Source: Acidobacteriota bacterium | GTDB taxonomy: Bacteria > Acidobacteriota > UBA6911 > RPQK01 > CBDAPI01 | Assembly (NCBI GenBank): GCA_965205345.1 | Contig: CBDBGQ010000053.1 | Span: 129,842-193,841 of the forward strand | Length of the DNA: 64,000 nucleotides | Reading direction: 5' to 3' | In this document: positions 1-64,000 of the stretch, one piece after another | How the letters are laid out: the number at the start of each line of letters is the position of its first letter | How positions within the stretch are numbered: position 1 is the first letter of the stretch | The notes under the pieces: model-generated | What the model was told of the DNA's origin: nothing | Database searches by the model: none | Seen by the model: only the letters and a program-made list of their open reading frames with translations | Position numbers and translations under genes: made by a program

Positions 1-564
1 AAAGCAGCGCGACTCGAGGATGGGCAGAATCTCACCATCAAAGGCGCCTTCGCTTAATGTGGCACTCAACGGTTGATTTTCCTGCCCTGTGATCGCGGCA
101 AGCCAGGGTGGCATGTAGCGGGTCAGGTAGTCCGAACCATGGGTGAGAGACGCACCTTTGTGACTGGCTCCCATCAGGAACAGAATGCAGACTACCAGGG
201 CCATGCGGTATCCTACCAGGAGCGTCTTTCCTCCGCTCCGCCGATACCACAGTTTCAGTCCGACCGCTGCCAACGAGAGGACTGCAACTGCCACGCCAAA
301 CCGTTTGTGCCAGTAGATAATATCCTCGTCATAGCCTCCGCCCCAGGATAGAAGAATACCTAAAGAGGCGGCCACTGCGGCGCTGGTACTGCCCAGTGTC
401 AAAAGAATCCAAGTGGCAAGTTCCATTTCTGGCGAAGACTTCAGTAGGGCGTAAACTTCGAACAGGAAAAGGCCGACCAGAAACCCGATCGGGAAATGCA
501 AAATCACGGGGTGAAGGTGCCCCAGAAAGAGAATGAAGTCAGCCAGAGGTTCGTTACCGGCCAT
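1..564 (-). CDS. Membrane-anchored protein with N-terminal TM helices and the start of a planctomycete-type c-type cytochrome (PSCyt1-like) domain; 3' end lies beyond the window start.
   Basis: Own translation of the minus strand. The ATG at 562-564 overlaps the TAA stop of the upstream gene (TAATG). The frame stays open to position 1 and is absent from the ORF track because it has no stop. It reads MAGNEPLADFILFLGHLHPVILHFPIGFLVGLFLFEVYALL..., has several hydrophobic helices, and ends ...ILPILESRCF. Confidence 0.5.
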   Translation of the reverse strand, partial: MAGNEPLADFILFLGHLHPVILHFPIGFLVGLFLFEVYALLKSSPEMELATWILLTLGSTSAAVAASLGILLSWGGGYDEDIIYWHKRFGVAVAVLSLAAVGLKLWYRRSGGKTLLVGYRMALVVCILFLMGASHKGASLTHGSDYLTRYMPPWLAAITGQENQPLSATLSEGAFDGEILPILESRCF

Positions 565-1556
565 TACGGCGGCCCTTTTCGTTGTGCAGGTTTGGCGCTG
601 CCACCCTGTCGGTTGCTTTCAAGCTCGTTAAGGAAACTGAGCTGATGAACGATCTGAATGTCACGCTTCTGGATCACTTCCTCGGCGTTTCGGGACCGCC
701 AGTCGTAGAATCCCTCTCCGCTCTTAACGCCCAAGCGACCCTCTCTTGTGCTTTTCGTTAGATACTCAGACGGGCCATGGTTATCCGCAAGGTCGGCAAG
801 CAGATATTGATGGATCCTTTCAACAAGATCCAGCCCCACCAGGTCCATATTTTCCAGTGGACCAATGGCGGGCATTCTGAGCCCAAAAGTGAACCGCGCC
901 ACGAGGTCTACATCCTCGGGTGTGGCGATGCCTCTCTCTACTAGATAGATCGCCTCGCGCCACAGGGCGTGGAGCAGACGGTTTCCAATGAAGCCCGGCA
1001 CATCCCGCTGAACTTTGACTGGGATCTTGCCCAGGGACTTGACGAGCTGACAGACCTGCTCGATGACCCCGTCCGGTGTGTCTTCACCACGGATGACTTC
1101 CACCAACGGCATCAGATGCGGAGGGTTCCAGAAGTGGGTACCGGCCAACTGATGACTGCACCCGCTCAGTCGGCCCATCTCGGTGATGCTAAGCCCGCTG
1201 GTGGTGGTTATAAAAATAGCCCCTCGAGCTTTGCAATGAGGAAACTGCCGAAGCAGCTGGGTCTTCTGCTCCATATCCTCAGCAATGCAGTCCATTACCA
1301 GGTCCGCTTTCTCGTCTAGGGTTTGCAGGCTCTCCAGCCGTCGGATGGTTTCCCCTGGATGGGCTGCTGGACCCACGTTCAGGTCCATCCACGTTTCTAG
1401 CGTCTGCAAGGTCCGTCCTACCGAGTCTAGCTTTTTCGGGTTCCTGGCCCAGAGAAAAACCCGGTATCCTGCCCTCTTGAAGCAGACGGCGGCGGCGGCC
1501 CCCATCTGGCCAATGCCGCAGATTCCTACCTGATGAATGGGTTGCAACAATTTCAT
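564..1556 (-). CDS. 3-hydroxyacyl-CoA dehydrogenase family protein (NAD-binding, 3-hydroxybutyryl-CoA dehydrogenase-like)
   Basis: N-terminal Rossmann motif VGICGIGQMG. Central and C-terminal dimerisation regions are typical of the 3HCDH family. Confidence 0.8.
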   Translation of the reverse strand: MKLLQPIHQVGICGIGQMGAAAAVCFKRAGYRVFLWARNPKKLDSVGRTLQTLETWMDLNVGPAAHPGETIRRLESLQTLDEKADLVMDCIAEDMEQKTQLLRQFPHCKARGAIFITTTSGLSITEMGRLSGCSHQLAGTHFWNPPHLMPLVEVIRGEDTPDGVIEQVCQLVKSLGKIPVKVQRDVPGFIGNRLLHALWREAIYLVERGIATPEDVDLVARFTFGLRMPAIGPLENMDLVGLDLVERIHQYLLADLADNHGPSEYLTKSTREGRLGVKSGEGFYDWRSRNAEEVIQKRDIQIVHQLSFLNELESNRQGGSAKPAQRKGPP

Positions 1557-1623
1557 CTGAGAGTGAGAAGCATAATTCTTAGAGAGACAAGGATGACTGA
1601 GACCCGTGGCAAGAACGGGCCTC

Positions 1624-2457
1624 TCAATTCCCAGAGCGTTTCGGTGGGACGGCTGACACGCCTTCTAACCCCCCGCAGACTCTCAGTACCTCACCGGTGA
1701 TCCAGGAAGCTGCCGGGCTACAGAGAAAAGCAACGGTCTGCGCAATGTCGGCTGGTTCTCCCCATCGCCCCAGCGGGATGGCGTTGCGGATGCGTTCAAT
1801 CATCTGGTCCTCGGTGATGTCCAGGCTTTGGCAGCGCTGAGCCATGACCGTCTTGTTGAAGTCGGTATAAACAGGACCCGGGCTCACAGCGTTAACCCTC
1901 ACCCCATAAGCCGCCAGCTCCAGGGCCAGCGTCTTGGTCAGACTGATCACGCCTGCCTTGGCCACATTATACGCCGCAACCAGTGCCGCTGGATTGTGGC
2001 CGTTAATCGAGGCGACATTGACGATGCAACCCGACTCCTGATGCTCCATGATTGGCCCGGCAGCGCGGCAGCAGTAAAACGTCCCGGTCAAAGTGACATT
2101 CAACACACGCTCCCACTCGTGATCACTCAACTCGACTATAGGGGCTACAGTTTGACCGAGACCGGCGTTGTTGACCAGAATGTCCAACCGTCTGTGTTCG
2201 GTGACCACTTTATCAAAGAACACAGTCACGCCTGTACTGTCGGTAATGTCACAGTGGGCCGCCTGCACTTTCAAGCCTTGCCCCTGCAACTGGTCGGCCG
2301 CTGTCCGTGCCTTTTCAAGTTGCACGTCGGCAATCATCACAGCAGCACCGTCGCGGGCGAGCTGTTCGGCAATCGCTAAGCCCAAACCCTGGGCCGCTCC
2401 GGTCACCACTGCGACTAAGTCATCAAGGCTGCGTACAGAAGTTGCATCATCGCTCAT
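1624..2457 (-). CDS. SDR family NAD(P)-dependent oxidoreductase
   Basis: Has the TGAAQGLG glycine-rich motif, the NNAG motif and the YNVAKAG catalytic Y-x3-K motif. Confidence 0.85.
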   Translation of the reverse strand: MSDDATSVRSLDDLVAVVTGAAQGLGLAIAEQLARDGAAVMIADVQLEKARTAADQLQGQGLKVQAAHCDITDSTGVTVFFDKVVTEHRRLDILVNNAGLGQTVAPIVELSDHEWERVLNVTLTGTFYCCRAAGPIMEHQESGCIVNVASINGHNPAALVAAYNVAKAGVISLTKTLALELAAYGVRVNAVSPGPVYTDFNKTVMAQRCQSLDITEDQMIERIRNAIPLGRWGEPADIAQTVAFLCSPAASWITGEVLRVCGGLEGVSAVPPKRSGN

Positions 2458-3215
2458 GCACGTAACTCTTCGAGAAACTGTCTGGAGGCACTAGCCATGA
2501 AGCTTATCGCGTGAGAAGCGATATAGCGAGCGCCAAGCTCAGTGTATCGTCTGGCTGTCTCGACGTCTGCGGCGATGCAACCCGCGATCTTACCTGCTCC
2601 CGCAATCTGTTTGATGGAATCCTCAACCAGACCGATCACTTTCGGATCCTTGCTCTGGCCCGGGATACCCAGGCTGTTGGACAAGTCGGTAGGGCCAAGG
2701 AAGTAAACGTCAATGCCCTCTACAGCAAGGAGAGCATCCAGATTCTCAACGGCCTTCACATCTTCAATGTGGACGATCACCATCGTCTGCTGATTCGCCG
2801 CGGCGGCATATTCCGGCAAAGAATCCTTTAAGCCATACTTTGCCGCCCTGACACCGGCCAGGCCACGCTGGCCCTGAGGTGCATACTTCACGCTTGCGAC
2901 CACCGCCTTGCCTTCGTGGGCATCGCTGACTTCTGGCACATGAACGCCTAGAGCCCCGATGTCCAGAGCACGGAGGATCAAATGAGGTGTATTATGAGTC
3001 ACTCGGATGATAGGTGTGACCCCGGCAAGCTCGGCCGCTCGAACCATGTTCTCCGCAACCCCCATGTCCACCGGGCCATGCTCCATGTCGATAACCACAA
3101 AATCAAACCCGATCAGACCAATGATCTCCGTCAGCTGTGGAGAGGCGACATAGACCAAACTGCCAACAACGACCCGACCGGCGGCTAACTTGCTTTTTAA
3201 CTGGTTAGTGAGCAT
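2454..3215 (-). CDS. HpcH/HpaI family 2-keto-3-deoxy-sugar-acid aldolase (class II aldolase)
   Basis: Length and conserved blocks (VVIDMEHGP, TPIIRV, DVYFLGPTDLS) match the HpcH/HpaI/YfaU family. The ORF overlaps the SDR gene by 4 bp. Confidence 0.75.
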   Translation of the reverse strand: MLTNQLKSKLAAGRVVVGSLVYVASPQLTEIIGLIGFDFVVIDMEHGPVDMGVAENMVRAAELAGVTPIIRVTHNTPHLILRALDIGALGVHVPEVSDAHEGKAVVASVKYAPQGQRGLAGVRAAKYGLKDSLPEYAAAANQQTMVIVHIEDVKAVENLDALLAVEGIDVYFLGPTDLSNSLGIPGQSKDPKVIGLVEDSIKQIAGAGKIAGCIAADVETARRYTELGARYIASHAISFMASASRQFLEELRA

Positions 3216-3298
3216 GTGTTCACCTCATCGTTGTGATCATTGTTTTGGCTCTCTCGCGGCCTGCCGGGGACCGGCCTTGCCCCCTTGTCGGATGGCGT

Positions 3299-4465
3299 TT
3301 ACATGGTTACCCAAGTCGAACCACTGTTGCAGGACTCTACTGTCTTATAAATGAATTGCATGCCTCGCAGTCCGTCATAAACGGTGGGGAAGTTATAGTC
3401 CTCGGTCTTCATCGGGTTGCCATCGATGTAGCGCCGGATCGCCGCAACGACTCCAACGTAAATGGTAGCGAACCCCTCCAAGTACCCTTCTGGATGTCCG
3501 GGGGGGATACGCGTGCTCGCGGCCGCTGGTTCAGAAAGGTACCCCTGACCACGAGTCAGGGTCTGCCTCGGCTCACCGTAACGATAGAGTTCAAGATAGT
3601 TTGGATTCTCGTGGGCCCATTTAATGGCCCCTTTGGAGGCGTATACGCGGAGGATCAGTCCGTTCTCTTCTCCCGTGGCAACCTGGCTGATGCTCAGAAT
3701 ACCCTTCCCGCCGCCCCTGAAGCGGAGCAGCGCGTTGACGTCTTCGTCAAGCTTCCGATCCGGGAGGAACGTACTCTTATCCGCGCACAGTTCAGAAATC
3801 GGATCACCCGTAACATACTCCAGCAGGTTAACACAGTGAGTACCCACGTCGCCCATGGTTCCGCCGATACCCGCCTGCGCGCGGTCAACCCGCCAGGCTG
3901 CCTGCTTATGGCCTAGCTTTTCGTGCGGGACCATAAGGAAGTCCTGGAAATACTCGACCAGCACCTTGCGGACCGTACCCATTTCGCCCGAATGGAACAG
4001 ATGGCGAGCGTGTCTTATGAGAGGATGGCCAGTATAGTTGTGGGTTATCGCAAAGACGAGTCCTGAGTTTTCCACGAGATTGGCAAGCTCTTTGGCCTCA
4101 TCGAGAGTGTAGGTCATGGGCTTATCGCAAACCACATGAAAGCCCGCATCCAGGAATCTTTTTGCGATGGCGAAGTGGGAGACGTTTGGCGTCACGATAG
4201 TCACAAAATCGATGCGCTCGCCCTCGGGGAGTCTGGCTTCGGCGATCGCCATCTCCTCAGGGCTATCGTAGCAACGAGCCGGGTCAAGGTACAGTTGTTC
4301 CCCGGTCATCCTGGTGTTCTGAGGATCCCGTGAGAAGCAGCCGGCGACGAGCTGGACCTGTTGATCAAGGGTGGCTGCGACGCGATGTACACCACCAATA
4401 AACGCGCCCTGCCCCCCGCCAACCATACCCATTCGTAATTTACGTTCCCACGATTCCATGATCAT
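3299..4465 (-). CDS. Gfo/Idh/MocA family oxidoreductase
   Basis: N-terminal GMVGGGQGAFIG NAD-binding motif, with a C-terminal alpha/beta domain typical of the family. Confidence 0.8.
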   Translation of the reverse strand: MIMESWERKLRMGMVGGGQGAFIGGVHRVAATLDQQVQLVAGCFSRDPQNTRMTGEQLYLDPARCYDSPEEMAIAEARLPEGERIDFVTIVTPNVSHFAIAKRFLDAGFHVVCDKPMTYTLDEAKELANLVENSGLVFAITHNYTGHPLIRHARHLFHSGEMGTVRKVLVEYFQDFLMVPHEKLGHKQAAWRVDRAQAGIGGTMGDVGTHCVNLLEYVTGDPISELCADKSTFLPDRKLDEDVNALLRFRGGGKGILSISQVATGEENGLILRVYASKGAIKWAHENPNYLELYRYGEPRQTLTRGQGYLSEPAAASTRIPPGHPEGYLEGFATIYVGVVAAIRRYIDGNPMKTEDYNFPTVYDGLRGMQFIYKTVESCNSGSTWVTM

Positions 4466-4504
4466 TTGCCCCCATATTGGGTCCCAATGAATATCCCAGA
4501 TTGG

Positions 4505-5554
4505 TCAGCTGAAGCCCAGGATCTTCCGATTGCGGGCAGGGTCGGCCTGGCCACCCGCGAAGTCATCGAAGGCCACCTCGGTGGTCTCAATGATGTGCCT
4601 GGCAATGAAGGGCACGGCTTCGGCCGCCCCCTGCTCGGGGCTCTTGACGCAGCATTCCCATTCCAGGACCGCCCAGCTGCTGTAGCCGGCCTCGGTGAGC
4701 AGTGTAAAAACACGGGTAAAGTCGACCTGGCCGTCTCCCAGGGACCGGAATCGCCCGGCCCGCCCGGCCCAAGACTGATAGCCGCCGTACACACCAACGC
4801 GGCCACTCGGGCGGAACTCGGCATCCTTGACGTGGAACCCCCTGATGCGTTCACCATATAGCCTGATAAACTCGAGGTAATCGAGTTGTTGCAGCAGCAA
4901 ATGGCTGGGGTCATAGTTCAAGCATGCGGCGGCGTGATTATCCGTGCAATCGAGGAACATCTCGTAGGTCGCACCATCGTAAAGGTCTGATCCAGGGTGA
5001 AGCTCATATGCGAACACAGTCCCCTTGTCATGAGCCAGGTCCAGAAGGGGCCGCCAACGTTTGGCCAGTTCCTTGAAAGCTTCTTGGATAATCCCATCCG
5101 GACGCTGAGGCCAAGGGTAGATCATGTGCCATGCAAAGCCACCGGACAGCACTGGGATGACGCTGGTGCCCATGTTAACCGAAGCGTAAATACATTTCTT
5201 CAATTCGCCCGCCGCCCACTCAGTCCTCGCATCACCTTTCAAGCCCGCGGGATGAAACGCTTCGAACATGATTTCGTAGGCCGGATGCACGGCCAGGACC
5301 TGTCCCGCAAGGTAGCCCGCTACCTCCGTCGGCTCAAGGCCCATCTCTTTAAGTGTGCCTTTGTATTCATCACAGTAAGTCTTGGATTCCGCGGCCTTGT
5401 CGAGGTCGATGACGCGCGGATCCCAGCCCGGGATCTGAACACCCTTGAATCCCAAGTCCGCTACCCATCTTCCAATGTTGCTAAGGTTGTTGTAAGGCTC
5501 CTCATCCCTTATGAACTGGGCGAGGAAAATAGCTGGACCTTTCATTTCCGGCAT
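4505..5554 (-). CDS. Sugar phosphate isomerase/epimerase (xylose isomerase-like TIM barrel)
   Basis: AP-endonuclease-2 / xylose-isomerase-like TIM-barrel signature blocks. It is commonly paired with Gfo/Idh/MocA dehydrogenases. Confidence 0.7.
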   Translation of the reverse strand: MPEMKGPAIFLAQFIRDEEPYNNLSNIGRWVADLGFKGVQIPGWDPRVIDLDKAAESKTYCDEYKGTLKEMGLEPTEVAGYLAGQVLAVHPAYEIMFEAFHPAGLKGDARTEWAAGELKKCIYASVNMGTSVIPVLSGGFAWHMIYPWPQRPDGIIQEAFKELAKRWRPLLDLAHDKGTVFAYELHPGSDLYDGATYEMFLDCTDNHAAACLNYDPSHLLLQQLDYLEFIRLYGERIRGFHVKDAEFRPSGRVGVYGGYQSWAGRAGRFRSLGDGQVDFTRVFTLLTEAGYSSWAVLEWECCVKSPEQGAAEAVPFIARHIIETTEVAFDDFAGGQADPARNRKILGFS

Positions 5555-5562
5555 GGCTTATT

Positions 5563-7293
5563 TTACTTCTCAGACCTTGAAGACTTTGGCTTTACCGCAA
5601 TCTGGGTGGCTTCAACGACATGGAACTTCTCTCCTGCGGTGACGAGCTGGTTCCTGATCCGATCCTGAACTTCCACTTCCATGCGATATCTTCCGGGCCT
5701 TAAACTTTGGGGCGAGAAGATCGTGACCAGCACCACTCTACCCTGCGAGAAAAATTGAATCGCCTCTCCTTTCTCGTCGACCCGTTCCGCTACGTTCTCT
5801 CCTCCTTGCAAGAGCTTGTACCTCACCCGAAGTGACGGACGGTCCGTACTCTGGTCCATTCCAGCATTGTATACCTGGAGGTACACCCCAAGCGGTTTGG
5901 AAGACGAAAAGGTATTGCCTACGCTGGGACGAATCTTAAGGTCTCCCAACACGAACATCTGATCTTGTTGCTGAATGTCGTCTAGCTGCCGAATGGAGTC
6001 AGAGAGAATGAGAGAGCTTGCCACGAGTTCTTCCCCCGTGTACGAGGGAGTAAAAATGCCCTGGCGGATTACTCCCACCTTGCCACTATGCACATCTTTC
6101 ACCACCAGATCGAGCTTATAGCGCAACTTTCGGTCGAGTACGATTATTTTCTGATAAGTGGATCGTCTGTGGAGGCCTTGCTGGAAAAACTCGGCCTGAT
6201 AAGCATGGATAAGATCGTCTTCGAATTCCTTTATGATCCGCTTGGTGATCGTAGTCACCACACCATAAACTCCCACTTTGGCAACATACACGCCATTTTC
6301 TTCTTTAAAAGCGAGATTTTGGTTTTGCAACGTCAGTGTGATCGTGACCAGGACCTGCTCGTCGTTTAGTTTGAAATAATCTTTGCGGAGCTCAAAAGCC
6401 AAATCGTTGTAGGTGACGTTGACGTCAACCAGCTCTTTGAGGTCGTCGTAGTAGATCTTTTTGGGCCGCTGCACTCCGACAAAGGTCTCGTACCGAATGA
6501 ACGGATTGTCCTTGGCCCGTCGTGCTCTTAACGGGTAATATTCACGGTTACCGGATGCGAAGGATGGCCGGTTTGCCTTGGTAGCTAACCCGAACTGCTC
6601 GGCCAGAGTCAGCCCCACACCGGGAACGTGGAGCATTGCATCTTTTTCATCGGGACTCAGTGCCAAACGGTATTCACCGCTAAAGGACGGATCCACAAAT
6701 TCGAGCTCGACACCCTGACCAACTCCCTCGATATGCCGATACCACCAGACCTCGAACGGGTACGTGGATGTGGTTCCACCCCCTTCCCATGCCGGACGCC
6801 TGTATCGTCCTCCAGAGGGGTGCATTTCGACCTCGTCCGGGGGACCGTGAATGATATAAATGCGACCCCTGTCGCTCTTCCATCCGGGCAAACCACTGGC
6901 GAAGCGCTCGTTGGCATATGCAATGCGCCGGTAATGTTCTTCCCTGGACTGATTTATCGTCGTTCCAGGATCCGGATCCCGTCGGTACCAGAATTGTTCG
7001 ATAAATTGATCTTTTTCTTCCGGGGTCGTCAGGGTCTCAAAGACGGTCTTCTCTTCTGGCGTGATGATATACGTTATGTCTTCATGGAGCCACTTTCTGA
7101 AATAGTCTTGTTGCTCCTCTTGCTGTTGCTTATGCACATTGGCTTTGCTCTGTTGACCCGCCGCCGTGGTTGCACCCGAAATGAGCAGCACAGACGCAAC
7201 TCCTATCCCTGTCAAAAAGCAAATCTGGTTTTTCAGATTGCTGTGAGCCTTTGAATGTATCAATAGCAAAACCCTCCTACTCAGTTTCTTCAT
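5563..7293 (-). CDS. GWxTD domain-containing protein (secreted)
   Basis: Contains GWKSDRGRIYIIHGPPDE, the GWxTD signature, and an N-terminal hydrophobic signal. The family is characteristic of Acidobacteria. Confidence 0.75.
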   Translation of the reverse strand: MKKLSRRVLLLIHSKAHSNLKNQICFLTGIGVASVLLISGATTAAGQQSKANVHKQQQEEQQDYFRKWLHEDITYIITPEEKTVFETLTTPEEKDQFIEQFWYRRDPDPGTTINQSREEHYRRIAYANERFASGLPGWKSDRGRIYIIHGPPDEVEMHPSGGRYRRPAWEGGGTTSTYPFEVWWYRHIEGVGQGVELEFVDPSFSGEYRLALSPDEKDAMLHVPGVGLTLAEQFGLATKANRPSFASGNREYYPLRARRAKDNPFIRYETFVGVQRPKKIYYDDLKELVDVNVTYNDLAFELRKDYFKLNDEQVLVTITLTLQNQNLAFKEENGVYVAKVGVYGVVTTITKRIIKEFEDDLIHAYQAEFFQQGLHRRSTYQKIIVLDRKLRYKLDLVVKDVHSGKVGVIRQGIFTPSYTGEELVASSLILSDSIRQLDDIQQQDQMFVLGDLKIRPSVGNTFSSSKPLGVYLQVYNAGMDQSTDRPSLRVRYKLLQGGENVAERVDEKGEAIQFFSQGRVVLVTIFSPQSLRPGRYRMEVEVQDRIRNQLVTAGEKFHVVEATQIAVKPKSSRSEK

Positions 7294-7519
7294 ACCAACA
7301 TAGTGGTCGCAGGTCTTCGGTCGGAAGGCGGTGTATTGTTTCGCAGTAAGCAGATTCGAAAATCATCGTCACAAGGTTGTCTCTCCCCCCTCCTCCATCG
7401 AGGCGAAGACATAAACACCCGGGAAGGGCCAGGAACGGTGAATAACTTTACTGTAACTGTGCGATCCTATCATACGGGGACCGAGGCGAACCTCAAAGCA
7501 GAAAAAGAGCCAATTCAGG

Positions 7520-8452
7520 TTACTTTCTGGCGGGCAGTTGATAGCCGGCCTTGTTCAGGCGAATTCGATACAGACTCTTACCGGCCGTGATATAGAGCGT
7601 CTTACTCTCGGCGCCGCGGCCGAAACTAACGTTCGTCGGAAGCTCCGTGGGGATATACGCAAGCTCCCTACCCTGGGGTGAGTAAACTACGATTCCGGGT
7701 CGTGTTTCGTCACGCACAGCCACGTAAAGATTTCCGTCAACGTCCGCGACCAGCCCATCTGGTCCATCCTCCGGGTAATAGTCGACCAGTACCTTACGAA
7801 ACGTGGCGCTGCCATCTTGGTGTAAATCGTAGGCCAAGAGTGCCATACGACCCTTGTGAGTTTGCGTGCCCTCGGGTATTCGCCCGAGTGCCGCTGAACC
7901 ATTTTCGTTACTTACCACGTAGAGGGTTTTCTGGTTCGGAGCTACACAAACTCCGTTCGGCTTCCCAGCATCCACGATGATTCGATGAATGGAACCGTCA
8001 AGATCGATACGGTAAACCGCGGCAACCGGTTGATCGACAGGCTCGTGCCCCAGATACCGTGGGTCGCTGAAGTAGACTCGTCCTCGTTCATCAATCGTAA
8101 TGTCATTCGGTGAATTCAAAGGACGACTCTCATAGAGGCCGGCGATCACGTAGCTCTTGGCCGTTTTCATGTCCGTTCGCGACACCTTTCGCCCACCAAA
8201 ATCCGCACCCTCGGCAACGATCATGTTCCCCGAAGCATCGAACTTAATGCCGTTGGACATGCCGCTGGGCGATCGAAAAATCGTCGTCTTTCCCGATCGC
8301 GGGTCGTATTTCCAGATATGTCCTGCTTCGCTGACACCTCGTTCATCCTTCGATTGATAAGTGAATGTGATGTCACTGAAGTAGATGGTGCCATCGGGTG
8401 CAGCCGCGACACCCTCGGTCAACACGGAACCGGCATCGAAGACCGTCTCCAA
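7520..8452 (-). CDS. SMP-30/gluconolactonase/LRE family protein (six-bladed beta-propeller lactonase)
   Basis: Conserved propeller blocks (NG.KF, PNDITID, GRVYFSD, PNG) are present. The reading frame stays open a further ~30 codons upstream, encoding a signal-peptide-like segment (LRGSQLFAVGIILITAIGQAQP), but without an ATG/GTG/TTG, so the true start is uncertain. Confidence 0.75.
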   Translation of the reverse strand: METVFDAGSVLTEGVAAAPDGTIYFSDITFTYQSKDERGVSEAGHIWKYDPRSGKTTIFRSPSGMSNGIKFDASGNMIVAEGADFGGRKVSRTDMKTAKSYVIAGLYESRPLNSPNDITIDERGRVYFSDPRYLGHEPVDQPVAAVYRIDLDGSIHRIIVDAGKPNGVCVAPNQKTLYVVSNENGSAALGRIPEGTQTHKGRMALLAYDLHQDGSATFRKVLVDYYPEDGPDGLVADVDGNLYVAVRDETRPGIVVYSPQGRELAYIPTELPTNVSFGRGAESKTLYITAGKSLYRIRLNKAGYQLPARK

Positions 8453-8830
8453 TTGCGCTCCGGTGGGAATGAGGTCAGGATCACCATTGGGTCTCGGTTG
8501 TGCCTGGCCGATGGCGGTAATTAAGATTATTCCGACGGCGAAAAGCTGACTTCCACGCAGACAATGAATGATGTTGTTTTCCTCCGCCTAACTTAAGTCT
8601 CCCAGTCAACGCCTGGTATGTTGAGTTTGCCGTGTGGCCTTGCGAGCTGTTCTACTTCGGGGCGCGTAAAGCCGGCATCGATCTCGAAAGATTTTTCACT
8701 TCTTGGAGAGGAAGTCAAGCCCCCCTTTCTACGCTCGCCGATTCCAGGGTCAAACAGAACCCACAACATTGCCTTCTCCGGAAGTCACCCCAGAACCTGA
8801 TGGTGAGATTGCTTTACAAGATCCAGTCAT

Positions 8831-9967
8831 TCAACCGGGGACAATCGTCGCCTTCATGCAGCGCATGGCGATGGCCGTCTCTGCGGCTTCCGCAATGCCT
8901 TCCTGGCTGAAGGAAAACCGCGTTTGCATCAAGTGCCATGGATAGCGCTCGGCAACGCGGTGAATCATTTGAATGCCCAGGGGAATGTCGTTGGCCGTAA
9001 AGGCCCAGCTTGCCACGATGGTGATGTCTTTCGTGCAGATGCGGTGCCAGTTCGTGTCGACTGAGCCGGCGTCGGTGAATTGGCCCATCTCGACGTAGGC
9101 ACCTCCGTCGCGGAGCATCTCAATGCCTTCGGGACCCGACGACGGATCGCCGCTGCACTCGACGACGAGATCTGCTCCGAAACCGCCGACGATGGCACGG
9201 ACGGCGTCGATTCGCGACTGCGGAGTTGGATATTCGTCGATCGAAACCGTGGCCACTGCGCCAAAAGCGCGGCAAACGGCCAGTCGCGGCTGTTCTGGAG
9301 CGCCGACGACGACTACGCAGCCGGCGCCCATCTCCTGAGCAGCCACCAGAGCGAAAAGGCCGATCGGTCCCGAACCTTGAATGACGACCGTGTCTCCGAC
9401 GTGAAAACCATCGGCAGCGACAGCACGGTTGAGCGCGCGGATACAGCATGCCAGCGGCTCGGTCAACGATCCGTGCAATGGTGACATGTCATCGGGCAGG
9501 CGATAGATCTTCGTTGCCGGGAACATGTCGAGATCGACGTAGACCATCTCAGCCCACCCACCCCATAGGTGAGGTGGCTTCTCAAACGGTATATAGCGGC
9601 CGTAGTAGGTAGGGTTCAGACATTTGTTCGCGTGGATCGGGTAATGCACACAGTAATAACACTGGCCGCACGGCATCAACGGCGGCAGCATGACCTTGTC
9701 GCCGACAGCCAGCGGCTGTTCCATAAAGTCACTCTGCAGACCCGGTCCCTTTTCTTCAATCACGCCGGCCAACTCATGTCCCAGAGTCAGCGGCCACGGC
9801 AGCGGTTTGGGCCAGTGTCCACGGAGAATATGCAGGTCGGTGCCGCAAACTCCACAAGCATCGATCCGAATCAAAGCCGCTCGATCCGGCACGTCAGGCC
9901 GCGGCACACTGCGGATCTGAGCTGGCGTGCCGGGTGCGTCAAATGTCGATACACGAATGATCTGCAC
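8831..9967 (-). CDS. Zinc-dependent alcohol dehydrogenase family protein (MDR; sorbitol/threonine dehydrogenase-like)
   Basis: CGVCGTDLH catalytic zinc motif and a C-x2-C-x2-C-x7-C structural zinc site (CGQCYYCVHYPIHANKC). Has the GSGPIG NAD-binding motif. Confidence 0.85.
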   Translation of the reverse strand: MQIIRVSTFDAPGTPAQIRSVPRPDVPDRAALIRIDACGVCGTDLHILRGHWPKPLPWPLTLGHELAGVIEEKGPGLQSDFMEQPLAVGDKVMLPPLMPCGQCYYCVHYPIHANKCLNPTYYGRYIPFEKPPHLWGGWAEMVYVDLDMFPATKIYRLPDDMSPLHGSLTEPLACCIRALNRAVAADGFHVGDTVVIQGSGPIGLFALVAAQEMGAGCVVVVGAPEQPRLAVCRAFGAVATVSIDEYPTPQSRIDAVRAIVGGFGADLVVECSGDPSSGPEGIEMLRDGGAYVEMGQFTDAGSVDTNWHRICTKDITIVASWAFTANDIPLGIQMIHRVAERYPWHLMQTRFSFSQEGIAEAAETAIAMRCMKATIVPG

Positions 9968-10178
9968 TGCACGTCTCCAGCAGGGTGAAACGGCTCCAAG
10001 CAGAACCGCTGTTCAGCAATCATAAACCTTCGCGAATGGTCTGGTCCATGACCATCAGCGCCGAGTCGATTTCGTGGTGCTGAATCGCCGTACCAGGCAG
10101 GTCAGCAAGCAGTCATCCCACAACAACACAGGATGATCCAGGAAGAAACGCCAATTCATGGCAGATGCAGACACGGCA

Positions 10179-11543
10179 CTACACCTCCCAGGGTTGCCGG
10201 TACTCTTTGGTCAGAAGCTGGTTGGCCTCCTGATCCCCTATAATCTCTTCTTTCTTCCAGTCCCATTCGATCTTACGGCCTACTTTCAAGGCAATGTTGG
10301 CCAGGTGTGGAGCTGAGGTTGAACGGTGACCGGTCTCGATGTCGGAGGTGGGTCTGCTCCGGGTCTTGAGGCAGTCAATGAAGTTGCGGACATGCACAAT
10401 GTGCATTCCAGACTCGGCCCCGACCCTGTACTCGGCCCTGGTTTTGCGATCGCGATCCTCGTCCTCCCAGGGTTTAGGCGGATTCCGGATACTTGCCACC
10501 TCTTGTAAATAGGGCGGCTCGATGTTCTCGGTAATGCCCGTGACCTCAGGCAAGACCTGAAAGCCGGCGCGGTTGAGGAACAGGGTGGCATCCGTTCCGA
10601 AGAACTCAATGCCGTAGTGGCTATCGTAAGGAGCGCGCGCGTTGGTGTCCCGATGGGAGTAAGTGGCGATGAAATCTGGATACTCAAACACCACTTCCAT
10701 GTTGTCGGGTGTTTCCTTGTCGTCTTGAATGACCCTTTTCGAGCTCGTCGCAAAGACACTCTTGGGAGCCTTGACGCCCATGGCCCAGTGGATGGCGTCG
10801 AAGTGGTGTGTGCCCCAGTCGGTCATTTTGCCTCCGGAGTAATCCCAGAACCAGCGAAAATAATAAATGAATCTGCTGGGGTGAAACGGGACCTCGGGAG
10901 CAGGACCCAGATACATGTCCCAATCCAGTCCCTCCGGCGCTGTCGAGATCGGGTGGGTTCCAATCCCGCGGGGAGACTCATTGACGAAGTTCCAGGAATG
11001 GACTCGGGTGACCTGTCCGATTTTCCCGCTGCGGATGAGGTCTACGGCTTCCTGGTAATGCGCACCGGAACGCTGTTGCGTCCCTACCTGTACGACACGG
11101 TCCGCACGCCGGGCGGCCTCCACCATTTTCCTGCCTTCGCGCAGGGTGTGAGAAAGCGGTTTCTCAGCGTAGACGTCCTTACCGGCCTCACAGGCGGCAA
11201 TCACGATTGGGGCATGCCAGTGGTCCGGTGTGGACACCACCACGACATCGACATCTTTTCGATCCAGAACCCGCCTGAAATCTGAGTAGGACTCGGCCTT
11301 GCCGTCGGCCATCTTCACTGCCCGATCCCGGTTGTGCTCCCAAACGTCGCAGACCGCCACCACATCCACTTCGGGCATTTTCAGGAAGTCGTTTAAATTG
11401 TATCTACCCATGCCGCCGCCGCCGATGGAGGCTACTCGAATCCGGTCATTCGCGCCTGCGGGCTGTTGATTTGCTGCCCAGGTCGTAGCGACGCCCACGC
11501 CCGCCATACTGCTGGAAACAAAAGTTCGCCTGTTCACTTTCAT
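10179..11543 (-). CDS. Gfo/Idh/MocA family oxidoreductase with twin-arginine (Tat) signal peptide
   Basis: Internal Met followed by NRRTFVSSSMAGVGVATTWAA (RRxF Tat motif), then the IGGGGMG NAD-binding motif. The ORF-track start at 11663 is probably too far upstream. Confidence 0.8.
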   Translation of the reverse strand: MKVNRRTFVSSSMAGVGVATTWAANQQPAGANDRIRVASIGGGGMGRYNLNDFLKMPEVDVVAVCDVWEHNRDRAVKMADGKAESYSDFRRVLDRKDVDVVVVSTPDHWHAPIVIAACEAGKDVYAEKPLSHTLREGRKMVEAARRADRVVQVGTQQRSGAHYQEAVDLIRSGKIGQVTRVHSWNFVNESPRGIGTHPISTAPEGLDWDMYLGPAPEVPFHPSRFIYYFRWFWDYSGGKMTDWGTHHFDAIHWAMGVKAPKSVFATSSKRVIQDDKETPDNMEVVFEYPDFIATYSHRDTNARAPYDSHYGIEFFGTDATLFLNRAGFQVLPEVTGITENIEPPYLQEVASIRNPPKPWEDEDRDRKTRAEYRVGAESGMHIVHVRNFIDCLKTRSRPTSDIETGHRSTSAPHLANIALKVGRKIEWDWKKEEIIGDQEANQLLTKEYRQPWEV

Positions 11544-11782
11544 GGCTCTGGTTCCCCTTCTTGGAGGTGATTTGTGTTTTCTGAAAGTCGGAAATCGGGC
11601 ACAGTCTAGCATGTTTCCGATCAAGACGCTGCCACTGGCCAGGAACTCCCGAATCGAAGACAATCCAGGCTCTACTGCGCAATGCTCGGTCTTGGGGTAC
11701 TGGACGGGCCGGCTGGAGGACTTTTATTCTGGACATGCTCCCGATCTCCCGGCTCCGCTGCCCTGTCTGGAGGTCAATACCC

Positions 11783-11947
11783 TTAGTGTACTGTCCGGAA
11801 AGTTCACGCCGCAACTTCGGGCGTCTTTTCGCCGACAGCATTGTTGCGCTAACTCGAAAAACTCCCGGTATTCCTGCGTCGCGCGCCTCACTGACGACGA
11901 AAATCCATCCCGAATTAACGACGCGGACTTCCCGGACAGCACACTAG
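11783..11947. mobile_element. MITE copy A (~165 bp), flanked by TTAG/CTAG
   Basis: Terminal inverted repeats gtgtactgtccggaaagttcacgccg ... cgcggacttcccggacagcacac. It is about 90 percent identical (reverse orientation) to the copy at 57700-57864. Confidence 0.7.
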
Positions 11948-11951
11948 ACGT

Positions 11952-13919
11952 CTAAAGAACTGACAGTTCGATTTCCACGCGCCGATTCTGTTGCTGACCT
12001 TCAGGGGTCTGGTTGTCAGCCGTCGGCTGGCCCTCCCCGGCACTTCTTGTTTCAAGTCGTCCTGCCTCGATGTTGTGCTGCTGGACCAGATAGTCCCGCA
12101 CGGTGGCGGCCCTCCGCCGGCCCACCCGAAGGTTCAGCTCCTCATCTCCCCGGTCGTCCGTGTGTCCTGTAATTACAGCTTTTAGTCCGGGTATTTGCTG
12201 CATCCTGAGCGCAATATAATTCAGCCTAGCCTTGGCCAAGTTATCTGGCTGCATTCCGTTGATTTGAATGATGAACCGCTCGCTGAACGGGTAAGAACCA
12301 GCATCGGTGGCGCTCCCGTCTCCATCATCCCCAACGGTCATCGAGACGCTGGATCGTCCCTCCGCGTTCGCTGACATCAGAGTCTTCTTCCAAAAATCTC
12401 GAGCCTCCTCGTGATATGAGAGCACTTCCCGGCGTTGATCCGTGTTATCCAAATCCGTGTCATCCAACGTGTTATCCAATTTGATGCGTTGGATGCGTTC
12501 CTCGACCCAATCGAGGAAGAATTGTGCGGAGCGTCTGCTGATTCGGCGTTTCGAAGAACCGATCTCAACGTAGAATGGTGCGGTTGAGGCGAAGCGAAAG
12601 GTTTGCTCGTTATCAGTGATGACTCGAACAAGGAACCAGCCGCTCTCTTGAAATTTCAGTGGCCCGAGAGCTCGTGAGAACGTACGTCCTCGTACCTTGT
12701 CCACCGACTCGACCGTGCCGTTTTTGATGATTTCAAGACTCGAAATCGGGTCTCTCGTTGTGACCGAGACGTCAAGAGTGACACTCACCTCTTTGCCCTC
12801 ATCTGCCGCGAAAACGTGGCCGGGCAGATGACCGTTTGCGCGACAGAGCAGCAGCGGTCCGTTTGTGACGAACGAGCGCCCCGCCTTCAGACCGTTCCAC
12901 CATCGCACATAATCAAAGGCTTTGCCGACATGGACATATACGCGGTTATAGCCTACTGGATTGGGGATTACACCCGAAGCACTTCCGGCTGAAGGGGGGA
13001 TGCGGAGTCCGCAGTCGAGAATGTGATAGTAGATTTCCTGCGACCAGTAACCGTTGCCCTTGGGCGGCGGAAAACGCTTTGAATCGCGTGGTTTGCCCGA
13101 GGCTTCGCTTTCATACATTTGGCTACGGCTCATATGATTGTTGGCCAGGCCGATCGAGTCGATCCGCCCACTCGCCAGCCAGATGGGTACATCCCACCAG
13201 AAGGGCTTCTCGATGTCGATCCATGCACCGGGATGTTGGCGGGCCTCATGGAAGAAATTCATCGAGGATGGATACTCTCGGCTTGATCCGGCAATCTTCA
13301 GCGGCCGGCCAAGATTGAGATATATCAAAGCCCCGCCCCCACGTTCATCTTCACCGGCCATGACATGGGCATACCGGTTGCCGTCGAACCTGAGCAAGGG
13401 CTTTTCAGGCATCTCGCGGTCGTTCCACAGATTCCTATCGTTCCACCACGTAATCACCGGTGCCACATGCAGATCTTCCGCCCGCATGAGGAGTTCGATG
13501 TCCTCAAGCGATCGGTGAACATGCAGCTCCCCCGACCACCAGCCATCAGCCGAAAGGTTGGCTATCCGCTTCAGACGGATCGACACTTTCGTGTTCTCAC
13601 CTTTCTTGGTGATAAACGAACCGCTCCGCTGCTCATACTCAGGGCCGCGCTCGACTTCGTAGGTGTACTTCCCGGGCGGGAGTTCCAGTGTGACTGTGCC
13701 AGGACAGACGAAATGGTCGCGCCAGAACGGCATATCCCCGGCACGCCGAGGCTTGCCGGCCGAATCGTTCACATGGATTCGACACGGAAGCAGACGAGAC
13801 TTATCGTCAACAACAGTGATCTGAACTGTGGGGTGGCTGTTCTGTGCGACACTCATAGCGGCAATACAGAGCGTCACAAGACACATAACACACGGGGCGC
13901 GTTGCCATAAACTGAACAT
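11952..13919 (-). CDS. Secreted PHP/CehA-McbA-type metallohydrolase domain fused to a C-terminal OmpA-like peptidoglycan-binding domain
   Basis: N-terminal signal sequence; the SGELHVHRS block is a PHP-type His motif. The C-terminus has the GHTDDRGDEELNLRVGRRRAATVRDYL ... NRRVEIEL OmpA_C signature. Confidence 0.65.
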   Translation of the reverse strand: MFSLWQRAPCVMCLVTLCIAAMSVAQNSHPTVQITVVDDKSRLLPCRIHVNDSAGKPRRAGDMPFWRDHFVCPGTVTLELPPGKYTYEVERGPEYEQRSGSFITKKGENTKVSIRLKRIANLSADGWWSGELHVHRSLEDIELLMRAEDLHVAPVITWWNDRNLWNDREMPEKPLLRFDGNRYAHVMAGEDERGGGALIYLNLGRPLKIAGSSREYPSSMNFFHEARQHPGAWIDIEKPFWWDVPIWLASGRIDSIGLANNHMSRSQMYESEASGKPRDSKRFPPPKGNGYWSQEIYYHILDCGLRIPPSAGSASGVIPNPVGYNRVYVHVGKAFDYVRWWNGLKAGRSFVTNGPLLLCRANGHLPGHVFAADEGKEVSVTLDVSVTTRDPISSLEIIKNGTVESVDKVRGRTFSRALGPLKFQESGWFLVRVITDNEQTFRFASTAPFYVEIGSSKRRISRRSAQFFLDWVEERIQRIKLDNTLDDTDLDNTDQRREVLSYHEEARDFWKKTLMSANAEGRSSVSMTVGDDGDGSATDAGSYPFSERFIIQINGMQPDNLAKARLNYIALRMQQIPGLKAVITGHTDDRGDEELNLRVGRRRAATVRDYLVQQHNIEAGRLETRSAGEGQPTADNQTPEGQQQNRRVEIELSVL

Positions 13920-14312
13920 TGCTGGCTTCTGTGATTATACATTCGACTTTTGACATTTCCTATCGAGTGCGGACAAGCACTGGTGCAACTAACGCGACTC
14001 AGGCGAATCGGTGCGGTCTCTAAAAGCACTTGAGCGGGCAGCCCCTTCTAATGGGCGGTGCCCCGCAGGCACCCGGCGACTACAGCGGGCCACCCGCACC
14101 AGGTCAGCTCCGTCTGAAACGAGCTGAACCCCTTTCGGATCTCATACTGGACACTTTCGAAAAGATGTTAAACTTCCGGTGTCGCTGCGTTCCGGAGCTG
14201 TCCAATTTCTTCTGGAACAGATGTTTAGTTCCCGGGACCTCCGAAACAAGTTTCCCGGGCCCAAAAGAAGATACTGTCTTCCGAAGAAAGGATCTTCCGG
14301 GTCCGGTATGGC

Positions 14313-15281
14313 TTGGAGAAAGTGGCCGGGCATATGGGCATCATTTTGGCTTCTTTTCTGTTTGTTGCCCCGATGGGAGGGGCTGGGGCACAGCGGGAGA
14401 GCTTCAAATTATCTCTTCAAGCGAGTCCCTTCGTGTCGGACGCCGAGAATCCGATGAAGCGCCTTGAGGAATTAGTCCAACAACAACAGTGGGAACAAGC
14501 TGCCCAGCTGACAAAGGAACTAGTTCAAGAAAATTCGGATAACCCCGTGCTCCATTATTGGGTCGGAGTCGTACGCTGGCAGCAAGGAGACAGAATAGCA
14601 GCGGTCCAGGCTCTTCGTCTGGCGGAACAGCTCGGTTTGGACACGGCTTTGCTGCACAAGACTCTAGGCATGGTTTATTATCGCATGCATCAATTTAGTC
14701 TGTTCAAGCACCAAATGGAACAGGCGACTGCACGCGATCCTAAGGACCACCAGCCGCATTATCACCTGGGCCGCTATTTTGAGTCTGTCCAGAATGACTT
14801 TCAACGTGCTCTCGAGTTTTTCGAAAAAGCAATCGAGCTTAGTCCGGATCATACTAAGAGTGTCTACTACAAAGGCCATTGTCTAGAGATACTGGAAAGA
14901 GAGGAAGAGGCTCTTCGGAGCTACGAAGCTGCCATTCACTTATCGGAAAAACATATAGAGCGCTTCAGTTGGCCGTATCAAGGGATGGCTCGGCTCCTTT
15001 TAAATAAGAATATTGAACAGGCTCTAGGCTGGGCCAAGAAAGCTGTTAAGGTCCAGCCGGAGCTTGATGCGAATCATCTTGTTCTAGCTAAGATCTATGA
15101 GCGGTTGGAAAAGGTAACCGAAGCTATGGAGGAGCTGCAGGAGATCGTCCGGTTGAATCCAAGACACACTGCCGCCCACTATATGCTGTTCAGGCTTTAC
15201 AAAAAGCTTGGCCAGCCGGAGGAGGCTCAGGCGGAACTGAGCATATTTAAGAAGCTCAAAGCAGTTTATGGGGAACAGTAG
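14313..15281 (+). CDS. TPR repeat-containing protein (secreted)
   Basis: Repeated 34-residue W/LG/Y/A/F/A/P-pattern units. Start is probably at MGIILASFLFVA (signal peptide). Confidence 0.7.
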   Translation: MEKVAGHMGIILASFLFVAPMGGAGAQRESFKLSLQASPFVSDAENPMKRLEELVQQQQWEQAAQLTKELVQENSDNPVLHYWVGVVRWQQGDRIAAVQALRLAEQLGLDTALLHKTLGMVYYRMHQFSLFKHQMEQATARDPKDHQPHYHLGRYFESVQNDFQRALEFFEKAIELSPDHTKSVYYKGHCLEILEREEEALRSYEAAIHLSEKHIERFSWPYQGMARLLLNKNIEQALGWAKKAVKVQPELDANHLVLAKIYERLEKVTEAMEELQEIVRLNPRHTAAHYMLFRLYKKLGQPEEAQAELSIFKKLKAVYGEQ

Positions 15282-16068
15282 ACTAACCGTCGATTTTCTT
15301 GCAGCCCTGCTTGTGCTTGCGCTGACGATTACGAATGTTCGTATTCGAGGACAGTTTGGGCCTTTAGGCGACCCGGCTCATGCGCCTCAGGCAAAATCCC
15401 AGGAAGAGTTTGATGCCTACCTGGAGATTCTCGTCGCACCCGATGCACACGAGACGATTGCCAAAGTAGAAGAATTCATCTCCAAGTACCCCGAATCGGA
15501 ATTATTGGCGACAGCTTACCAGCACCAGATGCTGTCCTACCAAGAGCTGAATGAATTCGAAGGGATGCTGCAGGCTGGAGAGAAGTATCTTCAACTCCTC
15601 CCGGGCAATTTGAATGCATTGTTAACGTTAGCCTCAGCCATCCCGAACGTGACCGCAAAGAGACCAGACGCTGCTAACCTTGTGATACAAGCAGAGGAGT
15701 ATGCTCGCCAAGCCTTACGTATACTGAAGCAGATACGCATTCCACGCGAGATTCCTCTGGAAGACTGGGAAAGGTTGCGAGGGCAGATGGAAGCCCAAGC
15801 CCATGAAGCTTTAGGGCATGTAGCGGTGAAACGGGGGCAAGTAAAAGTTGCTGTCTCCGAATTTGAAAAGGCAACTCATTATAATCCAGAGCCTCAAGGC
15901 AAGCAGTTTTTTCGCCTAGGGGTTGCCTATGCATGGGCAGGGAAGAATGATCGTGCCGAGAGAGCATTGCGGCGGGCTGCCGAATTGGGTCCCGACTTGA
16001 TTCGGCAACGAGCCCTGCAGGAACTAAAGAAACTGGAGAGGAAGAAAGCACCGCGAGAAGAACCATAA
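15268..16068 (+). CDS. TPR repeat-containing protein
   Basis: TPR-like helical repeats with an N-terminal hydrophobic segment. Overlaps the upstream TPR gene by 14 bp. Confidence 0.65.
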   Translation: MGNSRLTVDFLAALLVLALTITNVRIRGQFGPLGDPAHAPQAKSQEEFDAYLEILVAPDAHETIAKVEEFISKYPESELLATAYQHQMLSYQELNEFEGMLQAGEKYLQLLPGNLNALLTLASAIPNVTAKRPDAANLVIQAEEYARQALRILKQIRIPREIPLEDWERLRGQMEAQAHEALGHVAVKRGQVKVAVSEFEKATHYNPEPQGKQFFRLGVAYAWAGKNDRAERALRRAAELGPDLIRQRALQELKKLERKKAPREEP

Positions 16069-16070
16069 AG

Positions 16071-18026
16071 ATGAGAAATCATAGTGGGCGGGTGCATGTG
16101 GTGATATTCGTCCTTGGGATTGGCTCGCTCAGTCTGGTGCGAGGGCAATCGCCGCAAGAGCTGTCCTCGGCAGCCGCGACTGCCATGAAGCACCAGGATT
16201 ATCAAAAGGCAGCGGAGTACTACGAAAAGTTGCTCCAGCTGGCACCGAACGCAGCCGAGATATACAGCAATTTAGGCCTTGCGCGGTACTTTCAGAAAAA
16301 GATCGAGCCGGCGGAAAAAGCCTTTGAGGAAGCACTTCGTCGGAACTCCAACTTGTTCGTCCCTAACTTCTTCCTCGGTCGCCTTTATTTTGAGACCGGG
16401 CGGTACCAAAGGGCATTACCTTTGCTGCAAAATGCCTTAGAGCTCCAACCACAGCAAGAAGCTGTACGCCGGTTTATAGCCGCGGTCCTGGTGGGGCTCA
16501 ACCGCTTTGACGAAGCTATTGCCCAGTACAAGGAACTCCTCAAGGAGAATCCAGAAGACGTAGAATCCCTTTACAGCCTCGGACTTGTTTACCTCGACCT
16601 CGGACAGAAGGCGTTCGACCAGCTTGCCAACTTCAAGGATTCGGGTTTCGTCCCACTAGTGACTGCCGAATTCTATGCTGACAGACCAGAATGGCAAACC
16701 GTGACCATTAGAAACTATCGCCAGGCAGTGATCGCTTCACCCAAGGTTCCGGGGCTGAGAATTGCCCTTGGTATGTTCTTGTTGAAAGTTGAAGATCGGG
16801 ATGCTGCAAAACAGGCTTTTGAGGGAGAGTTACAGCTGGATCCCTTTAGCTACGAAGCCCGTTTCGGAATTTCTGTTTTCCACCTGTTCAAAGGAGATAT
16901 CCGAGCGGCGTTGCGCGAACTGAACGAAGCCGTTAATATCCGGCCCCAGTTTTTTGATCCGCTGCCGGCGTTGCCGGTTAACTTTGTATCTCAGCAGCCG
17001 CCAGGTGACTACCTGCATTTAGAACAAGAAGCGAAACAAGGAAGCTTCGGGGCTGCCTATTTGTTGACTGAGCTATCCGCCCATCTGGGCCGACGAGAGC
17101 ACACCGTTTGGTGGCGCTCATTAGCCGAGAAGCGACGAGATAAATTGATTCATGACTACCATTCGTCAACAAGAATGCCCGGAGAGTTGCCTGAACATAA
17201 TAGGCCTTCATTAGGTTTGCAGTACATTCGTGAGAAGCGCTACGAGGATGGACTTCGCATGCTTCTTCCCCCGGGAGCGGGCGTTATGACCAATTCCGAA
17301 ATCAGGACCGCCCTGATGCGAACACTTTTCCGGTTGGAGCGCTTTGAAAACTTGATCGATTTGCTAGAAGGCGTGAAGCTGAGTGATGATCCCGAAGTAT
17401 TCTATGTTTTAGGTGCCAGTTATAAGAAGCTAGCCTTGCAGACGCTGGAGAAAATCGTTGAACTCAATCCTGAATCGGTAAGAGCTCACCAGCTGCTGGG
17501 TGACGCTCTATTTGTTCAAGAGTTGTTTCAACAGGCTGCCAACGAGTATGAAACGGCGGCAAAGATCGCACCAGGGAATCCGGCACTTCTCTTTTCCCTG
17601 GGTAATGCCTATTTTGAGCAGTTGGAGTTTGAACGTAGCACCGAGGTTTACCAACGCGTTCTCGAGCTCGATCCTTTCCATGCTGAAGCCCACTTGATGC
17701 AGGGGTCCTGCCTTTTACGGCTTGGTCGTCCACAAAGGGCCATCCCACTACTTCGCAGGGCCCTGGAATTGCACCCCGAACTCGTTGGCGCCCACGTTCC
17801 ACTGGGGAGGGCTTTGGCAATGTTGGATCGAACCGAAGAGGCGATTGAGCATTTGGAACTGGGCGCCGACACCGATACTGACGGTAGTATCCACTATCAG
17901 CTTTTCAGTCTTTATCGAAAGTTGGGAGAAAAAGAAAAAGCCAAAAGCGCTCTACACACTTCTCAGAAATTACGAAGTGCAAGCGAAAGGCAACGGGTGT
18001 TGCTTAAGGACACGCCCCAAAAATGA
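16071..18026 (+). CDS. TPR repeat-containing protein (651 aa)
   Basis: Many canonical TPR units (AEIYSNLGLARYF.., YSLGLVYLDLGQ.., LFSLGNAYFEQLEFERSTEVYQRVLELDP). Has an N-terminal signal peptide and sits 2 bp after the previous gene. Confidence 0.75.
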   Translation: MRNHSGRVHVVIFVLGIGSLSLVRGQSPQELSSAAATAMKHQDYQKAAEYYEKLLQLAPNAAEIYSNLGLARYFQKKIEPAEKAFEEALRRNSNLFVPNFFLGRLYFETGRYQRALPLLQNALELQPQQEAVRRFIAAVLVGLNRFDEAIAQYKELLKENPEDVESLYSLGLVYLDLGQKAFDQLANFKDSGFVPLVTAEFYADRPEWQTVTIRNYRQAVIASPKVPGLRIALGMFLLKVEDRDAAKQAFEGELQLDPFSYEARFGISVFHLFKGDIRAALRELNEAVNIRPQFFDPLPALPVNFVSQQPPGDYLHLEQEAKQGSFGAAYLLTELSAHLGRREHTVWWRSLAEKRRDKLIHDYHSSTRMPGELPEHNRPSLGLQYIREKRYEDGLRMLLPPGAGVMTNSEIRTALMRTLFRLERFENLIDLLEGVKLSDDPEVFYVLGASYKKLALQTLEKIVELNPESVRAHQLLGDALFVQELFQQAANEYETAAKIAPGNPALLFSLGNAYFEQLEFERSTEVYQRVLELDPFHAEAHLMQGSCLLRLGRPQRAIPLLRRALELHPELVGAHVPLGRALAMLDRTEEAIEHLELGADTDTDGSIHYQLFSLYRKLGEKEKAKSALHTSQKLRSASERQRVLLKDTPQK

Positions 18027-18073
18027 TACCGGCTAACGTAAAAGTGAACCCACCCCAATCAGAGCTCCCCTTG

Positions 18074-19873
18074 TCATTCCGAAGATCTTCCCTGCCAAAG
18101 AAGAAAAGGTTTATTATAGGGTTTCCGATTAGTAAGTCCTCTTCCTTCGACAATAGTAATTAAGGCATTCGTGGCTACCTCCGTAACCGTGTCAATCTCA
18201 CCGCTGGGCCAGCGAACTTCCAGTCGCTCGATTTGCTCAGCGTCGCCAACTCCAAAGTGGAGCCGAAAGTCATTATGGGATATGTAACTGCCGCCACTCC
18301 GAACTTCATCGATCTGTGCGGCTTTGCCTGCGATCACCAGCACACGTGCTCCAATCCCATTCTGATTCGACTTGCTACCCACAAGGCGAATGAGTACCGA
18401 ATTCTCACATGTTCCACGATTGAAGAATAAACTGGGAATCTCGTTCATGTTACTGACTACGATCTCCACGCGTCCATCATTATCGAGATCGCCGAAGGCG
18501 ACTCCGCGGCTCACATGGCGCTTGCGCATCCCTGGACCGGATTGCTGAGAAATGTCGTTGAATGTTCCATTGCCAAGGTTGTGATAAAGCAATTTCGATT
18601 GTTTATAGTGCTGACCGAGTATCTCCGCTTCCGGATAAACGTGCCCGTTGGCCGCGAAAATATCTTTCCAACCATCGTTGTCAAAATCTATAAAACCCGT
18701 GCCCCAGCCTAGAAAGCGAGTGTTTACCCCTAGTCGCACGCTATGCGTCACGTCCGTGAAGGACGACTCTCCATCATTTCGATAAAAAGTGAAGTAGTCT
18801 TCAGAGAAATTTGTGACGAAAATATCCAGTAATCCATCGTTATCAAAATCGGCTGCCGTAGCCCCCATGCCTGCCTGTGCTCTTCCCTCCTCATTGAAGG
18901 CAGCTCCAGCATAAGCACCTTCTTCAGCAAAAGTTCCATTCTTTTGATTGATATAAAGAAGGTTGGCTGTAGAATCACATGCTACATAAATGTCTGGCCA
19001 CTGATCATTGTTAAAGTCTGCCACCAATGGAGAGAACGCATAGTTCTCGGTCGGTTCTGAGATCCCAGCAGAGACCGAAACATCGGTAAAAGTACCATTG
19101 CCATTGTTGCGATAAAGAAGGTTGGTTTCTCCGGGCAAGCCGCCGGGTCCACACATTACTGGCATGCCTTTCCATTGGCAGAAGCGGTTTTCTCCTGGCT
19201 CGGGAATCGTTTTAATGTCGAATTTGAGATAATTCGCTACGAAGAGATCGAGGTCCCCATCCCTGTCGAAGTCCAGAAAAGCGCAACCTGTGCTCCAACG
19301 CTCTACGCTTGCACCTAACCCCGCTACTTGCGTAACATCCTCAAAGATCCCGTCACCGCGGTTGCGATACAGAATATTGGTTCCGAAAAAAGTGACAAAC
19401 AGATCGTCGAACCCATCATTGTCCCAATCTCCGACACAAACACCTTGCCCCCAACCAGTACGGCTGAGACCCGCCGGTATTGTCACATCAGTGAAAGTTC
19501 CTTCGCCATTATTGCGATACAGTTGACTGGTTGGTTTCTCGCGGTTGTTCGAAAATCCTTCCAACCTCCACCCGTTGACCAGAAAAATGTCCAACCAGCC
19601 ATCATTATTAAAATCAAATATCGCTACACCATTTCCTGTGGTTTCAATGATGTACTTCTTGTGGCTTGGGTGTCCATAAACATTCTGCGCCAGGAGCCCA
19701 GCCTCCCGCGCCACATCGTAGAAATCAGGAGACACTAAAACTGTCTTGCTGTTCGCAGCATTTAGGTTCTGATTTTCAGAAAGAACAAGCCTTGGAAAAA
19801 GCCCCCCCAAAAGAAGGCTGGACATAGCCAACAGAAGCCCAAAGTGCCACCCAAACCTCGAATTCCGCGCCAT
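18074..19873 (-). CDS. CRTAC1 family protein (FG-GAP/VCBS repeats plus ASPIC/UnbV C-terminal domain)
   Basis: Repeated D.D.DG.LDIFV motifs (FG-GAP) and the C-terminal UnbV_ASPIC block. The probable start is the internal MARNSRFGWHFGLLLAMSSLLLGGLF signal peptide, rather than the 19975 ORF-track start. Confidence 0.75.
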   Translation of the reverse strand: MARNSRFGWHFGLLLAMSSLLLGGLFPRLVLSENQNLNAANSKTVLVSPDFYDVAREAGLLAQNVYGHPSHKKYIIETTGNGVAIFDFNNDGWLDIFLVNGWRLEGFSNNREKPTSQLYRNNGEGTFTDVTIPAGLSRTGWGQGVCVGDWDNDGFDDLFVTFFGTNILYRNRGDGIFEDVTQVAGLGASVERWSTGCAFLDFDRDGDLDLFVANYLKFDIKTIPEPGENRFCQWKGMPVMCGPGGLPGETNLLYRNNGNGTFTDVSVSAGISEPTENYAFSPLVADFNNDQWPDIYVACDSTANLLYINQKNGTFAEEGAYAGAAFNEEGRAQAGMGATAADFDNDGLLDIFVTNFSEDYFTFYRNDGESSFTDVTHSVRLGVNTRFLGWGTGFIDFDNDGWKDIFAANGHVYPEAEILGQHYKQSKLLYHNLGNGTFNDISQQSGPGMRKRHVSRGVAFGDLDNDGRVEIVVSNMNEIPSLFFNRGTCENSVLIRLVGSKSNQNGIGARVLVIAGKAAQIDEVRSGGSYISHNDFRLHFGVGDAEQIERLEVRWPSGEIDTVTEVATNALITIVEGRGLTNRKPYNKPFLLWQGRSSE

Positions 19874-20178
19874 AGTGACCTCATCTCGGAGCTTGGCCTT
19901 GAGCATCCACCGATCCCGGTAGCTGTGGATTCTGCGGAAGTTCTTCTGGGTTGCGATTCGGTAAGATCTCTTCATGGCGGTTCCTCCTTTTGAAAGTTCT
20001 TAAGCCAACCGATTCTTTCGAGTCGGCCGGACGAACCGCCTTCTCAACCTTCAACTAACTTCGGGACAGCCTCTATCCTGATTGGGTGAGCCCTTTTTCG
20101 AAAAATCTAACATCTCATACTGGATAAAGCATTGGTGTCACAATGTATCCATCTCGAAAACTCCGACATCGACGTTCA

Positions 20179-20231
20179 CTAGTGCACTGTCCGGAAAGTT
20201 CACGCCGCGAACTTTCCGGACAGGACACTAG
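20179..20231. mobile_element. Miniature (53 bp) version of the MITE: the two TIRs fused, flanked by CTAG
   Basis: Sequence ctag-tgcactgtccggaaagttcacgccgcgaactttccggacaggaca-ctag. The terminal CTAG supplies the TAG stop codon of the adjacent TPR gene. Confidence 0.65.
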
Positions 20232-21118
20232 CGTTCCTGAGTACCAGCGTTAGCTTCTAATATTTTCTGTATTTTCTTGAGAGAAGGATTGTCCGAGTCT
20301 AGTTCGAGCGCACGTCTAATAACATCCAGTGCTTTCTTAAATTTACCCTGGTGTCCATAAGCAAGGGCAAGTCCCTCATGAGCTGCTGGATTTTGAGGAT
20401 CTAGTTCTGTCAGAGCATTAAATCGCTCTACAGCAGTTTTGAAGTCTCTCTCTTGCAAAGCTTTTTCACCTGAAGTGCGTAAAATGAATTGCTGGACCTC
20501 ATTTTTTGTTGAGCTAAAACCTGGATCCAATTCGGCTGCTCTTTCTGCTTCAGCCAAAGCCTGTTTCTCGTCTAGCATTCCTGCATAGGCGCGGGCCAAG
20601 TTATCGTGCAAGGTAGCATCCTCAGGATAATGATTTAAAAGTCTTTCCAGCCCTTGGATAGCGGTTTCAAAATCGTGATTGTTAAGTGACTCAAGCACTT
20701 TCTTCTCTAGGTCCTCAAACTCCTCTTGCTTAAGCAAAACTCTGTGGAGATGCTCGGCTGCTTGCATTTTGATCATCACCTTAAAAGGCATGTAGCCCTT
20801 AAGCTGAGCCTGAACCATATAGCTACCTGGCTGTAGACCCCTGAATTCGACTCGTCCCTCTGTATCCGACTTTCGGTAATTCGCTTCTCCCTCTTTTTCA
20901 TCCTCAGCATCCAGAAATATAAGCTGAGTCTCGACACTCTCTAAGGGATCTCCCTCCTTATCAACGAAAGTACAAACCAACGGGTGAGAGGCAACCCGGA
21001 AACCAAGCAAAAAAACAGACAGGATAGTCAGGCTGCTGGCCTTTCCCAGTGCTCTTAACATAGTGTTTCGCTCTCGGTCGCCGCAGAACGCATCAATGCT
21101 CCTTGCAAAAATATTCAA
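20228..21118 (-). CDS. Carboxypeptidase-regulatory-like domain plus TPR repeat protein
   Basis: N-terminal beta-sandwich block (GRVEFRGLQPGSYMVQAQLKGYMPF) followed by TPR units. Has a signal/TM segment after an internal Met. Confidence 0.6.
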   Translation of the reverse strand: MNIFARSIDAFCGDRERNTMLRALGKASSLTILSVFLLGFRVASHPLVCTFVDKEGDPLESVETQLIFLDAEDEKEGEANYRKSDTEGRVEFRGLQPGSYMVQAQLKGYMPFKVMIKMQAAEHLHRVLLKQEEFEDLEKKVLESLNNHDFETAIQGLERLLNHYPEDATLHDNLARAYAGMLDEKQALAEAERAAELDPGFSSTKNEVQQFILRTSGEKALQERDFKTAVERFNALTELDPQNPAAHEGLALAYGHQGKFKKALDVIRRALELDSDNPSLKKIQKILEANAGTQER

Positions 21119-21202
21119 TCCGGTAAATTTGTACCATATTCTGAAGTGTATGTCTTCAGGACAAATGGGACAAAGTGGCCCGGAGCTCTTGTCAATAGAT
21201 GA

Positions 21203-22657
21203 TTAGGCCAAAATCCTCTCGACGACGTTGCCGTGCACGTCTGTAAGCCGGAAGTCGCGGCCCTGGAACTTGAAGGTGAGGCTGGTGTGGTCGATTCCCA
21301 GGCTGTGGAGGATGGTGGCATTCAAGTCGTGCACATGGACCGGGTCCCTGGTGATGTTGTAGCAGAAGTCGTCGGTTTCTCCATAGATGGTGCCGGGCTT
21401 GATTCCGCCACCTGCCATCCACATGGTGAAGCACCGGGGATGGTGGTCGCGACCATAGTTGTCGCCCGTCAAACGGCCCTGACAGTAGACAGTCCTTCCG
21501 AATTCTCCGCCCCAGATCACGAGGGTGTCCTCCAGAAGTCCGCGTTGCTTCAGATCCTTGATCAGGGCCGCCGTGGCCTGGTCGGTGTCGCGGCACTGCG
21601 CGGTGATTTGCTGGGGCAGGAAAAAGTGCTGGTCCCATCCCCGGTGAAACAGTTGAATAAAGCGCACTCCCCGTTCAACCAGGCGCCGAGCCAGCAGGCA
21701 ATTTGCAGCATAAGTTCCAGGTGTTCTCGAGTCGGAACCATACAGGTCGAAAATATGAGCGGGCTCCTCGGAGATGTCGGTCAGCTCAGGAACGGAAGCT
21801 TGCATGCGGTACGCCAGTTCGTATTGAGCGATACGAGTGGCGATCTCGGGATCCCCGAAGTCGTCCAGCTTCAGCTGATTGAGTTCAGCCAGATCGTCGA
21901 GCATGCGGCGTCGCGTTTTGGGGCTGACTCCCGGTGGGTTCGACAGGTGGAGAACCGGGTCTCCAACCGATCGGAACTTTACACCCTGATACCTGGTGGG
22001 CAGGAAACCACTGCCCCATAATCGGTCGTAAAGAGGTTGCCCGACTCTTCCACTACCCTGCGACACCATGACAACGAAAGCAGGGAGATCCTGGTTTTCT
22101 TGTCCCAGTCCGTAGGACAGCCACGACCCAATGCTGGGCCGGCCGGCCAACGGGTCGCCTGTCTGGAAGAAGGTAATGGCCGGGTCGTGGTTGATCGCTT
22201 CCGTATACATGGACTTGATGAAACACAGGTCATCCACCACTTGCGCGGTGTGTGGCATCAGTTCGCTCACCCAGGCGCCAGACTCTCCAAACTGTGCAAA
22301 TTTGAAGTTGGAGGGGGCGATGGGAAAGCGTTCCTGGGTGGACGTCATGGTGGTCAGCCGCTGTCCCATCCTCACGGAAGCTGGCAGGTCCACGCCGAAG
22401 AGTTCCCCGAGCTTCGGTTTATAGTCGAAAAGATCCATCTGGGAGGGAGCGCCGGACTGGAACAGAAAAATGACACGCCTGGCTCGGGGGGCGAAATGGG
22501 GAAGCTCGGGAAGCCCGCCTGTTCTGGCAAAGGCCTGCAGATCATCGCTCAGCAGAGAGGCGAGCGCTGCTCCGCCGATGCCGACACCCGTCCGTATAAA
22601 AAAGTGGCGACGGTTCATCATCACTTGCCGTTCCATGAGGGGATTCATCAGACTCAC
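21203..22657 (-). CDS. DUF1501 domain-containing protein (sulfatase-like fold, Tat signal)
   Basis: N-terminal [21 protein letters not shown] Tat signal plus conserved DUF1501 blocks. Overlaps the upstream PSD1 gene by 4 bp. Confidence 0.8.
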
Positions 22658-25600
22658 TCCTTGGTAACAGTCTCGTCCAGGTTCAGAATCAGATTGGCCA
22701 CCGCCGTGTAGGCTGCCAGTTCGCTGGCTTCAAGTTCTCCGTCAGGAGGGGATTCCCCGAGACTGATCAGGTTGGATGCCGAGACTGGATCCTTGCGATA
22801 TTCAGCCAAATGGCGATCCAGTCCGGCGCGCAGTATGGCCAATTCGCGTGGACCCGGCGTTCGGGCCGTGGCCAGGCGGAATCCCAGACGGATTCGCTCC
22901 GCGGCATCATCAGGGCCTTCGCTCATCATTCGCTGCGCGAGGACCCGGGCAGCCTCTACGAAAGTGACATCGTTCATGAGAGTCAAGGCCTGCAGCGGCG
23001 TGTTGGTTCGCGTCTCAGGGACCACACACGTCTCGCGAGCGGAAGCATCAAAAGTGGCCATCACTGGCGGTGGAATGGTTCGTTTCCAGAACGTGTACAG
23101 GCTGCGCCGATACAGATCCTGACCCGAGTCCTGCGTATAACCTTCCAGGTCGGACAGCTCTTTCCATAATCCGGCCGGCTGGTAGGGCCGAACCGAAGGG
23201 CCCCCAAGCTTCTCGACCAAAAGCCCGCTCACGGCGAGTGCCTGGTCTCGGATGACCCCGGCCGAGAGTCGAAGGCGAGGTCCACGAGCCAACAAACGAT
23301 TCTCCGGATCCGTCTTGAGCAGCTCCGGGGTGAGTCTGGAGGACTGCCGATAGGCGGCACTCATCACGATTGCCCTTTGCAGGGCCTTGATATCCCAGCC
23401 AGTGCGGACGAACTCGGCGGCCAGCCAGTCCAGGAGCCGGGGATGGGTTGGCGGTTCACCTCTCGAACCGAAGTTCTCCGTTGACCTGACCAGACCTGCA
23501 CCAAAGTACATCTGCCAGAAGCGATTCACGGTTACCCGCGCTGTCAGTGGATTGGATGCATCTACCAGCCACCGGGCCAGGCCCAGTCGATCGTTTTTCT
23601 GTCCGGATGGCAGGGGAGGAAGAATCGCCGGAACATTGGCATCGACTTTTGCCCCCGGATTGTCGTACTGTCCCCGCTCCAGGATGAAGGTATCCCTTGG
23701 CGTCGCTCTCTCCGCCATGACCATAGTAGTGGGGATGCTTTCTACGAACTGGTCCCGTTCGTGCTGCCAGCAGATAAGATCCTGCCAGGTCTGTTGGAGC
23801 GAAGCAGGGGCATGGCGTTCCAGAAAACATCGGCGCAGCTTGGTCAGCTGCCGCGGGCTTCGGCCTGCTCGTGGGATGGCTGCAATTTCATCAATGGAGT
23901 TGGGCGTGGCCAGGACCGCTGCCTCTTCGGCCGTGAGGGCAACGCCGTAGACTTCGACCTCATCGATATACCCGTGGAAACGACTCTGGGCGCCCCCACG
24001 CGCGCCAATCCGCAAGGGCTCATCAGCGTTGAAGGGCTGGTTCAGGGCATCCAGCAGCACTTCCAGCTTCTCCGCTTGACCGTCGACGTAGATGGTCACA
24101 CCGGAAGCTACTCGAGAGCCATCGCAGGTTACCAGAACGTGATGCCACCGCCCCGCAGTCAGGCTCCTTACCGTTTCCACCCGGATGGCATCATCCAGCC
24201 GTCTGGCCGAGAGACTCAGCTGGATCTTTCCTTCTTGAATCGCAAGACTGTAACCGAGCGATTCATCGGTATCATCCATTCTTGACAGGATGGTGCCGTC
24301 CGAGACGTCGCTGAAATAGACCCATGCTCCCAGTGAAAACTTGTCCATAAAACCGAAGTCGCCGGTGTCGCCGGCATCGATGAAGCGTCGGCCGTCGAAG
24401 CTGGCAGCCTTTCCGAATCGGCCCCGGACGAAGACAGCTTCGCCCTCCTGAACCTGTGCGTTCGGGGAGTCGGTGCTTTCTTCTCTGAACACACCCTGGA
24501 TGTCCCCGTCCAGTGGATAACGTACTACCAGGCCGCGGGTAATCGTCCAGTCGACGGGGGGGGCCTTTTGGAGAGACTTCTCCCACTTCGCCTGGGCAGC
24601 CGCTATGTTCGGGCGCAGGTCTGCGAAGCGCTTTGTGGCAGCGGCTACCTTCTGCTCCAGTTGTCGCAGCCGAATCTGTTGCTCGGGAGTCGGAGCTTTG
24701 ATCATAGGGGGAGAGTTGCCGTGTTTGTTGGCTTTCCCCTTCTCGGGTACGTTGTTGAAGAAAGCGAAAAACTGATAGAACTCCTTCTGTGTGACCGGGT
24801 CATATTTGTGGTCGTGACAGCGAGCGCAACCCATCGTGAGGCCAAGCCACACCGTGGAGGTAGTGTTCACCCGATCGATCACGTATTCAACGGCATACTC
24901 CTCCGGGATCACTCCGCCTTCCCCGTTGGCCCTGTGGTTTCGATTGAAGCCGGTGGCAATCTTCTGATCGAGGGTGGCGTTGGGCAGCATGTCACCCGCG
25001 ATCTGCTCGACCGTGAACTGGTCGAAGGGCATGTTCTCGTTCAAGGCGGCGATTACCCAGTCACGCCATCTCCACATGTACCGCTCGCCGTCGCTCTGAT
25101 AACCGTTGCTGTCCGCGTAGCGAGCTGCTTCTAGCCAGGGCCAGGCCATGCGCTCCCCGTAGCGGGGTGACGCCAGCAGCCGTTCGACCTGCTTCTCGTA
25201 GGCATCAGGCGACTGATCATTCAGGAAGGCATCGACTTCTGAAGGCGTGGGTGGGAGACCCGTCAGGTCGAGGGTGACACGCCGAATCAGGGTTGCCCTG
25301 TCCGCCTCCGGTGATGGTTTCAACCCTTCTCGCTGCAGGCGCGCGAGAATGAAATAATCGATCCCGTTGCGGGGCCAATCCGTGGCTCTGACTGGCGGCA
25401 GCTGCGGCTGCTGCAGGGGAGAAAAGGCCCAATGCTGACGCCATTTCGCCCCTTGTTCGATCCAGCTACGGATGAGATCGATCTGGTCCCGAGTCAGCTC
25501 CTTGCCGGACCAGGAAGGAGGCATACGCTGAGCCTCGGTGTCGGCGCTGATGCGCCGCAGGAGTCGGCTTTCGCCTGGATTCTCAGGTGCGACCACCCGA

Positions 25601-25836
25601 TAGCCGCCGCGGTCGGCAAAGATTCCTTCCCGAGTATCCAGCCTCAAGTTTACCTGGCGCTGTCGCTCATCGGGGCCATGGCAAGTGAAACAGTTATCCG
25701 ACAGGATCGGCCGAATGTCGCGGTTGAACTCAACACGCGGCAAGTCTGTGTCCTGGCCCGGCAGTGGATTTACTGCTGAGAGCAGCGACCAGACCAGACA
25801 GAACAGGAAACGGTCCAGTCGTGCTTTTCTCTCCAT
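22654..25836 (-). CDS. PSD1/DUF1553 plus DUF1549 plus planctomycete cytochrome C domain protein with an inserted LamG/ConA-like domain
   Basis: Contains the [11 protein letters not shown] heme-like motif (PSCyt1) with DUF1549 and DUF1553 blocks. It is the classic partner of DUF1501. The internal start at [21 protein letters not shown] is preferred over 25989. Confidence 0.8.
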
Positions 25837-26182
25837 TCCGGTCATTATACTGTCTGTCTCATCACCATGAACCCTTATTCCCGCTAGTGGGAAGTGGGTG
25901 CTGCTTCCATTCCCGGGTGGACCCCGATCGGGAGCCCAGCCCACCATCCCCGCTGCTTCACCATGTGGAACCACTATCTTTTCAGTCAAGGGCTGCCGCC
26001 CCAGGTCAAGGTTCTCCGTTTTGTGCCAGTAGGAGTCAACTTTTCGACAGGACGAACAGAACGGTAGAGCGTCAGCTTACCGTTGGGGAAACGGCGCTTA
26101 CACCTTGCCGTTCTGTGGTCGTGGCGCCAAAAAACTTTCAGCACCAGAGTCCAACGCTCGTCGGTCTGAGGAGAAGCCTCGT

Positions 26183-27520
26183 CTAGCTCCAGGGAAAGGG
26201 ACTGTTGGAGACGGGATGAAGTTTGCCCGCGGCATAACGGGCGAAACGGAAGGGCTCTAAAAGCTCGCTTCGCGTGCCCAGAATCTCGGAAGCGACCAGC
26301 TTGCCCAGGCCCAGCATCTTGTAGCCGTGATTGGAATCGGCAATCAGATAGCAGTTCTCTCGAAACACGTCGAAGACGGGGAAGCTGTCGGGAGTAAAGG
26401 CCCCCAGCCCTCCACTGGGCTCATCTTTGTAGAAAAGGTGGGTTCCCTCGAAGCGCTTCTGGCAGAAAGCCAGAGCTGAACACCACATCCGAGCGAAATC
26501 TTGCCCGACCACAAAGTCGGGCGACTCGGGGCCATAGGGATCGACTCTGACTTGGTCCGGGTCGGTCTCAACCCGATAAGGCATGGCCCCGCCTTGAATG
26601 CCCTCAAAATGAAAGTCGGGTTTGTAGTAGATTCCCCAGCCCTCGTCTCGAATCAACGTGCCCTCGAAGTCGTAGAGCGGTTGATCACAATCGAAGTGGA
26701 TGACCGGGGGCATCCGGCCGTCGTTCGTCTTCTGAAGCGCGGGGTCGACTCCCAGTGTCCCTTCCTGTAGACACCAGTAGGTCCACATCTTCACCCCGGA
26801 ATGCATCCTTCCGTTGGCTTTTATGCTGATCGTCCCGGGTAGCTCCAGCATTTCCCAGACGGATTTTACCCAGGGCCCGACTCCCACGATCACATAATCG
26901 GTGTGGATCGTTCCCCGGCTGGTCTCGACCGCCGAAATCGACTCTCCCGAGAACTGAAAACCCGTGACCTCTACGCCCGAGAGAATCTGGACGCCTTCCT
27001 TCTCCGCCTTGCGCGCCAGACCCTGCATGGAGGCCATGTTATTCGCGTATCCACCGTTTTTTTCGTGCAGGATCGAAGTCGTCCCTTTCGCCTGCCAGTC
27101 GTGGAGAATGCTCCTCATGTAGTCCCGGCAGTCAGCCTCGCCCTCGATGAACTCCGAGGGGTAACCGATCATCTGCTGCTGCTCGTAAATGGTGGCCACG
27201 TCGGCATGCATCGCTTCGGGACTGATCTGCAAATACCCGACGGAATGGTAACTGTAGGCCTCCGGGTCGCTTTCCCAGACCTCCACACTGTGGGCCATCA
27301 GTTCCCGCATGGCCGGCTGGAAGTAGTTGTTGCGAATCACGCCGCAGGCGATGCCCGAAGCACCGGCACCGATTCCGCTCTTATCAACGACCAGGATTTC
27401 AGAGCCCGTGCCTTTTCGACGTGCCTTCAAGTCGAGGGCCAGGTGGTAGGCCGTGCTCAAACCATGCACCCCGGCGCCAATCACTAAATACCTGGCAGAA
27501 GGGGGAAGATTCATAAGCAA
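26183..27520 (-). CDS. FAD-dependent oxidoreductase (DAO family; sarcosine/D-amino-acid oxidase-like)
   Basis: N-terminal YLVIGAGVHGLSTAYHLA dinucleotide-binding motif and a DAO-family C-terminal region. Confidence 0.75.
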   Translation of the reverse strand: MLMNLPPSARYLVIGAGVHGLSTAYHLALDLKARRKGTGSEILVVDKSGIGAGASGIACGVIRNNYFQPAMRELMAHSVEVWESDPEAYSYHSVGYLQISPEAMHADVATIYEQQQMIGYPSEFIEGEADCRDYMRSILHDWQAKGTTSILHEKNGGYANNMASMQGLARKAEKEGVQILSGVEVTGFQFSGESISAVETSRGTIHTDYVIVGVGPWVKSVWEMLELPGTISIKANGRMHSGVKMWTYWCLQEGTLGVDPALQKTNDGRMPPVIHFDCDQPLYDFEGTLIRDEGWGIYYKPDFHFEGIQGGAMPYRVETDPDQVRVDPYGPESPDFVVGQDFARMWCSALAFCQKRFEGTHLFYKDEPSGGLGAFTPDSFPVFDVFRENCYLIADSNHGYKMLGLGKLVASEILGTRSELLEPFRFARYAAGKLHPVSNSPFPWS

Positions 27521-27594
27521 TGACTGTAGGGGCCGGTCTTGTGCTGCCGGAGAGGGTCGCCCCTACGTATTTCCTTACAAGCGGAACCCGTCAT

Positions 27595-28002
27595 TCAGAA
27601 CTTCTTGTAAACCTTCTTGAGTTGCACGAGGGGGTGTCTGCTCGACATCTGGAATTTGATCAGCAGTTCGCGGGCGATCATGTCCCGCTCCTGTTGTGTT
27701 TCCGGCAATTCAATGTCCTCAGGGACAATGACCCAGCCGTTGATATTTCGGTCGAAGACTGCCGGCACACCCTCTTCATAACCCATATGCACGTCTTCCA
27801 GCCAGTTGAGATCCTCCCACTCCATCCTCTGAATGTAGTCCTTCAGGAGGGGTGTGAGCAGCGAGTAATCGGGCAAAAGATTGACGTCATAGCGATAACC
27901 GATATGTTGTCCGATTTCTTTTTCACGCTGGCTGTCGATCCCATCAGATTCCAGGTAGTAATCGACATCCTTCTGCTGGTCAGAGCCGGTTCTAGAGCCC
28001 AT
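27595..28002 (-). CDS. Hypothetical acidic protein (135 aa), translationally coupled to the FMN-binding GltB-like gene
   Basis: The ORF overlaps the upstream gene by 11 bp. I recognise no family; it is rich in D/E/W/Y. Confidence 0.4.
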   Translation of the reverse strand: MGSRTGSDQQKDVDYYLESDGIDSQREKEIGQHIGYRYDVNLLPDYSLLTPLLKDYIQRMEWEDLNWLEDVHMGYEEGVPAVFDRNINGWVIVPEDIELPETQQERDMIARELLIKFQMSSRHPLVQLKKVYKKF

Positions 28003-29377
28003 TCTTGCCCCCTTGCCCCACGATGTAGTCTGTCCCAGCCAGAGGTAGGCGAGCCATGGCCGAGGCTTCGGTGGTCAGGGCTGCCAGATCCTCCGGTTCC
28101 AGCGAATGGATGTTTGTCTTGCCACAGGCCCGAGCCAGCATCTGGCATTCCATGGTGAGCGTGTGCAGAAAATTGTACACGCGGAGGGCGGCTTCATCTG
28201 GATTCAGACGCTTGCGCAGCTCCGGGTCCTGGGTGGTCACTCCTACCGGGCAGAGCCCGGTGTGGCAGTGATAGCAATAGCCGGCAGGAACTCCGACCGT
28301 GCCTTCGTAGTCTGCCTCCGGAATGTCCTTGTTGCAATTGAGGGCCACCAGGGCGGCAGTTCCAATAGCTATCGCATCGGCACCCAGAGCCAGAGCCTTC
28401 GCCACATCGCCTCCATTGCGAATGCCTCCAGCATAGACCAGTGAGATATCGCCGGTCTTTCCCACGTCGTCGAGAGCCCGGCGAGCTTCCCGGACAGCTG
28501 CAATTCCGGGAATACCTGTTTCCTCGGTAGCCAGATGAGGACCAGCTCCCGTGGAGCCCTCCATCCCGTCCAGAAAAATACTGTCCGGTCCCGTTTTAGC
28601 GGCCATGCGAATGTCGTCGTACACTCGGGCGGCCCCCAGCTTCAGCTGAATCGGAACCTCCCCGTTGGTCGCTTGGCGAATCTCCTCTACTTTCAGCGAC
28701 AGGTCATCCGGCCCCAGCCAGTCGGGGTGCCGGGCGGCCGAGCGTTGATCGATGCCGGCGGGAAGGGACCGCATCTCCGCCACCTGATCGGTGACCTTCT
28801 GGCCCATAAGGTGCCCACCCAGTCCCACCTTGCAACCCTGGCCGATGAAAAACTCGACGCCGTCGGCGATTTGAAGATGGTGTGGGTTGAACCCATAGCG
28901 GGATTGAATCAACTGGTAAAGCCATTTGTCAGAGTAACGGCGTTCGTCCGGTAGCATCCCTCCCTCACCGGAGCAGGTTGCCGTTCCGGCCATGGTGGCT
29001 CCTCGCGCCAACGCCACTTTCGCCTCATAGGAAAGAGCTCCGAAGCTCATTCCCGAAATGTAAATCGGAATATCCAGAACCATGGGTCGTTTGGCCCTGG
29101 GGCCGAGAACCGTCTTCGTTTCGCACTTCTCCCGATATCCCTCGATGACAAAACGCGTCAGTGTGCCCGGCAGAAAGGTGAGGTCATCCCAGGTGGGGAT
29201 CTTCTTGAAGATGGCCATGCCCCGCATGCGGTAGCGGCCCAGCTCTGCCTTGATGTGGATATCATCGATGACCCGGGGGGTAAAGAGAAAGTTCTGACCG
29301 AGCACATGTTGATTGCGTCTCTGTCCGGTCGATTCCGGGCCCTCACGGGCGGACTTCTTTTCTTCCTGGGCTGCCAT
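27992..29377 (-). CDS. FMN-binding glutamate synthase family protein (GltB domain-2-like; MgsC-like large subunit)
   Basis: Conserved GltB FMN/Fe-S region blocks (GEGG, CHTGLCPVGVTTQD). Confidence 0.8.
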   Translation of the reverse strand: MAAQEEKKSAREGPESTGQRRNQHVLGQNFLFTPRVIDDIHIKAELGRYRMRGMAIFKKIPTWDDLTFLPGTLTRFVIEGYREKCETKTVLGPRAKRPMVLDIPIYISGMSFGALSYEAKVALARGATMAGTATCSGEGGMLPDERRYSDKWLYQLIQSRYGFNPHHLQIADGVEFFIGQGCKVGLGGHLMGQKVTDQVAEMRSLPAGIDQRSAARHPDWLGPDDLSLKVEEIRQATNGEVPIQLKLGAARVYDDIRMAAKTGPDSIFLDGMEGSTGAGPHLATEETGIPGIAAVREARRALDDVGKTGDISLVYAGGIRNGGDVAKALALGADAIAIGTAALVALNCNKDIPEADYEGTVGVPAGYCYHCHTGLCPVGVTTQDPELRKRLNPDEAALRVYNFLHTLTMECQMLARACGKTNIHSLEPEDLAALTTEASAMARLPLAGTDYIVGQGGKNGL

Positions 29378-29469
29378 GAACCTTCCTTTCCTCGACTCCC
29401 TATCCTGACCAGCCCATCACGAAGTCCTGGGCGGGCCTCGAGATCGCTGGGTGGAAGCTCTCCGAATGG

Positions 29470-30315
29470 TTATAGAACAATCTTCTTCTCCGCCGGCTCC
29501 AGGTTGTCGTAGTTCCAGAGCTGTTTGCCGGCAACGATCTTGTGGAGATTGGCTACTCCGTTTGGCGCTTCGAGTCCATAAAGGGCCAGTTTTCGTTCCA
29601 GCCAGGTCGCTTCGAGTTCCGTCATCTCAGCAGGTACTGCATCCGTCCCCAGCGACACGATTTTCCCGCCCACGTAAATGGTTCCGTCGTACATGGAGTC
29701 CCCCAGATCAGCCCCGACGTCGCCCAGAATGATGATGCGCCCGCGCTGCATCATGAAGCCGCTAAGAATCCCGCTGCGCCCGCCGACAATGATGGTTCCA
29801 CCCTTCATGCTGATGCCTGTTCGGGAGCCGGCATCTCTCCGGCAAACCAGGTCGCCGCCCCGTATTGCCGCCCCGAATAGAGACCCGGAGTTTTTCTCAA
29901 CGACTACCGTCCCGGAAAGCATGTTTTCGCCGCAGGACCACCCTACCCGGCCCTTAATGGTTACATTGGGTCCGTCGATCAAGCCTGCCGCGAAGTAGCC
30001 CAGGGAGCCTTCGAATTCCAGTTTGAGGCGATTCAGGATGGCAACGCCCAGAGAGTGTTTAGCATTGGGATTCTGAACAGCGATGTAGCCATAGCCCTGC
30101 TCCATCAGCTCGCGAATTCTAAGTCCAATCTCTCTCGAAGTCATTTGAGCAGCATCGAACCTGGCCTGCTTCTCGAAGTCCACTTCGTAGGCGCTGGGGT
30201 CAACTAGGTTCTCTTCTTCCTGGGCCGAGAAGAAGACACGGTGAGTTCTCCCCGCAAGCTTCTCTTCGTGAAGCCCCAGATCGTCGGATTCATCCGTTTT
30301 GTTCAACTGTGCCAA
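29470..30315 (-). CDS. Glutamate synthase GXGXG (alpha-subunit C-terminal domain) family protein (MgsB-like)
   Basis: Repeated beta-helix GXGXG units (GGTIIVGGRSGILSGFMMQRGRIIILGDVGADLGDSMYDGTIYVGG). Confidence 0.8.
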   Translation of the reverse strand: MAQLNKTDESDDLGLHEEKLAGRTHRVFFSAQEEENLVDPSAYEVDFEKQARFDAAQMTSREIGLRIRELMEQGYGYIAVQNPNAKHSLGVAILNRLKLEFEGSLGYFAAGLIDGPNVTIKGRVGWSCGENMLSGTVVVEKNSGSLFGAAIRGGDLVCRRDAGSRTGISMKGGTIIVGGRSGILSGFMMQRGRIIILGDVGADLGDSMYDGTIYVGGKIVSLGTDAVPAEMTELEATWLERKLALYGLEAPNGVANLHKIVAGKQLWNYDNLEPAEKKIVL

Positions 30316-31238
30316 ACTCTCACCTCTCCGGCGTATGGATCACAAGTATCAATCTCATGGGGGAAAATACTGCGAATGGCCACCTCTTCAGAGGCCATGG
30401 CAATGCAATCTTCTCCCTCGTAAAGTACCATCGGCTTCGCCGCCATGACATCCTTGGCCATGCCCAGACTGTCGGCAGTGGCGACCAGGTAGGTAAAGAC
30501 GCCGTCCAGTTCCTTCACAGAATCGTGTAGAACCTCTTGCAGCTCGTCTCCAGCCTCCAAGCGGTGGGCTATGTAAACGGCGATGAGTTCCGAGTCGCAG
30601 TCGGAGACAAAACGACGGCCCAGCCGCTCGAGCTGCCGGCGCTTACTCCAATAATTGGTCAGTTGTCCATTGTGAACAACCGAGATGTCGCTGAAGGGGT
30701 AGGCCCAAAAGGGGTGTGCTGAGCAGATGTCCACGTCCGATTCCGTAGCCATGCGGACGTGTCCGATGGCATGCGTTCCAGTGAAGCTGTCAAGGGAGTA
30801 GCGGGTGGCCACGCTGCCGGCATCCCCGAGGTCCTTGATCAATTCCAGGGACCGGCCCAGAGACAGGATTTCAGCCCCCTCCACATCCTCTATGAAGGCA
30901 CAGAGGCGGCCCAGGTCGCCCTCATATCTGATGCGATAGCCGAAAGCGTATTCGGTCGGCTGATGGGCCTGGACGATCTCCCCGCCCATGGAGGCGATGC
31001 GCTCGTCAACTTCAGCCTGGCGCTGAGCGATTCTCTGGCGGATCTCAGAGCCTTCGCTCAAATCCTCCTGCTCGGCCAGTTTGAAGCGGACCACCAGCTC
31101 CTCCGGTTCGGGAGCCCCATACACGGCAAACCCCGCCGAATCAGGTCCTCTGTGCTTCATGGACTGGAGCATGAGGGTCAGTTCGTTCCCGATTTCCCCA
31201 GCCGTGTTCTTGTGAATAATTCCGGCGAGGCCACACAT
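30303..31238 (-). CDS. Class II (Ntn) glutamine amidotransferase-domain protein (GltB domain-1-like; MgsA-like)
   Basis: MCGLAGII N-terminal catalytic Cys right after Met. Overlaps the GXGXG gene by 13 bp. Confidence 0.8.
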   Translation of the reverse strand: MCGLAGIIHKNTAGEIGNELTLMLQSMKHRGPDSAGFAVYGAPEPEELVVRFKLAEQEDLSEGSEIRQRIAQRQAEVDERIASMGGEIVQAHQPTEYAFGYRIRYEGDLGRLCAFIEDVEGAEILSLGRSLELIKDLGDAGSVATRYSLDSFTGTHAIGHVRMATESDVDICSAHPFWAYPFSDISVVHNGQLTNYWSKRRQLERLGRRFVSDCDSELIAVYIAHRLEAGDELQEVLHDSVKELDGVFTYLVATADSLGMAKDVMAAKPMVLYEGEDCIAMASEEVAIRSIFPHEIDTCDPYAGEVRVWHS

Positions 31239-31251
31239 AATCCCCTCAATT

Positions 31252-32718
31252 CTACGGCAGACAATCCCAGTAGCGGTCGAAATCCCACTCCGTCACCGTT
31301 GAGAGAAACCGTTCCCACTCGTCACGCTTGTAGTGCATGTAGACAGAATACATGTCGCCGGGAAGGGCGGACTTGATCACTTCGTCCTCCGCCAGCTTTC
31401 CCAGCGCTTCGCCCAGTGACAGGGGAAGTTTGCTGACCTGCTTTCCCGCTTCAATCGCCTCGTAAATGTTACGCTGCTCAGGTTCACCCGGATCAAGCTT
31501 GCGCCGTAAACCGTCGTCGAAGGCTTTCAGAAGTCCCGCCGCCAGCAGGTAAGGGTTCACCATGGAGTCCACAGCCCGGTACTCCAGCCGCCCGGGTCCC
31601 GAAACCCGCAGTCCGCAGGTGCGGTTCTGAAAACCCCAGTCCGCAAAGACAGGAGCCCAGAAGCCGGTGTCCCAGAGCCTTCGATAGGAGTTCACCGTCG
31701 AACAACCGATGGCTGTCAAGGCCGGCAGGTGTTCCAAAATGCCTCCGATACAGTGTAAACTACCCTCTGCAGGCATTCTCTCCCCGGGGGCTGGCTCGAA
31801 CGCGTTTTCGCCGCCCCTGCGATGAAGGAACGATCCTTCCATCCCCGGGAGCTCTTGGTTACCCAGGGAACATAGGACATCCTCGCCTCCGCGCCATAAG
31901 GAGAGATTGTGGTGACATCCGTTGGCGGAGACGCCCATGAAAGGCTTGCACATGAAGCAGGCAATGAGATCATGCTCACGGCCTACCTGTGCGCAGATCT
32001 GTCGGTAGGTGGTCAGACGATCGCAGGTGCGCAGGGCGTCGTCGAAGGTGAAGTTCAGTTCCAGTTGACCCGGGGCATCTTCGTGATCACCCTGGATCAT
32101 GTCCAGACCCATGGCCCGGGCATACTCGATTACCTTCATCACGACTGGTCTCAAGGACTCAAACTGGTCGATGTGGTAGCAATACGGTTTGCTGAAACCG
32201 CCCACGGGCTTGCCGTCCGGGCCCTTCTTCAACCACATCATTTCGGGCTCGGCACCGTGGCGCAGGTGGAGACCGTCATGATCGCTGTGGAACTCCCCGT
32301 GGATTCGTCTCAGGTTGCCTCGGCAATCTGAAGTCAGAAAGGCGCCGGGGTCGACCTCTTCCTCCCGATTCCGAAACAGCGTGCAAAAGACGCGGCCAAT
32401 CCGATGGTCCCAGGGAAGCTGGACAAAAGTCTCGGGATCCGGAATCCCGACCAGTTCCCAGGCCTCAGGGCCGTAGCCGATATAATTGTCCAGCCGATCC
32501 ATGAATAGATTGGCCGTTGCTCCATAGACGAGTTGGAACCCTCGCCGGGCAATGGTTTCCCAATGATCCGCCGGAACACCTTTGCCTACGATTCGACCCG
32601 TAACGGACACGAACTGGTAGTAGAGATAGTCGATACCCAGTTGGTCGATCTGCCGGCGAACTTCTTTCACGAGTTCGGCGCGGCCATCCGCTTCTACATA
32701 GGCTTCCAAATCTGACAC
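31252..32718 (-). CDS. Glutamine synthetase family protein (type III / gamma-glutamyl-amine synthetase-like, GmaS/PuuA-like)
   Basis: GS catalytic domain blocks (KPFMGVSANGCHHNLSLW). First gene of the minus-strand operon. Confidence 0.7.
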   Translation of the reverse strand: MSDLEAYVEADGRAELVKEVRRQIDQLGIDYLYYQFVSVTGRIVGKGVPADHWETIARRGFQLVYGATANLFMDRLDNYIGYGPEAWELVGIPDPETFVQLPWDHRIGRVFCTLFRNREEEVDPGAFLTSDCRGNLRRIHGEFHSDHDGLHLRHGAEPEMMWLKKGPDGKPVGGFSKPYCYHIDQFESLRPVVMKVIEYARAMGLDMIQGDHEDAPGQLELNFTFDDALRTCDRLTTYRQICAQVGREHDLIACFMCKPFMGVSANGCHHNLSLWRGGEDVLCSLGNQELPGMEGSFLHRRGGENAFEPAPGERMPAEGSLHCIGGILEHLPALTAIGCSTVNSYRRLWDTGFWAPVFADWGFQNRTCGLRVSGPGRLEYRAVDSMVNPYLLAAGLLKAFDDGLRRKLDPGEPEQRNIYEAIEAGKQVSKLPLSLGEALGKLAEDEVIKSALPGDMYSVYMHYKRDEWERFLSTVTEWDFDRYWDCLP

Positions 32719-32935
32719 GATTCCCTTTTTTTCTTGGTGCAGCGAGAGGGCTGCTCAGTCCCGGGTCAAGATCTCTGGTCCGTTCCACTGTCCACAGGAA
32801 GTCTGGTTTCGGGAACACAAATCGATCAGGCTGATCTGCTTCTGAGTACGCCAACTCAGAACAGCCAGTATCCGAGCTGAGACGAGATTCTATCCCTCGG
32901 AAAAAGGGGGGTCAAGATTGGCAGCGGGAGGTTGT

Positions 32936-33216
32936 TTAGCCGATTGGCCGTCGTTTCCGTAGGGCACGCCAATCTGGCGCTCCGAACGTGACTGGCTGGC
33001 AACACTGACCGGGGAATAGATACGACATACCCGATCCGTTCAGTTCGGCCACGGTTGATAACCGTGCCCTACGCCTGCTTAGCCAGTTGGTCGCTTTTGT
33101 AGGGCACGCCAATCTGGCGTGCCGAACGTGGCAGGCCTGCAGCACTGACCGGGAAATAAGATACACATGCCCGATCCGTTCAGTTCGGAACGGTTGATAA
33201 CCGTTCCCTACATGCG
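32936..33216. repeat. Two tandem copies of a ~140-bp highly structured element (candidate cis-regulatory or non-coding RNA, or REP-like element)
   Basis: Unit 1 spans 32936-33072 and unit 2 spans 33078-33216. They share gtagggcacgccaatctggcg..ccgaacgtg..cactgaccgg..ccgatccgttcagttcgg..cggttgataaccgt.ccctac. Each unit is bounded by a 10-bp inverted repeat (gtagggcacg/cgtgccctac) and has internal hairpins (cgcca-atc-tggcg; cacggtt-gat-aaccgtg). Confidence 0.6.
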
Positions 33217-33438
33217 ATGTGTGGGTCGAGTGAGATTTGAGCAGCCCGCCTTCGGGTTCAAGTCAGTTGATTCAACCTTTCAACTCCGACGCTTCTTGGG
33301 TACCATTCTGGCAATGAGGCCGGCTGGGCGGTTGAGCGGGTTCGACGAGCAGACATCGGCTAAGGTGTTCCGGTTCTCTCCAGCCCATCGGCAAACGTTA
33401 CCGGTTTTATGGAAGGAAGTACTAGGAAATCGATTGAC

Positions 33439-34062
33439 TTATGAGTGAGACCAAGACGTGGGGTTCCGCTCCGTTCTGGGGTCTGGGCTATGACCCACCT
33501 TGAGCTTGGCTGTCTTCTTGGTCGAATGTTTCGTCATGTGGGAGTACTTGGTCCACTCCCCGTTGGCGTGTTCGATCCAGACGTAGTTGTTCTTGCACGG
33601 ATCCCCACTCGAACTGTCTACCTGTTTGCTGAAGCCATCGACAATGAAGCGAATGTACCCGGCGGCGGCCGCTACAATCTTGTATGGCCTACCCCCACCC
33701 GTGCCACCCATGTCGATCCTGCCTACAGGCTTATGATCCTTGTGATCGTTGGTGACTTTGACGGTAGTCCCGTTTTCGTATGGAATTCGATAGACACCCT
33801 TCGACTTCGGTTGCGCAGCGGCGTCGGCCACGAGACAGAGAGTGACCACGCTTGCCATTAGAGCAGCGCTCAATCCCCTGGGGTATGGGTAGAACCAGCC
33901 ACCTGTTCTTGCGATGAAAGTCTGTTTTCCCATCAGCTCTGTCATTGCTTCAGCTCTCTTGAGACCCATGGGTCCCGGTTTGGGTGCTTTTTGCACGCGT
34001 TGCAGCCTTGCCCGTGCTCTCGAATCGACCTGGAGTCTAAGGTGTTTAGGATGTCCAGCCAT
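33439..34062 (-). CDS. Secreted M23-family metallopeptidase-like protein (short)
   Basis: Has VGRIDMGG and VWIEHANGEWTKYSHM blocks resembling the M23 H-x-x-x-D / H-x-H region. A signal peptide follows an internal Met (MGKQTFIARTGGWF...LCLVADAAAQ), so the start is uncertain. Confidence 0.45.
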   Translation of the reverse strand: MAGHPKHLRLQVDSRARARLQRVQKAPKPGPMGLKRAEAMTELMGKQTFIARTGGWFYPYPRGLSAALMASVVTLCLVADAAAQPKSKGVYRIPYENGTTVKVTNDHKDHKPVGRIDMGGTGGGRPYKIVAAAAGYIRFIVDGFSKQVDSSSGDPCKNNYVWIEHANGEWTKYSHMTKHSTKKTAKLKVGHSPDPRTERNPTSWSHS

Positions 34063-34096
34063 CCTTTCCGAATTCTAAATCCACGGTCACCCCGGT

Positions 34097-35296
34097 TCAA
34101 CCTTCACCATCCGGCGAACTGCCTCGTTCACTACCTTTGGTGAGCAGACGGTTGTACTTTTTCATCACTTGCTTCAGCCGCTCGTGTGGAAGCCCGTACA
34201 CCGTGTTTCCGTCTCTGCCCGTCATTGTTTCAGCAGCGACAATCGCATTGATAATGGTTTCTTCTGTCGCCTCAACAGTTGCCGAAAAGATTGGAGTGAT
34301 ACGGCTATTGGGAATCATCTGCAACGATACGACCTCCGACTGATTCGCGGCACACGCATTCGCCGTTGAGAAAGCTATGAAAATGTCACCGGATCCATTG
34401 CCGTCGATACCGCCGTTTCTTGCAACCCCCAGAGCCGCCCGCTTCACAACCCGCTTGAGCTGGTGCGGAAGCAGTGGTGCATCGGTCGCCACAACAATGA
34501 TGATCGAGCCGCTGTCTTCATCTCCCCGCTCCGGTATCAAATCGGTCATTTCTCTTCCTACCGGCACGCCAGTAATGGTCAAATGGCTGCGGCCTCCATA
34601 GTTTGCCTGCACCAGCACTCCAACTGTGTACTCACCCCTTCCCTCATCCAGTATTCTTGATGATGTCCCGATTCCTCCTTTGAAGCGGTGTGCCACCATT
34701 CCGGTTCCTCCGCCAACACTTCCTTCCCCCACAGGACCTGTTTTCGCACCGTCCAATGCTTGAAAAACGTGTTCTGCCTGCACGTGAAAGCCGTTGATGT
34801 CATTTAGAAATCCATCGTATGTTTCCGCTACAACCGGGAGCGACCAGGGTTGAAAGGTTGTTCCACGACTGTGCTGCCACGCAATGACTGCATCGCGCAC
34901 AGTTCCAACGCTGTGTGTGTTGGTGATCATGACGGGTCCTTCCAGAAATCCCGACTCTTCAACCCATGTGGTACCTGTCATTTCGCCATTGCCATTCAAT
35001 GTAAACCAGGCAGCGAAGACGGGGTCGGTGGAGGTTCTTCCTCGGGGTACGATCGCAGTCACGCCCGTCCGCACGGGCCCTTTGCCGACGACAAGCTTGC
35101 CCTTTCCTGAGATCAGTGTGACATGAGCAACCTCGACGCCTTGCACATCAGTAATGGCGTTGAGTGGTCCCGGCGAGCCTTCAAATGGAATTCCCAAGTC
35201 ACGTGCTCGGGGTTTTGCCTGAGGAAAAGAGGCTTGCACGGTCAAGAAAGAAACAAAGACAAGAGCGAAATGCGTCCGAAGGTTCAGCGCTGACAT
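34097..35296 (-). CDS. DmpA/ArgJ-fold P1 (S58) family aminopeptidase
   Basis: Has the GSVGGGTGMV autoprocessing/catalytic region and a signal peptide MSALNLRTHFALVFVSFLTVQASF. The ORF-track start at 35389 is probably too far upstream. Confidence 0.75.
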   Translation of the reverse strand: MSALNLRTHFALVFVSFLTVQASFPQAKPRARDLGIPFEGSPGPLNAITDVQGVEVAHVTLISGKGKLVVGKGPVRTGVTAIVPRGRTSTDPVFAAWFTLNGNGEMTGTTWVEESGFLEGPVMITNTHSVGTVRDAVIAWQHSRGTTFQPWSLPVVAETYDGFLNDINGFHVQAEHVFQALDGAKTGPVGEGSVGGGTGMVAHRFKGGIGTSSRILDEGRGEYTVGVLVQANYGGRSHLTITGVPVGREMTDLIPERGDEDSGSIIIVVATDAPLLPHQLKRVVKRAALGVARNGGIDGNGSGDIFIAFSTANACAANQSEVVSLQMIPNSRITPIFSATVEATEETIINAIVAAETMTGRDGNTVYGLPHERLKQVMKKYNRLLTKGSERGSSPDGEG

Positions 35297-35602
35297 AGAT
35301 CCTCCTCGGTGGATTCTTGGTGAAGCTGTTGTTGCGGTGGCCAAGTATACGGTTTGCTTGCCAAACTCACCGTGTAAGTTCACGTTCACGATGACCAGGG
35401 CTCGCTCCTTCTCTTCTGCTGCGCCGGGTGCCTCGACCGGTTCGCCGGGGTTCCTGAGAGCAGTTTAAGAATTCTCCCGTCGCTAATGCTCCGGGCTCCG
35501 TTCCAGTTTTGACTCGATGAACTGAACAGCCTGCCACTGCATCAAACTGAACAGGGCTGTGTTCGCCCTCTCTCGAACAGAAACCGGAGTGACCGACACA
35601 AG

Positions 35603-36646
35603 ATGCTCGTTTTCAAGAGAATGAAGGTACTGCTGGTGTCTATTGGGCTGGTTCTGGTTAGCGGCGAATCCCGCGGCGCCCAGGAGGACCAGGTCATCCG
35701 GGCCGAGGTTGAGGCTGTCCTGGTCAATGTCCTGGTGACCGACCGGAATGGGCGGCCGATCACGGGCCTCAAACGCGAGAACTTCCGAATCTTCGAGGAC
35801 AAAGTGGAGCAACAGATCGGTACGTTCTTTCCGGTAAACGCACCTTTCAGCGTTGTGCTCCTGCTCGACACCAGCTATAGCACCTACGGCAAGCTGGCTC
35901 CCATCCAGGACTCCGCTATCGAATTCGTGGAACAGATTCACCCCCAAGACGAGGTCATGGTGATCTCATTCGACGACGAGGTGTATCTGGAGACCGACTT
36001 CACGAGCAACAAAGACGCCGCCGCCCGGGCCATCAAGATGACCAGAACCGGACAGAGTACCAAGCTGTACGATTCCGTTTTTCTGGGAATGGATGAGCTC
36101 CGGCCACAACCTTACCGCAAAGTCATGGTCGTGTTTTCCGACGGAATTGACACCACCAGCTCGGATTCCTCGAGGGGGGAGACGATTCAGGTGGCAAAGG
36201 AGTCTGAAACCACCGTCTACTCCATCCAGTTCGACACCCGAAATCAGATGTTGATGCCCCGCCAAGCCCCCATTGGAACACCGGGCACAATCCCGGGGAG
36301 GACGCCCGTTCCCGTGGGAATCCAGACTCCCCTTCCCGGCCCCATCCCCGGTGGCAGGGGCCCTGGTCGCAGCCAGGTCGAAGCCGAGTATGGAAGAGGC
36401 CGAGCCTATCTCAAACAGTTAGCTTCAGTCACGGGTGGAGACCTCTACCAGGCCAGCCAGGATCTTCTCAATCTGAGTGCCATTTTTGCCCAAATCGCGG
36501 AGGAGATGCGCAGCCTCTACCGCATCAGCTACGTTTCCAGCAATTCCAGGCGGGACGGAAAATTCCGCAAGATCGCAGTCCGGGTTGATGTCCCCGACGC
36601 CCGCGTCCGAACTCGCAAAGGGTATGCGGCAGCCAAGAGTCATTGA
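35603..36646 (+). CDS. VWA domain-containing protein (acidobacterial VWFA-related type)
   Basis: Signal peptide followed by the VVLLLDTSYS MIDAS-type block; architecture matches the VWFA-related acidobacterial domain family. Confidence 0.75.
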   Translation: MLVFKRMKVLLVSIGLVLVSGESRGAQEDQVIRAEVEAVLVNVLVTDRNGRPITGLKRENFRIFEDKVEQQIGTFFPVNAPFSVVLLLDTSYSTYGKLAPIQDSAIEFVEQIHPQDEVMVISFDDEVYLETDFTSNKDAAARAIKMTRTGQSTKLYDSVFLGMDELRPQPYRKVMVVFSDGIDTTSSDSSRGETIQVAKESETTVYSIQFDTRNQMLMPRQAPIGTPGTIPGRTPVPVGIQTPLPGPIPGGRGPGRSQVEAEYGRGRAYLKQLASVTGGDLYQASQDLLNLSAIFAQIAEEMRSLYRISYVSSNSRRDGKFRKIAVRVDVPDARVRTRKGYAAAKSH

Positions 36647-36680
36647 CGGAATGCAAGTGTCAGTTCGGACAATGATGCGA

Positions 36681-37064
36681 CTATTTTTTCCTGCTCTTTA
36701 GCAAAGCCCCCAGAGCTTCAAACGGCCGGTGGGTCGAGGCCGGCTCTCTTCTCCGCTCCGGCTCTGCCTGCCCATAGGCGTCAGCAACCTCCTGCCGTGA
36801 GTGCTCGTTTTCATGACAATACATGCAAAGGAGCTCCCAGTTGCTGCCATCGGCGGGATTGTTGTTGTGGTTGTGGTCCTTGTGGTGAACCGTGAGCTGG
36901 CCCAGATTCTTGGCGCTGAACTCGCGCTCACACCGTGCACAGATCCAGGGAAGGATTTTCAGGGCCTTCGCCCGGTAGCCCTGTTCTCTTTCCCGCTTGT
37001 CCCGAATGTCAGCGGAAATTCGGTCTAGTCCGTCGCCATCCGATTGATTCTTCTTCGATGCCAT
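36681..37064 (-). CDS. YajD-family HNH nuclease
   Basis: Has CARCEREF...HHKDHNHNNN...CMYCHENEH, the YajD-type HNH zinc-finger motif. Confidence 0.75.
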   Translation of the reverse strand: MASKKNQSDGDGLDRISADIRDKREREQGYRAKALKILPWICARCEREFSAKNLGQLTVHHKDHNHNNNPADGSNWELLCMYCHENEHSRQEVADAYGQAEPERRREPASTHRPFEALGALLKSRKK

Positions 37065-37299
37065 ATACGCGAGCTCTTGTGCTCGATGGAGCTTGGTCCG
37101 CTGCCCATAGTTGGGTCACGCATCCCGCCGGCGCGCAAGCCGATGATACCTCCGCGACCGTCATTCCTGCGAACTGAAACTCCAGAGTCCAAACTCATCA
37201 TCCTTCTCTCAGCTTTCCTTCCATTGCGTTGAAGGCCGTATCGGTTTAGAATTTAGAGCCAATTAATCACATCACACATTTGAGGAAGTCACGCTGTCG

Positions 37300-40098
37300 A
37301 TGGTCGGGCAAACCATCTCCCATTACCGCATTTCCGAAAAGATCGGGCGGGGTGGAATGGGTGAGGTCTACCGGGCCACGGACACCAGGCTGAACCGGGA
37401 AGTGGCCCTGAAGGTGCTGCCGGAAGCCTTTGCCGGTGACTCCCAGAGAATGGGTCGATTCAGCCGCGAGGCGCGGGTCCTGGCCTCTTTCAGTCACCCC
37501 AACATTGCCGCCATCCACGGGCTGGTGGAATCCGACGGCAGCCGCGAGGCGCGGGTCCTGGCCTCTTTCAGTCACCCCAACATTGCCGCCATCCACGGGC
37601 TGGTGGAATCCGACGGCAAGCGAGCACTGGTGATGGAACTGGTGGAAGGCGAAGGCCTCTCGGAGCGGATCGACCGGAGTCTGATTCCGCTGGAGGAAGC
37701 TCTTCCGATTGCGCTGCAGATTGCCGAAGCGCTGGAAGCCGCTCACGAGAAGGGGATCATCCACCGGGACCTGAAGCCTGCCAACATCAAGATCACCCCC
37801 GAAGGGAGGGTGAAAGTACTCGACTTTGGCCTGGCCAAAGCACTGGAAACGGACGAGGTCGCTGAGTCCGACGCAACTCCAGACCTGACAGTGACCTGGA
37901 CGGAGGCGGGAGTGATTCTGGGAACGCCCCGCTACATGAGCCCCGAGCAGGCGCGGGGTAAGCCGGTGGACGAGCGGGCCGACATCTGGGCGTTTGGCTG
38001 TGTCCTGTTTGAAATGCTGACCGGACGAAAGACGTTTCAGGGAGAGTCGGTGTCGGACGTTCTGGCCTCGGTGCTCAAGACGGAGCCGGACTTGAATGGC
38101 ATACCGGCAAACACCCATCCCAGGATTCGGGAGCTACTACGCCGCTGTCTCCAGAAGGATCTCCATAAACGTTTTCAAGCCATCGGCGACGTGCGCATCG
38201 AGATCGAGGAAGTACTGGCGGATCCTGCCGGAGTATTGCAGGCTCCCATGAGCGCCGTGACTCAGGTGGGTTGGCGGCAGGGCATTCTAGCAAGTCTGGC
38301 GATCTTGGTCCTGGGCGCCAGCATCGCCGGCATCACCGTCTGGCTTCTAAAGCCTCAGCCCCCTGAGGAACCGCGTCGCGTTGCCCGCTTTGACATGACT
38401 CCACCACTTTTGGTGATCAGGCCGTTGAGTGGCCCGGATGTTGCCATCTCACCGGACGGGACACGTATCGCCTATGTCGCTCACGTGGATACCGGGAGGC
38501 AGCTCTACCTGCGTGAAGTTGATCAGTTGGAGACCATTCCTATCCGTGGCACCCAAGGCAGACTCATTGCCAGCCCCTTCTTCTCGCCAGATGGCAGCGA
38601 GATCGGTTTTTATGACAATCCTGTTGGTGGACCGGGCTCTTTGATAAAGGTGCCTGTCCAGGGAGGGGTGCCAGTGAAGCTCAGTGGTGCAGTCCAGCCA
38701 CTTTCAGGTGCAACCTGGCCAGTTTCAGGTGCCACCTGGGGAGCAGATGGGCGCATCATCTTCGGAACACAAGGAGCGGGGCTATTTCAGGTCCCGAAAA
38801 CCGGAGGGGAGGCTCAGGTCTTGACCACCCCGGATCCCGAGAAAGGCGAGACAGAACACAGGTTCCCTAAGATCCTACCCGGTGGCAAGGCTGTCCTTTT
38901 TGCGATCACAACAAGGGGGGGAGGCTATCAAATTGCTGTGCTTGACCTGGAAACGTTTCAACATCACATCCTGGTTCCAGGTAGAAATTCTCATTACTCC
39001 ACAACGGGACATATTGTCTATGGCCGAGAGGGAGCCTTGTGGGCGGTGCCCTTCGATCCGGCCAGGCTTGAAGTCACAGGCGATCCAGTCCCCGTGCTGG
39101 AGGAAGTGATCACCAAACCTAGTGGTGCGGTGAACTTCAGCCTGTCCAACGAGGGATCCCTCATCTATGTTCCTGGTCCCACCCAGGTGGCGGAGCGAGC
39201 ACTGGTGTGGGTGGATCGAAATGGCAAAGAGGATCCCCTGGATACAGATCTACGGCCTTACGCCTTTCCCCGAGTCTCTCCCGATGGCAATCAGGTGGCT
39301 GTAACCGTATATGATCTGGACAACGTTGATGTGTGGATTCATGACTTGGAGCACGACATCGAAATCAGGCTTACCCGCGACGAGTCTATGGACGCCTTCC
39401 CTCTCTGGAGCCCCGATGGTCAGCAGGTCGTGTTTGCTTCCGACCGGGGCGGGGCACTCCCGAATTTGTACATGAAATCGGCTGACGGCACGGGCCAGGT
39501 CGAGGGTCTGCTGACGAGCACAGACTACCTGATTCCCAACGCCTGGTCGCCTGATGGCAAGCTGCTGGTCTTTGCTCAGATGTCACTCGATGAGTGGAAC
39601 GATAACATCGGAGTCCTCTCAATGGACGGGGAACAACCCTCACGACGACTCCTCGATGAGGATTTTAATGAGTTGCACGCGGCCATCTCGCCCGATGGGC
39701 GCTGGGTTGCCTACGTATCCAATGAAACGGGGCAGGACGAGATCTACGTTCGGTCATTTCCAAACGTGGACGAAGGCAGGTGGCTGATCTCACACGACGG
39801 GGGACTCGCGCCCCTCTGGTCACCCGATGGAAAGGAGCTTTTTTATCGGAGCGGCAATAAGATGATGGTTAAGTCCGTCCAAACCGGGTCCACCTTCACT
39901 CACGGGATTCACAGAGTTCTATTCGAGGCAGAGTATATTTCTTGGGGCCCACGAGCCTATGACATTCACCCCGATGGTCAGCGGTTCTTGATGATCAAGG
40001 AAGCCCTGCAGACAGAGGAGGCCTCAGCACCCACGGAATTGATTCTGGTTCTCAACTGGTCTGAAGAACTCAAACGTCTCGTGCCGACGGACCGCTAG
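37300..40098 (+). CDS. Serine/threonine protein kinase fused to a C-terminal TolB-like (PD40/WD40-like) beta-propeller
   Basis: Kinase motifs GRGGMGEVY, HRDLKPANI, DFGLA and SPEQ, then a TM segment, then repeated SPDG..IAF/VS PD40 blades. Contains a perfect 78-bp in-frame tandem duplication (see repeat feature). Confidence 0.85.
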   Translation: MVGQTISHYRISEKIGRGGMGEVYRATDTRLNREVALKVLPEAFAGDSQRMGRFSREARVLASFSHPNIAAIHGLVESDGSREARVLASFSHPNIAAIHGLVESDGKRALVMELVEGEGLSERIDRSLIPLEEALPIALQIAEALEAAHEKGIIHRDLKPANIKITPEGRVKVLDFGLAKALETDEVAESDATPDLTVTWTEAGVILGTPRYMSPEQARGKPVDERADIWAFGCVLFEMLTGRKTFQGESVSDVLASVLKTEPDLNGIPANTHPRIRELLRRCLQKDLHKRFQAIGDVRIEIEEVLADPAGVLQAPMSAVTQVGWRQGILASLAILVLGASIAGITVWLLKPQPPEEPRRVARFDMTPPLLVIRPLSGPDVAISPDGTRIAYVAHVDTGRQLYLREVDQLETIPIRGTQGRLIASPFFSPDGSEIGFYDNPVGGPGSLIKVPVQGGVPVKLSGAVQPLSGATWPVSGATWGADGRIIFGTQGAGLFQVPKTGGEAQVLTTPDPEKGETEHRFPKILPGGKAVLFAITTRGGGYQIAVLDLETFQHHILVPGRNSHYSTTGHIVYGREGALWAVPFDPARLEVTGDPVPVLEEVITKPSGAVNFSLSNEGSLIYVPGPTQVAERALVWVDRNGKEDPLDTDLRPYAFPRVSPDGNQVAVTVYDLDNVDVWIHDLEHDIEIRLTRDESMDAFPLWSPDGQQVVFASDRGGALPNLYMKSADGTGQVEGLLTSTDYLIPNAWSPDGKLLVFAQMSLDEWNDNIGVLSMDGEQPSRRLLDEDFNELHAAISPDGRWVAYVSNETGQDEIYVRSFPNVDEGRWLISHDGGLAPLWSPDGKELFYRSGNKMMVKSVQTGSTFTHGIHRVLFEAEYISWGPRAYDIHPDGQRFLMIKEALQTEEASAPTELILVLNWSEELKRLVPTDR
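37462..37617 (+). repeat. Perfect 78-bp tandem duplication (2 copies) inside the kinase domain coding sequence
   Basis: 37462-37539 is identical to 37540-37617. It duplicates the 26 aa SREARVLASFSHPNIAAIHGLVESDG (alpha-C Glu through beta-4). Confidence 0.9.
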
Positions 40099-40115
40099 AC
40101 GATTGGCAACAGCAA

Positions 40116-40652
40116 GTGCAGATTCTCACCATCGGCCATTCCTCCCGCAGCTTCGAGGAGTTCGCTCAGTTGCTTCAAGAACATCGAATTGAGCGACTCG
40201 TAGACGTTCGATCCTTCCCCACTTCGAAGAAATTTCCACACTTCAGCCAGCCTAATCTCATCAGCGCATTGCAAGGAATGGATATTCGCTATGACCACCT
40301 GAAGGCCCTGGGAGGCTATCGTAAATCGGACCTGAAAGACTCACCCAATCAGGGATGGGAGAGCCCCGGCTTTCGGGCCTATGCCGACCACATGCATACG
40401 GATGAGTTTCAGCAGGCTCTGGATGCCATGATAGAGATTGCTTCTGAAGCTAAGACCAGCATGATGTGTGCGGAAGCCGTGCCTCAGAGATGTCACCGTC
40501 AATTGATCGCTGACGCTCTCGTGGGTCTGAGAGAGATTTCAGTTGTTCATATCCTGACAGAGGGTCTGAAGGAGCACCGCCTGACCCGATTCGCAAGGGT
40601 CGAAGGTGGGAGGGTGGTCTATCCGAACCCTGCCTCCTCGGCCTCTTCCTGA
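40116..40652 (+). CDS. DUF488 family protein
   Basis: Has MQILTIGHS...FEEF..LL....I..L.DVR.FP.S in the N-terminal region, typical of DUF488. Confidence 0.7.
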   Translation: MQILTIGHSSRSFEEFAQLLQEHRIERLVDVRSFPTSKKFPHFSQPNLISALQGMDIRYDHLKALGGYRKSDLKDSPNQGWESPGFRAYADHMHTDEFQQALDAMIEIASEAKTSMMCAEAVPQRCHRQLIADALVGLREISVVHILTEGLKEHRLTRFARVEGGRVVYPNPASSASS

Positions 40653-40834
40653 CTCCTGAACTGTGCTGCTCAGTGTAGTACCGGCACGCCGGGTCATGGT
40701 AGATCCGGCTGCTCACATTACCGTGGTAGACGGACCTCGTCCCAGAGGCTCCTGAAGAGGACTCCGTATTAGAGAGGATGGCTTGAAGAGGATCTTCTCA
40801 TGGCGCATATTAACTTCTGAGAACTGTCGACAGA

Positions 40835-43800
40835 TTGAGAATACGCGAGATGTCGAGGAACCAGCCAAACTACTGTTCGAACCCAGAATGCCCGGACCTC
40901 GAGGTGACAGGCCAGATCGCCGAGTACCGGCAAGGGATCTTAGGGTGTCCCAGGTGCAGTTCGACGCGCACGCGCATGGGTTGGGGTTTTCTTCTGCTGG
41001 TTCTCGGAACCACTGTGGTGCGTACCGCCGCCCCGGCGCAGCTGAGGCCAGGTGCGTTGCAGGGTCGACCGCTGGTTCCCGCCGGTGATCTCGTCGTCGA
41101 TCGCGATAGCGGGCGACCGGCCGTCGGCGCGATGGCTATGAACATCATTCACAGCCCCGACGAGTCCGGCCCTGGGGGTGGCGGTCGTTACCTCGTTGCG
41201 GTGAACTCAGGTTTCGGGGTGGCCTTCGACGCCGACACCAACCGGGCCCAGCAATCGCTGCAGGTGATCGACCTCTCCCTTGAGCCACCGCAAGTCATCC
41301 AAAACGTCTACTTCCCGGCGCCTCAGAGCGCCTCTGTGGGTGCAGTCTTCGATCGTCGCCCGGATACCCAGGGTCTCTATCGGCTCTACGTCTCCGGCGG
41401 CGTCGAGAATCTCGTCTGGCGCTTTCGCTTCGATCCCCAGGCCGAGGACCCGATCCTCGAGACCTCACCGGGGCCTGACACTCTTGTCAGAGCATCCAGC
41501 ATCTCGGTGGAAGGTTTCGCACGCCAGGCACCGTCGCCCCGCTACCACAACAACCGCGCGCCCGTTTATCCACTCGGCATCGATCTCTCCCCCGACGGCG
41601 AGACGCTGTACCTGGCCAACAACCTGGCGGACAATCTCGGTATCATCTCCGACTTGAGCGGGCTCCGTGAGCTGGAGCGAGTCGACCTGCGTCCCTCCCG
41701 GCGCGTCGACGCACAGCCCTATGACGTTGTGGTGGCGCCGCGGCCTGACGGGTACTACGTCTTTGTCAGCCTGTGGGCGACGGCAGAGGTCGTACGCGTG
41801 GACCCACAACATCTCTCGAAGCCGCCTGTCCGTATCCATGTCGCACGGCACCCCACCGCAATGGTGGTGTCGAGGGACGGCTCGAGGCTCTATGTCGTGA
41901 ACTCGAACGCCGACGCAGTCTCGGTCATCGGCACAATTGCAGGCCAAGAGGTGGAGCGCATCCACACGGGTCTCGTCAAAGAGGGGGGCCTCGTCGGCGC
42001 AAGCCCCGAGGGTTTGGCGCTCAGCAGTGACGGCGCTCGGCTATACGCGGCCAACGCGCAGGCCGCGACGGTGGCGGTGATCGAGCTATCGAGACTCGCT
42101 CGCGGCCTTTCTGAGGAAGACGGCGCCGAGGGGGAAGAAGAACGCCGGAGCGAGGTCATCGGCTTCATTCCCACCGGCCTCTATCCCACCGCCCTGGCGG
42201 TGGCAGACGACCGGCTCTTCGTCGCCAACGGCAAGGGCACCGGCTTCGAGAATTCCTCCCAGGTGGTCTCCGAAAGCGGGCTGTTCCCCAACGCTCCCAA
42301 CCAGCGCTACCCGGTCCGCGACAACCGACCTAGGGGCCAGGACATCAAGTCTCTGACCGCAGGCAACCTTTCGATCCTGCCCGAGCCCGCGGGCCCTGAC
42401 CTCGCCGCCTACACACAAACCGCGATGCAGGCCAACGGTCTGCTCGGGGAGCAGAAGACCGCGCTCTTCGACGGTCCATCGCCGATTCGCCACGTCATCT
42501 ACATCATCAAGGAGAACCGCACCTATGATCAGGTGTTCGGCGATCTAAAAGCTTCCGGTGATGGTACGATGGCCGATGGCGATCCGAGCCTGGCGATTTT
42601 TGGCGCAGGAGAAGCCGCGCGTCTGCTGGGGGGTGCAGCGCAGAACGTCACCCCGAACCACCGCCTCCTGGCGCTGCGCTTCGGACTGCTCGACCGCTTC
42701 TTTGTCAACGCCGAGGCCAGTCCGGACGGCCACAGCTGGTCGACAGCCGCCTTCTCGTCGGACTACATCGACAAGGCGTTTCGCTGGAGCTACTCGGCCC
42801 GCGGGCGCACCTACGACTTCGAGGGCTTCAATCGTCTGCCGTCACGCGCGCCCAGCGCGCCCGAACCGCCGATCCTGGCGCTGCCGGTGACGGCGCAGGA
42901 CATCGCCGACTATCTGAAGCGCTACATCCCCTACCTCCAGGGTGCCAGGGACGTGGCCGAGCCGAGCTCGCTCTACCTGTGGGACGCGATGCTCAATGCG
43001 GGCCTCACGACACGCAACTACGGTGAGTTCATCGCGACGATCTCGGCAGCCGACCTCGATGCCTTCAACGCCAATCGATCCAAGTCCTACCCGGACACCA
43101 GCGCCAACCTTCTCTCGCTGGCCACCAAACGCTCGCTGGAACAGAACCACAGCCCCCTCTTCCGCAACTACGATCTCGCCACGCCTGACGTCATGACGGT
43201 GGACTCCTACCGCGCCGCCTTAGCCGGCGGCGACCTCGAGCTCGCCATCATCGACCCCGGGCAGTCGAACGAGGCAGCGCGCGGGTGGACGCGATTCTCG
43301 GTGTGGAGGGAGGAGTTCCGCTCTTTCGTGGCCGACCGAGAAGCCGGCAAGGGCGATCTGATGCCCAACCTGAGCATGGTTCGCTTTCCTAACAATCATA
43401 CCTCGGGTCTGCTCCCCGGCATGCCGACGCCTCAGTTCATGGTGGCGGAGAACGACCTCGCCGTGGGCTTACTCGTTCAGGAGCTCTCCCACAGTCCCTA
43501 TTGGAGTGACACGGCTGTCGTGGTGGTGGAAGACGACGCTCAGAACGGCCCGGACCATGTCGACGGCCATCGCTCTCCCGCCCTGGTGATCAGCGCCTAC
43601 AACCGCCCGGGTGCCCTGATCCACGAGTTCCACAACACCGTCAGCGCCATCCGCACCATTGAGCTGCTGCTCGGCGTCGAGCCGATGAATGTACTCGACG
43701 CCGCAGCCGTGCCGATCGACATCTTCCAGAGCGAACCCGACTTGAGCCCATTCGAGGCCGTCCTGCCAACCATCTCAGCCAACAATCTGATGAACCCGGA

Positions 43801-44083
43801 TCGCCGCCAGGCCAATGCCCGCACCCGTTACTGGATCGACCGCTCGGCCGAGCAGAATCTTGTCCACGCCGACATGGCGGATCCAGAAACTCTCAACCAG
43901 ATCCTCTGGTTCTCGGTCCGCGGTGATCGAGAGGAGCTACCGCAGGTCGCGAGCCTGCCGGCGTTCTCGGCGATGCGCTACGGAATGCTGCGGGAAGACG
44001 AAGACGACGAGCGCGACGCGGTGCGTGACATGCGCATGCTTCTCGCACGCGTCACCGAGCGGGAGCCCGGTCGCGAGCCGTGA
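40835..44083 (+). CDS. Bifunctional YncE/YVTN beta-propeller and phosphoesterase (phospholipase C/acid phosphatase family) protein
   Basis: Repeated LYV.N...D.V.VI YVTN units, then the IYIIKENRTYDQVFGDL phosphoesterase-family signature. An alternative start is at 40976 (MGWGFLLLVLGTTVV signal/TM). The 47 residues upstream contain a Cys4 pattern (CSNPEC...CPRC). Confidence 0.75.
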   Translation: MRIREMSRNQPNYCSNPECPDLEVTGQIAEYRQGILGCPRCSSTRTRMGWGFLLLVLGTTVVRTAAPAQLRPGALQGRPLVPAGDLVVDRDSGRPAVGAMAMNIIHSPDESGPGGGGRYLVAVNSGFGVAFDADTNRAQQSLQVIDLSLEPPQVIQNVYFPAPQSASVGAVFDRRPDTQGLYRLYVSGGVENLVWRFRFDPQAEDPILETSPGPDTLVRASSISVEGFARQAPSPRYHNNRAPVYPLGIDLSPDGETLYLANNLADNLGIISDLSGLRELERVDLRPSRRVDAQPYDVVVAPRPDGYYVFVSLWATAEVVRVDPQHLSKPPVRIHVARHPTAMVVSRDGSRLYVVNSNADAVSVIGTIAGQEVERIHTGLVKEGGLVGASPEGLALSSDGARLYAANAQAATVAVIELSRLARGLSEEDGAEGEEERRSEVIGFIPTGLYPTALAVADDRLFVANGKGTGFENSSQVVSESGLFPNAPNQRYPVRDNRPRGQDIKSLTAGNLSILPEPAGPDLAAYTQTAMQANGLLGEQKTALFDGPSPIRHVIYIIKENRTYDQVFGDLKASGDGTMADGDPSLAIFGAGEAARLLGGAAQNVTPNHRLLALRFGLLDRFFVNAEASPDGHSWSTAAFSSDYIDKAFRWSYSARGRTYDFEGFNRLPSRAPSAPEPPILALPVTAQDIADYLKRYIPYLQGARDVAEPSSLYLWDAMLNAGLTTRNYGEFIATISAADLDAFNANRSKSYPDTSANLLSLATKRSLEQNHSPLFRNYDLATPDVMTVDSYRAALAGGDLELAIIDPGQSNEAARGWTRFSVWREEFRSFVADREAGKGDLMPNLSMVRFPNNHTSGLLPGMPTPQFMVAENDLAVGLLVQELSHSPYWSDTAVVVVEDDAQNGPDHVDGHRSPALVISAYNRPGALIHEFHNTVSAIRTIELLLGVEPMNVLDAAAVPIDIFQSEPDLSPFEAVLPTISANNLMNPDRRQANARTRYWIDRSAEQNLVHADMADPETLNQILWFSVRGDREELPQVASLPAFSAMRYGMLREDEDDERDAVRDMRMLLARVTEREPGREP

Positions 44084-44263
44084 GGCGAAAAAAGGGTCCT
44101 CGCCGATTCTTTGCCCTACCGTCTCGAGATCGAAGGGCTCACTTTTTCAGGTGGATGGTCACCTGATCGATGGTTCCGGTGAACTTGCTGCTCGAGCGCG
44201 TGTAATCCTCCGAGACCGGGGTCTCCGTGTCGGGAAGGGACTCAACTTTTCCTGGGAACAAAT

Positions 44264-45243
44264 TTACGGTGTATCCTGTAGCTTCTTCATGTTTTCGACG
44301 AGTGTGTGCCAGCCGAAAACGAGCGACAACCGGAAGCCGTCCATGCGCAGGTCGGTGGGCTCGCTGTCGTTCACCGTCGCGATGTAGCCTCCTGTGAGCT
44401 GCAGGTTGTCGTTGATGTGGTAGCCGAGCGTAATCCCAAGCCCGACCTTGTCCAGCTTTTCGCCCTGCATACCGTGCAGAGTGGCCTGGCCGCCGGTCAT
44501 CCAGGTCACGTCGAACGAGCCCCAAAGGTGCTCGTGAAAATCGCGCGTGAGATGACTCTCGAGCTGAAACATGGGCTTGGTAGAGAGCGTGGTGCCCACG
44601 AAGTCATTGTTGTCGCTGAAGAACCAGACTGCGGGAAGAAACTCCAGGGTGGTGCGCCGGCCTGGGACCCAGGGTCCGAGCTGCCACACGATTGGGAACC
44701 CGACGCGGCCGTACACCGGTTCTGGCCAAGGTTTAGCGGCTGGCCATTGTCATACTCGCCGATAGGAACGGCCAGGTCGAGGATCACATCCAGGGAGAAA
44801 CCCGGTTCGTAGCGCGCCAGATCGGGGATATTCTTGATCGCTTTGGGGCCGATCAGGTTGAGATCGAACTCGAATAAAGGGTCCCCGAAGCCACTCGCGT
44901 CCTGGCTGAACGTTCGGCCGTTAAGCGTCACCTCACCTGAGAGCCGGCCCATGGGAGCGAGCACAGCCACCATAGCGGCCTGATCGAAGAGCGTAAAGGT
45001 ATGGGCATAACCGACTATGGCCACGTTGGCTTCGAAGCTCGCATCCGCCAGCACGGTGGAGCCCGGGTCGAGAGGGTTTGCGTTTCCGTTCAAGAACATG
45101 CCAATGACGGGCACTCCGTTGCCGCCGCTCAGACTCTTCCAGTAAAAGCGCGGCGGCACCTGGCCGGAGGCGGGCGTCAGGCCCACGGCCACGAAGGAGA
45201 TCGCCAGCGCCAGAATCAATGGCAGATTTCGCAGGTGAATCAT
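44264..45243 (-). pseudogene. Outer-membrane transport beta-barrel (MetA-pathway-of-phenol-degradation-like family), frameshifted
   Basis: The N-terminal two-thirds (signal peptide MIHLRNLPLILALAISFVAVG...) sits in one frame up to about 44760. The C-terminal third (YGRVGFPIVWQLGPW...LVFGWH) continues in another frame (ORF 44264-44716). Confidence 0.5.
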
Positions 45244-46875
45244 CTCTTTGGCTCCTTCACCATCTCAGGGGGAGGGATGAACTGTCGCTTGTTGAGGAGG
45301 GGCGGATATCCCGGTTCCTCCGGGAACCGCTGCGGCATGTTGTCGTCCAGGGTCTCGAACATGGAACGGCTGGGCAGAATCACGTTATTCCTAGTGACGT
45401 AGTCTTCCCAGCGCTCCACCAGCGCGACTACTTTTTCGGGCTGCCTGGAGGCCAGGTCCTGACGCTCCCCGGGGTCGGAGGTCAAGTCGAAGAGCTCCCA
45501 GTCGCCAGTGCCGTAGGGCTTCCACTGCCAGCGAAGCTTCCAGTTCCCCTGGCGCACTGCTCGGTTCCCGAACAGCTCCCAGGCCAGATAGTCCTCGTCA
45601 GTGCGGACGGAATGGATCCCCCCGGCGAGCATCGGGATCCAGGACTTGCCCAACAGAGGTGGCAGCTGCCGTCCTTCTCGCGTCTCGGGATACTCGACTC
45701 CTGCGACCTCCAGCAGTGTGGGCATGATGTCGGCTACATGCATGATGGAGTGATGGATGCTCCCACTGGAACGTCCAACTGCCGGGCCGCTCACGATCAG
45801 GGCGTTCCGAATCCCACCCTCGGCGAGCCAAGCTTTGTACTGGCTGAAAGGCGTCATCGATACCTGAGCCCACATGGGACCGTAGCCGACGTATGAACCC
45901 GGTTCACCCCAGGCATTCGGATGTGTCTTGGCCCACTTGATGGCCGCGAAGAGAGAGTTCAGCGTGCCTGGCGTGCCCGCGATCATCTTGAAGAGGTCCG
46001 TGCCCTCGGCGCCGTTGTCACCGAAAACGATGAAAATGGTGTTTTCGTACTCGCCGATCTCCTTCAGGTAGTCGACGAGGCGCCCGACGTGGTAGTCCAT
46101 GTTCTCTACCATTCCCGCGTAAAGCTCCATCTTCATCCCGAGTTGCGCTCGAGGTGCCGGCGCGAGAAGCGTGGAGTCAGAAACGAACCACAGGCGGTCG
46201 GCGAGCTTTGTGCCCTTGGTAAAGAGACCGAGCTCAACCTGCCGCTGCAGCCGCTGGCGGCGCACCGCATCCCAGCCCTTGTCATACTCCCTGACGTGGC
46301 GTCGGCGCCACTCCTTCGGCAAGTGGTAGGGGTCGTGCGGCGCCTGGTGCGCGAGGTAAGCGAAGAAAGGCTTGCCGTCGGCCCGGTCCGCCTCAATGAA
46401 CTCGATCATCTTGTCTGTGTAGGTCTTGGTCGCGTAATAGCCTTTGGGGAGCTCGCTGAGATAGAGACCGTCCTCGGTAAAGACCGATTGAGGCGAGCGG
46501 GCGGTCAGGTTCGTCATGTCCCAGTAGCTTCCGCCACCGTCGAGGAGGCTGAAGTCACGCTCGAAGCCCCGGGCCCGCGGAATCTTATCGGGCGCTTTGC
46601 CCATGTGCCACTTGCCGGTCATGTAGGTGTGGTAGCCGGCTTCCTTGAGAAGCTGCGGCAAGGTTGCGATGCTGTCATTCAGGTAGCCTTCGTAGCCCGG
46701 AACCCCCATCTGGTTCGGGGCCGTCCACTCGTCCATGTTGCCGAGGCCGTTGAGGTGCGTATCGACACCCGAGAGCAGCATCGAACGGGTGGGTGAACAG
46801 CTTGCGTGAGTGTAAAACTGGGTAAAGCGCACGCCCTGCTGAGCCAGGGAATCGATGTGTGGAGTCTGTATTTCG
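45240..46875 (-). pseudogene. Arylsulfatase (sulfatase family), main body, separated from its N-terminus by an IS256 insertion
   Basis: Has the C-x-P-x-R sulfatase signature SCSPTRSMLLSG and the GKWHMG block. The frame reads back to ...PEIQTPHIDSLAQQGVRF immediately after the IS, with no start codon or signal peptide on this side. Confidence 0.8.
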
Positions 46876-48210
46876 GGTTAAGCAACCGTTTTTCTGTAAT
46901 TTCCTCTAGGGCCTGTAGGGAAGAATTGCTCCACTTGTTTTTTCCAGCCGGCCAGGTTCAGGTATTGCCGGCCGGTTAACCACTCCTCGTGTATCTCTGC
47001 AAGCACAGCCGAGATGAGCCGCAGCGCCGATGCTTCGTGGGGAAAGATTCCCACCACCCGGGTTCGTCTCCGGATCTCCCGGTGCAGTCTCTCCAGTCCG
47101 TTGATGGTTCGGATCCTTCGCCACCAGCTCCTCGGAAAATCAAACACTGTCAGCCCTTCATCCAGGTTGTCTTCCAGCCAGCTCACGAACTCCGGTGCAA
47201 TCTTTTCGAACTTCTTGACGACTTTACCCTTGAGCTCCTCGGCATCCTCTCGAGACGGGGCATCGAAAATGTCCCGCATGGCCTGGGCGATGCGGGGCTT
47301 GTCCTCTTTGCGGCGAGCATATTGTTGGGCGTTTTTGCTCAGGTGAAACTGACAACGGTTCCAGGGCACCGACGGATAAACTGCCCGCCTGGCCGCCTTC
47401 AGTCCTTCGTGATCGTCACTGACCAACAGCTCGACCTCTCTCAGTCCACGCTTGTGCAGATCTCCCAGAAACCCTCGCCAATGCACCTCCGCTTCGCTGA
47501 TCTTGGCGCTCAGACCCAACACCTCTCGCGTCCCGAAACGATTGACTCCTATGGCTTTCAGGATGGCCACGTCCTGCACCCTGCCGCCTCTTCGAACCTT
47601 CTCGTAGTGGGCAGATACACGATCGGATACTCTCCCAGCTCCCGGCTTCGAAACTCTTCCAGCTCTTCGTCCAGCATCCCGGCCACTCTCGAGACCTGGG
47701 TGGCCGAGATCTCCAACCCACACAGCTGCTCCGTGATCTCGAGTGACTTTCCTCGTCGAGACGCCCATCACATACATCTCGGCAATGGCCAGCTTCAGGG
47801 CCTTCTCCGAACGGCAACCCCTCTCCAGCGACTTGGGATAAAACCTCAACCCACGCACCTGTGGAATCTCCAAGTGCAGCTCTCCCACTCGAGTCTGAAT
47901 CCGCTTGCCTTTGAATCCGTTTCGATAGCCTCGCCGACTGGCTGTTCTCTCGTACGCTTCCGCTCCCAGAAACTCGCTTCTTTCCAACTGCATCGCCACG
48001 TTGAACAACTTCTCCAGGATTCCTCGAAAGGCTTCTGTTCCTTCCTCGATCAACTCCGCCAGGATCTCCCGTGGTACTCTCTTTTCCAGATCTGGGTTCA
48101 TTTGATTCTCCTTGCCAGATTCTCGTTTCTGTTTTTGGAGAATCCTGTCCCAGACCTCTGTCTTTCCGACCCAAGGCCTGACCAGAAATTACAGAAAAAA
48201 AGTTACACTA
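46876..48210 (-). mobile_element. IS256-family insertion sequence (~1.33 kb) with ~26-bp imperfect terminal inverted repeats and a ~10-bp target-site duplication
   Basis: TIRs are aaccgtttttctgtaatttcc (left) and agaaattacagaaaaaaagtt (right, reverse complement). The direct repeat ctgtatttcg appears at 46866-46875 and 48211-48220. Confidence 0.8.
46878..48101 (-). pseudogene. IS256-family (mutator-type) transposase, carrying two compensating frameshifts
   Basis: N- and C-terminal thirds match IS256 transposases (AEMYVMGVSTRKV..., YEKVRRGGRVQDVAILKAIGVN...). About 45 residues in the middle are out of frame. The correct reading (ITEQLCGLEISATQVSRVAGMLDEELEEFRSRELGEYPIVYL) lies in another frame between about 47610 and 47745. 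Confidence 0.7.
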
Positions 48211-48390
48211 CTGTATTTCGCTCCCGAACGAACCCAGGTCTGAGTAGCCCATGTCGTCAGCCAGGATGATCACGATGTTGGGTCGGTGGGCGGCCGACAA
48301 GGCCGAGATCGATATGGCCAACACCAGAACCAGGGGGCCAAAGAACCATTGATCGCTTCGTGCCATTACCACTCCTTTACGATAGGTCAT
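48208..48390 (-). pseudogene. N-terminal fragment of the IS-disrupted arylsulfatase (signal peptide plus PNIVIILADDMGYSDLGSFGSEIQ)
   Basis: It ends ...GSEIQ then a stop created at the IS junction. The sulfatase body on the other side of the IS resumes with PEIQTPH..., and the shared EIQ is encoded by the target-site duplication. Confidence 0.8.
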
Positions 48391-48518
48391 TGCAGTGGAC
48401 CAACTGTCTTTGAGGCAAAGTCCAGGTCTGTTGCGCCCCTGGTTGGAGAATCATCGGCCTCAACGTGTTTCTTGTGTCCAGTGATGGGAACTCCCGCATC
48501 CTAAGGGTTAGCTACCCT

Positions 48519-48893
48519 CTAATTCGATTGAGAGTGGCTGCTGGAGTCGGAATTCCAGTACCGACTGGGCCGGGACTCGAATCGCACCCTGACTGCCGGA
48601 GCCGCCTCCCAGCACCGAGCTGATGTCCGTTCCCGTTGAGGAAGAGAGACTCTGCAGGACCTCCGGGCATCCACCGTCACCTCGTTGGTGATCACCGGCG
48701 CCAGCCTGTAATTCAGGCTGACTTCCGTAAGGGAGAGAACCAACTCGACGCCGGAACGAGACTTGGAAACTCTTCCATACACCTGGCCTCCGCGAGTGGG
48801 AACGATCCGACCGTTCACCAGCAGATCGGAGTCCAGGTAGGCCGTGAAGGGATCTCCGGCCTGTTGCCGAGACGTCGAGAGTTCATTGGCCAT
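48519..48893 (-). CDS. Hypothetical protein (beta-rich), start overlaps the stop of the upstream gene; C-terminus possibly frameshifted
   Basis: Reads MANELSTSRQQAGDPFTAYLDSDLLVNGRIVPTRGGQVYGRVSKSRSGVELVLSLTEVSLNYRLAPVITNEVTVDA, which is protein-like. The last ~45 residues look like off-frame junk, and an alternative frame gives a plausible ending ...VLQSLSSSTGTDISSVLGGGSGSQGAIRVPAQSVLEFRLQQPLSIELEGS. Confidence 0.3.
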   Translation of the reverse strand: MANELSTSRQQAGDPFTAYLDSDLLVNGRIVPTRGGQVYGRVSKSRSGVELVLSLTEVSLNYRLAPVITNEVTVDARRSCRVSLPQRERTSARCWEAAPAVRVRFESRPSRYWNSDSSSHSQSN

Positions 48894-50211
48894 GCGGACC
48901 CTGAGCACGGTTCCGGCGGTCACCGTCAACGTAGATGTCGCGGGCGGAGCCGCCGCCGGTAGAATAAAAGGAGGAGCCCGATGGTGCAGCGGTTGGACTC
49001 GCCGCAGCGGAAGCAAGCATCTGAGCTGCTTGCGGGGGCTTGTCAACGACCAGATACACCTCCTTCTTCCCATCGAAGTAAGGCAGGTAAAACACTCCGT
49101 TGGCCATGAAGAAGGTCACCTCCTCCACGGGCAGAGGATCAAAGTCGGCAGGGAGCGAATCCAGTACGGTCAGGCCGGCGGGGCGATCCACAACCACGTA
49201 GGACATCTTTCCCCCCTGCTGGGCCTTCCGATAGAAGGTGTTGTTGTAATAGTAGTAACGTGCATTGGCAATGGTGATGGTGGCCTCACCGGCAGGCAAT
49301 GAATCCACCTGGGCTCCAGAGGGAGCCTGGACGACTTCATACTTGACCTCACCTTGCGAGGAGGTCTGCTTGTAGTAGGTGCTCTTGGAAACGTAGTAAG
49401 CGGTACCGGCCACCAGCAGCGCAATCGCTCCCACCGGAACATCATCATAGTAAACGCCGTAGGGGGGGTAGGCAGGGTGGTAAACCCAGGCGCCGCGGTA
49501 CATGTAGCGCCCGTAATAGAGACCGCCGTGTGTGTAGTAGGGCCGTCCATGGTAATGGACCGGGCGATAATGGTTGGGCAGCGTGGTCACCATGCCGCCC
49601 CCGTAAGGCCCGCGCGCGACGCCATAGTTCCCATAGTGCTTGGTGTCGACGGTTCCGTAGGCTACGGGCCGTCCCCAGTAGTCGCGGCCGAATGCCACGC
49701 CCTCGACCTCGACTCCTCGGCCCCAGCTGGTTTCCGTTTTTCCCTCGTATTCCAAGTAGCCGCCTTTGTTCTCCAGTTTTTGCTCTCGCTTGATTTCGTC
49801 ACCATAACGGTTCGTCGTGGTCGCCTCCCGCTCGATTTTCTCGCCATACTCGAGCTCTCCTTCGACAGTACGTGAGTGTCCGCTGTCGGTCTCGACTTCG
49901 CGCTCCCACTTAACCCCGTCGTCCCCTCGTTCCACCGTACTTGACCCTTCAGCACTACGACCGTAGCGTCCCTCGGCGGACGTCTCCCGGTTTGTCTTAT
50001 TTCCGTCCACGCTGGTGTTTGTATCCAGGGTCCCGCGCCGTGTCTGAGTGCGGTGGCTTCCCTCGGTGGAGGTCTTACCGGCATAACGTACTGAACCACG
50101 AGATGCTGACCCGCGAGCCTGTCGCTGAGCCGCCAGATCCGGAATGGAAAACGCCAGCATCATGAAGATCAGTGGGATTGTCAGACTCTGGAACGGCTTG
50201 CTTCGTGTCAT
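48883..50211 (-). CDS. Secreted Tyr/Gly-rich protein with two C-terminal internal repeats
   Basis: Has signal peptide MTRSKPFQSLTIPLIFMMLAFSIPDLAAQ, then a charged region, then a Y/G/P-rich region. Ends with two related units, VVQAPSGAQVDSLPAGEATITIANARYYYYNNTFY and VVVDRPAGLTVLDSLPADFDPLPVEEVTFFMANGVFYLPY. Confidence 0.5.
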   Translation of the reverse strand: MTRSKPFQSLTIPLIFMMLAFSIPDLAAQRQARGSASRGSVRYAGKTSTEGSHRTQTRRGTLDTNTSVDGNKTNRETSAEGRYGRSAEGSSTVERGDDGVKWEREVETDSGHSRTVEGELEYGEKIEREATTTNRYGDEIKREQKLENKGGYLEYEGKTETSWGRGVEVEGVAFGRDYWGRPVAYGTVDTKHYGNYGVARGPYGGGMVTTLPNHYRPVHYHGRPYYTHGGLYYGRYMYRGAWVYHPAYPPYGVYYDDVPVGAIALLVAGTAYYVSKSTYYKQTSSQGEVKYEVVQAPSGAQVDSLPAGEATITIANARYYYYNNTFYRKAQQGGKMSYVVVDRPAGLTVLDSLPADFDPLPVEEVTFFMANGVFYLPYFDGKKEVYLVVDKPPQAAQMLASAAASPTAAPSGSSFYSTGGGSARDIYVDGDRRNRAQGPHGQ

Positions 50212-50264
50212 GTCCTTCTCCTGCTTCTCAAAGCTCCAAGAAAGCAACTGCAACTGTCTCTAAT

Positions 50265-51050
50265 TTAGGGTTTTGTTTTCTCAATCATAGGGAGGAGATC
50301 GGTCTGCTTGGCAGAGGTTGTGTTTTTGAACTGAAACACCTCGTCGGGAAGACTCATCGCCTTCCACTCGGTGATCACTGCCTGGTACTGCGGATGGCCA
50401 TCCTCCAGCTTGTAGGTGATGACGAGCTTTCTGGGAACGGGTTTTGCACCCGCGTCGATCCAGATCTGCCAGTCGACAGCCTCGTGAGTGAAAACCAGAT
50501 GGTGACATTTCCGGCTGCCCACGTAGTGCAAGCCGGCATAGGTGCCGGTTCGGATACCAGGCTGAACAGCCTTGAAGACGTCGCTGTAAAGCAGGTCAGC
50601 CACCGGCAAAACCACATCATAGGTCTCGGCCAGATGATCCAGCGTTGCATCAATGGTCGCGGGAATTCCTTCCAGGACGCCATACACGTTGTGAACCTTG
50701 TCAAACAGCGTGATCTTACTGCCGTCATACCAGACACTGCTCCTGTCCGTGTCCCCCTGGACATCACCTGCCAGCCGATCAGGACGGCGAACGCCGAACT
50801 TTCGAACATTGGAGAGCTGAACTCGAAGACCTCCGTCGATGAACTCGTCGACCGTCTCCTCCACGCTCATCGCAAACTCTTGGACACTGCCCAGATAATC
50901 ACTCATCGAACGAAGAGCCTCTCGTGCCTGTGCATCAATTCGGGCAATGGTCTCCTCTTTTTCTTCCGCCTGAGCGAAGACGGAGAGCGGAAGCAGGAAG
51001 AGGAAAAAAAGACCACTCAACGCAACGAAAAGGTGCCTGGATCGGTTCAT
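50265..51050 (-). CDS. DUF2092 (LolA-like fold) periplasmic protein
   Basis: Has signal peptide MNRSRHLFVALSGLFFLFLLPLSVFAQ. Overall composition and length match the DUF2092/LolA-like family (moderate certainty). Confidence 0.5.
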   Translation of the reverse strand: MNRSRHLFVALSGLFFLFLLPLSVFAQAEEKEETIARIDAQAREALRSMSDYLGSVQEFAMSVEETVDEFIDGGLRVQLSNVRKFGVRRPDRLAGDVQGDTDRSSVWYDGSKITLFDKVHNVYGVLEGIPATIDATLDHLAETYDVVLPVADLLYSDVFKAVQPGIRTGTYAGLHYVGSRKCHHLVFTHEAVDWQIWIDAGAKPVPRKLVITYKLEDGHPQYQAVITEWKAMSLPDEVFQFKNTTSAKQTDLLPMIEKTKP

Positions 51051-51128
51051 CTGGACGGCTCGCTCACTTTCTGGTGTGTTCGTAGGACTCGACTTTGAGA
51101 GTAAGCTTCTCCTTCTTTCCATCCACGG

Positions 51129-52418
51129 TCATGAGGCCCAGGTAATTGGTCCCGTCGGGCAGGCATTGTTGTAAAAGTTGATCGAGAGGTCGACTGCGTC
51201 GTCGGGGCCGTCCAGGTAAGAGGAAGCCGTGACTTTGCGTATCGCCTGGACGGTCTTGTCGATGGAGATGGTCATCGTATCCCCGGGCTTGTAAAGATCT
51301 GCAATCGTCAGATTGACAATCCCTTCTCCCGGACCCATGGTCATGGAACCCTTTCCGGCCTTGAATTGCTCCTGCAGGCGAGACGGATCCGGCTTGGAGT
51401 AGTGCCCGACCAGGCTCATCATTCGCTCCGCGTAGTCTTTCAGTTCGTCCACTTTCTGGGCGATCTTCTTCTTGATCCTTCTTCCTCGCCGGCCGCCGCC
51501 GCCGCCCTTCTTTTGATCTTCTCCGGGCGGGCCGATATCCGTCTTCTGCTGCTTTCCATCCGGTCCTATGGCGATCTGGTAGACCATCGTTTTCTTGACA
51601 TCGCCGCCCTTCAGAACCTCAACCTTCTGTTTCCACGTGTAGTGGGCGAGTTTCTTGTTGTTTTCGGCTGAAGCCTGCTTGAAAGAGGCCAGCTGGGCCT
51701 GCGCCTGCTGCTGCTTCGCCGCCTGCTCAGGCGAGGCCTGGGCCGGTTTTGCTGCTGCGGCAGTGGGCAGCGTCACCGAGTTCTCGAGCTTGAAACTGAA
51801 CTTCTGCTCGGCACCGAACTCAACCTCTTTGCCCCGGGTCAGAAGGGTCGCACCGACACCGACCGCCACCCCGATCACAGCTCCTTTGGCCGCCCCGTCT
51901 CCTCCGTCGGCGATGGCGCCAATGCCGGCTCCAGCTCCGACGGCTGCTGCAATGCGCTTGCCATCACGGCCCTTCGACCCCTCCGATTCAAAGGTCAGAG
52001 TGTTGGTTTGAATGGCCACGCTTTGTTGACCGGCCTTGAAGGAGCTCAGGGTCAATACCATTTTTCCTTTCCCTTTGACCCTTCCCGACTTTTTCGCCTC
52101 GACGACTGTGCCGGTGACATCAGCGCCCCGCTTCAGCACGGCGACGCCGCTTACGACGACGTCCTTATCGAGAACGGTCCGGAAACTTTCTCCCGTTTTG
52201 TTTTTCCCGCTTGTAAGACCCTGCACCAGGCGAACTTGAAATTCAGTACCGGCAGGGAGGGCGCTCGGATTTGCCGGGGTGGCTTTGGGGGCAGCGCGAA
52301 CTGGCGGGGCGGGTTTAGATGCCGGCTGGGCGGAGGCCCGGGCATTAGAAAAGTGATCGAAGTTCTCGATCTTGAGTTCCAGGCCCTGGCTGGGATAACT
52401 CACGATCAGGCGCGCCAC
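51129..52418 (-). CDS. Glycine-zipper domain protein (GTG start) with Ala/Gln-rich linker and C-terminal globular domain
   Basis: Has the AAVGAGAGIGAIADGGDGAAKGAVIGVAVGVGA glycine-zipper segment, a KPAQASPEQAAKQQQAQAQ linker, and a basic GGGGGRRGRRIKKK patch. Confidence 0.5.
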   Translation of the reverse strand: MARLIVSYPSQGLELKIENFDHFSNARASAQPASKPAPPVRAAPKATPANPSALPAGTEFQVRLVQGLTSGKNKTGESFRTVLDKDVVVSGVAVLKRGADVTGTVVEAKKSGRVKGKGKMVLTLSSFKAGQQSVAIQTNTLTFESEGSKGRDGKRIAAAVGAGAGIGAIADGGDGAAKGAVIGVAVGVGATLLTRGKEVEFGAEQKFSFKLENSVTLPTAAAAKPAQASPEQAAKQQQAQAQLASFKQASAENNKKLAHYTWKQKVEVLKGGDVKKTMVYQIAIGPDGKQQKTDIGPPGEDQKKGGGGGRRGRRIKKKIAQKVDELKDYAERMMSLVGHYSKPDPSRLQEQFKAGKGSMTMGPGEGIVNLTIADLYKPGDTMTISIDKTVQAIRKVTASSYLDGPDDAVDLSINFYNNACPTGPITWAS

Positions 52419-52449
52419 GTACGTAGGCCCGTTATTGGGAAGGGACCGG

Positions 52450-53019
52450 TTAGTCGGCCTTGATCTGGAGGGGTGCCGCCCGGTAGCTTGTCTCGACTTC
52501 GGCCTTCTCGAGCCTCTGCCCGCGCCCGGTCAGTTCCACGGAGTCTCCCGACTGAAGGAAGTTCTCGCCCTCAATTCGAATGGTCGCGGAATTGCGTCCT
52601 TCCCAGATCTCGGATCGCTGCAGGAAAACAGCAAAGGCCTTGGGATCCGGCTGCGTATAGGCAAAGCCTCAATCTTCCAGATCTGCAACCATTCCCCGCA
52701 TCTCCGGTGTCAGGTCACCACTGCCCCCCACGGTGGTCCTCTGCAGCTTGCCGTCGATGTCGTAGCGAACCTTGACGAGACGCGTGACAGGCTCCCCGCT
52801 AACAAGAACTTCCGTACGTTTCGTCCAGCTGTAGGCACGCAGCATTTGTTGGTTCTGCGACATCTTCTGGGCAATCTGCTGATTCTTGGACTGAGCTCGG
52901 AGCTGAGTAGCTGGAACCAGCATCAGGCCAAGAGCGACTGTCATGACTCCTCGAACCCATCCCCACTGGCTTGCTGAGTATGAATCCCGCGCAACATTGT
53001 TCTCTCTTGACAATGTCAT
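52450..53019 (-). CDS. Secreted hypothetical protein whose reading frame contains an in-frame TGA at 52666-52668
   Basis: Has a signal-like segment MTVALGLMLVPATQLRAQS. The protein-like sequence runs ...TPEMRGMVADLED-TGA-GFAYTQPDPKAFAVFLQRSEIWEGRNSATIRIEGENFLQSGDSVELTGRGQRLEKAEVETSYRAAPLQIKAD, ending at TAA (52450-52452). There is no start codon after the TGA. Confidence 0.4.
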
Positions 53020-53254
53020 GGAACGATCCTCCGTTAATATTCTTGTGCTGCGTTACGAACCTGCCGACGTTCTCACGCCGTGCCGCCCGGTTCCCGAGGG
53101 TATCAGGAGTTGCCATCGATTCCAAGGGCGAGGTGGGGCCGATTCGCCTTGCTCCAGAGCAGCATACAACTCACCCAGAACCGGGAGAATCTAGGGGCCG
53201 GTATCCCACAACCTAGTGCAGCTCGCCAAAAGTTTGGTAGTGGGTCAGTTTGAA

Positions 53255-54148
53255 TTAGGTAGTATTCTTTTTGTACGGTCCACGGGTCAAATATCCCGCG
53301 TGCATCTCTTCTCGCTCCTTCTGTTCTAGAAGTCCAACGATCTCCTCTGTTTCCCACACATGATCCGAGACACCAACTTCCATTGCGGGGGTCACTCTCA
53401 GACTACTATGGACCCTAGCGAAGTTGTAGTACATGAAGTGAAGCGCTACGGCATGGCATAGATTCTCTACCTTTTTGCTGAAAGCATTGGTCAAGCGGGT
53501 AAACCGCCTCATGCTCATTCGCATCGTGAGGTTCTGTCTCTCCACATAGCTGGTTGAGATGAAGTCCGGATTCGGGTTTCCAGTGACTGTCTCCCGTTTG
53601 GTTCTGTTGCACTTTGCTGGGCTGTAACGGCTCTCTTTCTCTACCGGGGGCGCACCGTACACCTTGATGAGCATGGAATAGTCCACGTCTCCACCGAAAG
53701 CTCCATCTACGGCTTCCAGGTAGACCTTGTGGCCGTCAGTGGTTAGCTGGATGCGATTGGCCATCCTATCTGCCAGATCGCGCATGAACAGGGAGGCGGT
53801 ATCTCCGTCCCTGTTTCCAACCATCCAAGTTGGGACGATCTTGGTATCAGCGCAGATCGCCGTCCATGTCCAGACATCACCATATCCGAACTCCCCTTGT
53901 CTTTCCTCTGGAACGTTGGAAGCCTTCGAGTAGCAGAACGACCAAATCTCGTCACACTCGATCCGCTTACATGATAGATCCCGTAGGGTTTCATGCTGAT
54001 ACTCAGCGCAGACCTCGCCAATCTCCGCCAGGAGCTTCACGACCGTGTTTTTAGATACGCCGGTCATCCTGACGGTGGATCGGATGGAGTTACCCTCAAC
54101 CAGGGCGGAAACGATCTGAACCCTCTTTTTGGTGGAAAGCCTGTTCAT
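53255..54148 (-). CDS. IS1/IS1595-family DDE transposase
   Basis: Has an N-terminal HTH (STKKRVQIVSALVEGNSIRSTVRMTGVSKNTV). Blocks CDEIWSFCYSKASN, TDGHKVYLEAV and YVERQNLTMRMSMRRFTRLTNAFSKKVENLCHAVALHFMYYNFARVH...TPAM parallel the IS1 InsB / IS1595 catalytic region. Confidence 0.65.
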   Translation of the reverse strand: MNRLSTKKRVQIVSALVEGNSIRSTVRMTGVSKNTVVKLLAEIGEVCAEYQHETLRDLSCKRIECDEIWSFCYSKASNVPEERQGEFGYGDVWTWTAICADTKIVPTWMVGNRDGDTASLFMRDLADRMANRIQLTTDGHKVYLEAVDGAFGGDVDYSMLIKVYGAPPVEKESRYSPAKCNRTKRETVTGNPNPDFISTSYVERQNLTMRMSMRRFTRLTNAFSKKVENLCHAVALHFMYYNFARVHSSLRVTPAMEVGVSDHVWETEEIVGLLEQKEREEMHAGYLTRGPYKKNTT

Positions 54149-54236
54149 AGGAATATTGTGCCTGATTTAGCTTACACAGTCAAGCATTCTTATGACTTTG
54201 CTTTTTTGCGCAGACTGATGTGTTAGCCTCCTAGGC

Positions 54237-55382
54237 ATGGAAGAATGCCACATGGACTGTAAAACTCCGGGCCAATTGATCAGGGCGCTTTTGGAGGAAT
54301 ACGGCTGGACACAGAGGGTCTTGGCAATAGTGCTGGATGTCGATGAAACTGGAATAAACAAGATCGTATCGGACAAGCGGCCCATTAAAGCCGAAATGGC
54401 TATCTTGCTAGGTGAGCTTTTCGACACTCCCGCCGAGAGATTCCTAGAACTTCAGAAACTCTACGATCTTGCGAAAGCCAGGTTTTCCGCACGCCCAGAC
54501 GCAGGCCGGACAAATCGGGCGCATCTATTTGGTGGCCTACCAGTCACGGAGATGATTAAGCGGAGGTGGATAGAAGCCAAGGATATTAAGGACGTATCCG
54601 CCGTGGAGTCTTCTCTGGCGAGATTTTTCGGGGTTTCTTCGCCCCAGGAAATAGAGATTCTTCCGCACGCTGCCAAGAAAACCGTTGTTTCGTGTCCGGC
54701 CAGCCCCAGCCAGTTGGCATGGATCTACCGGGTGAAGCAAATCGCCAGTGAAATGCTTGTCCCTCCATACTCAACAGTGGCTCTAAAGAAGGCCCTCCAT
54801 AGGTTGAGTGCCTTGTTGTCGGCACCCGAAGAAGCCCGCATGGTACCAAGAATACTTGCCGAGAGCGGAATCCGTTTTGTCATTGTCGAATCTATTTCCT
54901 CGGCCAAGATAGATGGTGTTTGTTTTTGGTTAGACGACCGTTCTCCTATTGTGGGAATGTCACTTCGATTTGATCGTATCGACAACTTCTGGTTCGTCCT
55001 TAGGCATGAATTAGAACATGTCTACAGAAAGCATGGACGCATAGCCGTGGCCCTAGATGCGGAGCTGGAAGGCGATCGCGCTGGAACCGGCTCCCACATT
55101 CCTGAGCAAGAACGAATCTCCAACATGGCAGCCGCTGAATTTTGCGTGCCCTCAGAGAGTATGGACAGCTTCATCGCCCGAAAAGCGCCGTTTTTCGCGC
55201 AGCGGGATCTGCTTGGATTCGCCACAACATTGGGCGTTCATCCAGGTCTAGTGGCTGGCCAACTACAGCATCGGACGGGCCGTTATGATCTATTCCGAAA
55301 TCATTTGTCTAAGATAAAGTTTGCCGTCGCTCCCAGTGCTATGGTCGATGGTTGGGGCGACGTTGCCCCTGTGGAGATGTGA
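54237..55382 (+). CDS. XRE-family HTH domain fused to ImmA/IrrE-family zinc metallopeptidase (COG2856-like)
   Basis: N-terminal Cro/C1 HTH (GQLIRALLEEYGWTQRVLAIVLDVDETGINKIVS). C-terminal HEXXH motif (RHELEHV) with downstream Glu, typical of ImmA/IrrE. Confidence 0.75.
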   Translation: MEECHMDCKTPGQLIRALLEEYGWTQRVLAIVLDVDETGINKIVSDKRPIKAEMAILLGELFDTPAERFLELQKLYDLAKARFSARPDAGRTNRAHLFGGLPVTEMIKRRWIEAKDIKDVSAVESSLARFFGVSSPQEIEILPHAAKKTVVSCPASPSQLAWIYRVKQIASEMLVPPYSTVALKKALHRLSALLSAPEEARMVPRILAESGIRFVIVESISSAKIDGVCFWLDDRSPIVGMSLRFDRIDNFWFVLRHELEHVYRKHGRIAVALDAELEGDRAGTGSHIPEQERISNMAAAEFCVPSESMDSFIARKAPFFAQRDLLGFATTLGVHPGLVAGQLQHRTGRYDLFRNHLSKIKFAVAPSAMVDGWGDVAPVEM

Positions 55383-55399
55383 TAGGAGAAAAAGGAACA

Positions 55400-55873
55400 A
55401 TGGGAAAAACTAAAGAAATGCAGTTGATCATCAAGCAGTACAAGGACATGACCGGAGAGACACAAGTGGATATACATAAGGTGGCGAAGTTCGCTGCTGA
55501 TATGGGATGGCCCTTGTCGCAACCAGAGGACCCTCTTGATCGGCTTGCGCAGAGTTTTACCAGAGCCGCTCGTAAGGAGATCAAAAAAGACAAGGCCACA
55601 AACAGGACGTATCGCGTTAATCATGCAATCCCTGATCCAACCGGGCAGTATTCGCTTTGGATCGACATCGATGAAGCTCCAAGAAAGCACATGCACAAGT
55701 CTCTGGTTAATCGACGGGAGCAGATGGTAGGCGATGGACTGCAACTGACGCTTGATGCGGATCACTGGAACCGAATCAATCCAAACGAGGAACCGATTCA
55801 GCTACCCATGGACTTTACTCAAGACGTTGAATGGCGAAAGAATGCACCGCAAAGGGATCGAGAGGCGAGCTAG
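55400..55873 (+). CDS. Hypothetical protein (157 aa) immediately downstream of the HTH-ImmA gene, inside the IS
   Basis: Has a good RBS (aggagaaaaaggaacaATG). I recognise no family and it has no TM. The ORF-track start at 55352 overlaps the ImmA gene, so the internal Met is preferred. Confidence 0.45.
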   Translation: MGKTKEMQLIIKQYKDMTGETQVDIHKVAKFAADMGWPLSQPEDPLDRLAQSFTRAARKEIKKDKATNRTYRVNHAIPDPTGQYSLWIDIDEAPRKHMHKSLVNRREQMVGDGLQLTLDADHWNRINPNEEPIQLPMDFTQDVEWRKNAPQRDREAS

Positions 55874-56154
55874 TCAGAATTAGACTTCTTTTTCCAGCGT
55901 GCTTCTGCAGCAGTTTTGGCAATCTCAGAGCGTTGCTCTGGTGTCAGGCTTTGGGCCCGTGCTTTCCCTCCTTTTTGCCCTCCACCGCTTCCCAGGATGG
56001 CCCCACCTAGTTTCAGTAATTCCTCATCGGATAACCTCTGCCGGAGCTTGGCCAACTCCGCATGTATCCGCTCGTCAGAAGTAGCCTCTCCTGTGGTCTC
56101 TCTCAGGATTCGAGCGGCCACTTCGTTAGGATCGCTATCTTGTCGTCTGGGCAT
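55870..56154 (-). CDS. Small hypothetical protein (94 aa) with basic Lys/Ala-rich C-terminal tail
   Basis: C-terminus is GGQKGGKARAQSLTPEQRSEIAKTAAEARWKKK, suggestive of a nucleic-acid-binding tail. It is the first gene inside the right IR, convergent with the 157-aa gene. Confidence 0.4.
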   Translation of the reverse strand: MPRRQDSDPNEVAARILRETTGEATSDERIHAELAKLRQRLSDEELLKLGGAILGSGGGQKGGKARAQSLTPEQRSEIAKTAAEARWKKKSNSD

Positions 56155-56250
56155 GATTGAATTATGTCAGATGGGACCCAGGGCGTGAAGGGCTTAGGAT
56201 TCAAACTGACCCACTACCAAAAGTTTTGACCCAGGCCAGCACCATCTACC

Positions 56251-57703
56251 CTAGCAGCCCGTGGTGAAAGTCGAGGATAAGGGGTCACACAGCGACACTA
56301 GACTGACCCCATGGCAATGGGGAAAAAGAAACGTCGACAGCAAGAAGACCTGTGGGTCGCCACCAGTGAGCTGCCCCGCACCGCCGGCCATCCCTTCTAC
56401 GAAAGACTGAATGGCCTTTTCAACGAACACGGCTTTGACGACTTCGTGGAGGGACTGTGTGCGAAGTTCTATGCAGACAAGATGGGGCGACCGAGCCTGG
56501 CTCCGGGAGTGTACTTTCGGCTGCTGCTGGTGGGGTATTTCGAAGGGATCGGATCGGAACGAGGAATAGCCTGGAGAGCAGCTGATTCTCTGGCACTGCG
56601 AGAGTTTCTGGGATTGAAACTGAGCGAGTCGCCGTCTGATCACTCCACGATCTCCCGAACCCGACGACTGATCGATGTGGCTACCCACGAAGCAGTCTTT
56701 GACTGGGTACTGAAGCGGATCGGGGCGAGCGGCCTGCTGCGGGGCAAGACGATCGGCATCGATGCCACTACGCTGGAAGCGAATGCAGCGCTGCGCAGCA
56801 TCGTGCGCCGGGACAGCGAGCAGGGGTATGAAGAGTTTTTGATGGAGCTGGCGAAAGCCTCCGGGATTGAGACGCCGCGACGGGAAGATCTGGCCAAACT
56901 GGACCGCAAGCGCACGGGCAAAGGATCGAACCGGGTTTGGAAGCACCCGCATGATGCGGATGCGCGGATTACCAGAATGAAGGACGGGCGGACGCACCTG
57001 GCGCACAAGGCGGAGCATGCAGTGGATCTGGAGACCGGAGCGATTGTCTCGGTGACGGTACAGGGAGCCGATCAAGGGGACACGCAGACCATGGTGAAGA
57101 CCCTGACGGAAGCGGCCGAGAAGGTGGAACAAGCGCTGCCGGAGGGACGAGGCATCGAAGAGGTGGTGGCCGACAAGGGGTATCACAGCACGCAGCGGAT
57201 GGTGGACCTGGATGCGGTGGGACTGCGCAGCTATGTGAGCGAACCGAGGCGAGGGAAGCGACGCTGGCGAGGAGACCGGCAGGGGCAGGAAGCGGTGTAT
57301 GCGAATCGGCGGCGCATCCGGGGAGAGCGAGGGCAGCGGCTGCTGCGGCAACGAGGAGAGCAGCTGGAGCGACCCTGTGCGCATCTGTACGGGAGCGGAG
57401 GGATGAGACGGCTGCATGTACGGGGACATGAGAATGTGTTGAAGCGACTGCTGATCCAGGTGAGCGCCTTCAATCTGGGGATGCTGATGCGTCAGAGCCT
57501 GGGTGTGGGAACGCCGCGGGGTCTGCAGGGGCGGATTTGCGCCCTGATGCTACTGATTTTGTCGCTGTTCAAGCGTCTTAAGGGCCTGTTCGGACTGATT
57601 CCGGCTGCTTGGCCCGAAAAACCCAACTCAGCGACCCCTTCGCTGCTTCCACCCGTGGGTACCACCTGAGCTCAGAAAACGTACTTCCACCACGGGCTGC
57701 TAG
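56251..57703 (+). mobile_element. IS5/IS1182-family insertion sequence flanked by CTAG on both sides
   Basis: TIRs are ctag-cagcccgtggtgaaagt (56251-56271) and acttccaccacgggctg-ctag (57683-57703). Confidence 0.7.
56311..57669 (+). CDS. IS5/IS1182-family DDE transposase
   Basis: Has an InsH-like N-terminal domain (FYADKMGRPSLAPGVYFRLLLVGYFEGIGSERGIAWRAADSLALREFLG). The C-terminal DDE region includes VADKGYHS. Confidence 0.75.
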   Translation: MAMGKKKRRQQEDLWVATSELPRTAGHPFYERLNGLFNEHGFDDFVEGLCAKFYADKMGRPSLAPGVYFRLLLVGYFEGIGSERGIAWRAADSLALREFLGLKLSESPSDHSTISRTRRLIDVATHEAVFDWVLKRIGASGLLRGKTIGIDATTLEANAALRSIVRRDSEQGYEEFLMELAKASGIETPRREDLAKLDRKRTGKGSNRVWKHPHDADARITRMKDGRTHLAHKAEHAVDLETGAIVSVTVQGADQGDTQTMVKTLTEAAEKVEQALPEGRGIEEVVADKGYHSTQRMVDLDAVGLRSYVSEPRRGKRRWRGDRQGQEAVYANRRRIRGERGQRLLRQRGEQLERPCAHLYGSGGMRRLHVRGHENVLKRLLIQVSAFNLGMLMRQSLGVGTPRGLQGRICALMLLILSLFKRLKGLFGLIPAAWPEKPNSATPSLLPPVGTT

Positions 57704-57864
57704 TGTACTGTCCGGGAAGTTCGCGTCGTTAATTCGGGATGGATTTTCGTCGTCAGTGAGGCGCGCGACGCAGCAATGCCGGGAGTATTTCGAGGTAGCG
57801 CAACAAAGCTGTCGGCGAAAAGACGCCCGAAGTAGCGGCGTGAACTTTCCGGACAGTGCACTAG
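57700..57864. mobile_element. MITE copy B (~165 bp), flanked by CTAG, abutting the IS5/IS1182 right end
   Basis: Reads ctag-tgtactgtccgggaagttcgcg ... cgtgaactttccggacagtgca-ctag. It is the reverse complement of copy A at about 90 percent identity and shares its left CTAG with the IS terminal CTAG. Confidence 0.7.
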
Positions 57865-57961
57865 CGACTCGTTTTGCCAAGATCGGTTGCAGAACTAGAA
57901 AGACCAGCCTACGGATGTGGTGATTCCAAAATCGTTGCTCTCCACGTCAGACCCGGGGGGA

Positions 57962-58993
57962 TCACTGTCGAAATTGTCGAACAGAGAAAAGCTCACAAAG
58001 AAGTCCTTGAAAACCTCGTAGCGGATACGGCTCTCCAGTGTCCACGCGTACGCGGCCAGGGGAACTCAAACTGGGGAAAATGCTCACTACGGTGGATATG
58101 TCCATTTCCGGGTCTTCGAAGCGGAACATCTCGATGTCCCAGGAAGCAAGGGCCTCAATGTTGTTCTGACCCCCCTGTCCCGAAAACCTTTCCCGCGTAA
58201 AAACAAGCCCACCCCCGGCAGTGACGAGCGTCCGATTCGATTGCACGACCGCGCGCCCGATCAGGCCTCCGAGAGTAGTGCGAAAGTCCAAGTCGAGTTC
58301 GTCGTTGGTGGTCCAGTTGGCCAGGCCGGTTGTGAACCACTTCTTGCGCAGGAAGTGTTGGCTCTGGAACCCGACCACGTGGCGCGAGGTGCTCTCCAGA
58401 CCTTCCTGACGGCTGAACAGCGAGCTGACACTGACTCCGGTCTTGCGCTCGCGAGTTCGATGGCTGGCTTCTGCACCAATCGTCAGTTGACCCACCCGGT
58501 TGGCGCGCGTAAAGGATGATCCCAGATCCACATAACCATCGAGGCGCTGCCAGAATCCGTCCTCAATTGGAGTTACCTTCACAATCGATGGCTGGTCCAG
58601 GGAGATCTGCTGACCCTGAGCGACGACCTCGATCTTTTCTTCCTGAGATGAGTCCAGGGAACTAAAAAACCTCTTTCCTTCCTGGGTTTCCACTTCAAAC
58701 ACGTGCTGGCTGGAGACCGACGCAATCTCATTCCACTCGACGTACACCGTGCCCATGTAGCTGGTGCTCACCTCCAGCTTACCTCGTTCCAGCTTCTTGA
58801 TTTCGCAGGTGAGCCGATCCCCGTTCTCCATGATGAGAACATCGGTTTTGTCACGTGCCCAAAGAGAGGTCAGCAACAGCGTGCTCACGATTGCCAGAAC
58901 CGGTAGCTTGGGTCGGTAGAACCTTATCAGTGCCCGTTTGGGAGCCATTCGATCGTTCACTTCAATCCTTCCATTGCTTTCGTTCCCCCCCAT
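57962..58993 (-). CDS. DUF481 family outer-membrane protein
   Basis: Has signal/TM LPVLAIVSTLLLTSLWA, then the DUF481 N-terminal block DVLIMENGDRLTCEIKKLERGKLEVSTSYMGTVYVEWNEIASV. The C-terminal ~30 residues may be off-frame. Confidence 0.55.
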   Translation of the reverse strand: MGGNESNGRIEVNDRMAPKRALIRFYRPKLPVLAIVSTLLLTSLWARDKTDVLIMENGDRLTCEIKKLERGKLEVSTSYMGTVYVEWNEIASVSSQHVFEVETQEGKRFFSSLDSSQEEKIEVVAQGQQISLDQPSIVKVTPIEDGFWQRLDGYVDLGSSFTRANRVGQLTIGAEASHRTRERKTGVSVSSLFSRQEGLESTSRHVVGFQSQHFLRKKWFTTGLANWTTNDELDLDFRTTLGGLIGRAVVQSNRTLVTAGGGLVFTRERFSGQGGQNNIEALASWDIEMFRFEDPEMDISTVVSIFPSLSSPGRVRVDTGEPYPLRGFQGLLCELFSVRQFRQ

Positions 58994-59008
58994 CTAGAAA
59001 AAACAAAG

Positions 59009-59401
59009 TCAGCGAGAGAGTCGGGACAAACTCACGAGCAGAGCCGCGCTCAGAATCATGTGAAGCACCACGGCAGGCCACAGCAGCGGAGCCCGGGCCC
59101 CTCGGAGAAGACCAGCATGGGCCAGGACGAGAGCTGCCACCAGGTTGTAGACCAGCAATCCGCGGGCCACACCGATACCGGTGGAACTGCAGGGAGAGAA
59201 GCGCGCAAACCAGCAGGCTGTCGCCAGGGCCAGAAGGGCCCCTGCCGCCACTCTGCCGATCACCAGACCTGCGGAGTGGAGTGATTGGCCCAGAAGCATG
59301 CCCACAGCCGCTGACGGGTAGATCAGCAGTGCCATTGCCGTCGCGCCCTCCAGCAGGGCACCCGCCAACAACAATCGTTGCAAGAGAACTTCCGCCTTCA
59401 T
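59009..59401 (-). CDS. Small integral membrane protein (about 4 TM helices)
   Basis: Strongly hydrophobic 130-aa product. The competing overlapping ORF (58962-59447) is low-complexity P/G/R/S-rich and looks off-frame. Confidence 0.4.
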   Translation of the reverse strand: MKAEVLLQRLLLAGALLEGATAMALLIYPSAAVGMLLGQSLHSAGLVIGRVAAGALLALATACWFARFSPCSSTGIGVARGLLVYNLVAALVLAHAGLLRGARAPLLWPAVVLHMILSAALLVSLSRLSR

Positions 59402-59446
59402 GTGCCTGGTTCCGGGGAGTATCCGTCGTGGGTGGGCTGTTCTCCA

Positions 59447-60348
59447 CTAGAAACGTATCGGGAACCCGAACACGACTCCTGGACTCACGATATTGTATCG
59501 ATAGAAACTGGCACCCGAGCCCTCCTCATAATCGATACTCAGCGCCTTGAAAAGGATCTGGACTCCCATGTGACGGGTGAGGCGGAACTCGGCTCCGGCC
59601 TCGACGTTCCAGGTGAAGTCCGAGCCGGCGCCAAAGCCCCCGATGTCTCCCCTGGCGAGAAAGGAGGCCCGAGGAGAGATCTGGGTCGTGAAGCGGAGTC
59701 CGACAATCGGGTCGACCCAGTCCGGTGTGAACTCTCTCTCTGCGCCAGAGCCGATGCCTCCTGTTCTGGCGGCTCGTAAGTTCTGTCGAACATAGCGCAC
59801 CCCGCCCAGGACATCGACTCCAGTCTTAGACGATCCCAGCCGGTAGGCCAGAGCGGATTCAAAGGTCAGCATGTCAATGTCGACGTCGAGGCGGCCTCCG
59901 AGTGGAAGGTCGCCCTGGTCGCCAAGTGCCATGAAGTTGACATCGAAGAGGCCCGCCCAGGGTCCTTTGCGCACTTCAAATCGGCTGGCCACCGCAAACT
60001 CCAGATTGTCCAGAAGTGTCTTGGCACTGGTGTTGACATCACTCTCCAGGCCTCCCAGAGCCACATCTCCATCCATTCGGGCCAGGAAGAGGTAGGGAGT
60101 GATGACGACTTCCCACTTATCCAAACTCGCGCCGGGGGCTGAAGGCTGGAAGGAGCCACGAACGGTCCCGACTCTGGAGGTTCCGAACTTCGCTTCGCTT
60201 CGGGCTCCACAGCTCTCTCGGACTCGTTTCCCGTGGCGAAAGCGGTTGCCATCAGGAGGAGAAGCACAACGAGAAGACAGGCTGAGAGCCGAAGCCCTGG
60301 ACAATTCCACACCGGTTTTCTGTCAGACAGAAGGCTAATCAATCGCAT
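59447..60348 (-). pseudogene. Outer-membrane beta-barrel protein (OmpW/porin-like, C-terminal ...GFPIRF), with the signal peptide in a different frame from the mature part
   Basis: Frame A (60348 downwards) encodes MRLISLLSDRKPVWNCPGLRLSACLLVVLLLLMATAFATG. Frame B (60121 to 59447) encodes the beta-barrel with alternating hydrophobic strands and a terminal Phe. The shift lies between about 60121 and 60220. Confidence 0.5.
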
Positions 60349-60957
60349 CTCCGTACAGTTCCTGTTCTTTCCTTTTAAGTTAGGGGTTCCCCACTCAACC
60401 CGCCCGGAGTGTACCAGATCGGAGAGGTGTAGACGCGATCCTGACCAAATTCACATCTCTTCCTTCTTCGCCCGAAAGGTCCTTCTGCGAAACTGCTTAA
60501 TGACGTCTGTGGCCATGGTGCTTTCTCCCCCTTGTGTTGCGCCACGGCCAGCATCGATACCCCGACAGAGAGTGTCAAGTTCCACTCAAACTGTCCATAA
60601 TCCCGGAGGCTGAGGTCAATGTGTCTCATTGCTGCGAAGGGAAACGCAAAGCTTGATCACCAGTTTCCGAATCTCGGGCAGATCCCTGCCCGGGTGTTTT
60701 TCAGCGAACAGGCACGAGTCTGACGAAAACTAAGCGGGAACCACAGGCCCGAGAAGGGGGACAAGGTCAGTGAAGGACAGTGCTAGTCAAGGCGTTTGCT
60801 CAGTGCGTAATCTTCCCAGATCCATGGGAACTGGAGTCATGCTATTCATCCTGCCAACAATGACTCAATTAATGGCCTATCTTACACAAGTCAACGCCGA
60901 GATCCCTGATTAGGACCTCGGAATTCTCCACGCCCGCGGATTCCCGACCCGGGGGCC

Positions 60958-61338
60958 TCAGGGCGGGGAATAAAGGACCAGGTCCGGAATGTCTCGAAAG
61001 TCCCCCAGGTTCAAGGTCCACAGCGCAGCATCTCGGAGAATTGCACCCGCCGAGATGGCGAGATCAATTTCCCGACCCCTGGCCCTGGGGAGACGGGAAT
61101 AGAGATCTGCGGCCAGGGCCGCATCCTCCGGTCCGAACTCAATCGCACGACTACGAGGGAGAAGGGCCTCCTGCGCCTCGAGCTCCGCCGTAAGGCGAGG
61201 GCCGCGGAGCCACTCATAAAGCACCAGAGAAGGGAGAACGATTCGCTCACCTGCCTCAACGGCCGCGCGCAGCCGCAGGGCAGACCGTCGGGGCCCGCAC
61301 AACGCATCGATTAGCAGCGATGTGTCCAGAACAATCAA
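60958..61338 (-). CDS. PIN-domain toxin, VapC family
   Basis: N-terminal MIVLDTSLLID (first acidic residue) with conserved E, D and NLGDF acidic positions. It overlaps the upstream RHH gene by 4 bp. Confidence 0.75.
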   Translation of the reverse strand: MIVLDTSLLIDALCGPRRSALRLRAAVEAGERIVLPSLVLYEWLRGPRLTAELEAQEALLPRSRAIEFGPEDAALAADLYSRLPRARGREIDLAISAGAILRDAALWTLNLGDFRDIPDLVLYSPP

Positions 61339-61631
61339 CGCGACGTCTTCTCTGCCGTTTTCCGTCCGCCGCGATGGCGCGCCGCCCGGACCTGACGGAT
61401 TTCCTCATCGACTTCCGAAACAGGTCGCTCCGGAATGCGCAGAATGACTTCATCAAATACTCGTAGCATCCTCAATCTCTCTCTCTCGCCGAGCCGACCA
61501 ATTCTCTCACTGTAGTCGTGAATCGCCTCCCGGACAACCTGGCTCTTGGGCCTGGAGAGTCGTTCCGCAGCCTGGCGTAGCTTCGTCACCGTCGCCCGGT
61601 CGAGAGTGAAGGTCACTTTGATTTTTGCCAT
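61335..61631 (-). CDS. Ribbon-helix-helix (CopG/VapB-type) antitoxin
   Basis: N-terminal beta-strand KIKVTFTLDRATVTKLRQAAERL, typical of RHH. Paired with the PIN gene. Confidence 0.7.
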   Translation of the reverse strand: MAKIKVTFTLDRATVTKLRQAAERLSRPKSQVVREAIHDYSERIGRLGERERLRMLRVFDEVILRIPERPVSEVDEEIRQVRAARHRGGRKTAEKTSR

Positions 61632-61951
61632 ACTGCTGCCATAGTACCATATAACCTCTTAACTCTGCGGAATCCCCGTAATTCAAGGGACCGTATGATC
61701 TTCTTTGGTGAAACGTCATTGCGTCGGGCCTTGAGAGAGTTCGCCTTAGGGGTCTGCATTTCGAAGCGGATTACCGCCTCGTTGGACCTGGCGAGCGTCC
61801 TGACTACACTCAGGGACGTGACGTTGTGTTTCGCCAACGGCTTCACCCACTCAAGATAAGTCTCCCGGCCCTCTACGGGCCCAAACGGACTGGTATGGAT
61901 CTTACCCCAGTTTTGTTGAGGCGGGTAACAACATCGGAAGTCGCTTTGTGC

Positions 61952-62416
61952 TCAAGGTGCAAGAAGGTTCTTTGACGGCAGAATTACTCCGGTCTCTTGC
62001 GAGTAGCGATTCCAGATCTCAATCATCTCGTCACGGAGTTGGGGCATTCGCCTGGACAAGTCAACTGTTTCACCCGGGTCCCTTGCCAGGTCATAGAGCT
62101 GCCAATCGTCTGGGTCAAACGGTTTGACCAACCAAAGTAATTTGTAATCGCCCTTCCGGACGGCACGCATTCCAAACAACTCCCAGCTCACAGCGGTATC
62201 GTCTTCATAAACGACGCTTGCCCTTCCGCTGAGCACAGGAGATAAGGACCGACCGCGTAGCCGCTCGACTTTACGGCCCTTGTAGGAGGTGCCGGGATGA
62301 GGTGTCTGCGACGCCTCTAGAATTGTCGCAGCGATATCCATGACGTGCGAAAAAGCACCACTCCGCGTGTTCGGCTTCTCGACGCCCGGCCCGGCCACGA
62401 TTAGCGGCGAGCGAAT
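61952..62416 (-). pseudogene. C-terminal fragment of a second (paralogous) arylsulfatase, truncated at the IS1-family element
   Basis: Reads GIRSPLIVAGPGVEKPNTRSGAFSHVMDIAATILEASQT...WELFGMRAVRKGDYKLLW...LYDLARDPGETVDL, parallel to the C-terminus of the sulfatase at 45240-46875. The frame runs straight into the IS inverted repeat, where it hits a stop. Confidence 0.7.
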
Positions 62417-63273
62417 TCCGGTGCTTCTTCAGGGAAGTGTTGTTGAGTTCTGACGACATTCCGCGGTGGCCTGTAATCGGATCGCGATCAAAACAAACAA
62501 AAGGAATACCGCACGACTTGTGAAGACGTCCCGGAATGAGAGCCTTTTTTTGGCCAGGCCAGCTTGCATGGCTGGAGTCCTCACAGTCGAGCCGAACTTC
62601 ACAGCCGTGTGCGGTCGCAGAAAGTTGTAATAGGCCATGAGCAGAGCCACCTGGCCTTCCAAGAATTCAGCGCGTCGGGCGTGAGAAGGTGTGCGACGGC
62701 CGACCACTACGGAGACCCAAAGTCTGGACCACACTTCCAGGGTCGTGAGCACCCAGATCACCCGCTCCTTTGCACCAACAAAGGTCCTGATCTCGTCGGC
62801 CTGAAGTTCACAGATCACAAAGCCTTTCAGCATCTGAGCGTTGAAACGCTGTGCGTATGCGGCTGCCGATTCAAGCCAGCGGGCGACTGTGACCCAGGAC
62901 ATCCGCTTGATGCGAGCCATGGCGGAGATCCCGATTCCATGGACACACATACGGACGACTTCATCGAACAAGGATCTGGGCTTATGCAGCCGATAATAGG
63001 GTGTTCCGTGGGTGGAAGAGAAGGTTCTGCCGCACTGCTTGCAACGGTAGCGCCGGCATCTGCCCTGTGTGGTGATGTAAAAGGAATGGCGGATGATGTT
63101 GCCTCTTCCTGAGAGTCCTTTGAAGGAGCAATCGGGGTTGGGACAGCAGCGAGATGATCTCTTGCTCCGTTTCATACATGTTTGTTGCCAGAAAACGAAG
63201 AGGAAATCCAGTTAGAATCATGTGTTACGAGGCTGTCCGCAAAAGTCAACAACACTTCCCTGAAGAAGCACCG
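62417..63273 (-). mobile_element. IS1/IS1595-family insertion sequence (~857 bp) with perfect 29-bp terminal inverted repeats
   Basis: ccggtgcttcttcagggaagtgttgttga at 62417-62445 and its reverse complement at 63245-63273. No target-site duplication. Confidence 0.75.
62429..63175 (-). CDS. IS1/IS1595-family transposase with N-terminal zinc finger
   Basis: Has CPNPDCSFKG...CKQCGRTF (InsA-like zinc finger). ELQADEIRTFVGAKERVIWV and LLMAYYNFLRPHTAV...TPAM blocks parallel the other IS1-like transposase in this window. Confidence 0.7.
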   Translation of the reverse strand: MKRSKRSSRCCPNPDCSFKGLSGRGNIIRHSFYITTQGRCRRYRCKQCGRTFSSTHGTPYYRLHKPRSLFDEVVRMCVHGIGISAMARIKRMSWVTVARWLESAAAYAQRFNAQMLKGFVICELQADEIRTFVGAKERVIWVLTTLEVWSRLWVSVVVGRRTPSHARRAEFLEGQVALLMAYYNFLRPHTAVKFGSTVRTPAMQAGLAKKRLSFRDVFTSRAVFLLFVLIAIRLQATAECRQNSTTLP

Positions 63274-63400
63274 GATTTGCGAAGAATATCGGTTGGGGAG
63301 GCGTTTGAGTGGTTGGGGGAGTGAATTTCAGACAGATCTGGGCCTGGATGAGTATCGGAAGCGGTTTTTTGGGGAACTGGGAGAAGCTAGCTGGAGTTGA

Positions 63401-63614
63401 GGCGACTCAAGACGAGGTGGAAGAGGGGTTGTTCGGGAAAGGCTGAGGAAAGATGGACCCAGATGCGTCGAGTGGTTTGTCGGATGCGGGCCCCGATCTT
63501 GAGGACAGGCGACTCAAGACGAGGTGGAAGAGGGGTTGTTCGGGAAAGGCTGAGGAAAGATGGACCCAGATGCGTCGAGTGGTTTGTCGGATGCGGGCCC
63601 CGATCTTGAGGACA
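63401..63614. repeat. Perfect 107-bp tandem duplication (2 copies)
   Basis: 63401-63507 is identical to 63508-63614 (ggcgactcaagacgaggtggaagaggggttgttcgggaaagg...ccccgatcttgaggaca). It covers the 3' end of the IS4-like transposase ORF. Confidence 0.9.
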
Positions 63615-64000
63615 CGACGACGTAAGGTTTCGATTTCGAGCTTGTGCCAGGGAGTCCCGTGCAGATAGTCGCGGAGGCGCACGAACATCTGGTAAGCCAG
63701 TGCATGCAGGAGGAGTCGAAACTGATTGGCCAGGAATCGATGACAGCTGAGTCGGTCCATGCTCAGATGATTCTTGAAGGCCTTGATGAAGTTCTCGGTC
63801 TGCCCTCGGTTTGTATAGTGGTCATAAAGTGATTGGGAGCAGAGATCGTCCCGGTTGGTGACCACAAAGCGACGATTGATCCCGCGCTGATCGACCTCCA
63901 CTTTGACAATGACGCGACGGGATCGATCCCAGCTCTTGGCTCGATAAAGAAACTCGTCAAACTGACGCTGTTTTTCCTCCAGCTCAACGAACTGCAGCCG
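63407..64000 (-). CDS. IS4/IS1380-like DDE transposase, C-terminal part (5' end beyond window)
   Basis: Own translation continues open to position 64000 (...RLQFVELEEKQRQFDEFLYRAKSWDRSRRVIVKVEVDQRGINRRFVVTNRDDL...). Has the YTNRGQTENFIKAFKNHLSMDRL Y-x2-R-x3-E-x6-K signature of the IS4/IS5 superfamily. Confidence 0.6.
   Translation of the reverse strand, partial: RLQFVELEEKQRQFDEFLYRAKSWDRSRRVIVKVEVDQRGINRRFVVTNRDDLCSQSLYDHYTNRGQTENFIKAFKNHLSMDRLSCHRFLANQFRLLLHALAYQMFVRLRDYLHGTPWHKLEIETLRRRVLKIGARIRQTTRRIWVHLSSAFPEQPLFHLVLSRLSSRSGPASDKPLDASGSIFPQPFPNNPSSTSS

Follow-up and report, generated by a model that had tools for sequence, protein, structure and literature searches.

A CTAG-flanked MITE family in uncultured Acidobacteriota, very probably derived from the left end of an IS630-family insertion sequence

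Repeat loci in the window

The stretch of Acidobacteriota DNA analysed here (64,000 nucleotides, referred to as the window) contains three loci of a short repeat, two of them full-length copies lying in opposite orientation (copies A and B) and the third a much shorter form (mini-copy C). All three have in common 23-nt terminal inverted repeats (TIRs) and flanking tetranucleotides of the form YTAG (Table 1), as an initial annotation made from the letters alone had stated and as reading and aligning the sequences has now borne out. Aligned over 164 nt, copies A and B show an identity of 94.5%, somewhat above the figure of about 90 percent first given, and their status as copies of one repeat stands. 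Matching of the TIR pattern GTRCACTGTCCGGRAAGTTCRCG to the window with up to three mismatches returned six matches, corresponding to the two ends of each of the three elements, against a chance expectation of 0.00 in 100 dinucleotide-preserving shuffles of the window.

Copy A, a 161-bp element starting at 11785 between TA repeats, is intergenic and lies on the downstream side of a gene with an OmpA domain, 4 bp from the stop codon of that gene. Copy B and an IS1182-like insertion sequence (IS) of 1445 bp meet at a shared CTAG, located at the left-end (IRL)-like terminus of the former and at the right end of the latter, confirming an adjacency noted at the outset. Copy C consists of the two TIRs joined via approximately 5 nt at a short repeat (ACG/CGC), and its first description as a TIR-only derivative was correct, both 23-nt TIRs being kept. 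With lengths of 165 and 53 bp, and with no Pfam match for any of the open reading frames (ORFs) that cross them, the copies are small (below ~300 bp) and non-coding as befits a MITE. Since these ORFs lack Pfam matches and extend over DNA missing in close relatives, they are artefacts, in agreement with the initial annotation; for annotation purposes, the value of recognizing the MITE lies in the spurious ORFs that the repeat yields.

Table 1. Coordinates of the repeat copies, their neighbours and related elements (positions without a locus label refer to the window)
Feature	Location	Strand	Description
MITE copy A	11783-11947	+	Full length, 165 bp including flanking tetranucleotides; flanks TTAG...CTAG
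MITE copy B	57700-57864	-	Full length, 165 bp including flanking tetranucleotides; flanks CTAG...CTAG
Mini-copy C	20179-20231	+	53 bp, symmetric central deletion; flanks CTAG...CTAG
ORF through copy A	11542-11955	+	No Pfam match
ORF through copy A	11446-11841	-	No Pfam match
ORF through copy B	57609-57923	+	No Pfam match
ORF through copy B	57578-57880	-	No Pfam match
OmpA-domain gene	11952-13919	-	
TPR-repeat gene	20228-21118	-	TAG stop overlaps right CTAG of copy C
Mobile nest at one ancestral CTAG	53217-57891	.	4.7 kb: ~3-kb element, IS1182-like IS, MITE copy B, 30-bp tail
~3-kb element of the nest	53221-56250		Inner inverted repeats GGTAGTGGGTCAGTTTGAAT at 53236 and 56199
ORF of the ~3-kb element	53255-54148	-	297 aa; weak IS1/IS240 DDE matches
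Gene of the ~3-kb element	54237-55382	+	HTH_3 and Peptidase_M78 (IrrE-like)
IS1182/IS5-like IS	56255-57699	+	1445 bp; TIR CAGCCCGTGGTGRAAGT; CTAG on both sides; 452-aa transposase (56311-57669)
PIN gene	60958-61338	-	Toxin-antitoxin pair with RHH gene
RHH gene	61335-61631	-	Toxin-antitoxin pair with PIN gene
DDE_Tnp_1_4 transposase, 3' part	63407-63901	-	Within shared repeat 63272-64000
IS630-family element	L075 4986-6155		CTAG-flanked, 1.17 kb; also in L018 and L019, 99.7% aa identity
Second, related IS630-family element	L107 6971-8141 (L107/L108)		CTAG-flanked, 1.17 kb
Other IS630-like IS	L038 6145-7646 (OZ252114)		Transposase 34% identical; TIR TGCAGCTCGCC
Mini	L076		53 bp, symmetric central deletion
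Mini	L077		76 bp, symmetric central deletion
Mini	L110		85 bp, symmetric central deletion
251-256-bp MITE subfamily	L074 6318-6573		~90-bp internal insert
251-256-bp MITE subfamily	L077 653-911		~90-bp internal insert
251-256-bp MITE subfamily	L118 981-1236		~90-bp internal insert
28-bp palindrome	L010 5193-5228		Two IS1182-like TIRs (CAGCCCGTGGGA-CTTT-TCCCACGGACTG), CTAG-flanked
Copy at non-CTAG target	L030		Flanks TTAG...CTAG
Copy at non-CTAG target	L034		Flanks CTAG...CTAC
Copies at non-CTAG targets	L095, L119		Flanks CTAG...CTAA
Copy at non-CTAG target	L113		Flanks CTAG...CTAT

Family size and insertion polymorphism

A scan for the TIR core, covering one genome per species and taking matches paired at 131 bp (the spacing found in copies A and B), identified such pairs in seven long-read Acidobacteriota MAGs among the matches listed (CBDFLV01, OZ252114, CBDCBX01, CBDAPI01, CBDBHK01, OZ240092, CBDBID01), and unpaired matches in unrelated phyla were about as numerous as chance would produce with an 18-mer. 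The copy count by BLASTN that the initial annotation had proposed was carried out on loci of these seven MAGs with copy B as query, and found at least 28 more full-length copies, 89–99% identical and all at different sites. Flanks were CTAG...CTAG in nearly all full-length copies among the matches listed, conservation of the TIRs extends to more than 28 copies, and further copies are present on contigs of a few JGI metagenomes.

OZ252114 shows synteny with the window, at a nucleotide identity of ~97–98%, and in this genome (locus L103, flanks ~98% identical) site C is empty and occupied by a single CTAG, so that GTTCA-CTAG-GGTTCC in L103 and GTTCA-CTAG[49 bp]CTAG-CGTTCC in the window form a clean empty/filled pair with target duplication. 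In a second polymorphism, L095 has a full-length copy at a site whose homologue in L031 is empty (flanks 82% identical). These filled/empty pairs identify the MITE as mobile DNA, and the concern raised initially, that related strains might offer no empty sites, did not hold. The two remaining sites are less clear-cut: OZ252114 is without 314 bp at site A (11637–11950), of which the MITE accounts for only 165, the extra 146 bp being unique sequence absent together with copy A from L103 (~19226), and at site B relatives are without an entire 4.7-kb nest, a difference that is hardly informative on the MITE itself. Close to site C, L103 differs by a 119-bp indel, which was considered as a second MITE and rejected, being unique sequence with no repeat. 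Taken together, TIRs, target duplication, many copies and insertion polymorphism establish the three loci as copies of a true MITE family, as had been claimed for them.

Target duplication and parent element

At canonical CTAG targets a duplication of TA and a duplication of CTAG are indistinguishable, and the distinction rests on seven non-canonical copies. In all seven of these informative copies variation is confined to the outermost flank base (Table 1), and the constant inner G and C hence belong to the element. Moreover, a 4-bp duplication would give identical flanks, and it is excluded by the unequal flanks seen at these targets (such as TTAG...CTAG or CTAG...CTAC), contrary to the CTAG duplication put forward initially. 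A duplication of TA, with element termini G...C, fits all seven non-CTAG copies. ISY100, a member of the IS630 family, inserts almost exclusively at TA, which it duplicates (PMC2170065), and a preference of IS630 for TA within 5'-CTAG-3' has been described (Tenzen & Ohtsubo 1991, as cited in PMC2170065).

The search for a parent IS with matching ends, another step suggested in the initial annotation, led to related MAGs. Three solitary TIR matches in MAG CBDAPI01 (L018, L019 and L075) run on into one common sequence, a CTAG-flanked IS630-family element, and a second, related element was found at L107/L108 (Table 1). The protein encoded by the former (359 aa) scores 279 bits against the NCBIfam model transpos_IS630 (NF033545; cutoff 100), and combines the Pfam domains HTH_32 and DDE_3 with a catalytic triad D176/D259/E295, that is, DD35E. 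Its IRL (CTAGTGTACTGTCCGGGAAGTTCACGATGTTAAT) agrees with the MITE end at 22 of 23 nt within the TIR and at 29 of 34 nt when subterminal bases are included, and the L107 IRL agrees at 20 of 23 nt. Both MITE arms are IRL-like and not IRR-like, and the MITE is therefore an inverted duplication of the left ~80 bp of the IS. Elements of the IS630 family are the sole ISs found with matching ends. A tblastn search found no IS630 transposase gene within the 64-kb window, nor did the matches listed include an IS630 transposase with matching TIRs from OZ252114, the closest genome. A REP/REPIN identity, with mobilization by a RAYT, was rejected in view of the target duplication and of ends that match a DDE element of the IS630 family.

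The three loci thus very probably represent a non-autonomous MITE derived from the IRL of an IS630-family (Tc1/mariner-type) IS of uncultured Acidobacteriota and moved in trans, the mobilization in trans being what we infer from TIR identity and from the behaviour of the family. In the mechanism proposed, the 165-bp unit, two inverted IRL-like arms amounting almost to a single long hairpin, would be bound at its 23-nt TIRs by the DD35E IS630 transposase and moved in trans by cut-and-paste. Insertion would occur at TA, with a strong preference for 5'-CTAG-3', and TA would be duplicated. With element termini G...C, each insertion would rebuild CTAG at both ends, and these rebuilt CTAGs, rare in the genome, may then become preferred targets for the MITE and for other CTAG-seeking elements.

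The family had first been assigned to the IS5 superfamily, implying that the MITE is moved by the neighbouring IS5/IS1182-like transposase and duplicates 4 bp of CTAG, a view which is understandable given that CTAG borders most copies at both ends and that the IS1182-like IS, itself CTAG-flanked, adjoins copy B and several others. We now regard it as extremely unlikely. The TIR of the IS1182-like IS (CAGCCCGTGGTG...) is identical to that of the MITE at only 3 of 23 nt, far below the agreement with the IS630 IRL, the unequal flanks at non-CTAG insertions are compatible with a TA duplication only, and IS and MITE abut in both relative orientations, as fits independent insertions into a common target. 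The IS1182-like IS, which carries the Pfam domains DUF772 and DDE_Tnp_1, has IS1182 as its best NCBIfam match (173 bits, below cutoff) and is 99.9% identical to L083 3898–5342, is a separate CTAG-targeting element, unrelated to the MITE TIRs. The assignment is corrected accordingly from IS5 to IS630 with TA duplication.

Insertion at stop codons

The right-hand CTAG of copy C overlaps the end of a TPR-repeat gene, the stop of which is the complement of CTA at 20228–20230, and the mini-copy had been credited with supplying this stop codon. Literally this is so, for the third base only, but it is without consequence. In the empty site of OZ252114 the gene already ends in ...GAA CCC TAG, and the outgroup L104 likewise has CCC TAG within CTAG; a homologue search, used since the TPR protein has no exact-protein record, aligned its C-terminus at the same position in seven homologues. 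The TAG stop is therefore older than the insertion, and the length of the TPR protein was left unaltered by it: copy C entered a CTAG that contained the stop, the duplication regenerated the stop, and nothing was functionally donated; the protein is unaffected by the 'donated stop codon'. Other copies lie on stop codons or at most 4 bp from them (L010, L079, L098, L034, L095 and window copy A). Since the element seeks CTAG and rebuilds it, copies are often found on TAG stops with the protein unchanged.

Hairpin structure, miniature forms and alternative readings

Folding of the unit, likewise proposed at the outset, gave a very stable long structure, an almost continuous hairpin with an 80-bp stem that is a near-complete palindrome. 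For the consensus, one strand reaches −103.9 kcal/mol and contains 10 G:U pairs, the other −61.9 kcal/mol and 1 G:U; the fold of copy A has z = −10.7. Of 11 transition mismatches between the arms, 10 appear as G:U on the strand that corresponds to the parent IRL in its sense direction. This one-sidedness (binomial probability roughly 0.01, hand estimate) may stem from a constraint on the structure of a single strand, or else from transitions biased to one strand (deamination) in the master copy. Stability and one-sidedness, together with an excess of pairing-preserving single-side changes over pair-breaking ones in 26 copies and the intergenic positions of copies often few bp from stop codons, might suggest that the 165-nt unit is mainly a host-selected structured RNA or regulatory hairpin (for example stabilizing mRNA 3' ends, serving as a target of RNase III or acting as a small RNA), which spreads or is kept for this role as are Correia, ERIC or REP elements. 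This is nonetheless very unlikely, as a hairpin is the trivial outcome of inverted duplication of an IS end and nearness to stop codons is an outcome of the CTAG target. Compensatory changes were seen in 0 of 59 pairs over the 26 copies, curated covariance models at gathering score returned no Rfam match in the whole window, and orientation relative to incoming transcription, by crude greedy ORF calls, was 13 versus 10 and so without bias. Promoter- or terminator-like signals and a U-tract were absent inside the element where copies A and B were scanned.

A related question is posed by the miniature forms (Table 1), of which the 53-bp copy would have arisen by a deletion that removed the middle of the palindrome between short direct repeats, and may in principle be a mobilizable form. 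It is possible, if doubtful, that the 53-bp mini is itself actively transposing and was inserted at site C as such, instead of being the collapsed remnant of a full-length insertion. Both of its 23-nt TIRs are intact, the polymorphism at site C is a clean and recent insertion, a second 53-bp mini is found in another MAG (L076), and ISY100 requires ~24–30 bp per end, 30 bp per end being enough for full activity (PMC2170065). Yet the minis vary in size (53, 53, 76 and 85 bp), all of them being symmetric deletions of the centre; identical minis at separate sites were not encountered, and a gapped TIR pattern for minis had 0 matches in the JGI metagenomes. Moreover, each of the two 53-bp minis corresponds to a different subtype of the full-length MITE (L076 has the right arm of window copy A), and the junctions of both fall within short direct repeats, either ACG or, given a parent copy of the L010 type, ACGCCGC. 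Because of these different subtypes and short-repeat junctions, recurrent in-situ deletion in an unstable long palindrome is favoured as the more economical reading of the minis. More speculatively, the master copy may have been under a strand-specific structural constraint as RNA or single-stranded DNA and, separately, the 53-bp TIR-only form may be a naturally transposing minimal substrate, a pair of ideas that we consider improbable; if true, MITE RNA may pair with or titrate the IS630 transposase mRNA at its 5' end, or shape the 3' ends of neighbouring mRNAs. Longer derivatives were also observed, in the form of a subfamily of 251–256 bp with a ~90-bp internal insert, spread over two MAGs and one JGI metagenome.

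Relation to known elements

RUP, the repeat unit of pneumococcus, is thought to be mobilized by IS630-Spn1, and along with other IS630-derived bacterial and archaeal MITEs (Sulfolobus SM1) it is ~100–170 bp long, non-coding and intergenic, with IS630-matching TIRs, a TA duplication and a high copy number. The present family resembles RUP and SM1 in size, TIRs, TA duplication, copy number and intergenic location, but has no sequence relationship to them and differs in its near-complete palindrome with an 80-bp stem, its strict CTAG context and its TIR-only minis. Correia elements of Neisseria are ~100–155 bp long and often gene-adjacent, with TIRs, a TA duplication, long hairpins in transcripts and size classes that comprise full-length and internally deleted forms. 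They have demonstrated roles as promoters, in IHF binding and with RNase III, and are not known to have a cognate transposase. While size, TIRs, hairpin and size classes are alike, the present family has a matching IS630 parent, and the Correia roles have no counterpart among the results here. A literature search for IS630-type MITEs of Acidobacteria returned nothing specific; the family is, as far as the searched literature shows, previously undescribed, although its kind (IS630/Tc1-mariner-derived) is well known, and it opens no new mechanism. It does mark insertion hot-spots and strain-level polymorphisms in a poorly known group of soil or sediment Acidobacteriota.

The parent elements resemble IS630 (Shigella sonnei), ISY100 (Synechocystis) and the Tc1/mariner superfamily in their length of 1.17 kb and single transposase with HTH and DDE_3 domains, and they share with the IS630 family TIRs of ~23 nt, a TA duplication and a CTAG preference (PMC2170065). 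They differ from IS630 and ISY100 in the DD35E spacing, the activity of the 359-aa transposase being a predicted one. The window elements, for their part, are unlike IS630 and ISY100 in having no transposase, two IRL-like ends and an uncultured Acidobacteriota host. As regards miniaturization, a mosquito study (PMC3814204) describes the conversion of Tc1/mariner elements to Stowaway-like MITEs by a microhomology-mediated route. The minis described here (53, 76 and 85 bp) are similar in arising by internal deletion between short repeats with TIRs kept, and dissimilar in that they start from what is itself a MITE and forms a long palindrome; hairpin-stimulated deletion is likely to be an extra driver in the present case.

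CTAG-targeting elements and other neighbours

The window has 62 CTAGs, where base composition would give 242 (an approximately four-fold depletion on that basis) and a Markov model 93; approximately 7 of the 62 are located at mobile-element ends. MITE and IS1182-like insertions each make new CTAGs, and element ends consequently constitute a sizeable share of the available targets; due to the depletion of CTAG, elements targeting it pile up end to end. Several unrelated CTAG-seeking elements can therefore be seen nesting at each other's ends in a CTAG-depleted genome. Within the window this is exemplified by the nest at 53217–57891: three relatives of 88–90% identity (L105, L106 and L109) are without it and join 53216 directly to 57892 at one CTAG, identifying the nest as a pile-up at a single ancestral CTAG. 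Likewise, the preference for rebuilt, rare CTAGs as targets would explain why copy B adjoins the IS1182-like IS. Ends of IS1182-like elements adjoin MITE ends also in L010, L040, L083 and L098, in both relative orientations: L083 has the same IS with the MITE in opposite relative orientation, in L040 the adjoining IS is 67% identical at the protein level, and in L098 an IS end adjoins the MITE. At the orthologous CTAG (window 53213/57895) L109 has, near position ~1700 of its reverse complement, CTAG-CACA-CTAG at an otherwise empty site, which resembles an excision footprint of the Tc1/IS630 type (terminal ...CAC plus TA) and could also be due to chance.

Further elements were noted in the same contexts. 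In L010 the 28-bp palindrome made of two IS1182-like TIRs lies directly next to a MITE, indicating that the IS1182-like family has TIR-only minis also. The outer left tip of the ~3-kb element of the nest (TGCAGCTCGCC) is the TIR of the other IS630-like IS, in L038, which has inverted MITE copies on both sides via CTAG in a composite-looking arrangement. A terminus (CTAG)ACCCAAAATAAGYR, absent from the window, adjoins MITE ends in L040, L052, L059, L084 and L097, in L059 on both sides of the MITE and inverted, and this repeat is probably a third CTAG-targeting element. Elsewhere in the window, the segment containing the RHH/PIN toxin-antitoxin pair (60946–61674) is 96% identical to L040 6428–7157 in another MAG. 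Finally, the segment 63272–64000, which comprises the 3' part of a DDE_Tnp_1_4 transposase and runs towards the window end, is 93–98% identical to repeats in L018, L068 and L098, and so belongs to another shared IS.

Follow-up and report, generated by a model that had tools for sequence, protein, structure and literature searches.

A widespread sister module of the bacterial N-methylglutamate pathway with a probable role in methylated-amine oxidation

Six minus-strand genes in the 64-kb stretch of Acidobacteriota DNA analysed here (hereafter, the window; Table 1) probably form one operon that encodes a second type of glutamate-mediated pathway for the oxidation of methylated amines. No description of this pathway variant was found in the literature searched, and the module appears to represent an undescribed, very widespread sister of the bacterial N-methylglutamate (NMG) pathway. 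Judged by sequence comparison, it is a tight paralogous group that is sister to the classical NMG set and not its orthologue.

Table 1. Genes and putative regulatory sites of the module (positions refer to the window).
Feature	Position	Strand	Remarks
GS489 (GmaS-like γ-glutamyl-alkylamide synthetase, long)	31252..32718	-	488 aa, GTG start
GAT (MgsA-like class-II/Ntn amidotransferase subunit)	30303..31238	-	311 aa
GXG (MgsB-like GXGXG β-helix subunit)	29470..30315	-	281 aa, TTG start
FMN (MgsC-like FMN-binding GltB-synthase-domain subunit)	27992..29377	-	461 aa
SML (acidic protein, fold unknown)	27595..28002	-	135 aa
DAO445 (FAD-dependent oxidase, last gene)	26183..27514	-	443 aa from ATG 27514; ORF to 27520 = 445 aa
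Promoter-like site	32887..32915	-	TTGACC-17-TAGAAT, 10/12 positions; ~170 bp upstream of GS489 start; consensus match only, regional site number not above shuffled expectation
Terminator-like hairpin and T-run	26140..26158	-	8-bp stem then GAAAGTTTTT; 25 bp downstream of DAO445 stop; consensus match only

All six ORFs were found where the first-pass annotation had placed them, as were the overlaps between GAT and GXG (13 bp) and between FMN and SML (11 bp), and its domain assignments (Gln-synt_C, class-II GATase, GXGXG, Glu_synthase (FMN), and DAO, with SML matching nothing) were reproduced. The start of DAO445 had to be revised from 27520 to the downstream ATG, which is likelier given the length of the closest homologue (P0271; 443 aa, 93% identity, 100% coverage). 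The six ORFs are genuine genes and not chance ORFs; the six-gene module recurs identically in three other assemblies, the GAT/GXG overlap and the length of GXG are the same in another locus (L004), and database searches gave at least 8000 homologues for SML and at least 8000 for DAO445. A plus-strand ORF of 212 aa (27520–28158) that overlaps SML keeps an open frame in just 59 of the 80 loci and is spurious.

GS489 matches Gln-synt_C in Pfam and, in a residue comparison, retains every metal, ATP, and glutamate ligand of GS. It scores below the curated cut-offs for both GlnA (TIGR00653, 234.3 vs. 429) and GmaS (292.8 bits); membership in the latter was defined by the NCBIfam model TIGR03105 (“type III glutamate--ammonia ligase”; equivalog cut-off 469.6 bits, whole protein), for which the L004 orthologue of GS489 scores 317.2 and classical GmaS proteins in module loci score 592–674. 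Asp50′ is replaced by Tyr and the flap residue Glu327 by Trp, while R339, R344, and R359 are kept; together with the low TIGR00653 score, these replacements contradict an identity as GlnA, and the catalytic and amine-pocket residues are of the GmaS type, in line with the GmaS-like reading of the first-pass annotation. The catalytic signature of GmaS is present in GS489 (equivalents of Asp177, Glu186, and Arg312, with the flap Glu changed to Trp and Asp50′ missing), and the pocket residues Y147, Q175, D177, E179, E186, N188, and K30′ are invariant in all 68 GS489 members; the roles of the catalytic and amine-pocket residues were taken from PMC7948447. The amine-pocket residues of GS489 are those of the GmaS specific for monomethylamine (MMA), so the pocket itself gives no hint of a bulkier secondary amine. 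For classical GmaS, the Km is 16 mM with dimethylamine (DMA) and 27 µM with MMA, and ethylamine is also accepted (PMC7948447). The 68 members form one tight monophyletic clade, which carries two clade-specific insertions absent from classical GmaS, and the neighbor-joining distance between GS489 and Escherichia coli GlnA is 0.81.

The next three genes encode GATase, GXGXG, and FMN-GltB domains as separate proteins in MgsA/B/C order, in agreement with their earlier description as an MgsABC-like trio. GAT matches GATase_6 and GATase_7 and shares 33% of its residues with classical MgsA; every orthologue checked keeps the MCG motif of the N-terminal nucleophile (Cys1). GXG matches PF01493, presents an N-terminal extension of ~50 aa, and is 36–43% identical to classical MgsB across the C-terminal ~170–220 residues. 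FMN, which matches Glu_synthase (PF01645, 294 bits), is 51–53% identical to classical MgsC, shares its core motifs (including C-x2-C-x4-C-P), and is the best-conserved protein of the module (median identity of 82% across phyla). The classical reference copy was that of Rhizobium brockwellii plasmid NZ_CP053441.1; classical subunits of another locus (L029) were also compared. Orthology with mgsABC was rejected because these identities fall short of the 65–82% found among module proteins across phyla; it is further contradicted by the position of the ligase gene (first), the extra SML gene, and the co-occurrence of the module with classical sets. An identity as GltB was also rejected (NF008730 scores of 125.9 for FMN and 18.9 for GXG vs. 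a cut-off of 1047), and a Pfam domain search of the module proteins matched no central domain and no GltD-type or ferredoxin domain.

SML showed no match in Pfam, NCBIfam, or PDB sequences, or by fold. All 80 homologous loci keep its reading frame intact, and its divergence at codon positions 1 to 3 (0.16, 0.12, and 0.54) bears the signature of strong purifying selection. The first-pass annotation had proposed that this small coupled ORF may be a novel subunit, had called for its co-occurrence with mgsC-like genes to be checked, and had named a lack of conservation outside this genome as evidence against its reading; SML is in fact very strongly conserved, with the many homologues noted above, and invariably lies directly after the FMN subunit gene. 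SML is the module's signature component and probably an obligate partner of the FMN subunit; given the invariant adjacency and extreme conservation, we propose that the FMN/synthase complex includes it as a further obligate subunit.

The Pfam DAO match in DAO445 is confined to residues 11–225, and identity with SoxB (27%) is restricted to the N-terminal half; the soxB score (TIGR01373) is 72.9 vs. a cut-off of 529. The top Foldseek matches of its structure model, which is of low confidence (pLDDT 61), were SoxB, DMGO, MSOX, and MTOX, all of them N-methyl-amino-acid oxidases. By this predicted structure, DAO445 is an FAD oxidase of the sarcosine-oxidase/dimethylglycine-oxidase superfamily, consistent with the suggestion that this flavoprotein serves as an N-methyl oxidase. 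Members of its family are 71–76% identical. A SoxBDAG-like heterotetramer of the MgdABCD type, which includes a THF-binding α subunit of the GcvT type, was rejected, given the single DAO445, the sub-cut-off TIGR01373 score, and the absence of SoxA, SoxD, and SoxG from the 64 kb. DAO445 is an accessory gene outside the invariant core; it is present in 24 of the 43 fully flanked module loci.

The module is carried by at least 590 species genomes, and the gene order GS489, GAT, GXG, FMN, SML is kept in 51 of the 61 loci with enough upstream sequence, across at least six phyla and 35–65% GC. Genes for methylated-amine or C1 metabolism lie within 10 kb in 32 of 43 fully flanked loci; curated families found near the module include Tmm (score 781, cut-off 675), Tdm (1178, cut-off 1100), and GmaS (592–674, cut-off 470), and further neighbors in other lineages include SoxBDAG-like genes, FolD, FTHFS, and Amt, the last in 16 of the 43 loci. 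Classical gmaS/mgsABC genes, complete or partial and with their own XRE regulator, adjoin the module in 8 of these 43 loci, and three operons (L012, L014, and L042) contain two ligases and two N-methyl oxidases with only one synthase trio. Aldehyde dehydrogenases are not recurrent among the neighbors. The 64-kb window contains the module by itself; Tdm, Tmm, Sox, FTHFS, and Amt are all absent. [quoted passage not shown]

Searches with phmmer for DmmA, DmmB, and DmmC gave zero matches in 89 module loci, 16 of them with Tdm; these searches reached up to 10 kb from the module, and many loci offered little sequence beyond Tdm on one flank. Among four classical clusters examined, three (Rhizobium, Acinetobacter, and Paracoccus) have dmmDABC within 6 kb of tdm. 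Plasmids with Tdm and plasmids with DmmC presented the same host distribution and none carried SML, in a control set skewed taxonomically to Rhizobium. In one locus (L078), an orthologue of DmmD adjoins the module without DmmABC. The module proteins are not themselves DmmABC; they have no homology to DmmA, DmmB (a PDR/VanB reductase), or DmmC (DUF3445), and the domains in the window are unrelated. The adjoining classical sets, the doubled ligases and oxidases, and the absence of Dmm suggest a role apart from classical MMA handling, and the module may be the missing route of DMA breakdown where bacteria lack the known enzyme.

In the proposed pathway, GS489 would attach a small methylated amine to the γ-carboxyl of glutamate in an ATP-driven reaction, for which the catalytic machinery is read from the sequence and the substrate is inferred. 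By homology to MgsABC, GAT, an Ntn-type enzyme, would hydrolyse the resulting γ-glutamyl-alkylamide and pass the amine through a GXGXG-scaffolded complex to the FMN subunit, which would place it onto a 2-iminoglutarate/2-oxoglutarate skeleton and re-reduce the product to N-alkylglutamate, with NH3 formed as well. DAO445, judging from its fold family, would then oxidise the N-methyl group and regenerate glutamate, and may release free formaldehyde because it has no THF domain. In net terms, a methylated amine would serve the host as a source of nitrogen and perhaps also of energy. It is quite possible, and we propose tentatively, that the system handles DMA, with γ-glutamyl-dimethylamide converted to N,N-dimethylglutamate and DAO445 taking the first methyl. 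In the literature searched, we found no GS-type ligase reported to make a tertiary amide and no GltB-type FMN domain reported to reduce an iminium ion, and neither reaction is known to have a precedent. The lone module of the window would be sufficient for MMA; for DMA, DAO445 would have to take both methyls, or an enzyme encoded elsewhere would be needed.

Alternatively, the module might be an isofunctional second NMG pathway for MMA only, with GS489 as a second GmaS, GAT/GXG/FMN (with SML) as a second NMG synthase, and DAO445 as a monomeric NMG oxidase, with kinetics or regulation as the sole difference from the classical set. We regard this as possible and only slightly less likely than the DMA reading. 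The GmaS amine-pocket residues, identical throughout the GS489 clade, are in its favor, as are the frequent neighbor Amt (an NH4+/methylammonium-type channel that fits MMA better than DMA), the stand-alone genes of the window, which would make up a complete route from MMA to glutamate, and the name “methylglutamate dehydrogenase subunit A” that annotation pipelines give to some DAO445 family members. However, this alternative implies full redundancy beside classical gmaS/mgsABC in several families and duplicated ligases and N-methyl oxidases within single operons, and it leaves Tdm-bearing islands without a DMA-consuming enzyme.

Two further alternatives depart from methylated amines. γ-Glutamylation of a small non-C1 amine (ethylamine, ethanolamine, or isopropylamine), with DAO445 releasing the matching aldehyde, would fit the acceptance of ethylamine by classical GmaS, the absence of C1 genes near the module in the window, and the setting of the nearest cultured-strain relatives of GS489 (55% identity, both insertions), which sit in Ipu/Puu-like clusters with a P450, a ferredoxin, type-1 GATase hydrolases, and an aldehyde dehydrogenase. 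We consider it improbable, as those relatives lack the GltB-type trio and SML, aldehyde dehydrogenases do not recur beside the module, and three quarters of the fully flanked loci contain Tdm, Tmm, GmaS, Mgs, SoxBDAG-like genes, FolD, or FTHFS. An anabolic function in ammonium assimilation, as an archaeal-type split glutamate synthase with glutamine synthetase, superficially matches the combination of a GS with GATase, GXGXG, and FMN domains, and Amt is a neighbor in some loci; the first-pass annotation had named this outcome as one that would overturn its reading. It is very improbable: GS489 has neither the Asp50′ nor the flap Glu327 with which GlnA binds and deprotonates ammonium, the GlnA score of GS489 is below its cut-off and the GltB score of FMN far below, GltD and ferredoxin domains are missing, and the neighbors are catabolic. 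The grouping with GlnA and archaeal-type anabolic glutamate synthase that would have overturned the first-pass reading did not occur.

Among known systems, GltB/GltD and the archaeal split GOGAT share with the module the Ntn amidotransferase, the FMN synthase domain, and the GXGXG β-helix, but the module has no central domain, GltD, or ferredoxin module, and its ligase is not an ammonium-using GS. The Ipu/Puu systems resemble it in the ligase, as GS489 falls in the same “long” GS-like clade as their plasmid-borne representatives; they differ in proceeding through a P450 and ferredoxin to a type-1 GATase hydrolase, with no DAO445. The IpuC-like ligases concerned are presumably comparable to those of the Pseudomonas ipu cluster. 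The NMG pathway (GmaS, MgsABC, and MgdABCD), known from Methyloversatilis, Methylocella, Ruegeria, and, as “glnT-glxBCD”, SAR11, has the same enzyme logic, GmaS-type catalytic and pocket residues, GATase-GXGXG-FMN order, and N-methyl-amino-acid oxidase, and occurs in the same genomic islands. Nevertheless, the module proteins are deep paralogues of the NMG proteins (29–31% identity for the ligase, with the values given above for the trio), and the ligase stays below the TIGR03105 cut-off and carries the two insertions. The ligase gene is first in the module and last in classical clusters, SML is invariant in the former and absent from the latter, and the GXGXG subunit of the module exceeds the classical one by ~50 aa. 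A GntR regulator takes the place of the XRE-cupin protein, and where the classical pathway uses the heterotetrameric MgdABCD, the window encodes one DAO-type oxidase that has no THF domain. Some genomes have both sets. DmmDABC has no homology to the module, and its haem/FMN/NADPH monooxygenation contrasts with the proposed ATP- and glutamate-dependent chemistry; however, both occupy the same island position, beside tmm and tdm with the NMG genes downstream, and their distribution is complementary in the sequences examined. By this analogy, we hypothesize that the module may be a functional equivalent of DmmDABC.

The six ORFs that the first-pass annotation had placed on the minus strand were all recovered at exactly those positions, and its domain assignments (Gln-synt_C, class-II amidotransferase, GXGXG, FMN-binding Glu_synthase, a 135-aa protein without a family, and a DAO flavoprotein) and the gene overlaps of 13 bp and 11 bp were likewise right. 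The last gene, DAO445, encoding an FAD oxidase, is present as claimed, but its start is more probably the ATG at 27514 than position 27520, because the closest homologue, at 100% coverage, is 443 aa long, the length that this ATG gives; the TTG-start protein had no exact-sequence match in the database, which fits a wrong start codon. A promoter-like hexamer pair and a hairpin with a T-run flank the operon at sensible positions, but the counts of such matches were no higher than chance; the two sites agree with one putative six-gene transcription unit. Neither the operon nor the 720-bp leader in front of it matched any Rfam family.

Positions of the module genes, flanking features and comparison loci
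Feature	Position	Strand	Remark
GS489, GmaS-like ligase	window 31252-32718	-	488 aa
GAT, MgsA-like	window 30303-31238	-	311 aa
GXG, MgsB-like	window 29470-30315	-	281 aa
FMN, MgsC-like	window 27992-29377	-	461 aa
SML	window 27595-28002	-	135 aa
DAO445, FAD oxidase	window 26183-27514	-	443 aa
Promoter-like hexamer pair	~170 bp 5′ of GS489		consensus match only
Hairpin + T-run	25 bp 3′ of DAO445		consensus match only
Insertion intervals	window 32719-33438; 25990-26182		in L001-L003
Antisense ORF	window 27520-28158	+	212 aa, ATG start; spurious
PSCyt1/PSCyt2/Laminin_G/PSD1 protein, paired with DUF1501 protein	window 21203-25989	-	1111 aa; planctomycete-type; directly 3′ of operon
Other genes noted (sulfatase; DUF772/DDE_Tnp_1 transposase)	window 45240-46832	-	
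Other genes noted (sulfatase; DUF772/DDE_Tnp_1 transposase)	window 56311-57669	+	
Reduced variant	L073:8542-20108		also L048, L060, L070
c6	L086:10433-11092	+	
c6	L009:10477-11076	-	
GS489 relative, Ruegeria sp. SCSIO 43209	L093:9449-18489		plasmid
GS489 relative, Paracoccus sp. TOH	L094:9903-16690		plasmid
DmmD orthologue	L078:2682-4106	-	
Module within SoxBDAG-like operon	L042:1307-14295		Thiomicrospira-like MAG
Third GS-like gene	L004:774-2087		437 aa
OYE/Pyr_redox protein	L004:1-697		

No further methylated-amine or C1 genes were found across the 64-kb window, where the surrounding genes are unrelated. Three sister assemblies (L001-L003) contain the same six genes, with differing IS insertions around them; in this host the six genes behave like a self-contained island. 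DDE transposases are inserted on the GS489 side (upstream) in L002 and on the DAO445 side (downstream) in L001 and L003, and the upstream S58 peptidase gene is in fragments in L001; a DUF772/DDE_Tnp_1 transposase is found elsewhere in the window. The gene content of the window is of planctomycete type and includes a sulfatase. The PSCyt1/PSCyt2/PSD1, DUF1501 and sulfatase neighbours, together with the nearest named homologues, which come from Pirellulales, identify the host as a planctomycete.

GS489, the GS-like ligase, retains all metal, ATP and glutamate ligands of GS. At the ammonium-binding residues, by which the first-pass annotation expected a GmaS-type enzyme to be told from GS, Asp50′ and the flap Glu327 are replaced, while Asp177, Glu186, Tyr147, Gln175, Glu179, Asn188, Lys30′ and the flap Trp of GmaS are present in all 68 GS489 sequences compared; these are catalytic or amine-pocket residues in the GmaS crystal structure (PMC7948447). 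In a neighbour-joining tree, GS489 forms a separate tight clade with two clade-specific insertions. Its nearest relatives in cultured strains, which share both insertions and are 55% identical, are encoded on plasmids (L093 and L094) in clusters that resemble Ipu/Puu-like gamma-glutamyl-alkylamide systems but contain neither the synthase trio nor SML. There, the GS489 relative adjoins a second GS-like gene, and neighbouring genes encode a P450 with a 2Fe-2S ferredoxin, or an aldehyde dehydrogenase, as well as type-1 GATase hydrolases. Together with GS489, these relatives define a broader "long GS-like" clade.

The trio GAT, GXG and FMN follows the order MgsA, MgsB, MgsC, with Cys1 and the FMN-domain motifs kept. 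In DAO445, the DAO match is confined to the FAD domain; the best structural matches (sarcosine oxidase beta, dimethylglycine oxidase, monomeric sarcosine oxidase and N-methyltryptophan oxidase) were obtained with a model of low-to-moderate confidence (pLDDT 61) and are used at superfamily level only. Some pipelines automatically name DAO445 "methylglutamate dehydrogenase subunit A". A 446-aa FAD oxidoreductase from the Paracoccus TOH plasmid was considered as a further member and rejected (21% identity).

SML, the 135-aa product, is 72-100% identical to at least 8000 homologous database proteins, all of them unannotated, so the conservation outside this genome on which the first-pass annotation had staked this ORF is clear; the frame is open in all 80 homologous loci, with divergence of 0.16, 0.12 and 0.54 by codon position. 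When 1.8 billion cluster representatives were searched exhaustively with HMMER, ~292 matched, nearly all at 60-78% identity, with no distant relatives or informative fusions, and on sequence grounds SML is a single tight family. Its AlphaFold model (pLDDT 71.5) shows a small alpha/beta core; the stretch 29-41, although invariant in sequence, is modelled poorly. The 212-aa ORF antisense to SML and to the 3′ end of FMN was rejected as spurious because just 59 of the 80 loci keep it open and divergence by codon position speaks for the SML frame on the minus strand. No SML was found among plasmid records.

A scan of one genome per species identified SML in at least 590 species-level genomes from at least six phyla; among the carriers are Alpha-, Gamma- and Betaproteobacteria, Latescibacterota, Acidobacteriota and Gemmatimonadota, and Virgifigura deserti SYSU D60014 (L057) is a carrier in culture. 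Across 80 fetched loci, with GC contents of 35 to 65%, median identities to the window proteins were 72% (GS489), 65% (GAT), 67% (GXG), 82% (FMN), 73% (SML) and 67% (DAO445), and the order GS489-GAT-GXG-FMN-SML was kept in 51 of the 61 loci with sufficient upstream sequence. DAO445 is accessory: of the 43 fully flanked loci, 24 have it, and in these 43 the module is also often accompanied by a divergent GntR regulator (32), c6 (27) and an Amt transporter (16). The c6 protein (~190 aa), absent from the window, adjoins the SML gene in variable orientation in 48 loci (L086, L009 and 46 others) and carries the motifs FLGWQCRxRQ, RHxxxxTxDPxER and QATYWHNxLFNP; with no Pfam or NCBIfam match, it is, beside SML, a second large, tight, unannotated family tied to the module. 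Assignment of c6 as DmmA was ruled out: NCBI annotates a DmmA family, yet c6 matched no NCBIfam model and resembled DmmA in neither BLAST nor phmmer comparisons. A reduced variant in Latescibacterota and Gemmatimonadota retains FMN and SML and lacks the upstream GS489, GAT and GXG; the co-occurrence of the 135-aa ORF with an mgsC-like gene thus extends to this variant, and SML tracks the FMN subunit most tightly. Downstream in this variant are genes for Tdm, Amt, FTHFS, classical GmaS and a 464-aa flavoprotein with an acyl-CoA-dehydrogenase fold and weak matches to two-component monooxygenases (DszC, HsaA).

Methylated-amine or C1 genes lie within 10 kb of the module in 32 of the 43 fully flanked loci. 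They encode trimethylamine monooxygenase (Tmm; score 781 vs. a cut-off of 675), TMAO demethylase (Tdm; 1178 vs. 1100) and classical GmaS (592-674 vs. 470), together with classical MgsABC and an XRE-cupin regulator, SoxBDAG-like proteins, FolD, FTHFS, Amt and parts of a TMAO-type ABC transporter. In some operons, for example those of L012, L014 and L042, a single synthase trio is combined with GS489 as well as classical GmaS, hence two ligases, and with two N-methyl oxidases, DAO445 and a SoxBDAG-like one. In L042, the whole module, DAO445 through SML, is located between soxB and soxDAG, downstream of FTHFS and classical GmaS, with no classical mgsABC in view. The marine alphaproteobacterial locus L004 contains a third, PuuA-like GS-like gene that scores under all cut-offs; it adjoins a gene for a protein with the domain make-up of trimethylamine/dimethylamine dehydrogenases, and a cytosine-deaminase-family amidohydrolase gene is found downstream of FTHFS. 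In L078, the module GntR has as direct neighbours an aldehyde dehydrogenase and a true DmmD orthologue, which scores 642 bits against Rhizobium DmmD, with no DmmA, DmmB or DmmC in view.

The GmaS-type residues in 68 of 68 ligases, the MgsA/B/C order and the methylated-amine neighbours support and sharpen the pathway proposed in the first-pass annotation, and we consider it likely that the module operates an NMG-type mechanism in which a ligase is followed by an amidotransferase/synthase and an oxidase. An anabolic GS/GOGAT role is contradicted by the GS489 residues. With regard to the substrate, many methylated-amine degraders reportedly lack DmmDABC, the known dimethylamine (DMA) enzyme (a "bottleneck"), and its genes turn up far less often in marine metagenomes than tmm, tdm and gmaS do, leaving the DMA step an acknowledged gap (PMC5520151). 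Queries from an annotated Rhizobium plasmid cluster gave no DmmA, DmmB or DmmC match in any of the 89 module loci, of which 16 have Tdm and 10 have Tmm. This absence holds for the neighbourhood of the module, and in many loci one side offers little sequence past Tdm. As controls, clusters of Rhizobium, Acinetobacter and Paracoccus aminovorans have tdm and dmmDABC no more than 6 kb apart, and in Ponticoccus dmmDABC is absent within 15 kb of tdm; Tdm (139 plasmids) and DmmC (148 plasmids) are spread over the same hosts, and SML is on no plasmid. Classical GmaS is poor with DMA (Km 16 mM, against 27 uM for MMA; PMC7948447). The module GntR resembles the tmm-adjacent GntR of P. aminovorans (36% identity, 107 bits) more than it does an unrelated regulator of the FCD type (31%, 56 bits), and in Ruegeria a GntR at the tmm-adjacent position senses DMA (PMC13390433).

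With the Dmm absence, the plasmid controls, the GmaS Km and the GntR likeness, a glutamate-mediated route for DMA becomes coherent as a hypothesis. DMA would be converted to gamma-glutamyl-dimethylamide, this to N,N-dimethylglutamate, and the latter to N-methylglutamate and formaldehyde, a route that could stand in for DMA monooxygenase in many bacteria with tdm and tmm and without dmmDABC. Against DMA, the GS489 pocket residues are the same as those of the monomethylamine (MMA)-specific GmaS; Amt as a neighbour fits MMA better than DMA, and the stand-alone cluster of the window is complete for MMA and not obviously so for DMA. We therefore put forward only tentatively, as a possibility with somewhat less than even chances, that the module with DAO445 carries out glutamate-mediated DMA demethylation in place of DMA monooxygenase, by way of an N-alkylglutamate synthase to which SML would belong as a new, obligate subunit.

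In sea and soil, methylated amines make up a major nitrogen pool, and they are aerosol precursors. If true, the DMA reading would explain genetically at least some of the reported "DMA bottleneck" in the cycling of methylated amines; even with MMA as the substrate, an N-methylglutamate-synthase-type enzyme with a fourth invariant subunit would be biochemically new. The importance of the module lies in its breadth of species and phyla, its islands common with tdm and tmm, the lack of co-location with dmmABC in the loci examined, and its two unannotated families, SML and, elsewhere, c6. Whichever the substrate, SML would offer a clean marker gene for environmental surveys, and automatic classical-NMG labels, at least on DAO445, may distort metagenomic inventories.

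No description of the module was found in the literature searched, which included gamma-glutamyl-dimethylamide and N,N-dimethylglutamate. Compared with the classical NMG pathway (GmaS/MgsABC/MgdABCD), GS489 is only 29-31% identical to GmaS, and GAT, GXG and FMN are only 33%, 36-43% and 51-53% identical to MgsA, MgsB and MgsC, respectively. The module falls outside GmaS by score (293 vs. the equivalog cut-off of 470), outside classical MgsABC by orthology, gene order and subunit count, and outside MgdABCD; since classical GmaS and mgsABC are found beside it, it is not the classical NMG pathway of those organisms.

Follow-up and report, generated by a model that had tools for sequence, protein, structure and literature searches.

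A perfect, in-frame tandem duplication of 78 bp lies inside the catalytic domain of a membrane Ser/Thr kinase gene in the window (the whole 64-kb stretch of DNA analysed here), and it raises a simple question: was this segment duplicated in the genome or only in its assembly? The original prediction had offered a very recent event or an assembly artefact as the choices; this is the right frame, and the evidence leans to artefact. To judge from the sequence comparisons set out below, the second copy is probably a false duplication, produced in long-read metagenome assembly or polishing and laid over a single-copy kinase gene. The features concerned are collected in Table 1.

Table 1. Positions of the kinase gene and of the tandem repeats discussed in the text
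Feature	Position in window	Strand	Basis or extent
Kinase-TM-propeller host gene	37300..40098	+	ORF, Pfam, homologues, PDB matches
Copy 1 of 78-bp duplication	37462..37539	+	residues 55-80
Copy 2 of 78-bp duplication	37540..37617	+	residues 81-106
Imperfect 21-bp tandem repeat (LSGATWP/VSGATWG), propeller region	38686..38739	+	Tandem Repeats Finder, homologue comparison
107-bp perfect tandem duplication, 3' end of DDE_Tnp_1_4-type transposase gene	63400..63614	-	whole-window scan

The kinase and its doubled segment

As recorded, the host gene encodes a product of 932 aa, which becomes 906 aa when the extra copy is left out. A Hanks-type Ser/Thr kinase domain is followed by one hydrophobic transmembrane segment (…GILASLAILVLGASIAGITVWLL…) and then by a beta-propeller of the TolB/PD40 type. 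The kinase domain matches PF00069 with an E-value of 3e-54 (184.5 bits, cut-off 31.7), in a match that is broken into two stretches at the duplication, and the propeller, C-terminal to the membrane segment, matches PF07676 (PD40/TolB-type repeats; E = 2e-31). Tricorn_N/PD40 assignments are also precomputed on all close homologues. Thousands of homologues share this architecture, mostly in Acidobacteriota, so the gene family is ordinary and abundant; a scan of the GTDB representative genomes gave distant relatives only, at no more than 47% identity.

The best matches of the kinase part in the PDB are PknA, PknB and StkP (E = 1e-47 to 1e-41), and these alignments are likewise interrupted at the extra 26 residues, with query residues 2-85 and 105-297 falling on contiguous residues of PknA. 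The columns that are invariant among 98 homologues are all kept (G16/G18/G19/G21, K38, E57, H155-R156-D157, N162, D175-F176-G177 and S214-P215-E216), and the protein has both the domain profile and the catalytic motifs of a Hanks-type Ser/Thr kinase. The canonical N-lobe spacing, from beta3 through alphaC and beta4 to beta5, is lost in the sequence as recorded and is recovered with one copy removed.

The two copies are adjacent, in frame and 100% identical, as originally described; direct reading of the sequence, the ORF and Tandem Repeats Finder agree on this, the last reporting 37461-37618, period 78, 2.0 copies, 100% matches and a score of 316. With an expectation of about 64000 x 4^-78 for a perfect adjacent 78-mer, a chance origin is excluded, and there are no Ns close to the duplication. 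Identity between the copies runs 1 bp past either edge, giving a junction microhomology of 2 bp, which is no more than chance would provide and is compatible with a real event without indicating one. The 26 residues that are doubled, SREARVLASFSHPNIAAIHGLVESDG (residues 55-80 and again 81-106), comprise in copy 1 the C-terminal half of helix alphaC with E57, the HPNI loop, strand beta4 and the beta4-beta5 turn. The duplicated segment does include the alphaC glutamate (E57, invariant in the 98 aligned homologues) and HPNI, as had been claimed; the structural model puts HPNI in the alphaC-beta4 loop and beta4 at 72-77.

That model, an MSA-based AlphaFold2 prediction from the 98-sequence alignment, gives a confident canonical kinase fold (pTM 0.83). 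Copy 1 supplies alphaC (48-62) and beta4; the residues of copy 2 (81-106) come out as a disordered, low-confidence loop (pLDDT 27-44) ahead of beta5 (108-113). The MAFFT alignment had put its gap at copy 2, so the model's choice of copy is not an independent result; a single-sequence AlphaFold run reached a pLDDT of only 32 and was discarded. An insertion at any position of the unit would look the same as a tandem duplication, so the protein could use the alphaC of copy 1 and the beta4 of either copy; a fold that joins the first alphaC to the second beta4 would amount to a 26-residue insertion in the alphaC-beta4 loop. The suggestion that the duplication points to a pseudokinase found no support, every catalytic motif being present and the canonical fold being kept in the model. 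We reject it: the beta3 Lys, the HRD Asp and the DFG Asp are all retained, so that by sequence this is not a pseudokinase, a criterion that speaks to sequence only and not to a loss of activity through a disrupted fold.

Occurrence in relatives and in other assemblies

The distance from the G-loop to the HRD motif is 111-114 residues in 120/120 homologues, vs. 139 (26 more, exactly) in the window protein, which is the only one of them with an internal repeat. Seven proteins make up the nearest cluster (at least 90% identity). Only one of these, P0125, has 932 residues; it is identical to the window protein, so it is the window's own deposit and no independent support. Looking up the exact protein, for the window kinase and P0125 alike, gave nothing on record. 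The other cluster members that cover the N-lobe (P0001, P0121, P0123 and P0126) have a single copy, as does the 85% orthologue P0002. At the DNA level a single 78-bp unit is found in five contigs from five samples (L001, L083, L084, L085 and L086), which are independently assembled, belong to the same species, are 99.7-99.9% identical to the window and share with it the gene order VWA, HNH, kinase, DUF488, phosphoesterase. The comparison with orthologues that had been suggested at the outset gives one answer, a single copy, in the five sister strains, in P0002 and in all 120 homologues. A junction-centred peptide compared with 5.8 billion protein representatives found no protein reading across the junction, its four high-coverage matches being ordinary single-copy kinases; a search of the JGI metagenomes with the repeat boundary and the junction gave zero matches in a collection from which the species itself is absent. 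The 78-bp duplication is private to one record. It is not seen in a second independent genome, as an inherited slippage duplication would be, and it shows two attributes of an assembly false duplication, identical copies and absence from independent assemblies.

The shorter repeat in the propeller region, LSGATWP/VSGATWG, had also been noticed in advance, and it is borne out. It is found in P0001, P0121, P0123, P0124 and P0126, i.e. in every strain-level relative, is single-copy in P0002 and is absent from more distant homologues. Its presence in all strain-level relatives and not in the 85% orthologue marks it as a real, older and fixed duplication of 7 residues, inherited in more than one independent genome. 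Both repeats are head-to-tail and in frame, in the manner of natural slippage-type duplications; the 21-bp repeat is diverged (80-90% matches) and common to all strains, whereas the 78-bp repeat is perfect and private.

A second private perfect duplication, with a unit of 107 bp, lies in the window 26 kb from the first. As its period is not a multiple of 3, the frame of the transposase gene is shifted, and the recorded protein ends in …SRL plus 32 frameshifted residues in place of the native …SRLNSS*; removal of one unit brings back exactly that native C-terminus. L085 has two further copies of this IS and L083 has one, and each of the three contains a single 107-bp unit. A query with the window gene at 57962-58993, intended to reach the 63.4-kb locus in the sister strains, gave no match. 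Diverged tandem duplications with a period above 25 bp were absent from the scan of the whole 64-kb window. Among the mobile elements of the window is also one of the IS256 family (46876-48210), which is found in L084 and not in L001.

All fetched loci were scanned for perfect two-copy tandem repeats with a period below 500 bp. The 64 kb of the window have two such small duplications, and eight loci (177 kb) from MAGs whose isolate names are UUID-style have three, of 71 bp (L008), 208 bp (L021) and 111 bp (L054). Contigs with names of the form ctgN_Cx_l (six strain-level or related, and four further loci from them; 226 kb) have no small duplication, and one perfect duplication of larger size, 1531 bp, of a whole IS in L087. 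None was found in long-read loci with MFD/contig_N, Flye-style naming (24 loci, 533 kb). The 49 short-read loci (606 kb) have one, at a contig end (L044). The P0004 contig is labelled 'ENA+NCBI' and named ctg493856_8.56x_l, which identifies contigs of the ctgN_Cx_l style as those deposited as MAGs; the window's 357,655-bp contig, known from both NCBI and ENA, very probably belongs to the same deposit family. Pooled, this deposit family accounts for five events in its 467 kb, as against no event in the 1.14 Mb from elsewhere, the contig-end case in L044 aside; this gives (467/1606)^5, or about 0.002, on a grouping by assembler (window, UUID MAGs, Flye-style controls) that rests on the style of contig names and one 'ENA+NCBI' link. 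The sister-strain contigs have none in their 226 kb, so an artefact rate, if there is one, varies within the family.

Three of the five events break a reading frame (those of L008 and L021, where genes are split, and the 107-bp duplication of the window), and the 78-bp and 111-bp events are in frame; two in five is the proportion to be expected of lengths that ignore coding. All five junctions have a microhomology of 0-2 bp. The same type of event recurs, without regard to frame, in one assembly family, its assembler being assigned by naming only.

Origin and weight of the extra copy

Four circumstances make us lean to an artefact: the duplication occurs in one record only, another perfect private duplication lies in the same 64 kb, such events are enriched in one family, and reading frames are hit at random. 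The false copy would have arisen when long metagenomic reads were assembled into the contig or used to polish it, and the underlying gene would be a single-copy, 906-residue member of the common acidobacterial membrane Ser/Thr kinases with a periplasmic TolB-like propeller. Contig names give a coverage of 7-14x for the window's species, and homopolymer frameshifts are seen in the relatives. The ctgN_Cx_l header style we take to be the contig naming of metaMDBG, and the assembler would presumably be of the minimizer-space type, with the error falling at a seam between joined read substrings or between 500-nt consensus windows, a seam whose length scale would be about that of the 70-210-bp duplications.

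False duplications with no long-read support at all have been described for long-read metagenome assemblers, and more repeats were reported for metaMDBG than for any other assembler (10.1101/2025.04.22.649783). In metaMDBG, contigs are made by concatenating the read substrings between minimizers and discarding overlaps, at a minimizer density of 0.005 or a spacing of about 200 bp, and polishing proceeds in 500-nt windows that do not overlap (PMC11392814). According to the nanoMDBG paper, the racon-like polishing of metaMDBG in 500-bp windows had an issue that led to clipping events, and duplication could result from overlaps that were missed (PMC13087279). That such seams could yield duplications of 70-210 bp is our own suggestion. 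The junction of L008 is at 13,017 (26 x 500 + 17), and a distance of 25,967 bp (52 x 500 - 33) separates the two junctions in the window; these comparisons with multiples of 500 nt are suggestive but post hoc, coordinates drift in polishing, and we do not use them as evidence. As a counterpoint to the artefact, real duplications of 78 bp are easily resolved by long reads, and both events in the window could equally be private real mutations.

The extra copy might, then, be a real and very recent strain-private duplication, produced in frame by slippage or unequal exchange and neutral or mildly damaging, in one of many paralogous kinase genes of an IS-rich genome under relaxed constraint; this we regard as the main alternative and a serious possibility, if a somewhat doubtful one. 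The event is clean and in frame, and this gene already has a fixed 21-bp duplication of greater age. Divergence among the six strains is roughly even, at 1.1-2.7 SNPs per kb, which leaves time for a private duplication, and they differ structurally, with private or partly shared IS insertions in L085, in L086 and in the window and L084. Insertions also break up the kinase gene, with an IS in L086, a segment of 1.2 kb in L085 and an element of the IS256 type in the orthologue of L002; the gene looks dispensable for that reason, and a private in-frame duplication in it is not implausible. The sister contigs, apparently from the same pipeline, are free of small duplications over their 226 kb, and the AlphaFold2 model keeps its confident kinase core with copy 2 looped out. 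Against a real mutation stand the restriction to one record and the second perfect private duplication within the same 64 kb. The comparable density of another MAG, OZ245365.1, with two in 69 kb, would moreover imply some 100 or more lesions per genome, most of them frame-breaking, the window holds no diverged intermediates with a period above 25 bp, and the microhomology at the junction is only 2 bp.

A more elaborate proposal, which we consider very unlikely, is that the duplication is both real and functional, an unstable repeat beside alphaC that changes the regulation of the kinase, by constitutive activation or by inactivation, and can collapse by recombination, acting as a reversible switch. 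It is in frame and lies where alphaC and beta4 form a regulatory hub; FLT3 and EGFR/ERBB2 are activated by in-frame duplications and insertions close to alphaC, and heteroresistance can arise from in-frame duplications that are unstable in bacterial sensor kinases. The duplication does not, however, recur in any strain or homologue, one event in three would be in frame by chance and most of its sister events break the frame, no sign of selection is seen, and every point that favours an artefact weighs against a switch as well. Were it true, an environmental acidobacterium would have a Hanks kinase whose alphaC-beta4 module is doubled. Finally, unmerged concatenation of short-read contigs overlapping by k or k-1, or an error in gap closing, is a classic origin of perfect direct repeats, as in the contig-end example of L044, but it is rejected here as extremely improbable, because periods of 71, 78, 107, 111 and 208 bp match no single k, the events sit inside contigs of several hundred kb and are not flanked by Ns, and the related contigs carry long-read assembler-style names and reach 0.2-4 Mb.

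The main value of the finding is as a flag on data quality, and its biological weight is small; even if real, the duplication is a single private lesion, in a kinase gene that has many paralogues. Perfect duplications of 70-210 bp occur at about 10 per Mb in these long-read MAG deposits, vs. none in 1.1 Mb of comparable loci from other pipelines (L044 aside), and they lengthen or frameshift proteins that enter public databases, where P0125 already represents the 932-residue form. Screening whole genomes for duplications of this kind, with reads as the check, would filter for quality at little cost.

Comparison with known systems

The closest solved kinase domains are those of PknA and PknB of M. 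tuberculosis and StkP of S. pneumoniae. The window kinase resembles the Hanks-type kinases with a propeller sensor in its N-terminal PknB-like domain, single TM segment and C-terminal beta-propeller; PknD likewise joins a kinase to a beta-propeller. It differs from the known Hanks-type propeller kinases in that its propeller is of the TolB/PD40/Tricorn type, and from every relative in that its recorded N-lobe is 26 residues longer.

Among eukaryotic kinases, FLT3-ITD and the exon-20 insertions of EGFR/ERBB2 are likewise, as is generally known, in-frame duplications or insertions in the N-lobe by alphaC and the alphaC-beta4 loop. Those cases are recurrent, selected and shown to be activating, whereas the window duplication is a single unreplicated record and probably not real.

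Documented false duplications are mostly longer than those discussed here and have been found by read clipping, in contrast to events of 71-208 bp known from contigs alone. In other respects the likeness is close: a perfect direct repeat is present in the contig only and absent from independent assemblies of the same population, coverage is low, ORFs are spurious or altered, and the events are enriched in one assembler family.

Kinase gene in related strains

The orthologous kinase gene is broken by an IS or other insertion in two sister strains (L086 and L085) and in the 85% orthologue at L002, and it is frameshifted in the sister-strain contigs L084 and L001, though these frameshifts may be low-coverage indel errors, given that L084 has a split Peptidase_S58 as well. 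The kinase gene looks dispensable in the window's lineage. In P0121, the kinase protein of sister strain L083 (gene 10001-12721), Pro is found for Leu at residue 37, directly N-terminal to the catalytic beta3 lysine (VAPKVL vs. VALKVL); the change is either genuine or, at 7x coverage, an error of the consensus.

The window kinase gene also contains an imperfect 21-bp repeat. Every strain-level relative has it and the 85% orthologue P0002 lacks it; this duplication of 7 residues in the beta-propeller region is genuine and has become fixed. Elsewhere in the window, the two copies of a 99-nt direct repeat lie 140 bp apart, start to start.

Coordinates of repeats, insertions and mobile elements
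Feature	Locus	Position	Remarks
Insertion in orthologous kinase gene	L086	6379-7794	IS or other insertion
Insertion in orthologous kinase gene	L085	about 6188-7413	IS or other insertion
Insertion in orthologous kinase gene	L002	12455-13678	IS or other insertion; 85% orthologue
Imperfect 21-bp tandem repeat	window	38686-38739	encodes LSGATWP/VSGATWG
99-nt direct repeat	window	32950-33048, 33090-33188	82% identity
Perfect 107-bp tandem duplication	window	63400-63614	out of frame
248-aa Cys-rich ORF	window	62429-63175 (-)	
Perfect 71-bp tandem duplication	L008	19166-19307	MAG with UUID-style isolate name
Perfect 208-bp tandem duplication	L021	8407-8824	MAG with UUID-style isolate name
Perfect 111-bp tandem duplication	L054	6346-6560	MAG with UUID-style isolate name
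Complete 1531-bp IS, perfect head-to-tail duplication	L087	3288-6308	
IS256-family (Transposase_mut) element	window	46876-48210	direct repeat CTGTATTTCG on flanks
Short inverted-repeat-ended element	window	11784-11949	families D5/D6
Short inverted-repeat-ended element	window	20180-20233	families D5/D6
Short inverted-repeat-ended element	window	57701-57866	families D5/D6
Kinase-TolB-propeller paralogue array	L088	1-20830	

Further perfect duplications

The window holds a second perfect tandem duplication, of 107 bp. It lies in a minus-strand gene for a DDE_Tnp_1_4-type transposase, at the 3' end; the gene extends past the window end at 64000. The unit is present once in other copies of the IS (two in L085, and in L083), and deletion of one unit recovers the native transposase terminus, ...SRLNSS*. 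Adjoining this IS is a Cys-rich ORF with a zinc-finger-like N-terminus and no Pfam match, possibly a transposase; it is bordered by inverted copies of the sequence encoding NNTSLKKHR, and together with these flanks (~62400-63280) it resembles a small IS that has gone in next to the one bearing the duplication.

Three comparison loci likewise carry perfect duplications. Those of L008 and L021 cause frameshifts, splitting an IS5-like transposase gene and a small membrane protein gene, respectively, and that of L054 lies in frame within a 465-aa gene; L021 and L054 belong to one chromosome, OZ245365.1. The duplicated IS of locus L087 encodes a 443-aa DDE_Tnp_1_4 transposase and is adjoined by a third copy of 501 aa; the pair may represent a genuine IS dimer or have arisen through misassembly.

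Mobile elements and family amplification

The IS256-family element is missing from L001 and apparently occupies the equivalent site in L084, and is thus a polymorphic insertion common to two independent assemblies. The short element with inverted-repeat ends, present in three window copies, could be MITE-like or serve as a target for IS insertion. Exactly at the equivalent of window 11784, loci L089 and L092 have a DUF772/DDE_Tnp_1 IS that is 99.4% identical to window 56249-57738.

In locus L088, on a single 2.96-Mb contig, at least nine kinase-TolB-propeller paralogues lie in a consecutive array, showing massive amplification of this family in some Acidobacteriota.

Follow-up and report, generated by a model that had tools for sequence, protein, structure and literature searches.

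Probable ongoing decay of an envelope and sulfatase cassette in a zone that varies between strains of an uncultured member of the Acidobacteriota

Comparison with described systems

Expansion of insertion sequences (IS) together with pseudogene accumulation under relaxed selection is known from Shigella, Yersinia pestis, Burkholderia mallei, Mycobacterium leprae, and Sodalis. "Candidatus Endozoicomonas cretensis" is a marine example (PMC6007542). The whole 64,000-nucleotide stretch of DNA analyzed here (the window) resembles such genomes in having multiple IS families in or beside genes, IS-adjacent deletions, and frameshifts and nonsense mutations in nonessential surface and catabolic genes. 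Besides, strains differ in the lesions of the same genes, and old IS copies are degraded. Unlike the case of those genomes, our comparison rests on 20 kb of a single MAG contig from an uncultured member of the Acidobacteriota, in which the flanking 44 kb is intact. The closest GTDB representatives carry the labels Acidobacteriota, Thermoanaerobaculia, and Ca. Marinacidobacterales.

The elements of the window have what is expected of the IS256, IS1, and IS5 families as defined by ISfinder, namely, the transposase domains, inverted repeats at the termini, and duplicated targets of 8 to 10, about 10, and 4 (CTAG) bp, respectively. They differ in that the IS256 copy is no longer functional, one of the IS1-like elements reaches 2,981 bp with passengers including a PD-Lambda-2_B-like gene, and the second has been reduced by internal deletion to 865 bp. 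The locus also shares features with the frameshift artefacts of long-read assemblies that are addressed by IDEEL-type tests (PMC13087279), since its open reading frames (ORFs) are truncated relative to full-length homologues and some related assemblies differ in homopolymer length. In contrast to such artefacts, however, the lesions lie outside homopolymers, some of them are substitutions or multibase events, some recur in other assemblies, and all fall within about 20% of the contig segment.

Disrupted genes and mobile elements

Between 44.2 and 62.4 kb, seven of the nine genes outside IS elements are pseudogenes, and five IS elements and one MITE are interspersed among the genes of this region. 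Four independent assemblies represent near-identical strains with 99.2 to 99.8% identity to the window; the near-identical set is named L081, L084, and L085, and the outgroups are L082, L083, and L021. The polarity of every lesion was set by the near-identical assemblies and two outgroups with intact genes (L082 and L083). Features lie on the minus strand unless noted. A first-pass annotation had listed seven disruptions between 44 and 62 kb, all of which we located in the sequence; a DUF481 frameshift, two extra frameshifts in the gene with the in-frame TGA, an upstream DUF6515 frameshift, a 2,981-bp IS1-like element, an IS5-like element, and a 299-bp deletion came in addition.

The MetA-like outer-membrane channel gene (44264-45243; PF13557), annotated before as a frameshifted transporter, is a pseudogene with ORFs of 245 and 150 amino acids (aa). 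The gene is split by loss of 1 bp (TGG>TG) at 44714/44715, in the context GGT[G]GTA with no homopolymer run, and the two halves of the Pfam match (positions 9-118 and 129-233) are read in different frames. The site is intact in L021, L081, L084, and L085, and the L081 copy is intact at 326 aa. Arylsulfatase 1 is split, as originally described, by a 1,335-bp IS256-family element (46876-48210). Its 3' part (45240-46875; about residues 50 to 594) contains the CSPTR formylglycine motif and has a PF00884 match beginning at profile position 37, and its 5' part (48211-48366; residues 1 to 52) encodes the signal peptide and the DDMGY metal site. In a tblastn search with the L081 sulfatase, aa 1 to 52 mapped to 48211-48366 with 98% identity, and the gene is contiguous, without the IS256 element, in L021, L081, L084, and L085. 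The element has imperfect 31-nt inverted ends and a target duplication of 8 to 10 bp (duplicated CTGTATTTCG). Its transposase ORF (46878-48101), with PF00872 matches in two stretches, proved doubly frameshifted as claimed: relative to the other copies P0339 and P0323, which read ...STRKVTEITEQLCG...IVYLDAHYEKVRR, it carries an additional C near 47740 (within 47731-47747) and lacks 4 bp (GACG) near 47612 (within 47603-47620). The two changes shift about 40 codons out of frame, and the 4-bp loss removes the Asp from the conserved stretch L-D-A-H-Y-E-K-V-R; the inserted copy is itself dead.

In the envelope cassette, the DUF6515 gene (48508-50211; 563 to 567 aa in relatives) is a pseudogene with a C-terminal glycine-zipper domain. 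A frameshift in its linker at 48956-48976 is common to L081 and L084, with L085 identical at the site, and two further changes, +CT at 48656-48657 and an in-frame +ATT at 49691-49693, are private to the window. A tblastn search with the L083 protein returned three segments in frames -2, -3, and -2. The stretch 48519-48893 had been taken for a separate gene with a probable C-terminal frameshift; the frameshift is real (the private +CT), but the stretch encodes the C-terminal domain of the DUF6515 protein, and related DUF6515 proteins of 576 to 605 aa have the same domain. The DUF2092 gene (50265-51050), encoding a LolA-like periplasmic protein of 261 aa, is intact: it matches positions 1 to 210 of 212 of PF09865 and aligns at full length to L082, and an identical product is encoded on two contigs.

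The gene for a 643- to 650-aa envelope protein with a signal peptide, an unnamed domain in two copies, and a glycine zipper (51064-53019) is a pseudogene spread over three frames in tblastn. The in-frame TGA is present at 52669-52671, 3 nt from the position given earlier (52666-52668); it replaces CGA in the window only, orthologues having CGA or CGG (Arg). The segment 52435-53019, previously parsed as its own gene, and the ORF 51129-52418 are fragments of this one gene, and their conceptual fusion matches the 643- to 650-aa proteins over 91 to 99% of the length at 80 to 89% identity. Besides the TGA, the gene carries +A at 52451 (window only) and +TG within 51157-51170 (common to L081).

The DUF481 outer-membrane protein gene (57895-58948) is a pseudogene through a window-private +A at 58039 (context GGAC[A]CTGG), which shifts the final 46 residues out of frame. 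PF04338 is covered just for positions 2 to 135 of 210, and tblastn with the L083 protein placed aa 1 to 301 in frame -1 and aa 302 to 347 in frame -2; the L081 gene is damaged otherwise, by a 28-bp insertion and an extra C. A 130-aa membrane protein gene (59009-59401) is intact, with 99% full-length identity to the L081 gene. In the pseudogene of a 302-aa outer-membrane beta-barrel (59447-60348), whose signal peptide had been seen to lie in another frame, a window-private 7-bp deletion at 60140/60141 separates signal peptide and barrel (frames -2 and -1 in tblastn). The lost GCCTTCC is one unit of an imperfect direct repeat, and the L081, L082, and L083 genes are intact at 302 aa.

The 2,981-bp IS1-like element (53236-56216) occurs in the window only and is absent from L081. 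It has 20- to 28-nt inverted ends and a target duplication (duplicated CCAAAAGTTT), and GC falls to 51% at this element. Its transposase (53255-54148) matches DDE_Tnp_IS1 with 25.1 bits against a cut-off of 24.1, and two passengers are encoded on the plus strand, i.e., an HTH_3/Peptidase_M78 protein (54237-55382) and a 173-aa ORF (55352-55873); a passenger matches PD-Lambda-2_B (5.9e-39). An IS5/IS1182-like element of 1,445 bp (56255-57699, plus strand; DUF772 and DDE_Tnp_1), also found in the window only and absent from this site in L081, has 17- to 25-nt inverted ends, a CTAG duplication, and an intact transposase of 452 aa (56311-57669). It entered at the terminal CTAG of a MITE-like repeat of 164 to 167 bp (57700-57865, unstranded), which is bounded by CTAG and has inverted ends of about 22 nt. 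Further copies of the repeat lie at 11784-11947 of the window, at 2380-2546 and 8373-8536 of L081, and in L021. The IS load is clearly real and high, an identical IS5-like transposase being found on 35 contigs in a cluster of 1,044 members.

At the right end, an RHH antitoxin (61335-61631) and PIN toxin (60958-61338) pair is intact (PF01850 positions 1 to 117 of 120) and was also called in L081 and L085. Sulfatase 2 is a 148-aa C-terminal remnant (61952-62416) with SGSH_C and Sulfatase_C matches only; in agreement with the initial reading, it is truncated by the adjoining 865-bp IS1-like element (62414-63278), which has 45-nt inverted ends. The L081 fragment measures 254 aa; relative to L081, the window lacks a further 299 bp (L081 3484-3782) directly at the end of the element. 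The element itself, whose 248-aa ORF is without the central part of the catalytic region and has no Pfam match, is common to L081 (99.2% identity to L081 2627-3483). Finally, a transposase gene of the IS4-like (DDE_Tnp_1_4) type runs off the window end, which contains its 3' part (63407-64000; PF13701 positions 298 to 431 of 435), and no counterpart of this stretch was found anywhere in the L081 locus. The 44.2- to 64-kb region is probably a strain-variable plasticity zone.

Inherited and private lesions and the flanking core

Two frameshifts, in the DUF6515 linker and the +TG of the 643- to 650-aa gene, are common to independent assemblies and are therefore inherited. At least these two predate the split of the sampled strains and had already inactivated two cassette genes; each strain then gained private lesions. 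Those of the window are the CGA>TGA change (C>T at a CpG), the 7-bp deletion, +CT, the in-frame +ATT, three 1-bp indels (+A, +A, and -G), the +1 and -4 changes in the IS256 transposase, three transpositions (IS256, IS1-like, and IS5-like), each with a target-site duplication, and the 299-bp deletion at an IS end. Each is present on a single contig only, and none lies in a homopolymer of at least 3.

Sister strains are damaged differently in the same genes. L081 has +G, a 78-bp duplication, the 28-bp insertion, and CAG>TAG near the sulfatase end; in L084, IS elements replace everything upstream of DUF2092; and L085 (15x coverage) has lost about 10.8 kb, with five genes and the DUF6515 start gone. 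Among more distant relatives, the L021 sulfatase is frameshifted and that of L083 is split by a DDE_3 IS. Strain differences are about 80% nonsynonymous, flanking core genes included, a share that fits very recent divergence, although noise would look alike. L084 (C7>C8 and G3>G4) and L081 (A6>A7 and C6>C7) have private 1-bp homopolymer indels, and these related data sets therefore likely contain consensus errors.

We confirmed the earlier observation that the first 44 kb is without obviously broken genes. About 30 genes with full-length ORFs tile this core, and near-complete Pfam matches were obtained for 28 of 30 tested. The sole suspicious spot in a codon-usage scan turned out to be an ordinary 135-aa gene. 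No frameshift was found at core homopolymers of at least 5, all 123 runs being in frame, and only three homopolymer lengths (runs of 6 to 7) differ between the window and L081, the window length being in-frame or harmless. The accessory DNA outside IS elements (12.7 kb) contains eight point lesions, and the 44-kb core contains none (P of about 6e-6 if uniform). This corresponds to some 50 indels per 100 kb that break a frame, against about 4 indels of any kind per 100 kb reported for long-read metagenome assemblers on a mock community (PMC13087279).

Origin of the lesions

Genuine, ongoing decay of a dispensable envelope and sulfatase cassette is probably the explanation. The first-pass annotation had offered such decay in an IS-rich island beside locally poor consensus and held that the two could not be told apart from sequence alone; this was too pessimistic, as the near-identical assemblies and outgroups discriminate between them, and the inherited lesions, the lesion types, and the relatives support decay. 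If consensus were poor, the IS insertions would be real and most point lesions would be long-read assembly errors in a low-depth or strain-mixed stretch. In favor of this account, related contigs have metaMDBG/Flye-style names with low stated coverage (7x, 15x, and 19x), private homopolymer indels in other assemblies resemble errors, private indels are numerous relative to private substitutions (6 versus 23 in a 4.55-kb alignment of four strains), no second contig supports the window-private lesions, and a strain-variable region could mean locally low depth in the window's assembly. We nevertheless regard this account as unlikely, because two lesions recur in assemblies from different ENA analyses (ERZ25068966 for L081 and ERZ25067065 for L084), the events include a C>T nonsense change and -7, +2, +3, and -4 bp outside homopolymers, the same contig is error-free across 44 kb with its 123 long runs, the lesions are about ten times as frequent as the indels published for assemblers (PMC13087279), and the same genes have suffered large changes in the sister strains that are real beyond question, i.e., the IS replacement and the deletion of about 10.8 kb. 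The private lesions are for the most part of kinds that do not arise as long-read consensus errors (nonsense substitution, multibase indels, and IS insertions). One to four single-base lesions might be such errors, and the overall picture is independent of them.

Adaptive loss is similarly doubtful. Here, inactivation of surface and envelope genes (the MetA channel, the 302-aa barrel, DUF481, and the glycine-zipper protein) would have been repeatedly selected in coexisting strains, e.g., as escape from phage-receptor or host recognition. In three of four strains the MetA gene is broken by a private frameshift, each a different one, versus only about three substitutions in the gene, the cassette was struck independently and by differing mechanisms in every strain, and the targets are mostly outer-membrane or periplasmic proteins. 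However, the numbers are small, error or plain drift may account for two of the three indels in MetA as well as for other private indels, and the ancestral lesions in two cassette genes suffice for relaxed selection on the rest; nonsynonymous changes also dominate in flanking core genes, and thus there is no local signal of selection. It is highly improbable that the genes are still expressed through a selenocysteine TGA and programmed or phase-variable frameshifts. There is a short T-run at one of the frameshifts and an imperfect repeat of two units at the 7-bp event, but orthologues have Arg rather than Cys or Sec at the TGA, no Rfam family matches anywhere in the window, and the lesion sites have no long simple-sequence repeat or slippery heptamer. 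Furthermore, several genes were hit two or three times, and the plain intact sequence occurs in close strains.

Under ongoing decay, two small modules would no longer be under selection and would be destroyed by ordinary mutational processes: the arylsulfatase with the MetA-like channel, and an envelope cassette of the 302-aa barrel, DUF481, the 645-aa glycine-zipper protein, DUF2092, and DUF6515. We infer that the cassette became dispensable and that, after fixation of the first hits, the other partners may have drifted for this reason (domino decay), with high IS activity in the population probably speeding the process. The locus thus represents an ordinary, well-documented kind of case, in which IS elements, small indels, and a stop mutation break genes.

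Core region and comparison genomes

We found that window positions 1-44,083 were covered by about 30 long open reading frames (ORFs), and 28 of the 30 core ORFs tested had Pfam matches, mostly to near-complete domains; Pfam returned nothing for two small core ORFs (135 and 207 aa). The families included dehydrogenases, TPR, FG-GAP/ASPIC, DUF1501 with PSCyt/PSD, an N-methylglutamate-type set, a Ser/Thr kinase with PD40 repeats, and a 1077-aa phosphoesterase. A codon-usage frame scan, which was too noisy for calling frameshifts, flagged a sole core anomaly at 27.6-28.0 kb, and this was a normal 135-aa gene rather than a frameshift site. The tiling by ORFs, the Pfam matches, and the lack of point lesions agree with the first-pass annotation, which saw no obviously broken genes in the first 44 kb. 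Past 44.1 kb, ORFs were short and overlapped in different frames, and transposase genes appeared; an IS4-like gene continues past the window end.

Besides, the minus strand at 26183-32718 carried a set like the N-methylglutamate pathway of methylamine use, with GATase, GXGXG, and Glu_synthase subunits, a glutamine-synthetase-like gene, and a DAO oxidoreductase. Proteins clustering with the Glu_synthase subunit bore the name methylamine-glutamate N-methyltransferase subunit C.

Species-representative genomes were scanned with the sulfatase as the query, and five more loci came from a search for homologues of two neighboring window ORFs conceptually fused into one. The sulfatase scan of species-representative genomes found no genome identical to the window; its best match was L021, an Acidobacteriota MAG (OZ252114.1) with ~92% DNA identity across the sulfatase and the adjacent MetA-like channel gene, and remoter matches were labeled Thermoanaerobaculia and Ca. 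Marinacidobacterales. The five further loci comprised three independent ENA assemblies (L081, L084, and L085), which were 99.2-99.8% identical to the window across 5.8-19.8 kb, and two outgroups (L082 and L083; 74-90% protein identity). In both outgroups, the whole envelope cassette was intact, including a 302-aa outer-membrane barrel, a protein of 643/650 aa (referred to below as the 645-aa protein), a DUF2092 protein of 262 aa, and a DUF6515 protein of 563/567 aa.

The first-pass annotation had described gene breakage as confined to 44-62 kb. This is true of the window strain, in which the Ser/Thr kinase/PD40 gene (37300-40098, plus strand) was intact (932 aa), but not of the sister assemblies, several of which have this gene, at 37.3-40.1 kb, broken. 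It was split in L081 by an A6>A7 change (~20664-20681) and in L084 by an IS4-like insertion (15148-19609), and it appeared as 515-, 773-, and 906-aa products in three more assemblies. Thus, the decay in this population extends beyond the 44-62 kb zone.

Broken envelope genes, channel, and sulfatases

Relative to intact counterparts in L081, L082, and L083, seven window genes were truncated, interrupted, or divided among two or three frames. Among the nine non-IS genes of 44.2-62.4 kb, only three units were intact, namely, DUF2092, a 130-aa membrane protein, and an RHH/PIN pair.

The outer-membrane barrel (59447-60348), previously noted for a signal peptide in another frame, had indeed lost 7 bp at 60140/1, corresponding to one unit of a GCCTTCA/GCCTTCC repeat. 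The DUF481 gene (58948 to 57895, minus strand) carried a private +A, i.e., one found in the window alone, at 58039. A 28-bp difference in this gene was considered as a window deletion and rejected, as the DUF481 reference alignment shows an insertion in L081. A G-run difference at 58991 is likely to precede the real start of DUF481 and would therefore be harmless.

An in-frame TGA proposed earlier proved to be a real, window-private CGA>TGA change, located at 52669-52671, 3 nt away from the position first assigned; the ORF containing it and the next ORF (429 aa) are a single gene, that of the 645-aa glycine-zipper protein, in relatives. Selenocysteine at this TGA, which would call for Cys or Sec in orthologues and a SECIS-like element, was rejected, since the orthologues have Arg (CGA or CGG) and the window gave no match to any Rfam family. 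The lesion sites were likewise judged not to reflect phase variation or programmed frameshifting. The 645-aa gene was frameshifted twice more, by a window-private +A (52451) and by a +TG within 51157-51170 (near 51160) that was matched exactly in L081. In L081, the Ala/Gln-rich linker of this gene contained a 78-bp (26-aa) tandem duplication (L081 10103-10180; window 51684-51771), and protein P0006 had two fewer Gln residues there; linker length varies between strains.

The DUF6515 gene (50211 to 48508, minus strand) had a frameshift in a low-complexity linker (48956-48976) that was common to L081 and L084, L085 being identical at the site, and a window-private in-frame +ATT. Downstream, 48519-48893 is the C-terminal glycine-zipper domain of DUF6515 and not a separate gene; the C-terminal frameshift suspected there was found as a window-private +CT at 48656-7.

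The reported frameshift in an outer-membrane transporter (44264-45243) was traced to a 1-bp deletion at 44714/5 (CGG TGG TAC to CGGTGTAC) in a MetA-like channel pseudogene; this site was intact in L021, L081, L084, and L085. Arylsulfatase 1 (45240-46875 and 48211-48366) was cut after residue ~52 by a 1335-bp IS256-family element (46876-48210), which has inverted ends and an 8-10-bp duplication and was absent from all four relatives, so that the earlier description of an IS-split sulfatase stands. The remnant of sulfatase 2 (61952-62416) adjoins an 865-bp internally deleted IS1-like element. As the first-pass annotation had it, the gene was truncated by this element; L081 had the truncation too, and the window was missing an additional 299 bp adjoining the IS.

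Arylsulfatase 1 had 73-75% protein identity to proteins in MAGs (loci L001-L080) labeled Proteobacteria, Desulfobacterota, Nitrospirota, Verrucomicrobiota, Chloroflexota, and others, reflecting either exceptional conservation or broad horizontal transfer. The DNA match to L001-L003 and L021 extended beyond the sulfatase into the MetA-like channel gene, indicating that the two genes also lie side by side in those loci. In L021 (11280-11350), a frameshift lay near the sulfatase C terminus, and the MetA gene had a replaced 3' end beside a VapBC-like pair; in L083 (6189-8928), the sulfatase was split by a DDE_3 IS.

Insertion sequences and repeats

IS256-family elements encode a ~400-aa Transposase_mut (PF00872) transposase and have imperfect terminal inverted repeats and an 8-9-bp target duplication. 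The element in arylsulfatase 1 matched PF00872 at 1.6e-84 and had 31-nt imperfect inverted repeats and a flank of 10 identical bp, of which the duplication may be 8-9 bp. Its transposase ORF (46878-48101, minus strand) was doubly frameshifted, as originally proposed, by +C and -GACG (+1/-4) relative to other copies (…STRKVTEITEQLCG…IVYLDAHYEKVRR…). Approximately 40 codons were out of frame, the Asp of a conserved L-D-A-H-Y-E-K-V-R stretch was lost, and the ORF was thereby inactivated. In a representative library of 1.8 billion proteins, all >85%-identical matches to this transposase were fragments of 119-321 aa with differing break points, and the closest full-length relative was only 50% identical. 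Because every near-identical relative is fragmentary, the whole IS256 lineage looks degraded.

The IS1 family is characterized by an IS1-type DDE transposase, inverted ends of ~20-30 nt, an 8-10-bp duplication, and a length of ~0.8 kb. A window-private IS1-like element (53236-56216) was 2981 bp long with its passengers; its transposase matched DDE_Tnp_IS1 at just 25.1 bits against a cutoff of 24.1, and its ends and duplication fit the family. The ORF of the 865-bp deleted copy had no Pfam match. GC content fell to ~51% within the 2981-bp element. One passenger (54237-55382, plus strand) was an HTH_3/Peptidase_M78 protein matching PADLOC PD-Lambda-2_B at 5.9e-39, and the other (55352-55873, plus strand) was a 173-aa ORF with no family. 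Possibly, the passengers are part of an anti-phage system carried by the transposon; no further PD-Lambda-2 component turned up.

IS5/IS1182-type elements have a DUF772 and DDE_Tnp_1 transposase, short inverted ends, and a 4-bp duplication (CTAG-type target). Accordingly classified, a window-private element of 1445 bp (56255-57699) had PF05598 and PF01609 matches, CAGCCCGTGGTG(A/G)AAGT ends, and duplicated CTAG, and lay next to a 164-bp MITE whose terminal CTAG had served as its insertion site. Its 452-aa transposase (56311-57669, plus strand) was identical on 35 contigs, and its 90%-identity cluster counted 1044 members, which suggests that the element is still active and is widespread among related assemblies. 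The MITE-like repeat (164-167 bp), with terminal inverted repeats of ~22 nt (TAGTGYACTGTCCGGRAAGTTC) and CTAG boundaries, occurred in the window at 57700-57865 and, in a core intergenic region, at 11784-11947, as well as in L081 (2380-2546 and 8373-8536) and L021 (253-311); it had no Rfam match.

Gene decay weighed against consensus error

It had been held that gene decay and poor consensus cannot be told apart from sequence alone. The sister assemblies show this to be too pessimistic, as they can separate inherited, private, and probably erroneous lesions without reads. The +TG at 51157-51170, the linker frameshift at 48956-48976, and the IS1-like truncation of sulfatase 2 were the same in independent assemblies and absent from outgroups; an identical lesion in assemblies from different ENA analyses is inherited. 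The window-private lesions, on one contig only, comprised a nonsense transition at a CpG, changes of -7, +2, +3, and -4 bp, four single-base indels, three IS insertions with target duplications, and a 299-bp deletion. If the lesions were long-read consensus artifacts, indels would cluster in homopolymers or simple repeats, and errors would be spread over the contig irrespective of gene function. No window-private lesion lay in a run of at least 3 (contexts GGT[G]GTA, GTC[CT]GCA, ACT[A]ACC, GAC[A]CTG, and a 7-bp direct-repeat unit), and at three homopolymer-length differences from L081 (A6/7, C6/7, and G6/7), the window had the in-frame or harmless state. Furthermore, all 123 core homopolymers of at least 5 were in frame, and all 8 point lesions fell within the 12.7 kb of accessory DNA outside IS elements, with none in the 44-kb core (p ~6e-6 under a uniform distribution). 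Long-read metagenome assemblers left ~4 indels per 100 kb in a mock community (PMC13087279), and lesion density in the accessory zone was ~10 times this published rate.

Some observations call for caution. Private indels were many relative to private substitutions (6 versus 23 in a 4.55-kb four-way alignment), and ~80% of single-base differences between window 36414-63272 and L081 and L084 were nonsynonymous, flanking core genes included; the flanking phosphoesterase had 1 synonymous versus 6-7 nonsynonymous differences among near-identical strains. This excess would arise if the strains diverged very recently under weak purifying selection or if the assemblies contain some noise, and dN/dS-style counting, in which accessory and core genes were inseparable (both ~80% nonsynonymous), supports neither side. 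Several private 1-bp indels of L081 and L084 sit in homopolymers and may be errors, so the single-base lesions of the window are not each certifiable. Sister strains decayed in parallel: L081 had a private +G, the 78-bp duplication, the 28-bp insertion, and CAG>TAG; L084 had IS elements in place of everything upstream of DUF2092, besides that in the kinase gene; and L085 (15x coverage) had a ~10.8-kb deletion of five genes and the DUF6515 start. Distant relatives were broken too (the frameshifted L021 and IS-split L083 sulfatases). A literature search gave nothing directly relevant on pseudogenization in sponge or marine Acidobacteriota. Judging from inherited lesions, lesion types, clustering, and parallel decay, we consider that the IS-rich, strain-variable zone is probably undergoing genuine, ongoing pseudogenization.

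Two cassette genes were killed by ancestral frameshifts, and the module, then useless, would have left its partners and the neighboring sulfatase/channel pair to drift. Highly active IS elements contributed insertions and deletions next to them, and point lesions probably arose from slippage and deamination; the dispensability of the module and the order of events are what we infer. An adaptive cause, in which the cassette/sulfatase locus is repeatedly inactivated under selection with its proteins being a liability (e.g., a phage receptor or host-recognized surface structure), seems improbable, even though near-identical coexisting strains were hit differently in the same outer-membrane/periplasmic proteins, with private MetA frameshifts in three of four strains (L085 with its own), IS insertions, and the large L085 deletion. 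If selected loss were true, the locus would be a natural arms-race marker in an uncultured marine Acidobacteriota population.

With ongoing pseudogenization as the preferred reading, seven ORF groups of this MAG need pseudogene annotation; otherwise, ~15 small hypothetical genes and two sulfatases would be counted, inflating the inferred sulfatase and transport capacity. The case is a fresh instance of a well-known phenomenon and unsurprising to a specialist. It is useful chiefly for annotation and for showing, in a worked case, how decay can be told from assembly error without reads; a frameshift cluster in a long-read MAG need not mean an assembly fault. IS activity is high in this Acidobacteriota population, genes are lost at the strain level, and a conserved, uncharacterized envelope cluster (the barrel, 645-aa glycine-zipper protein, DUF2092, and DUF6515) appears to be dispensable in the lineage.
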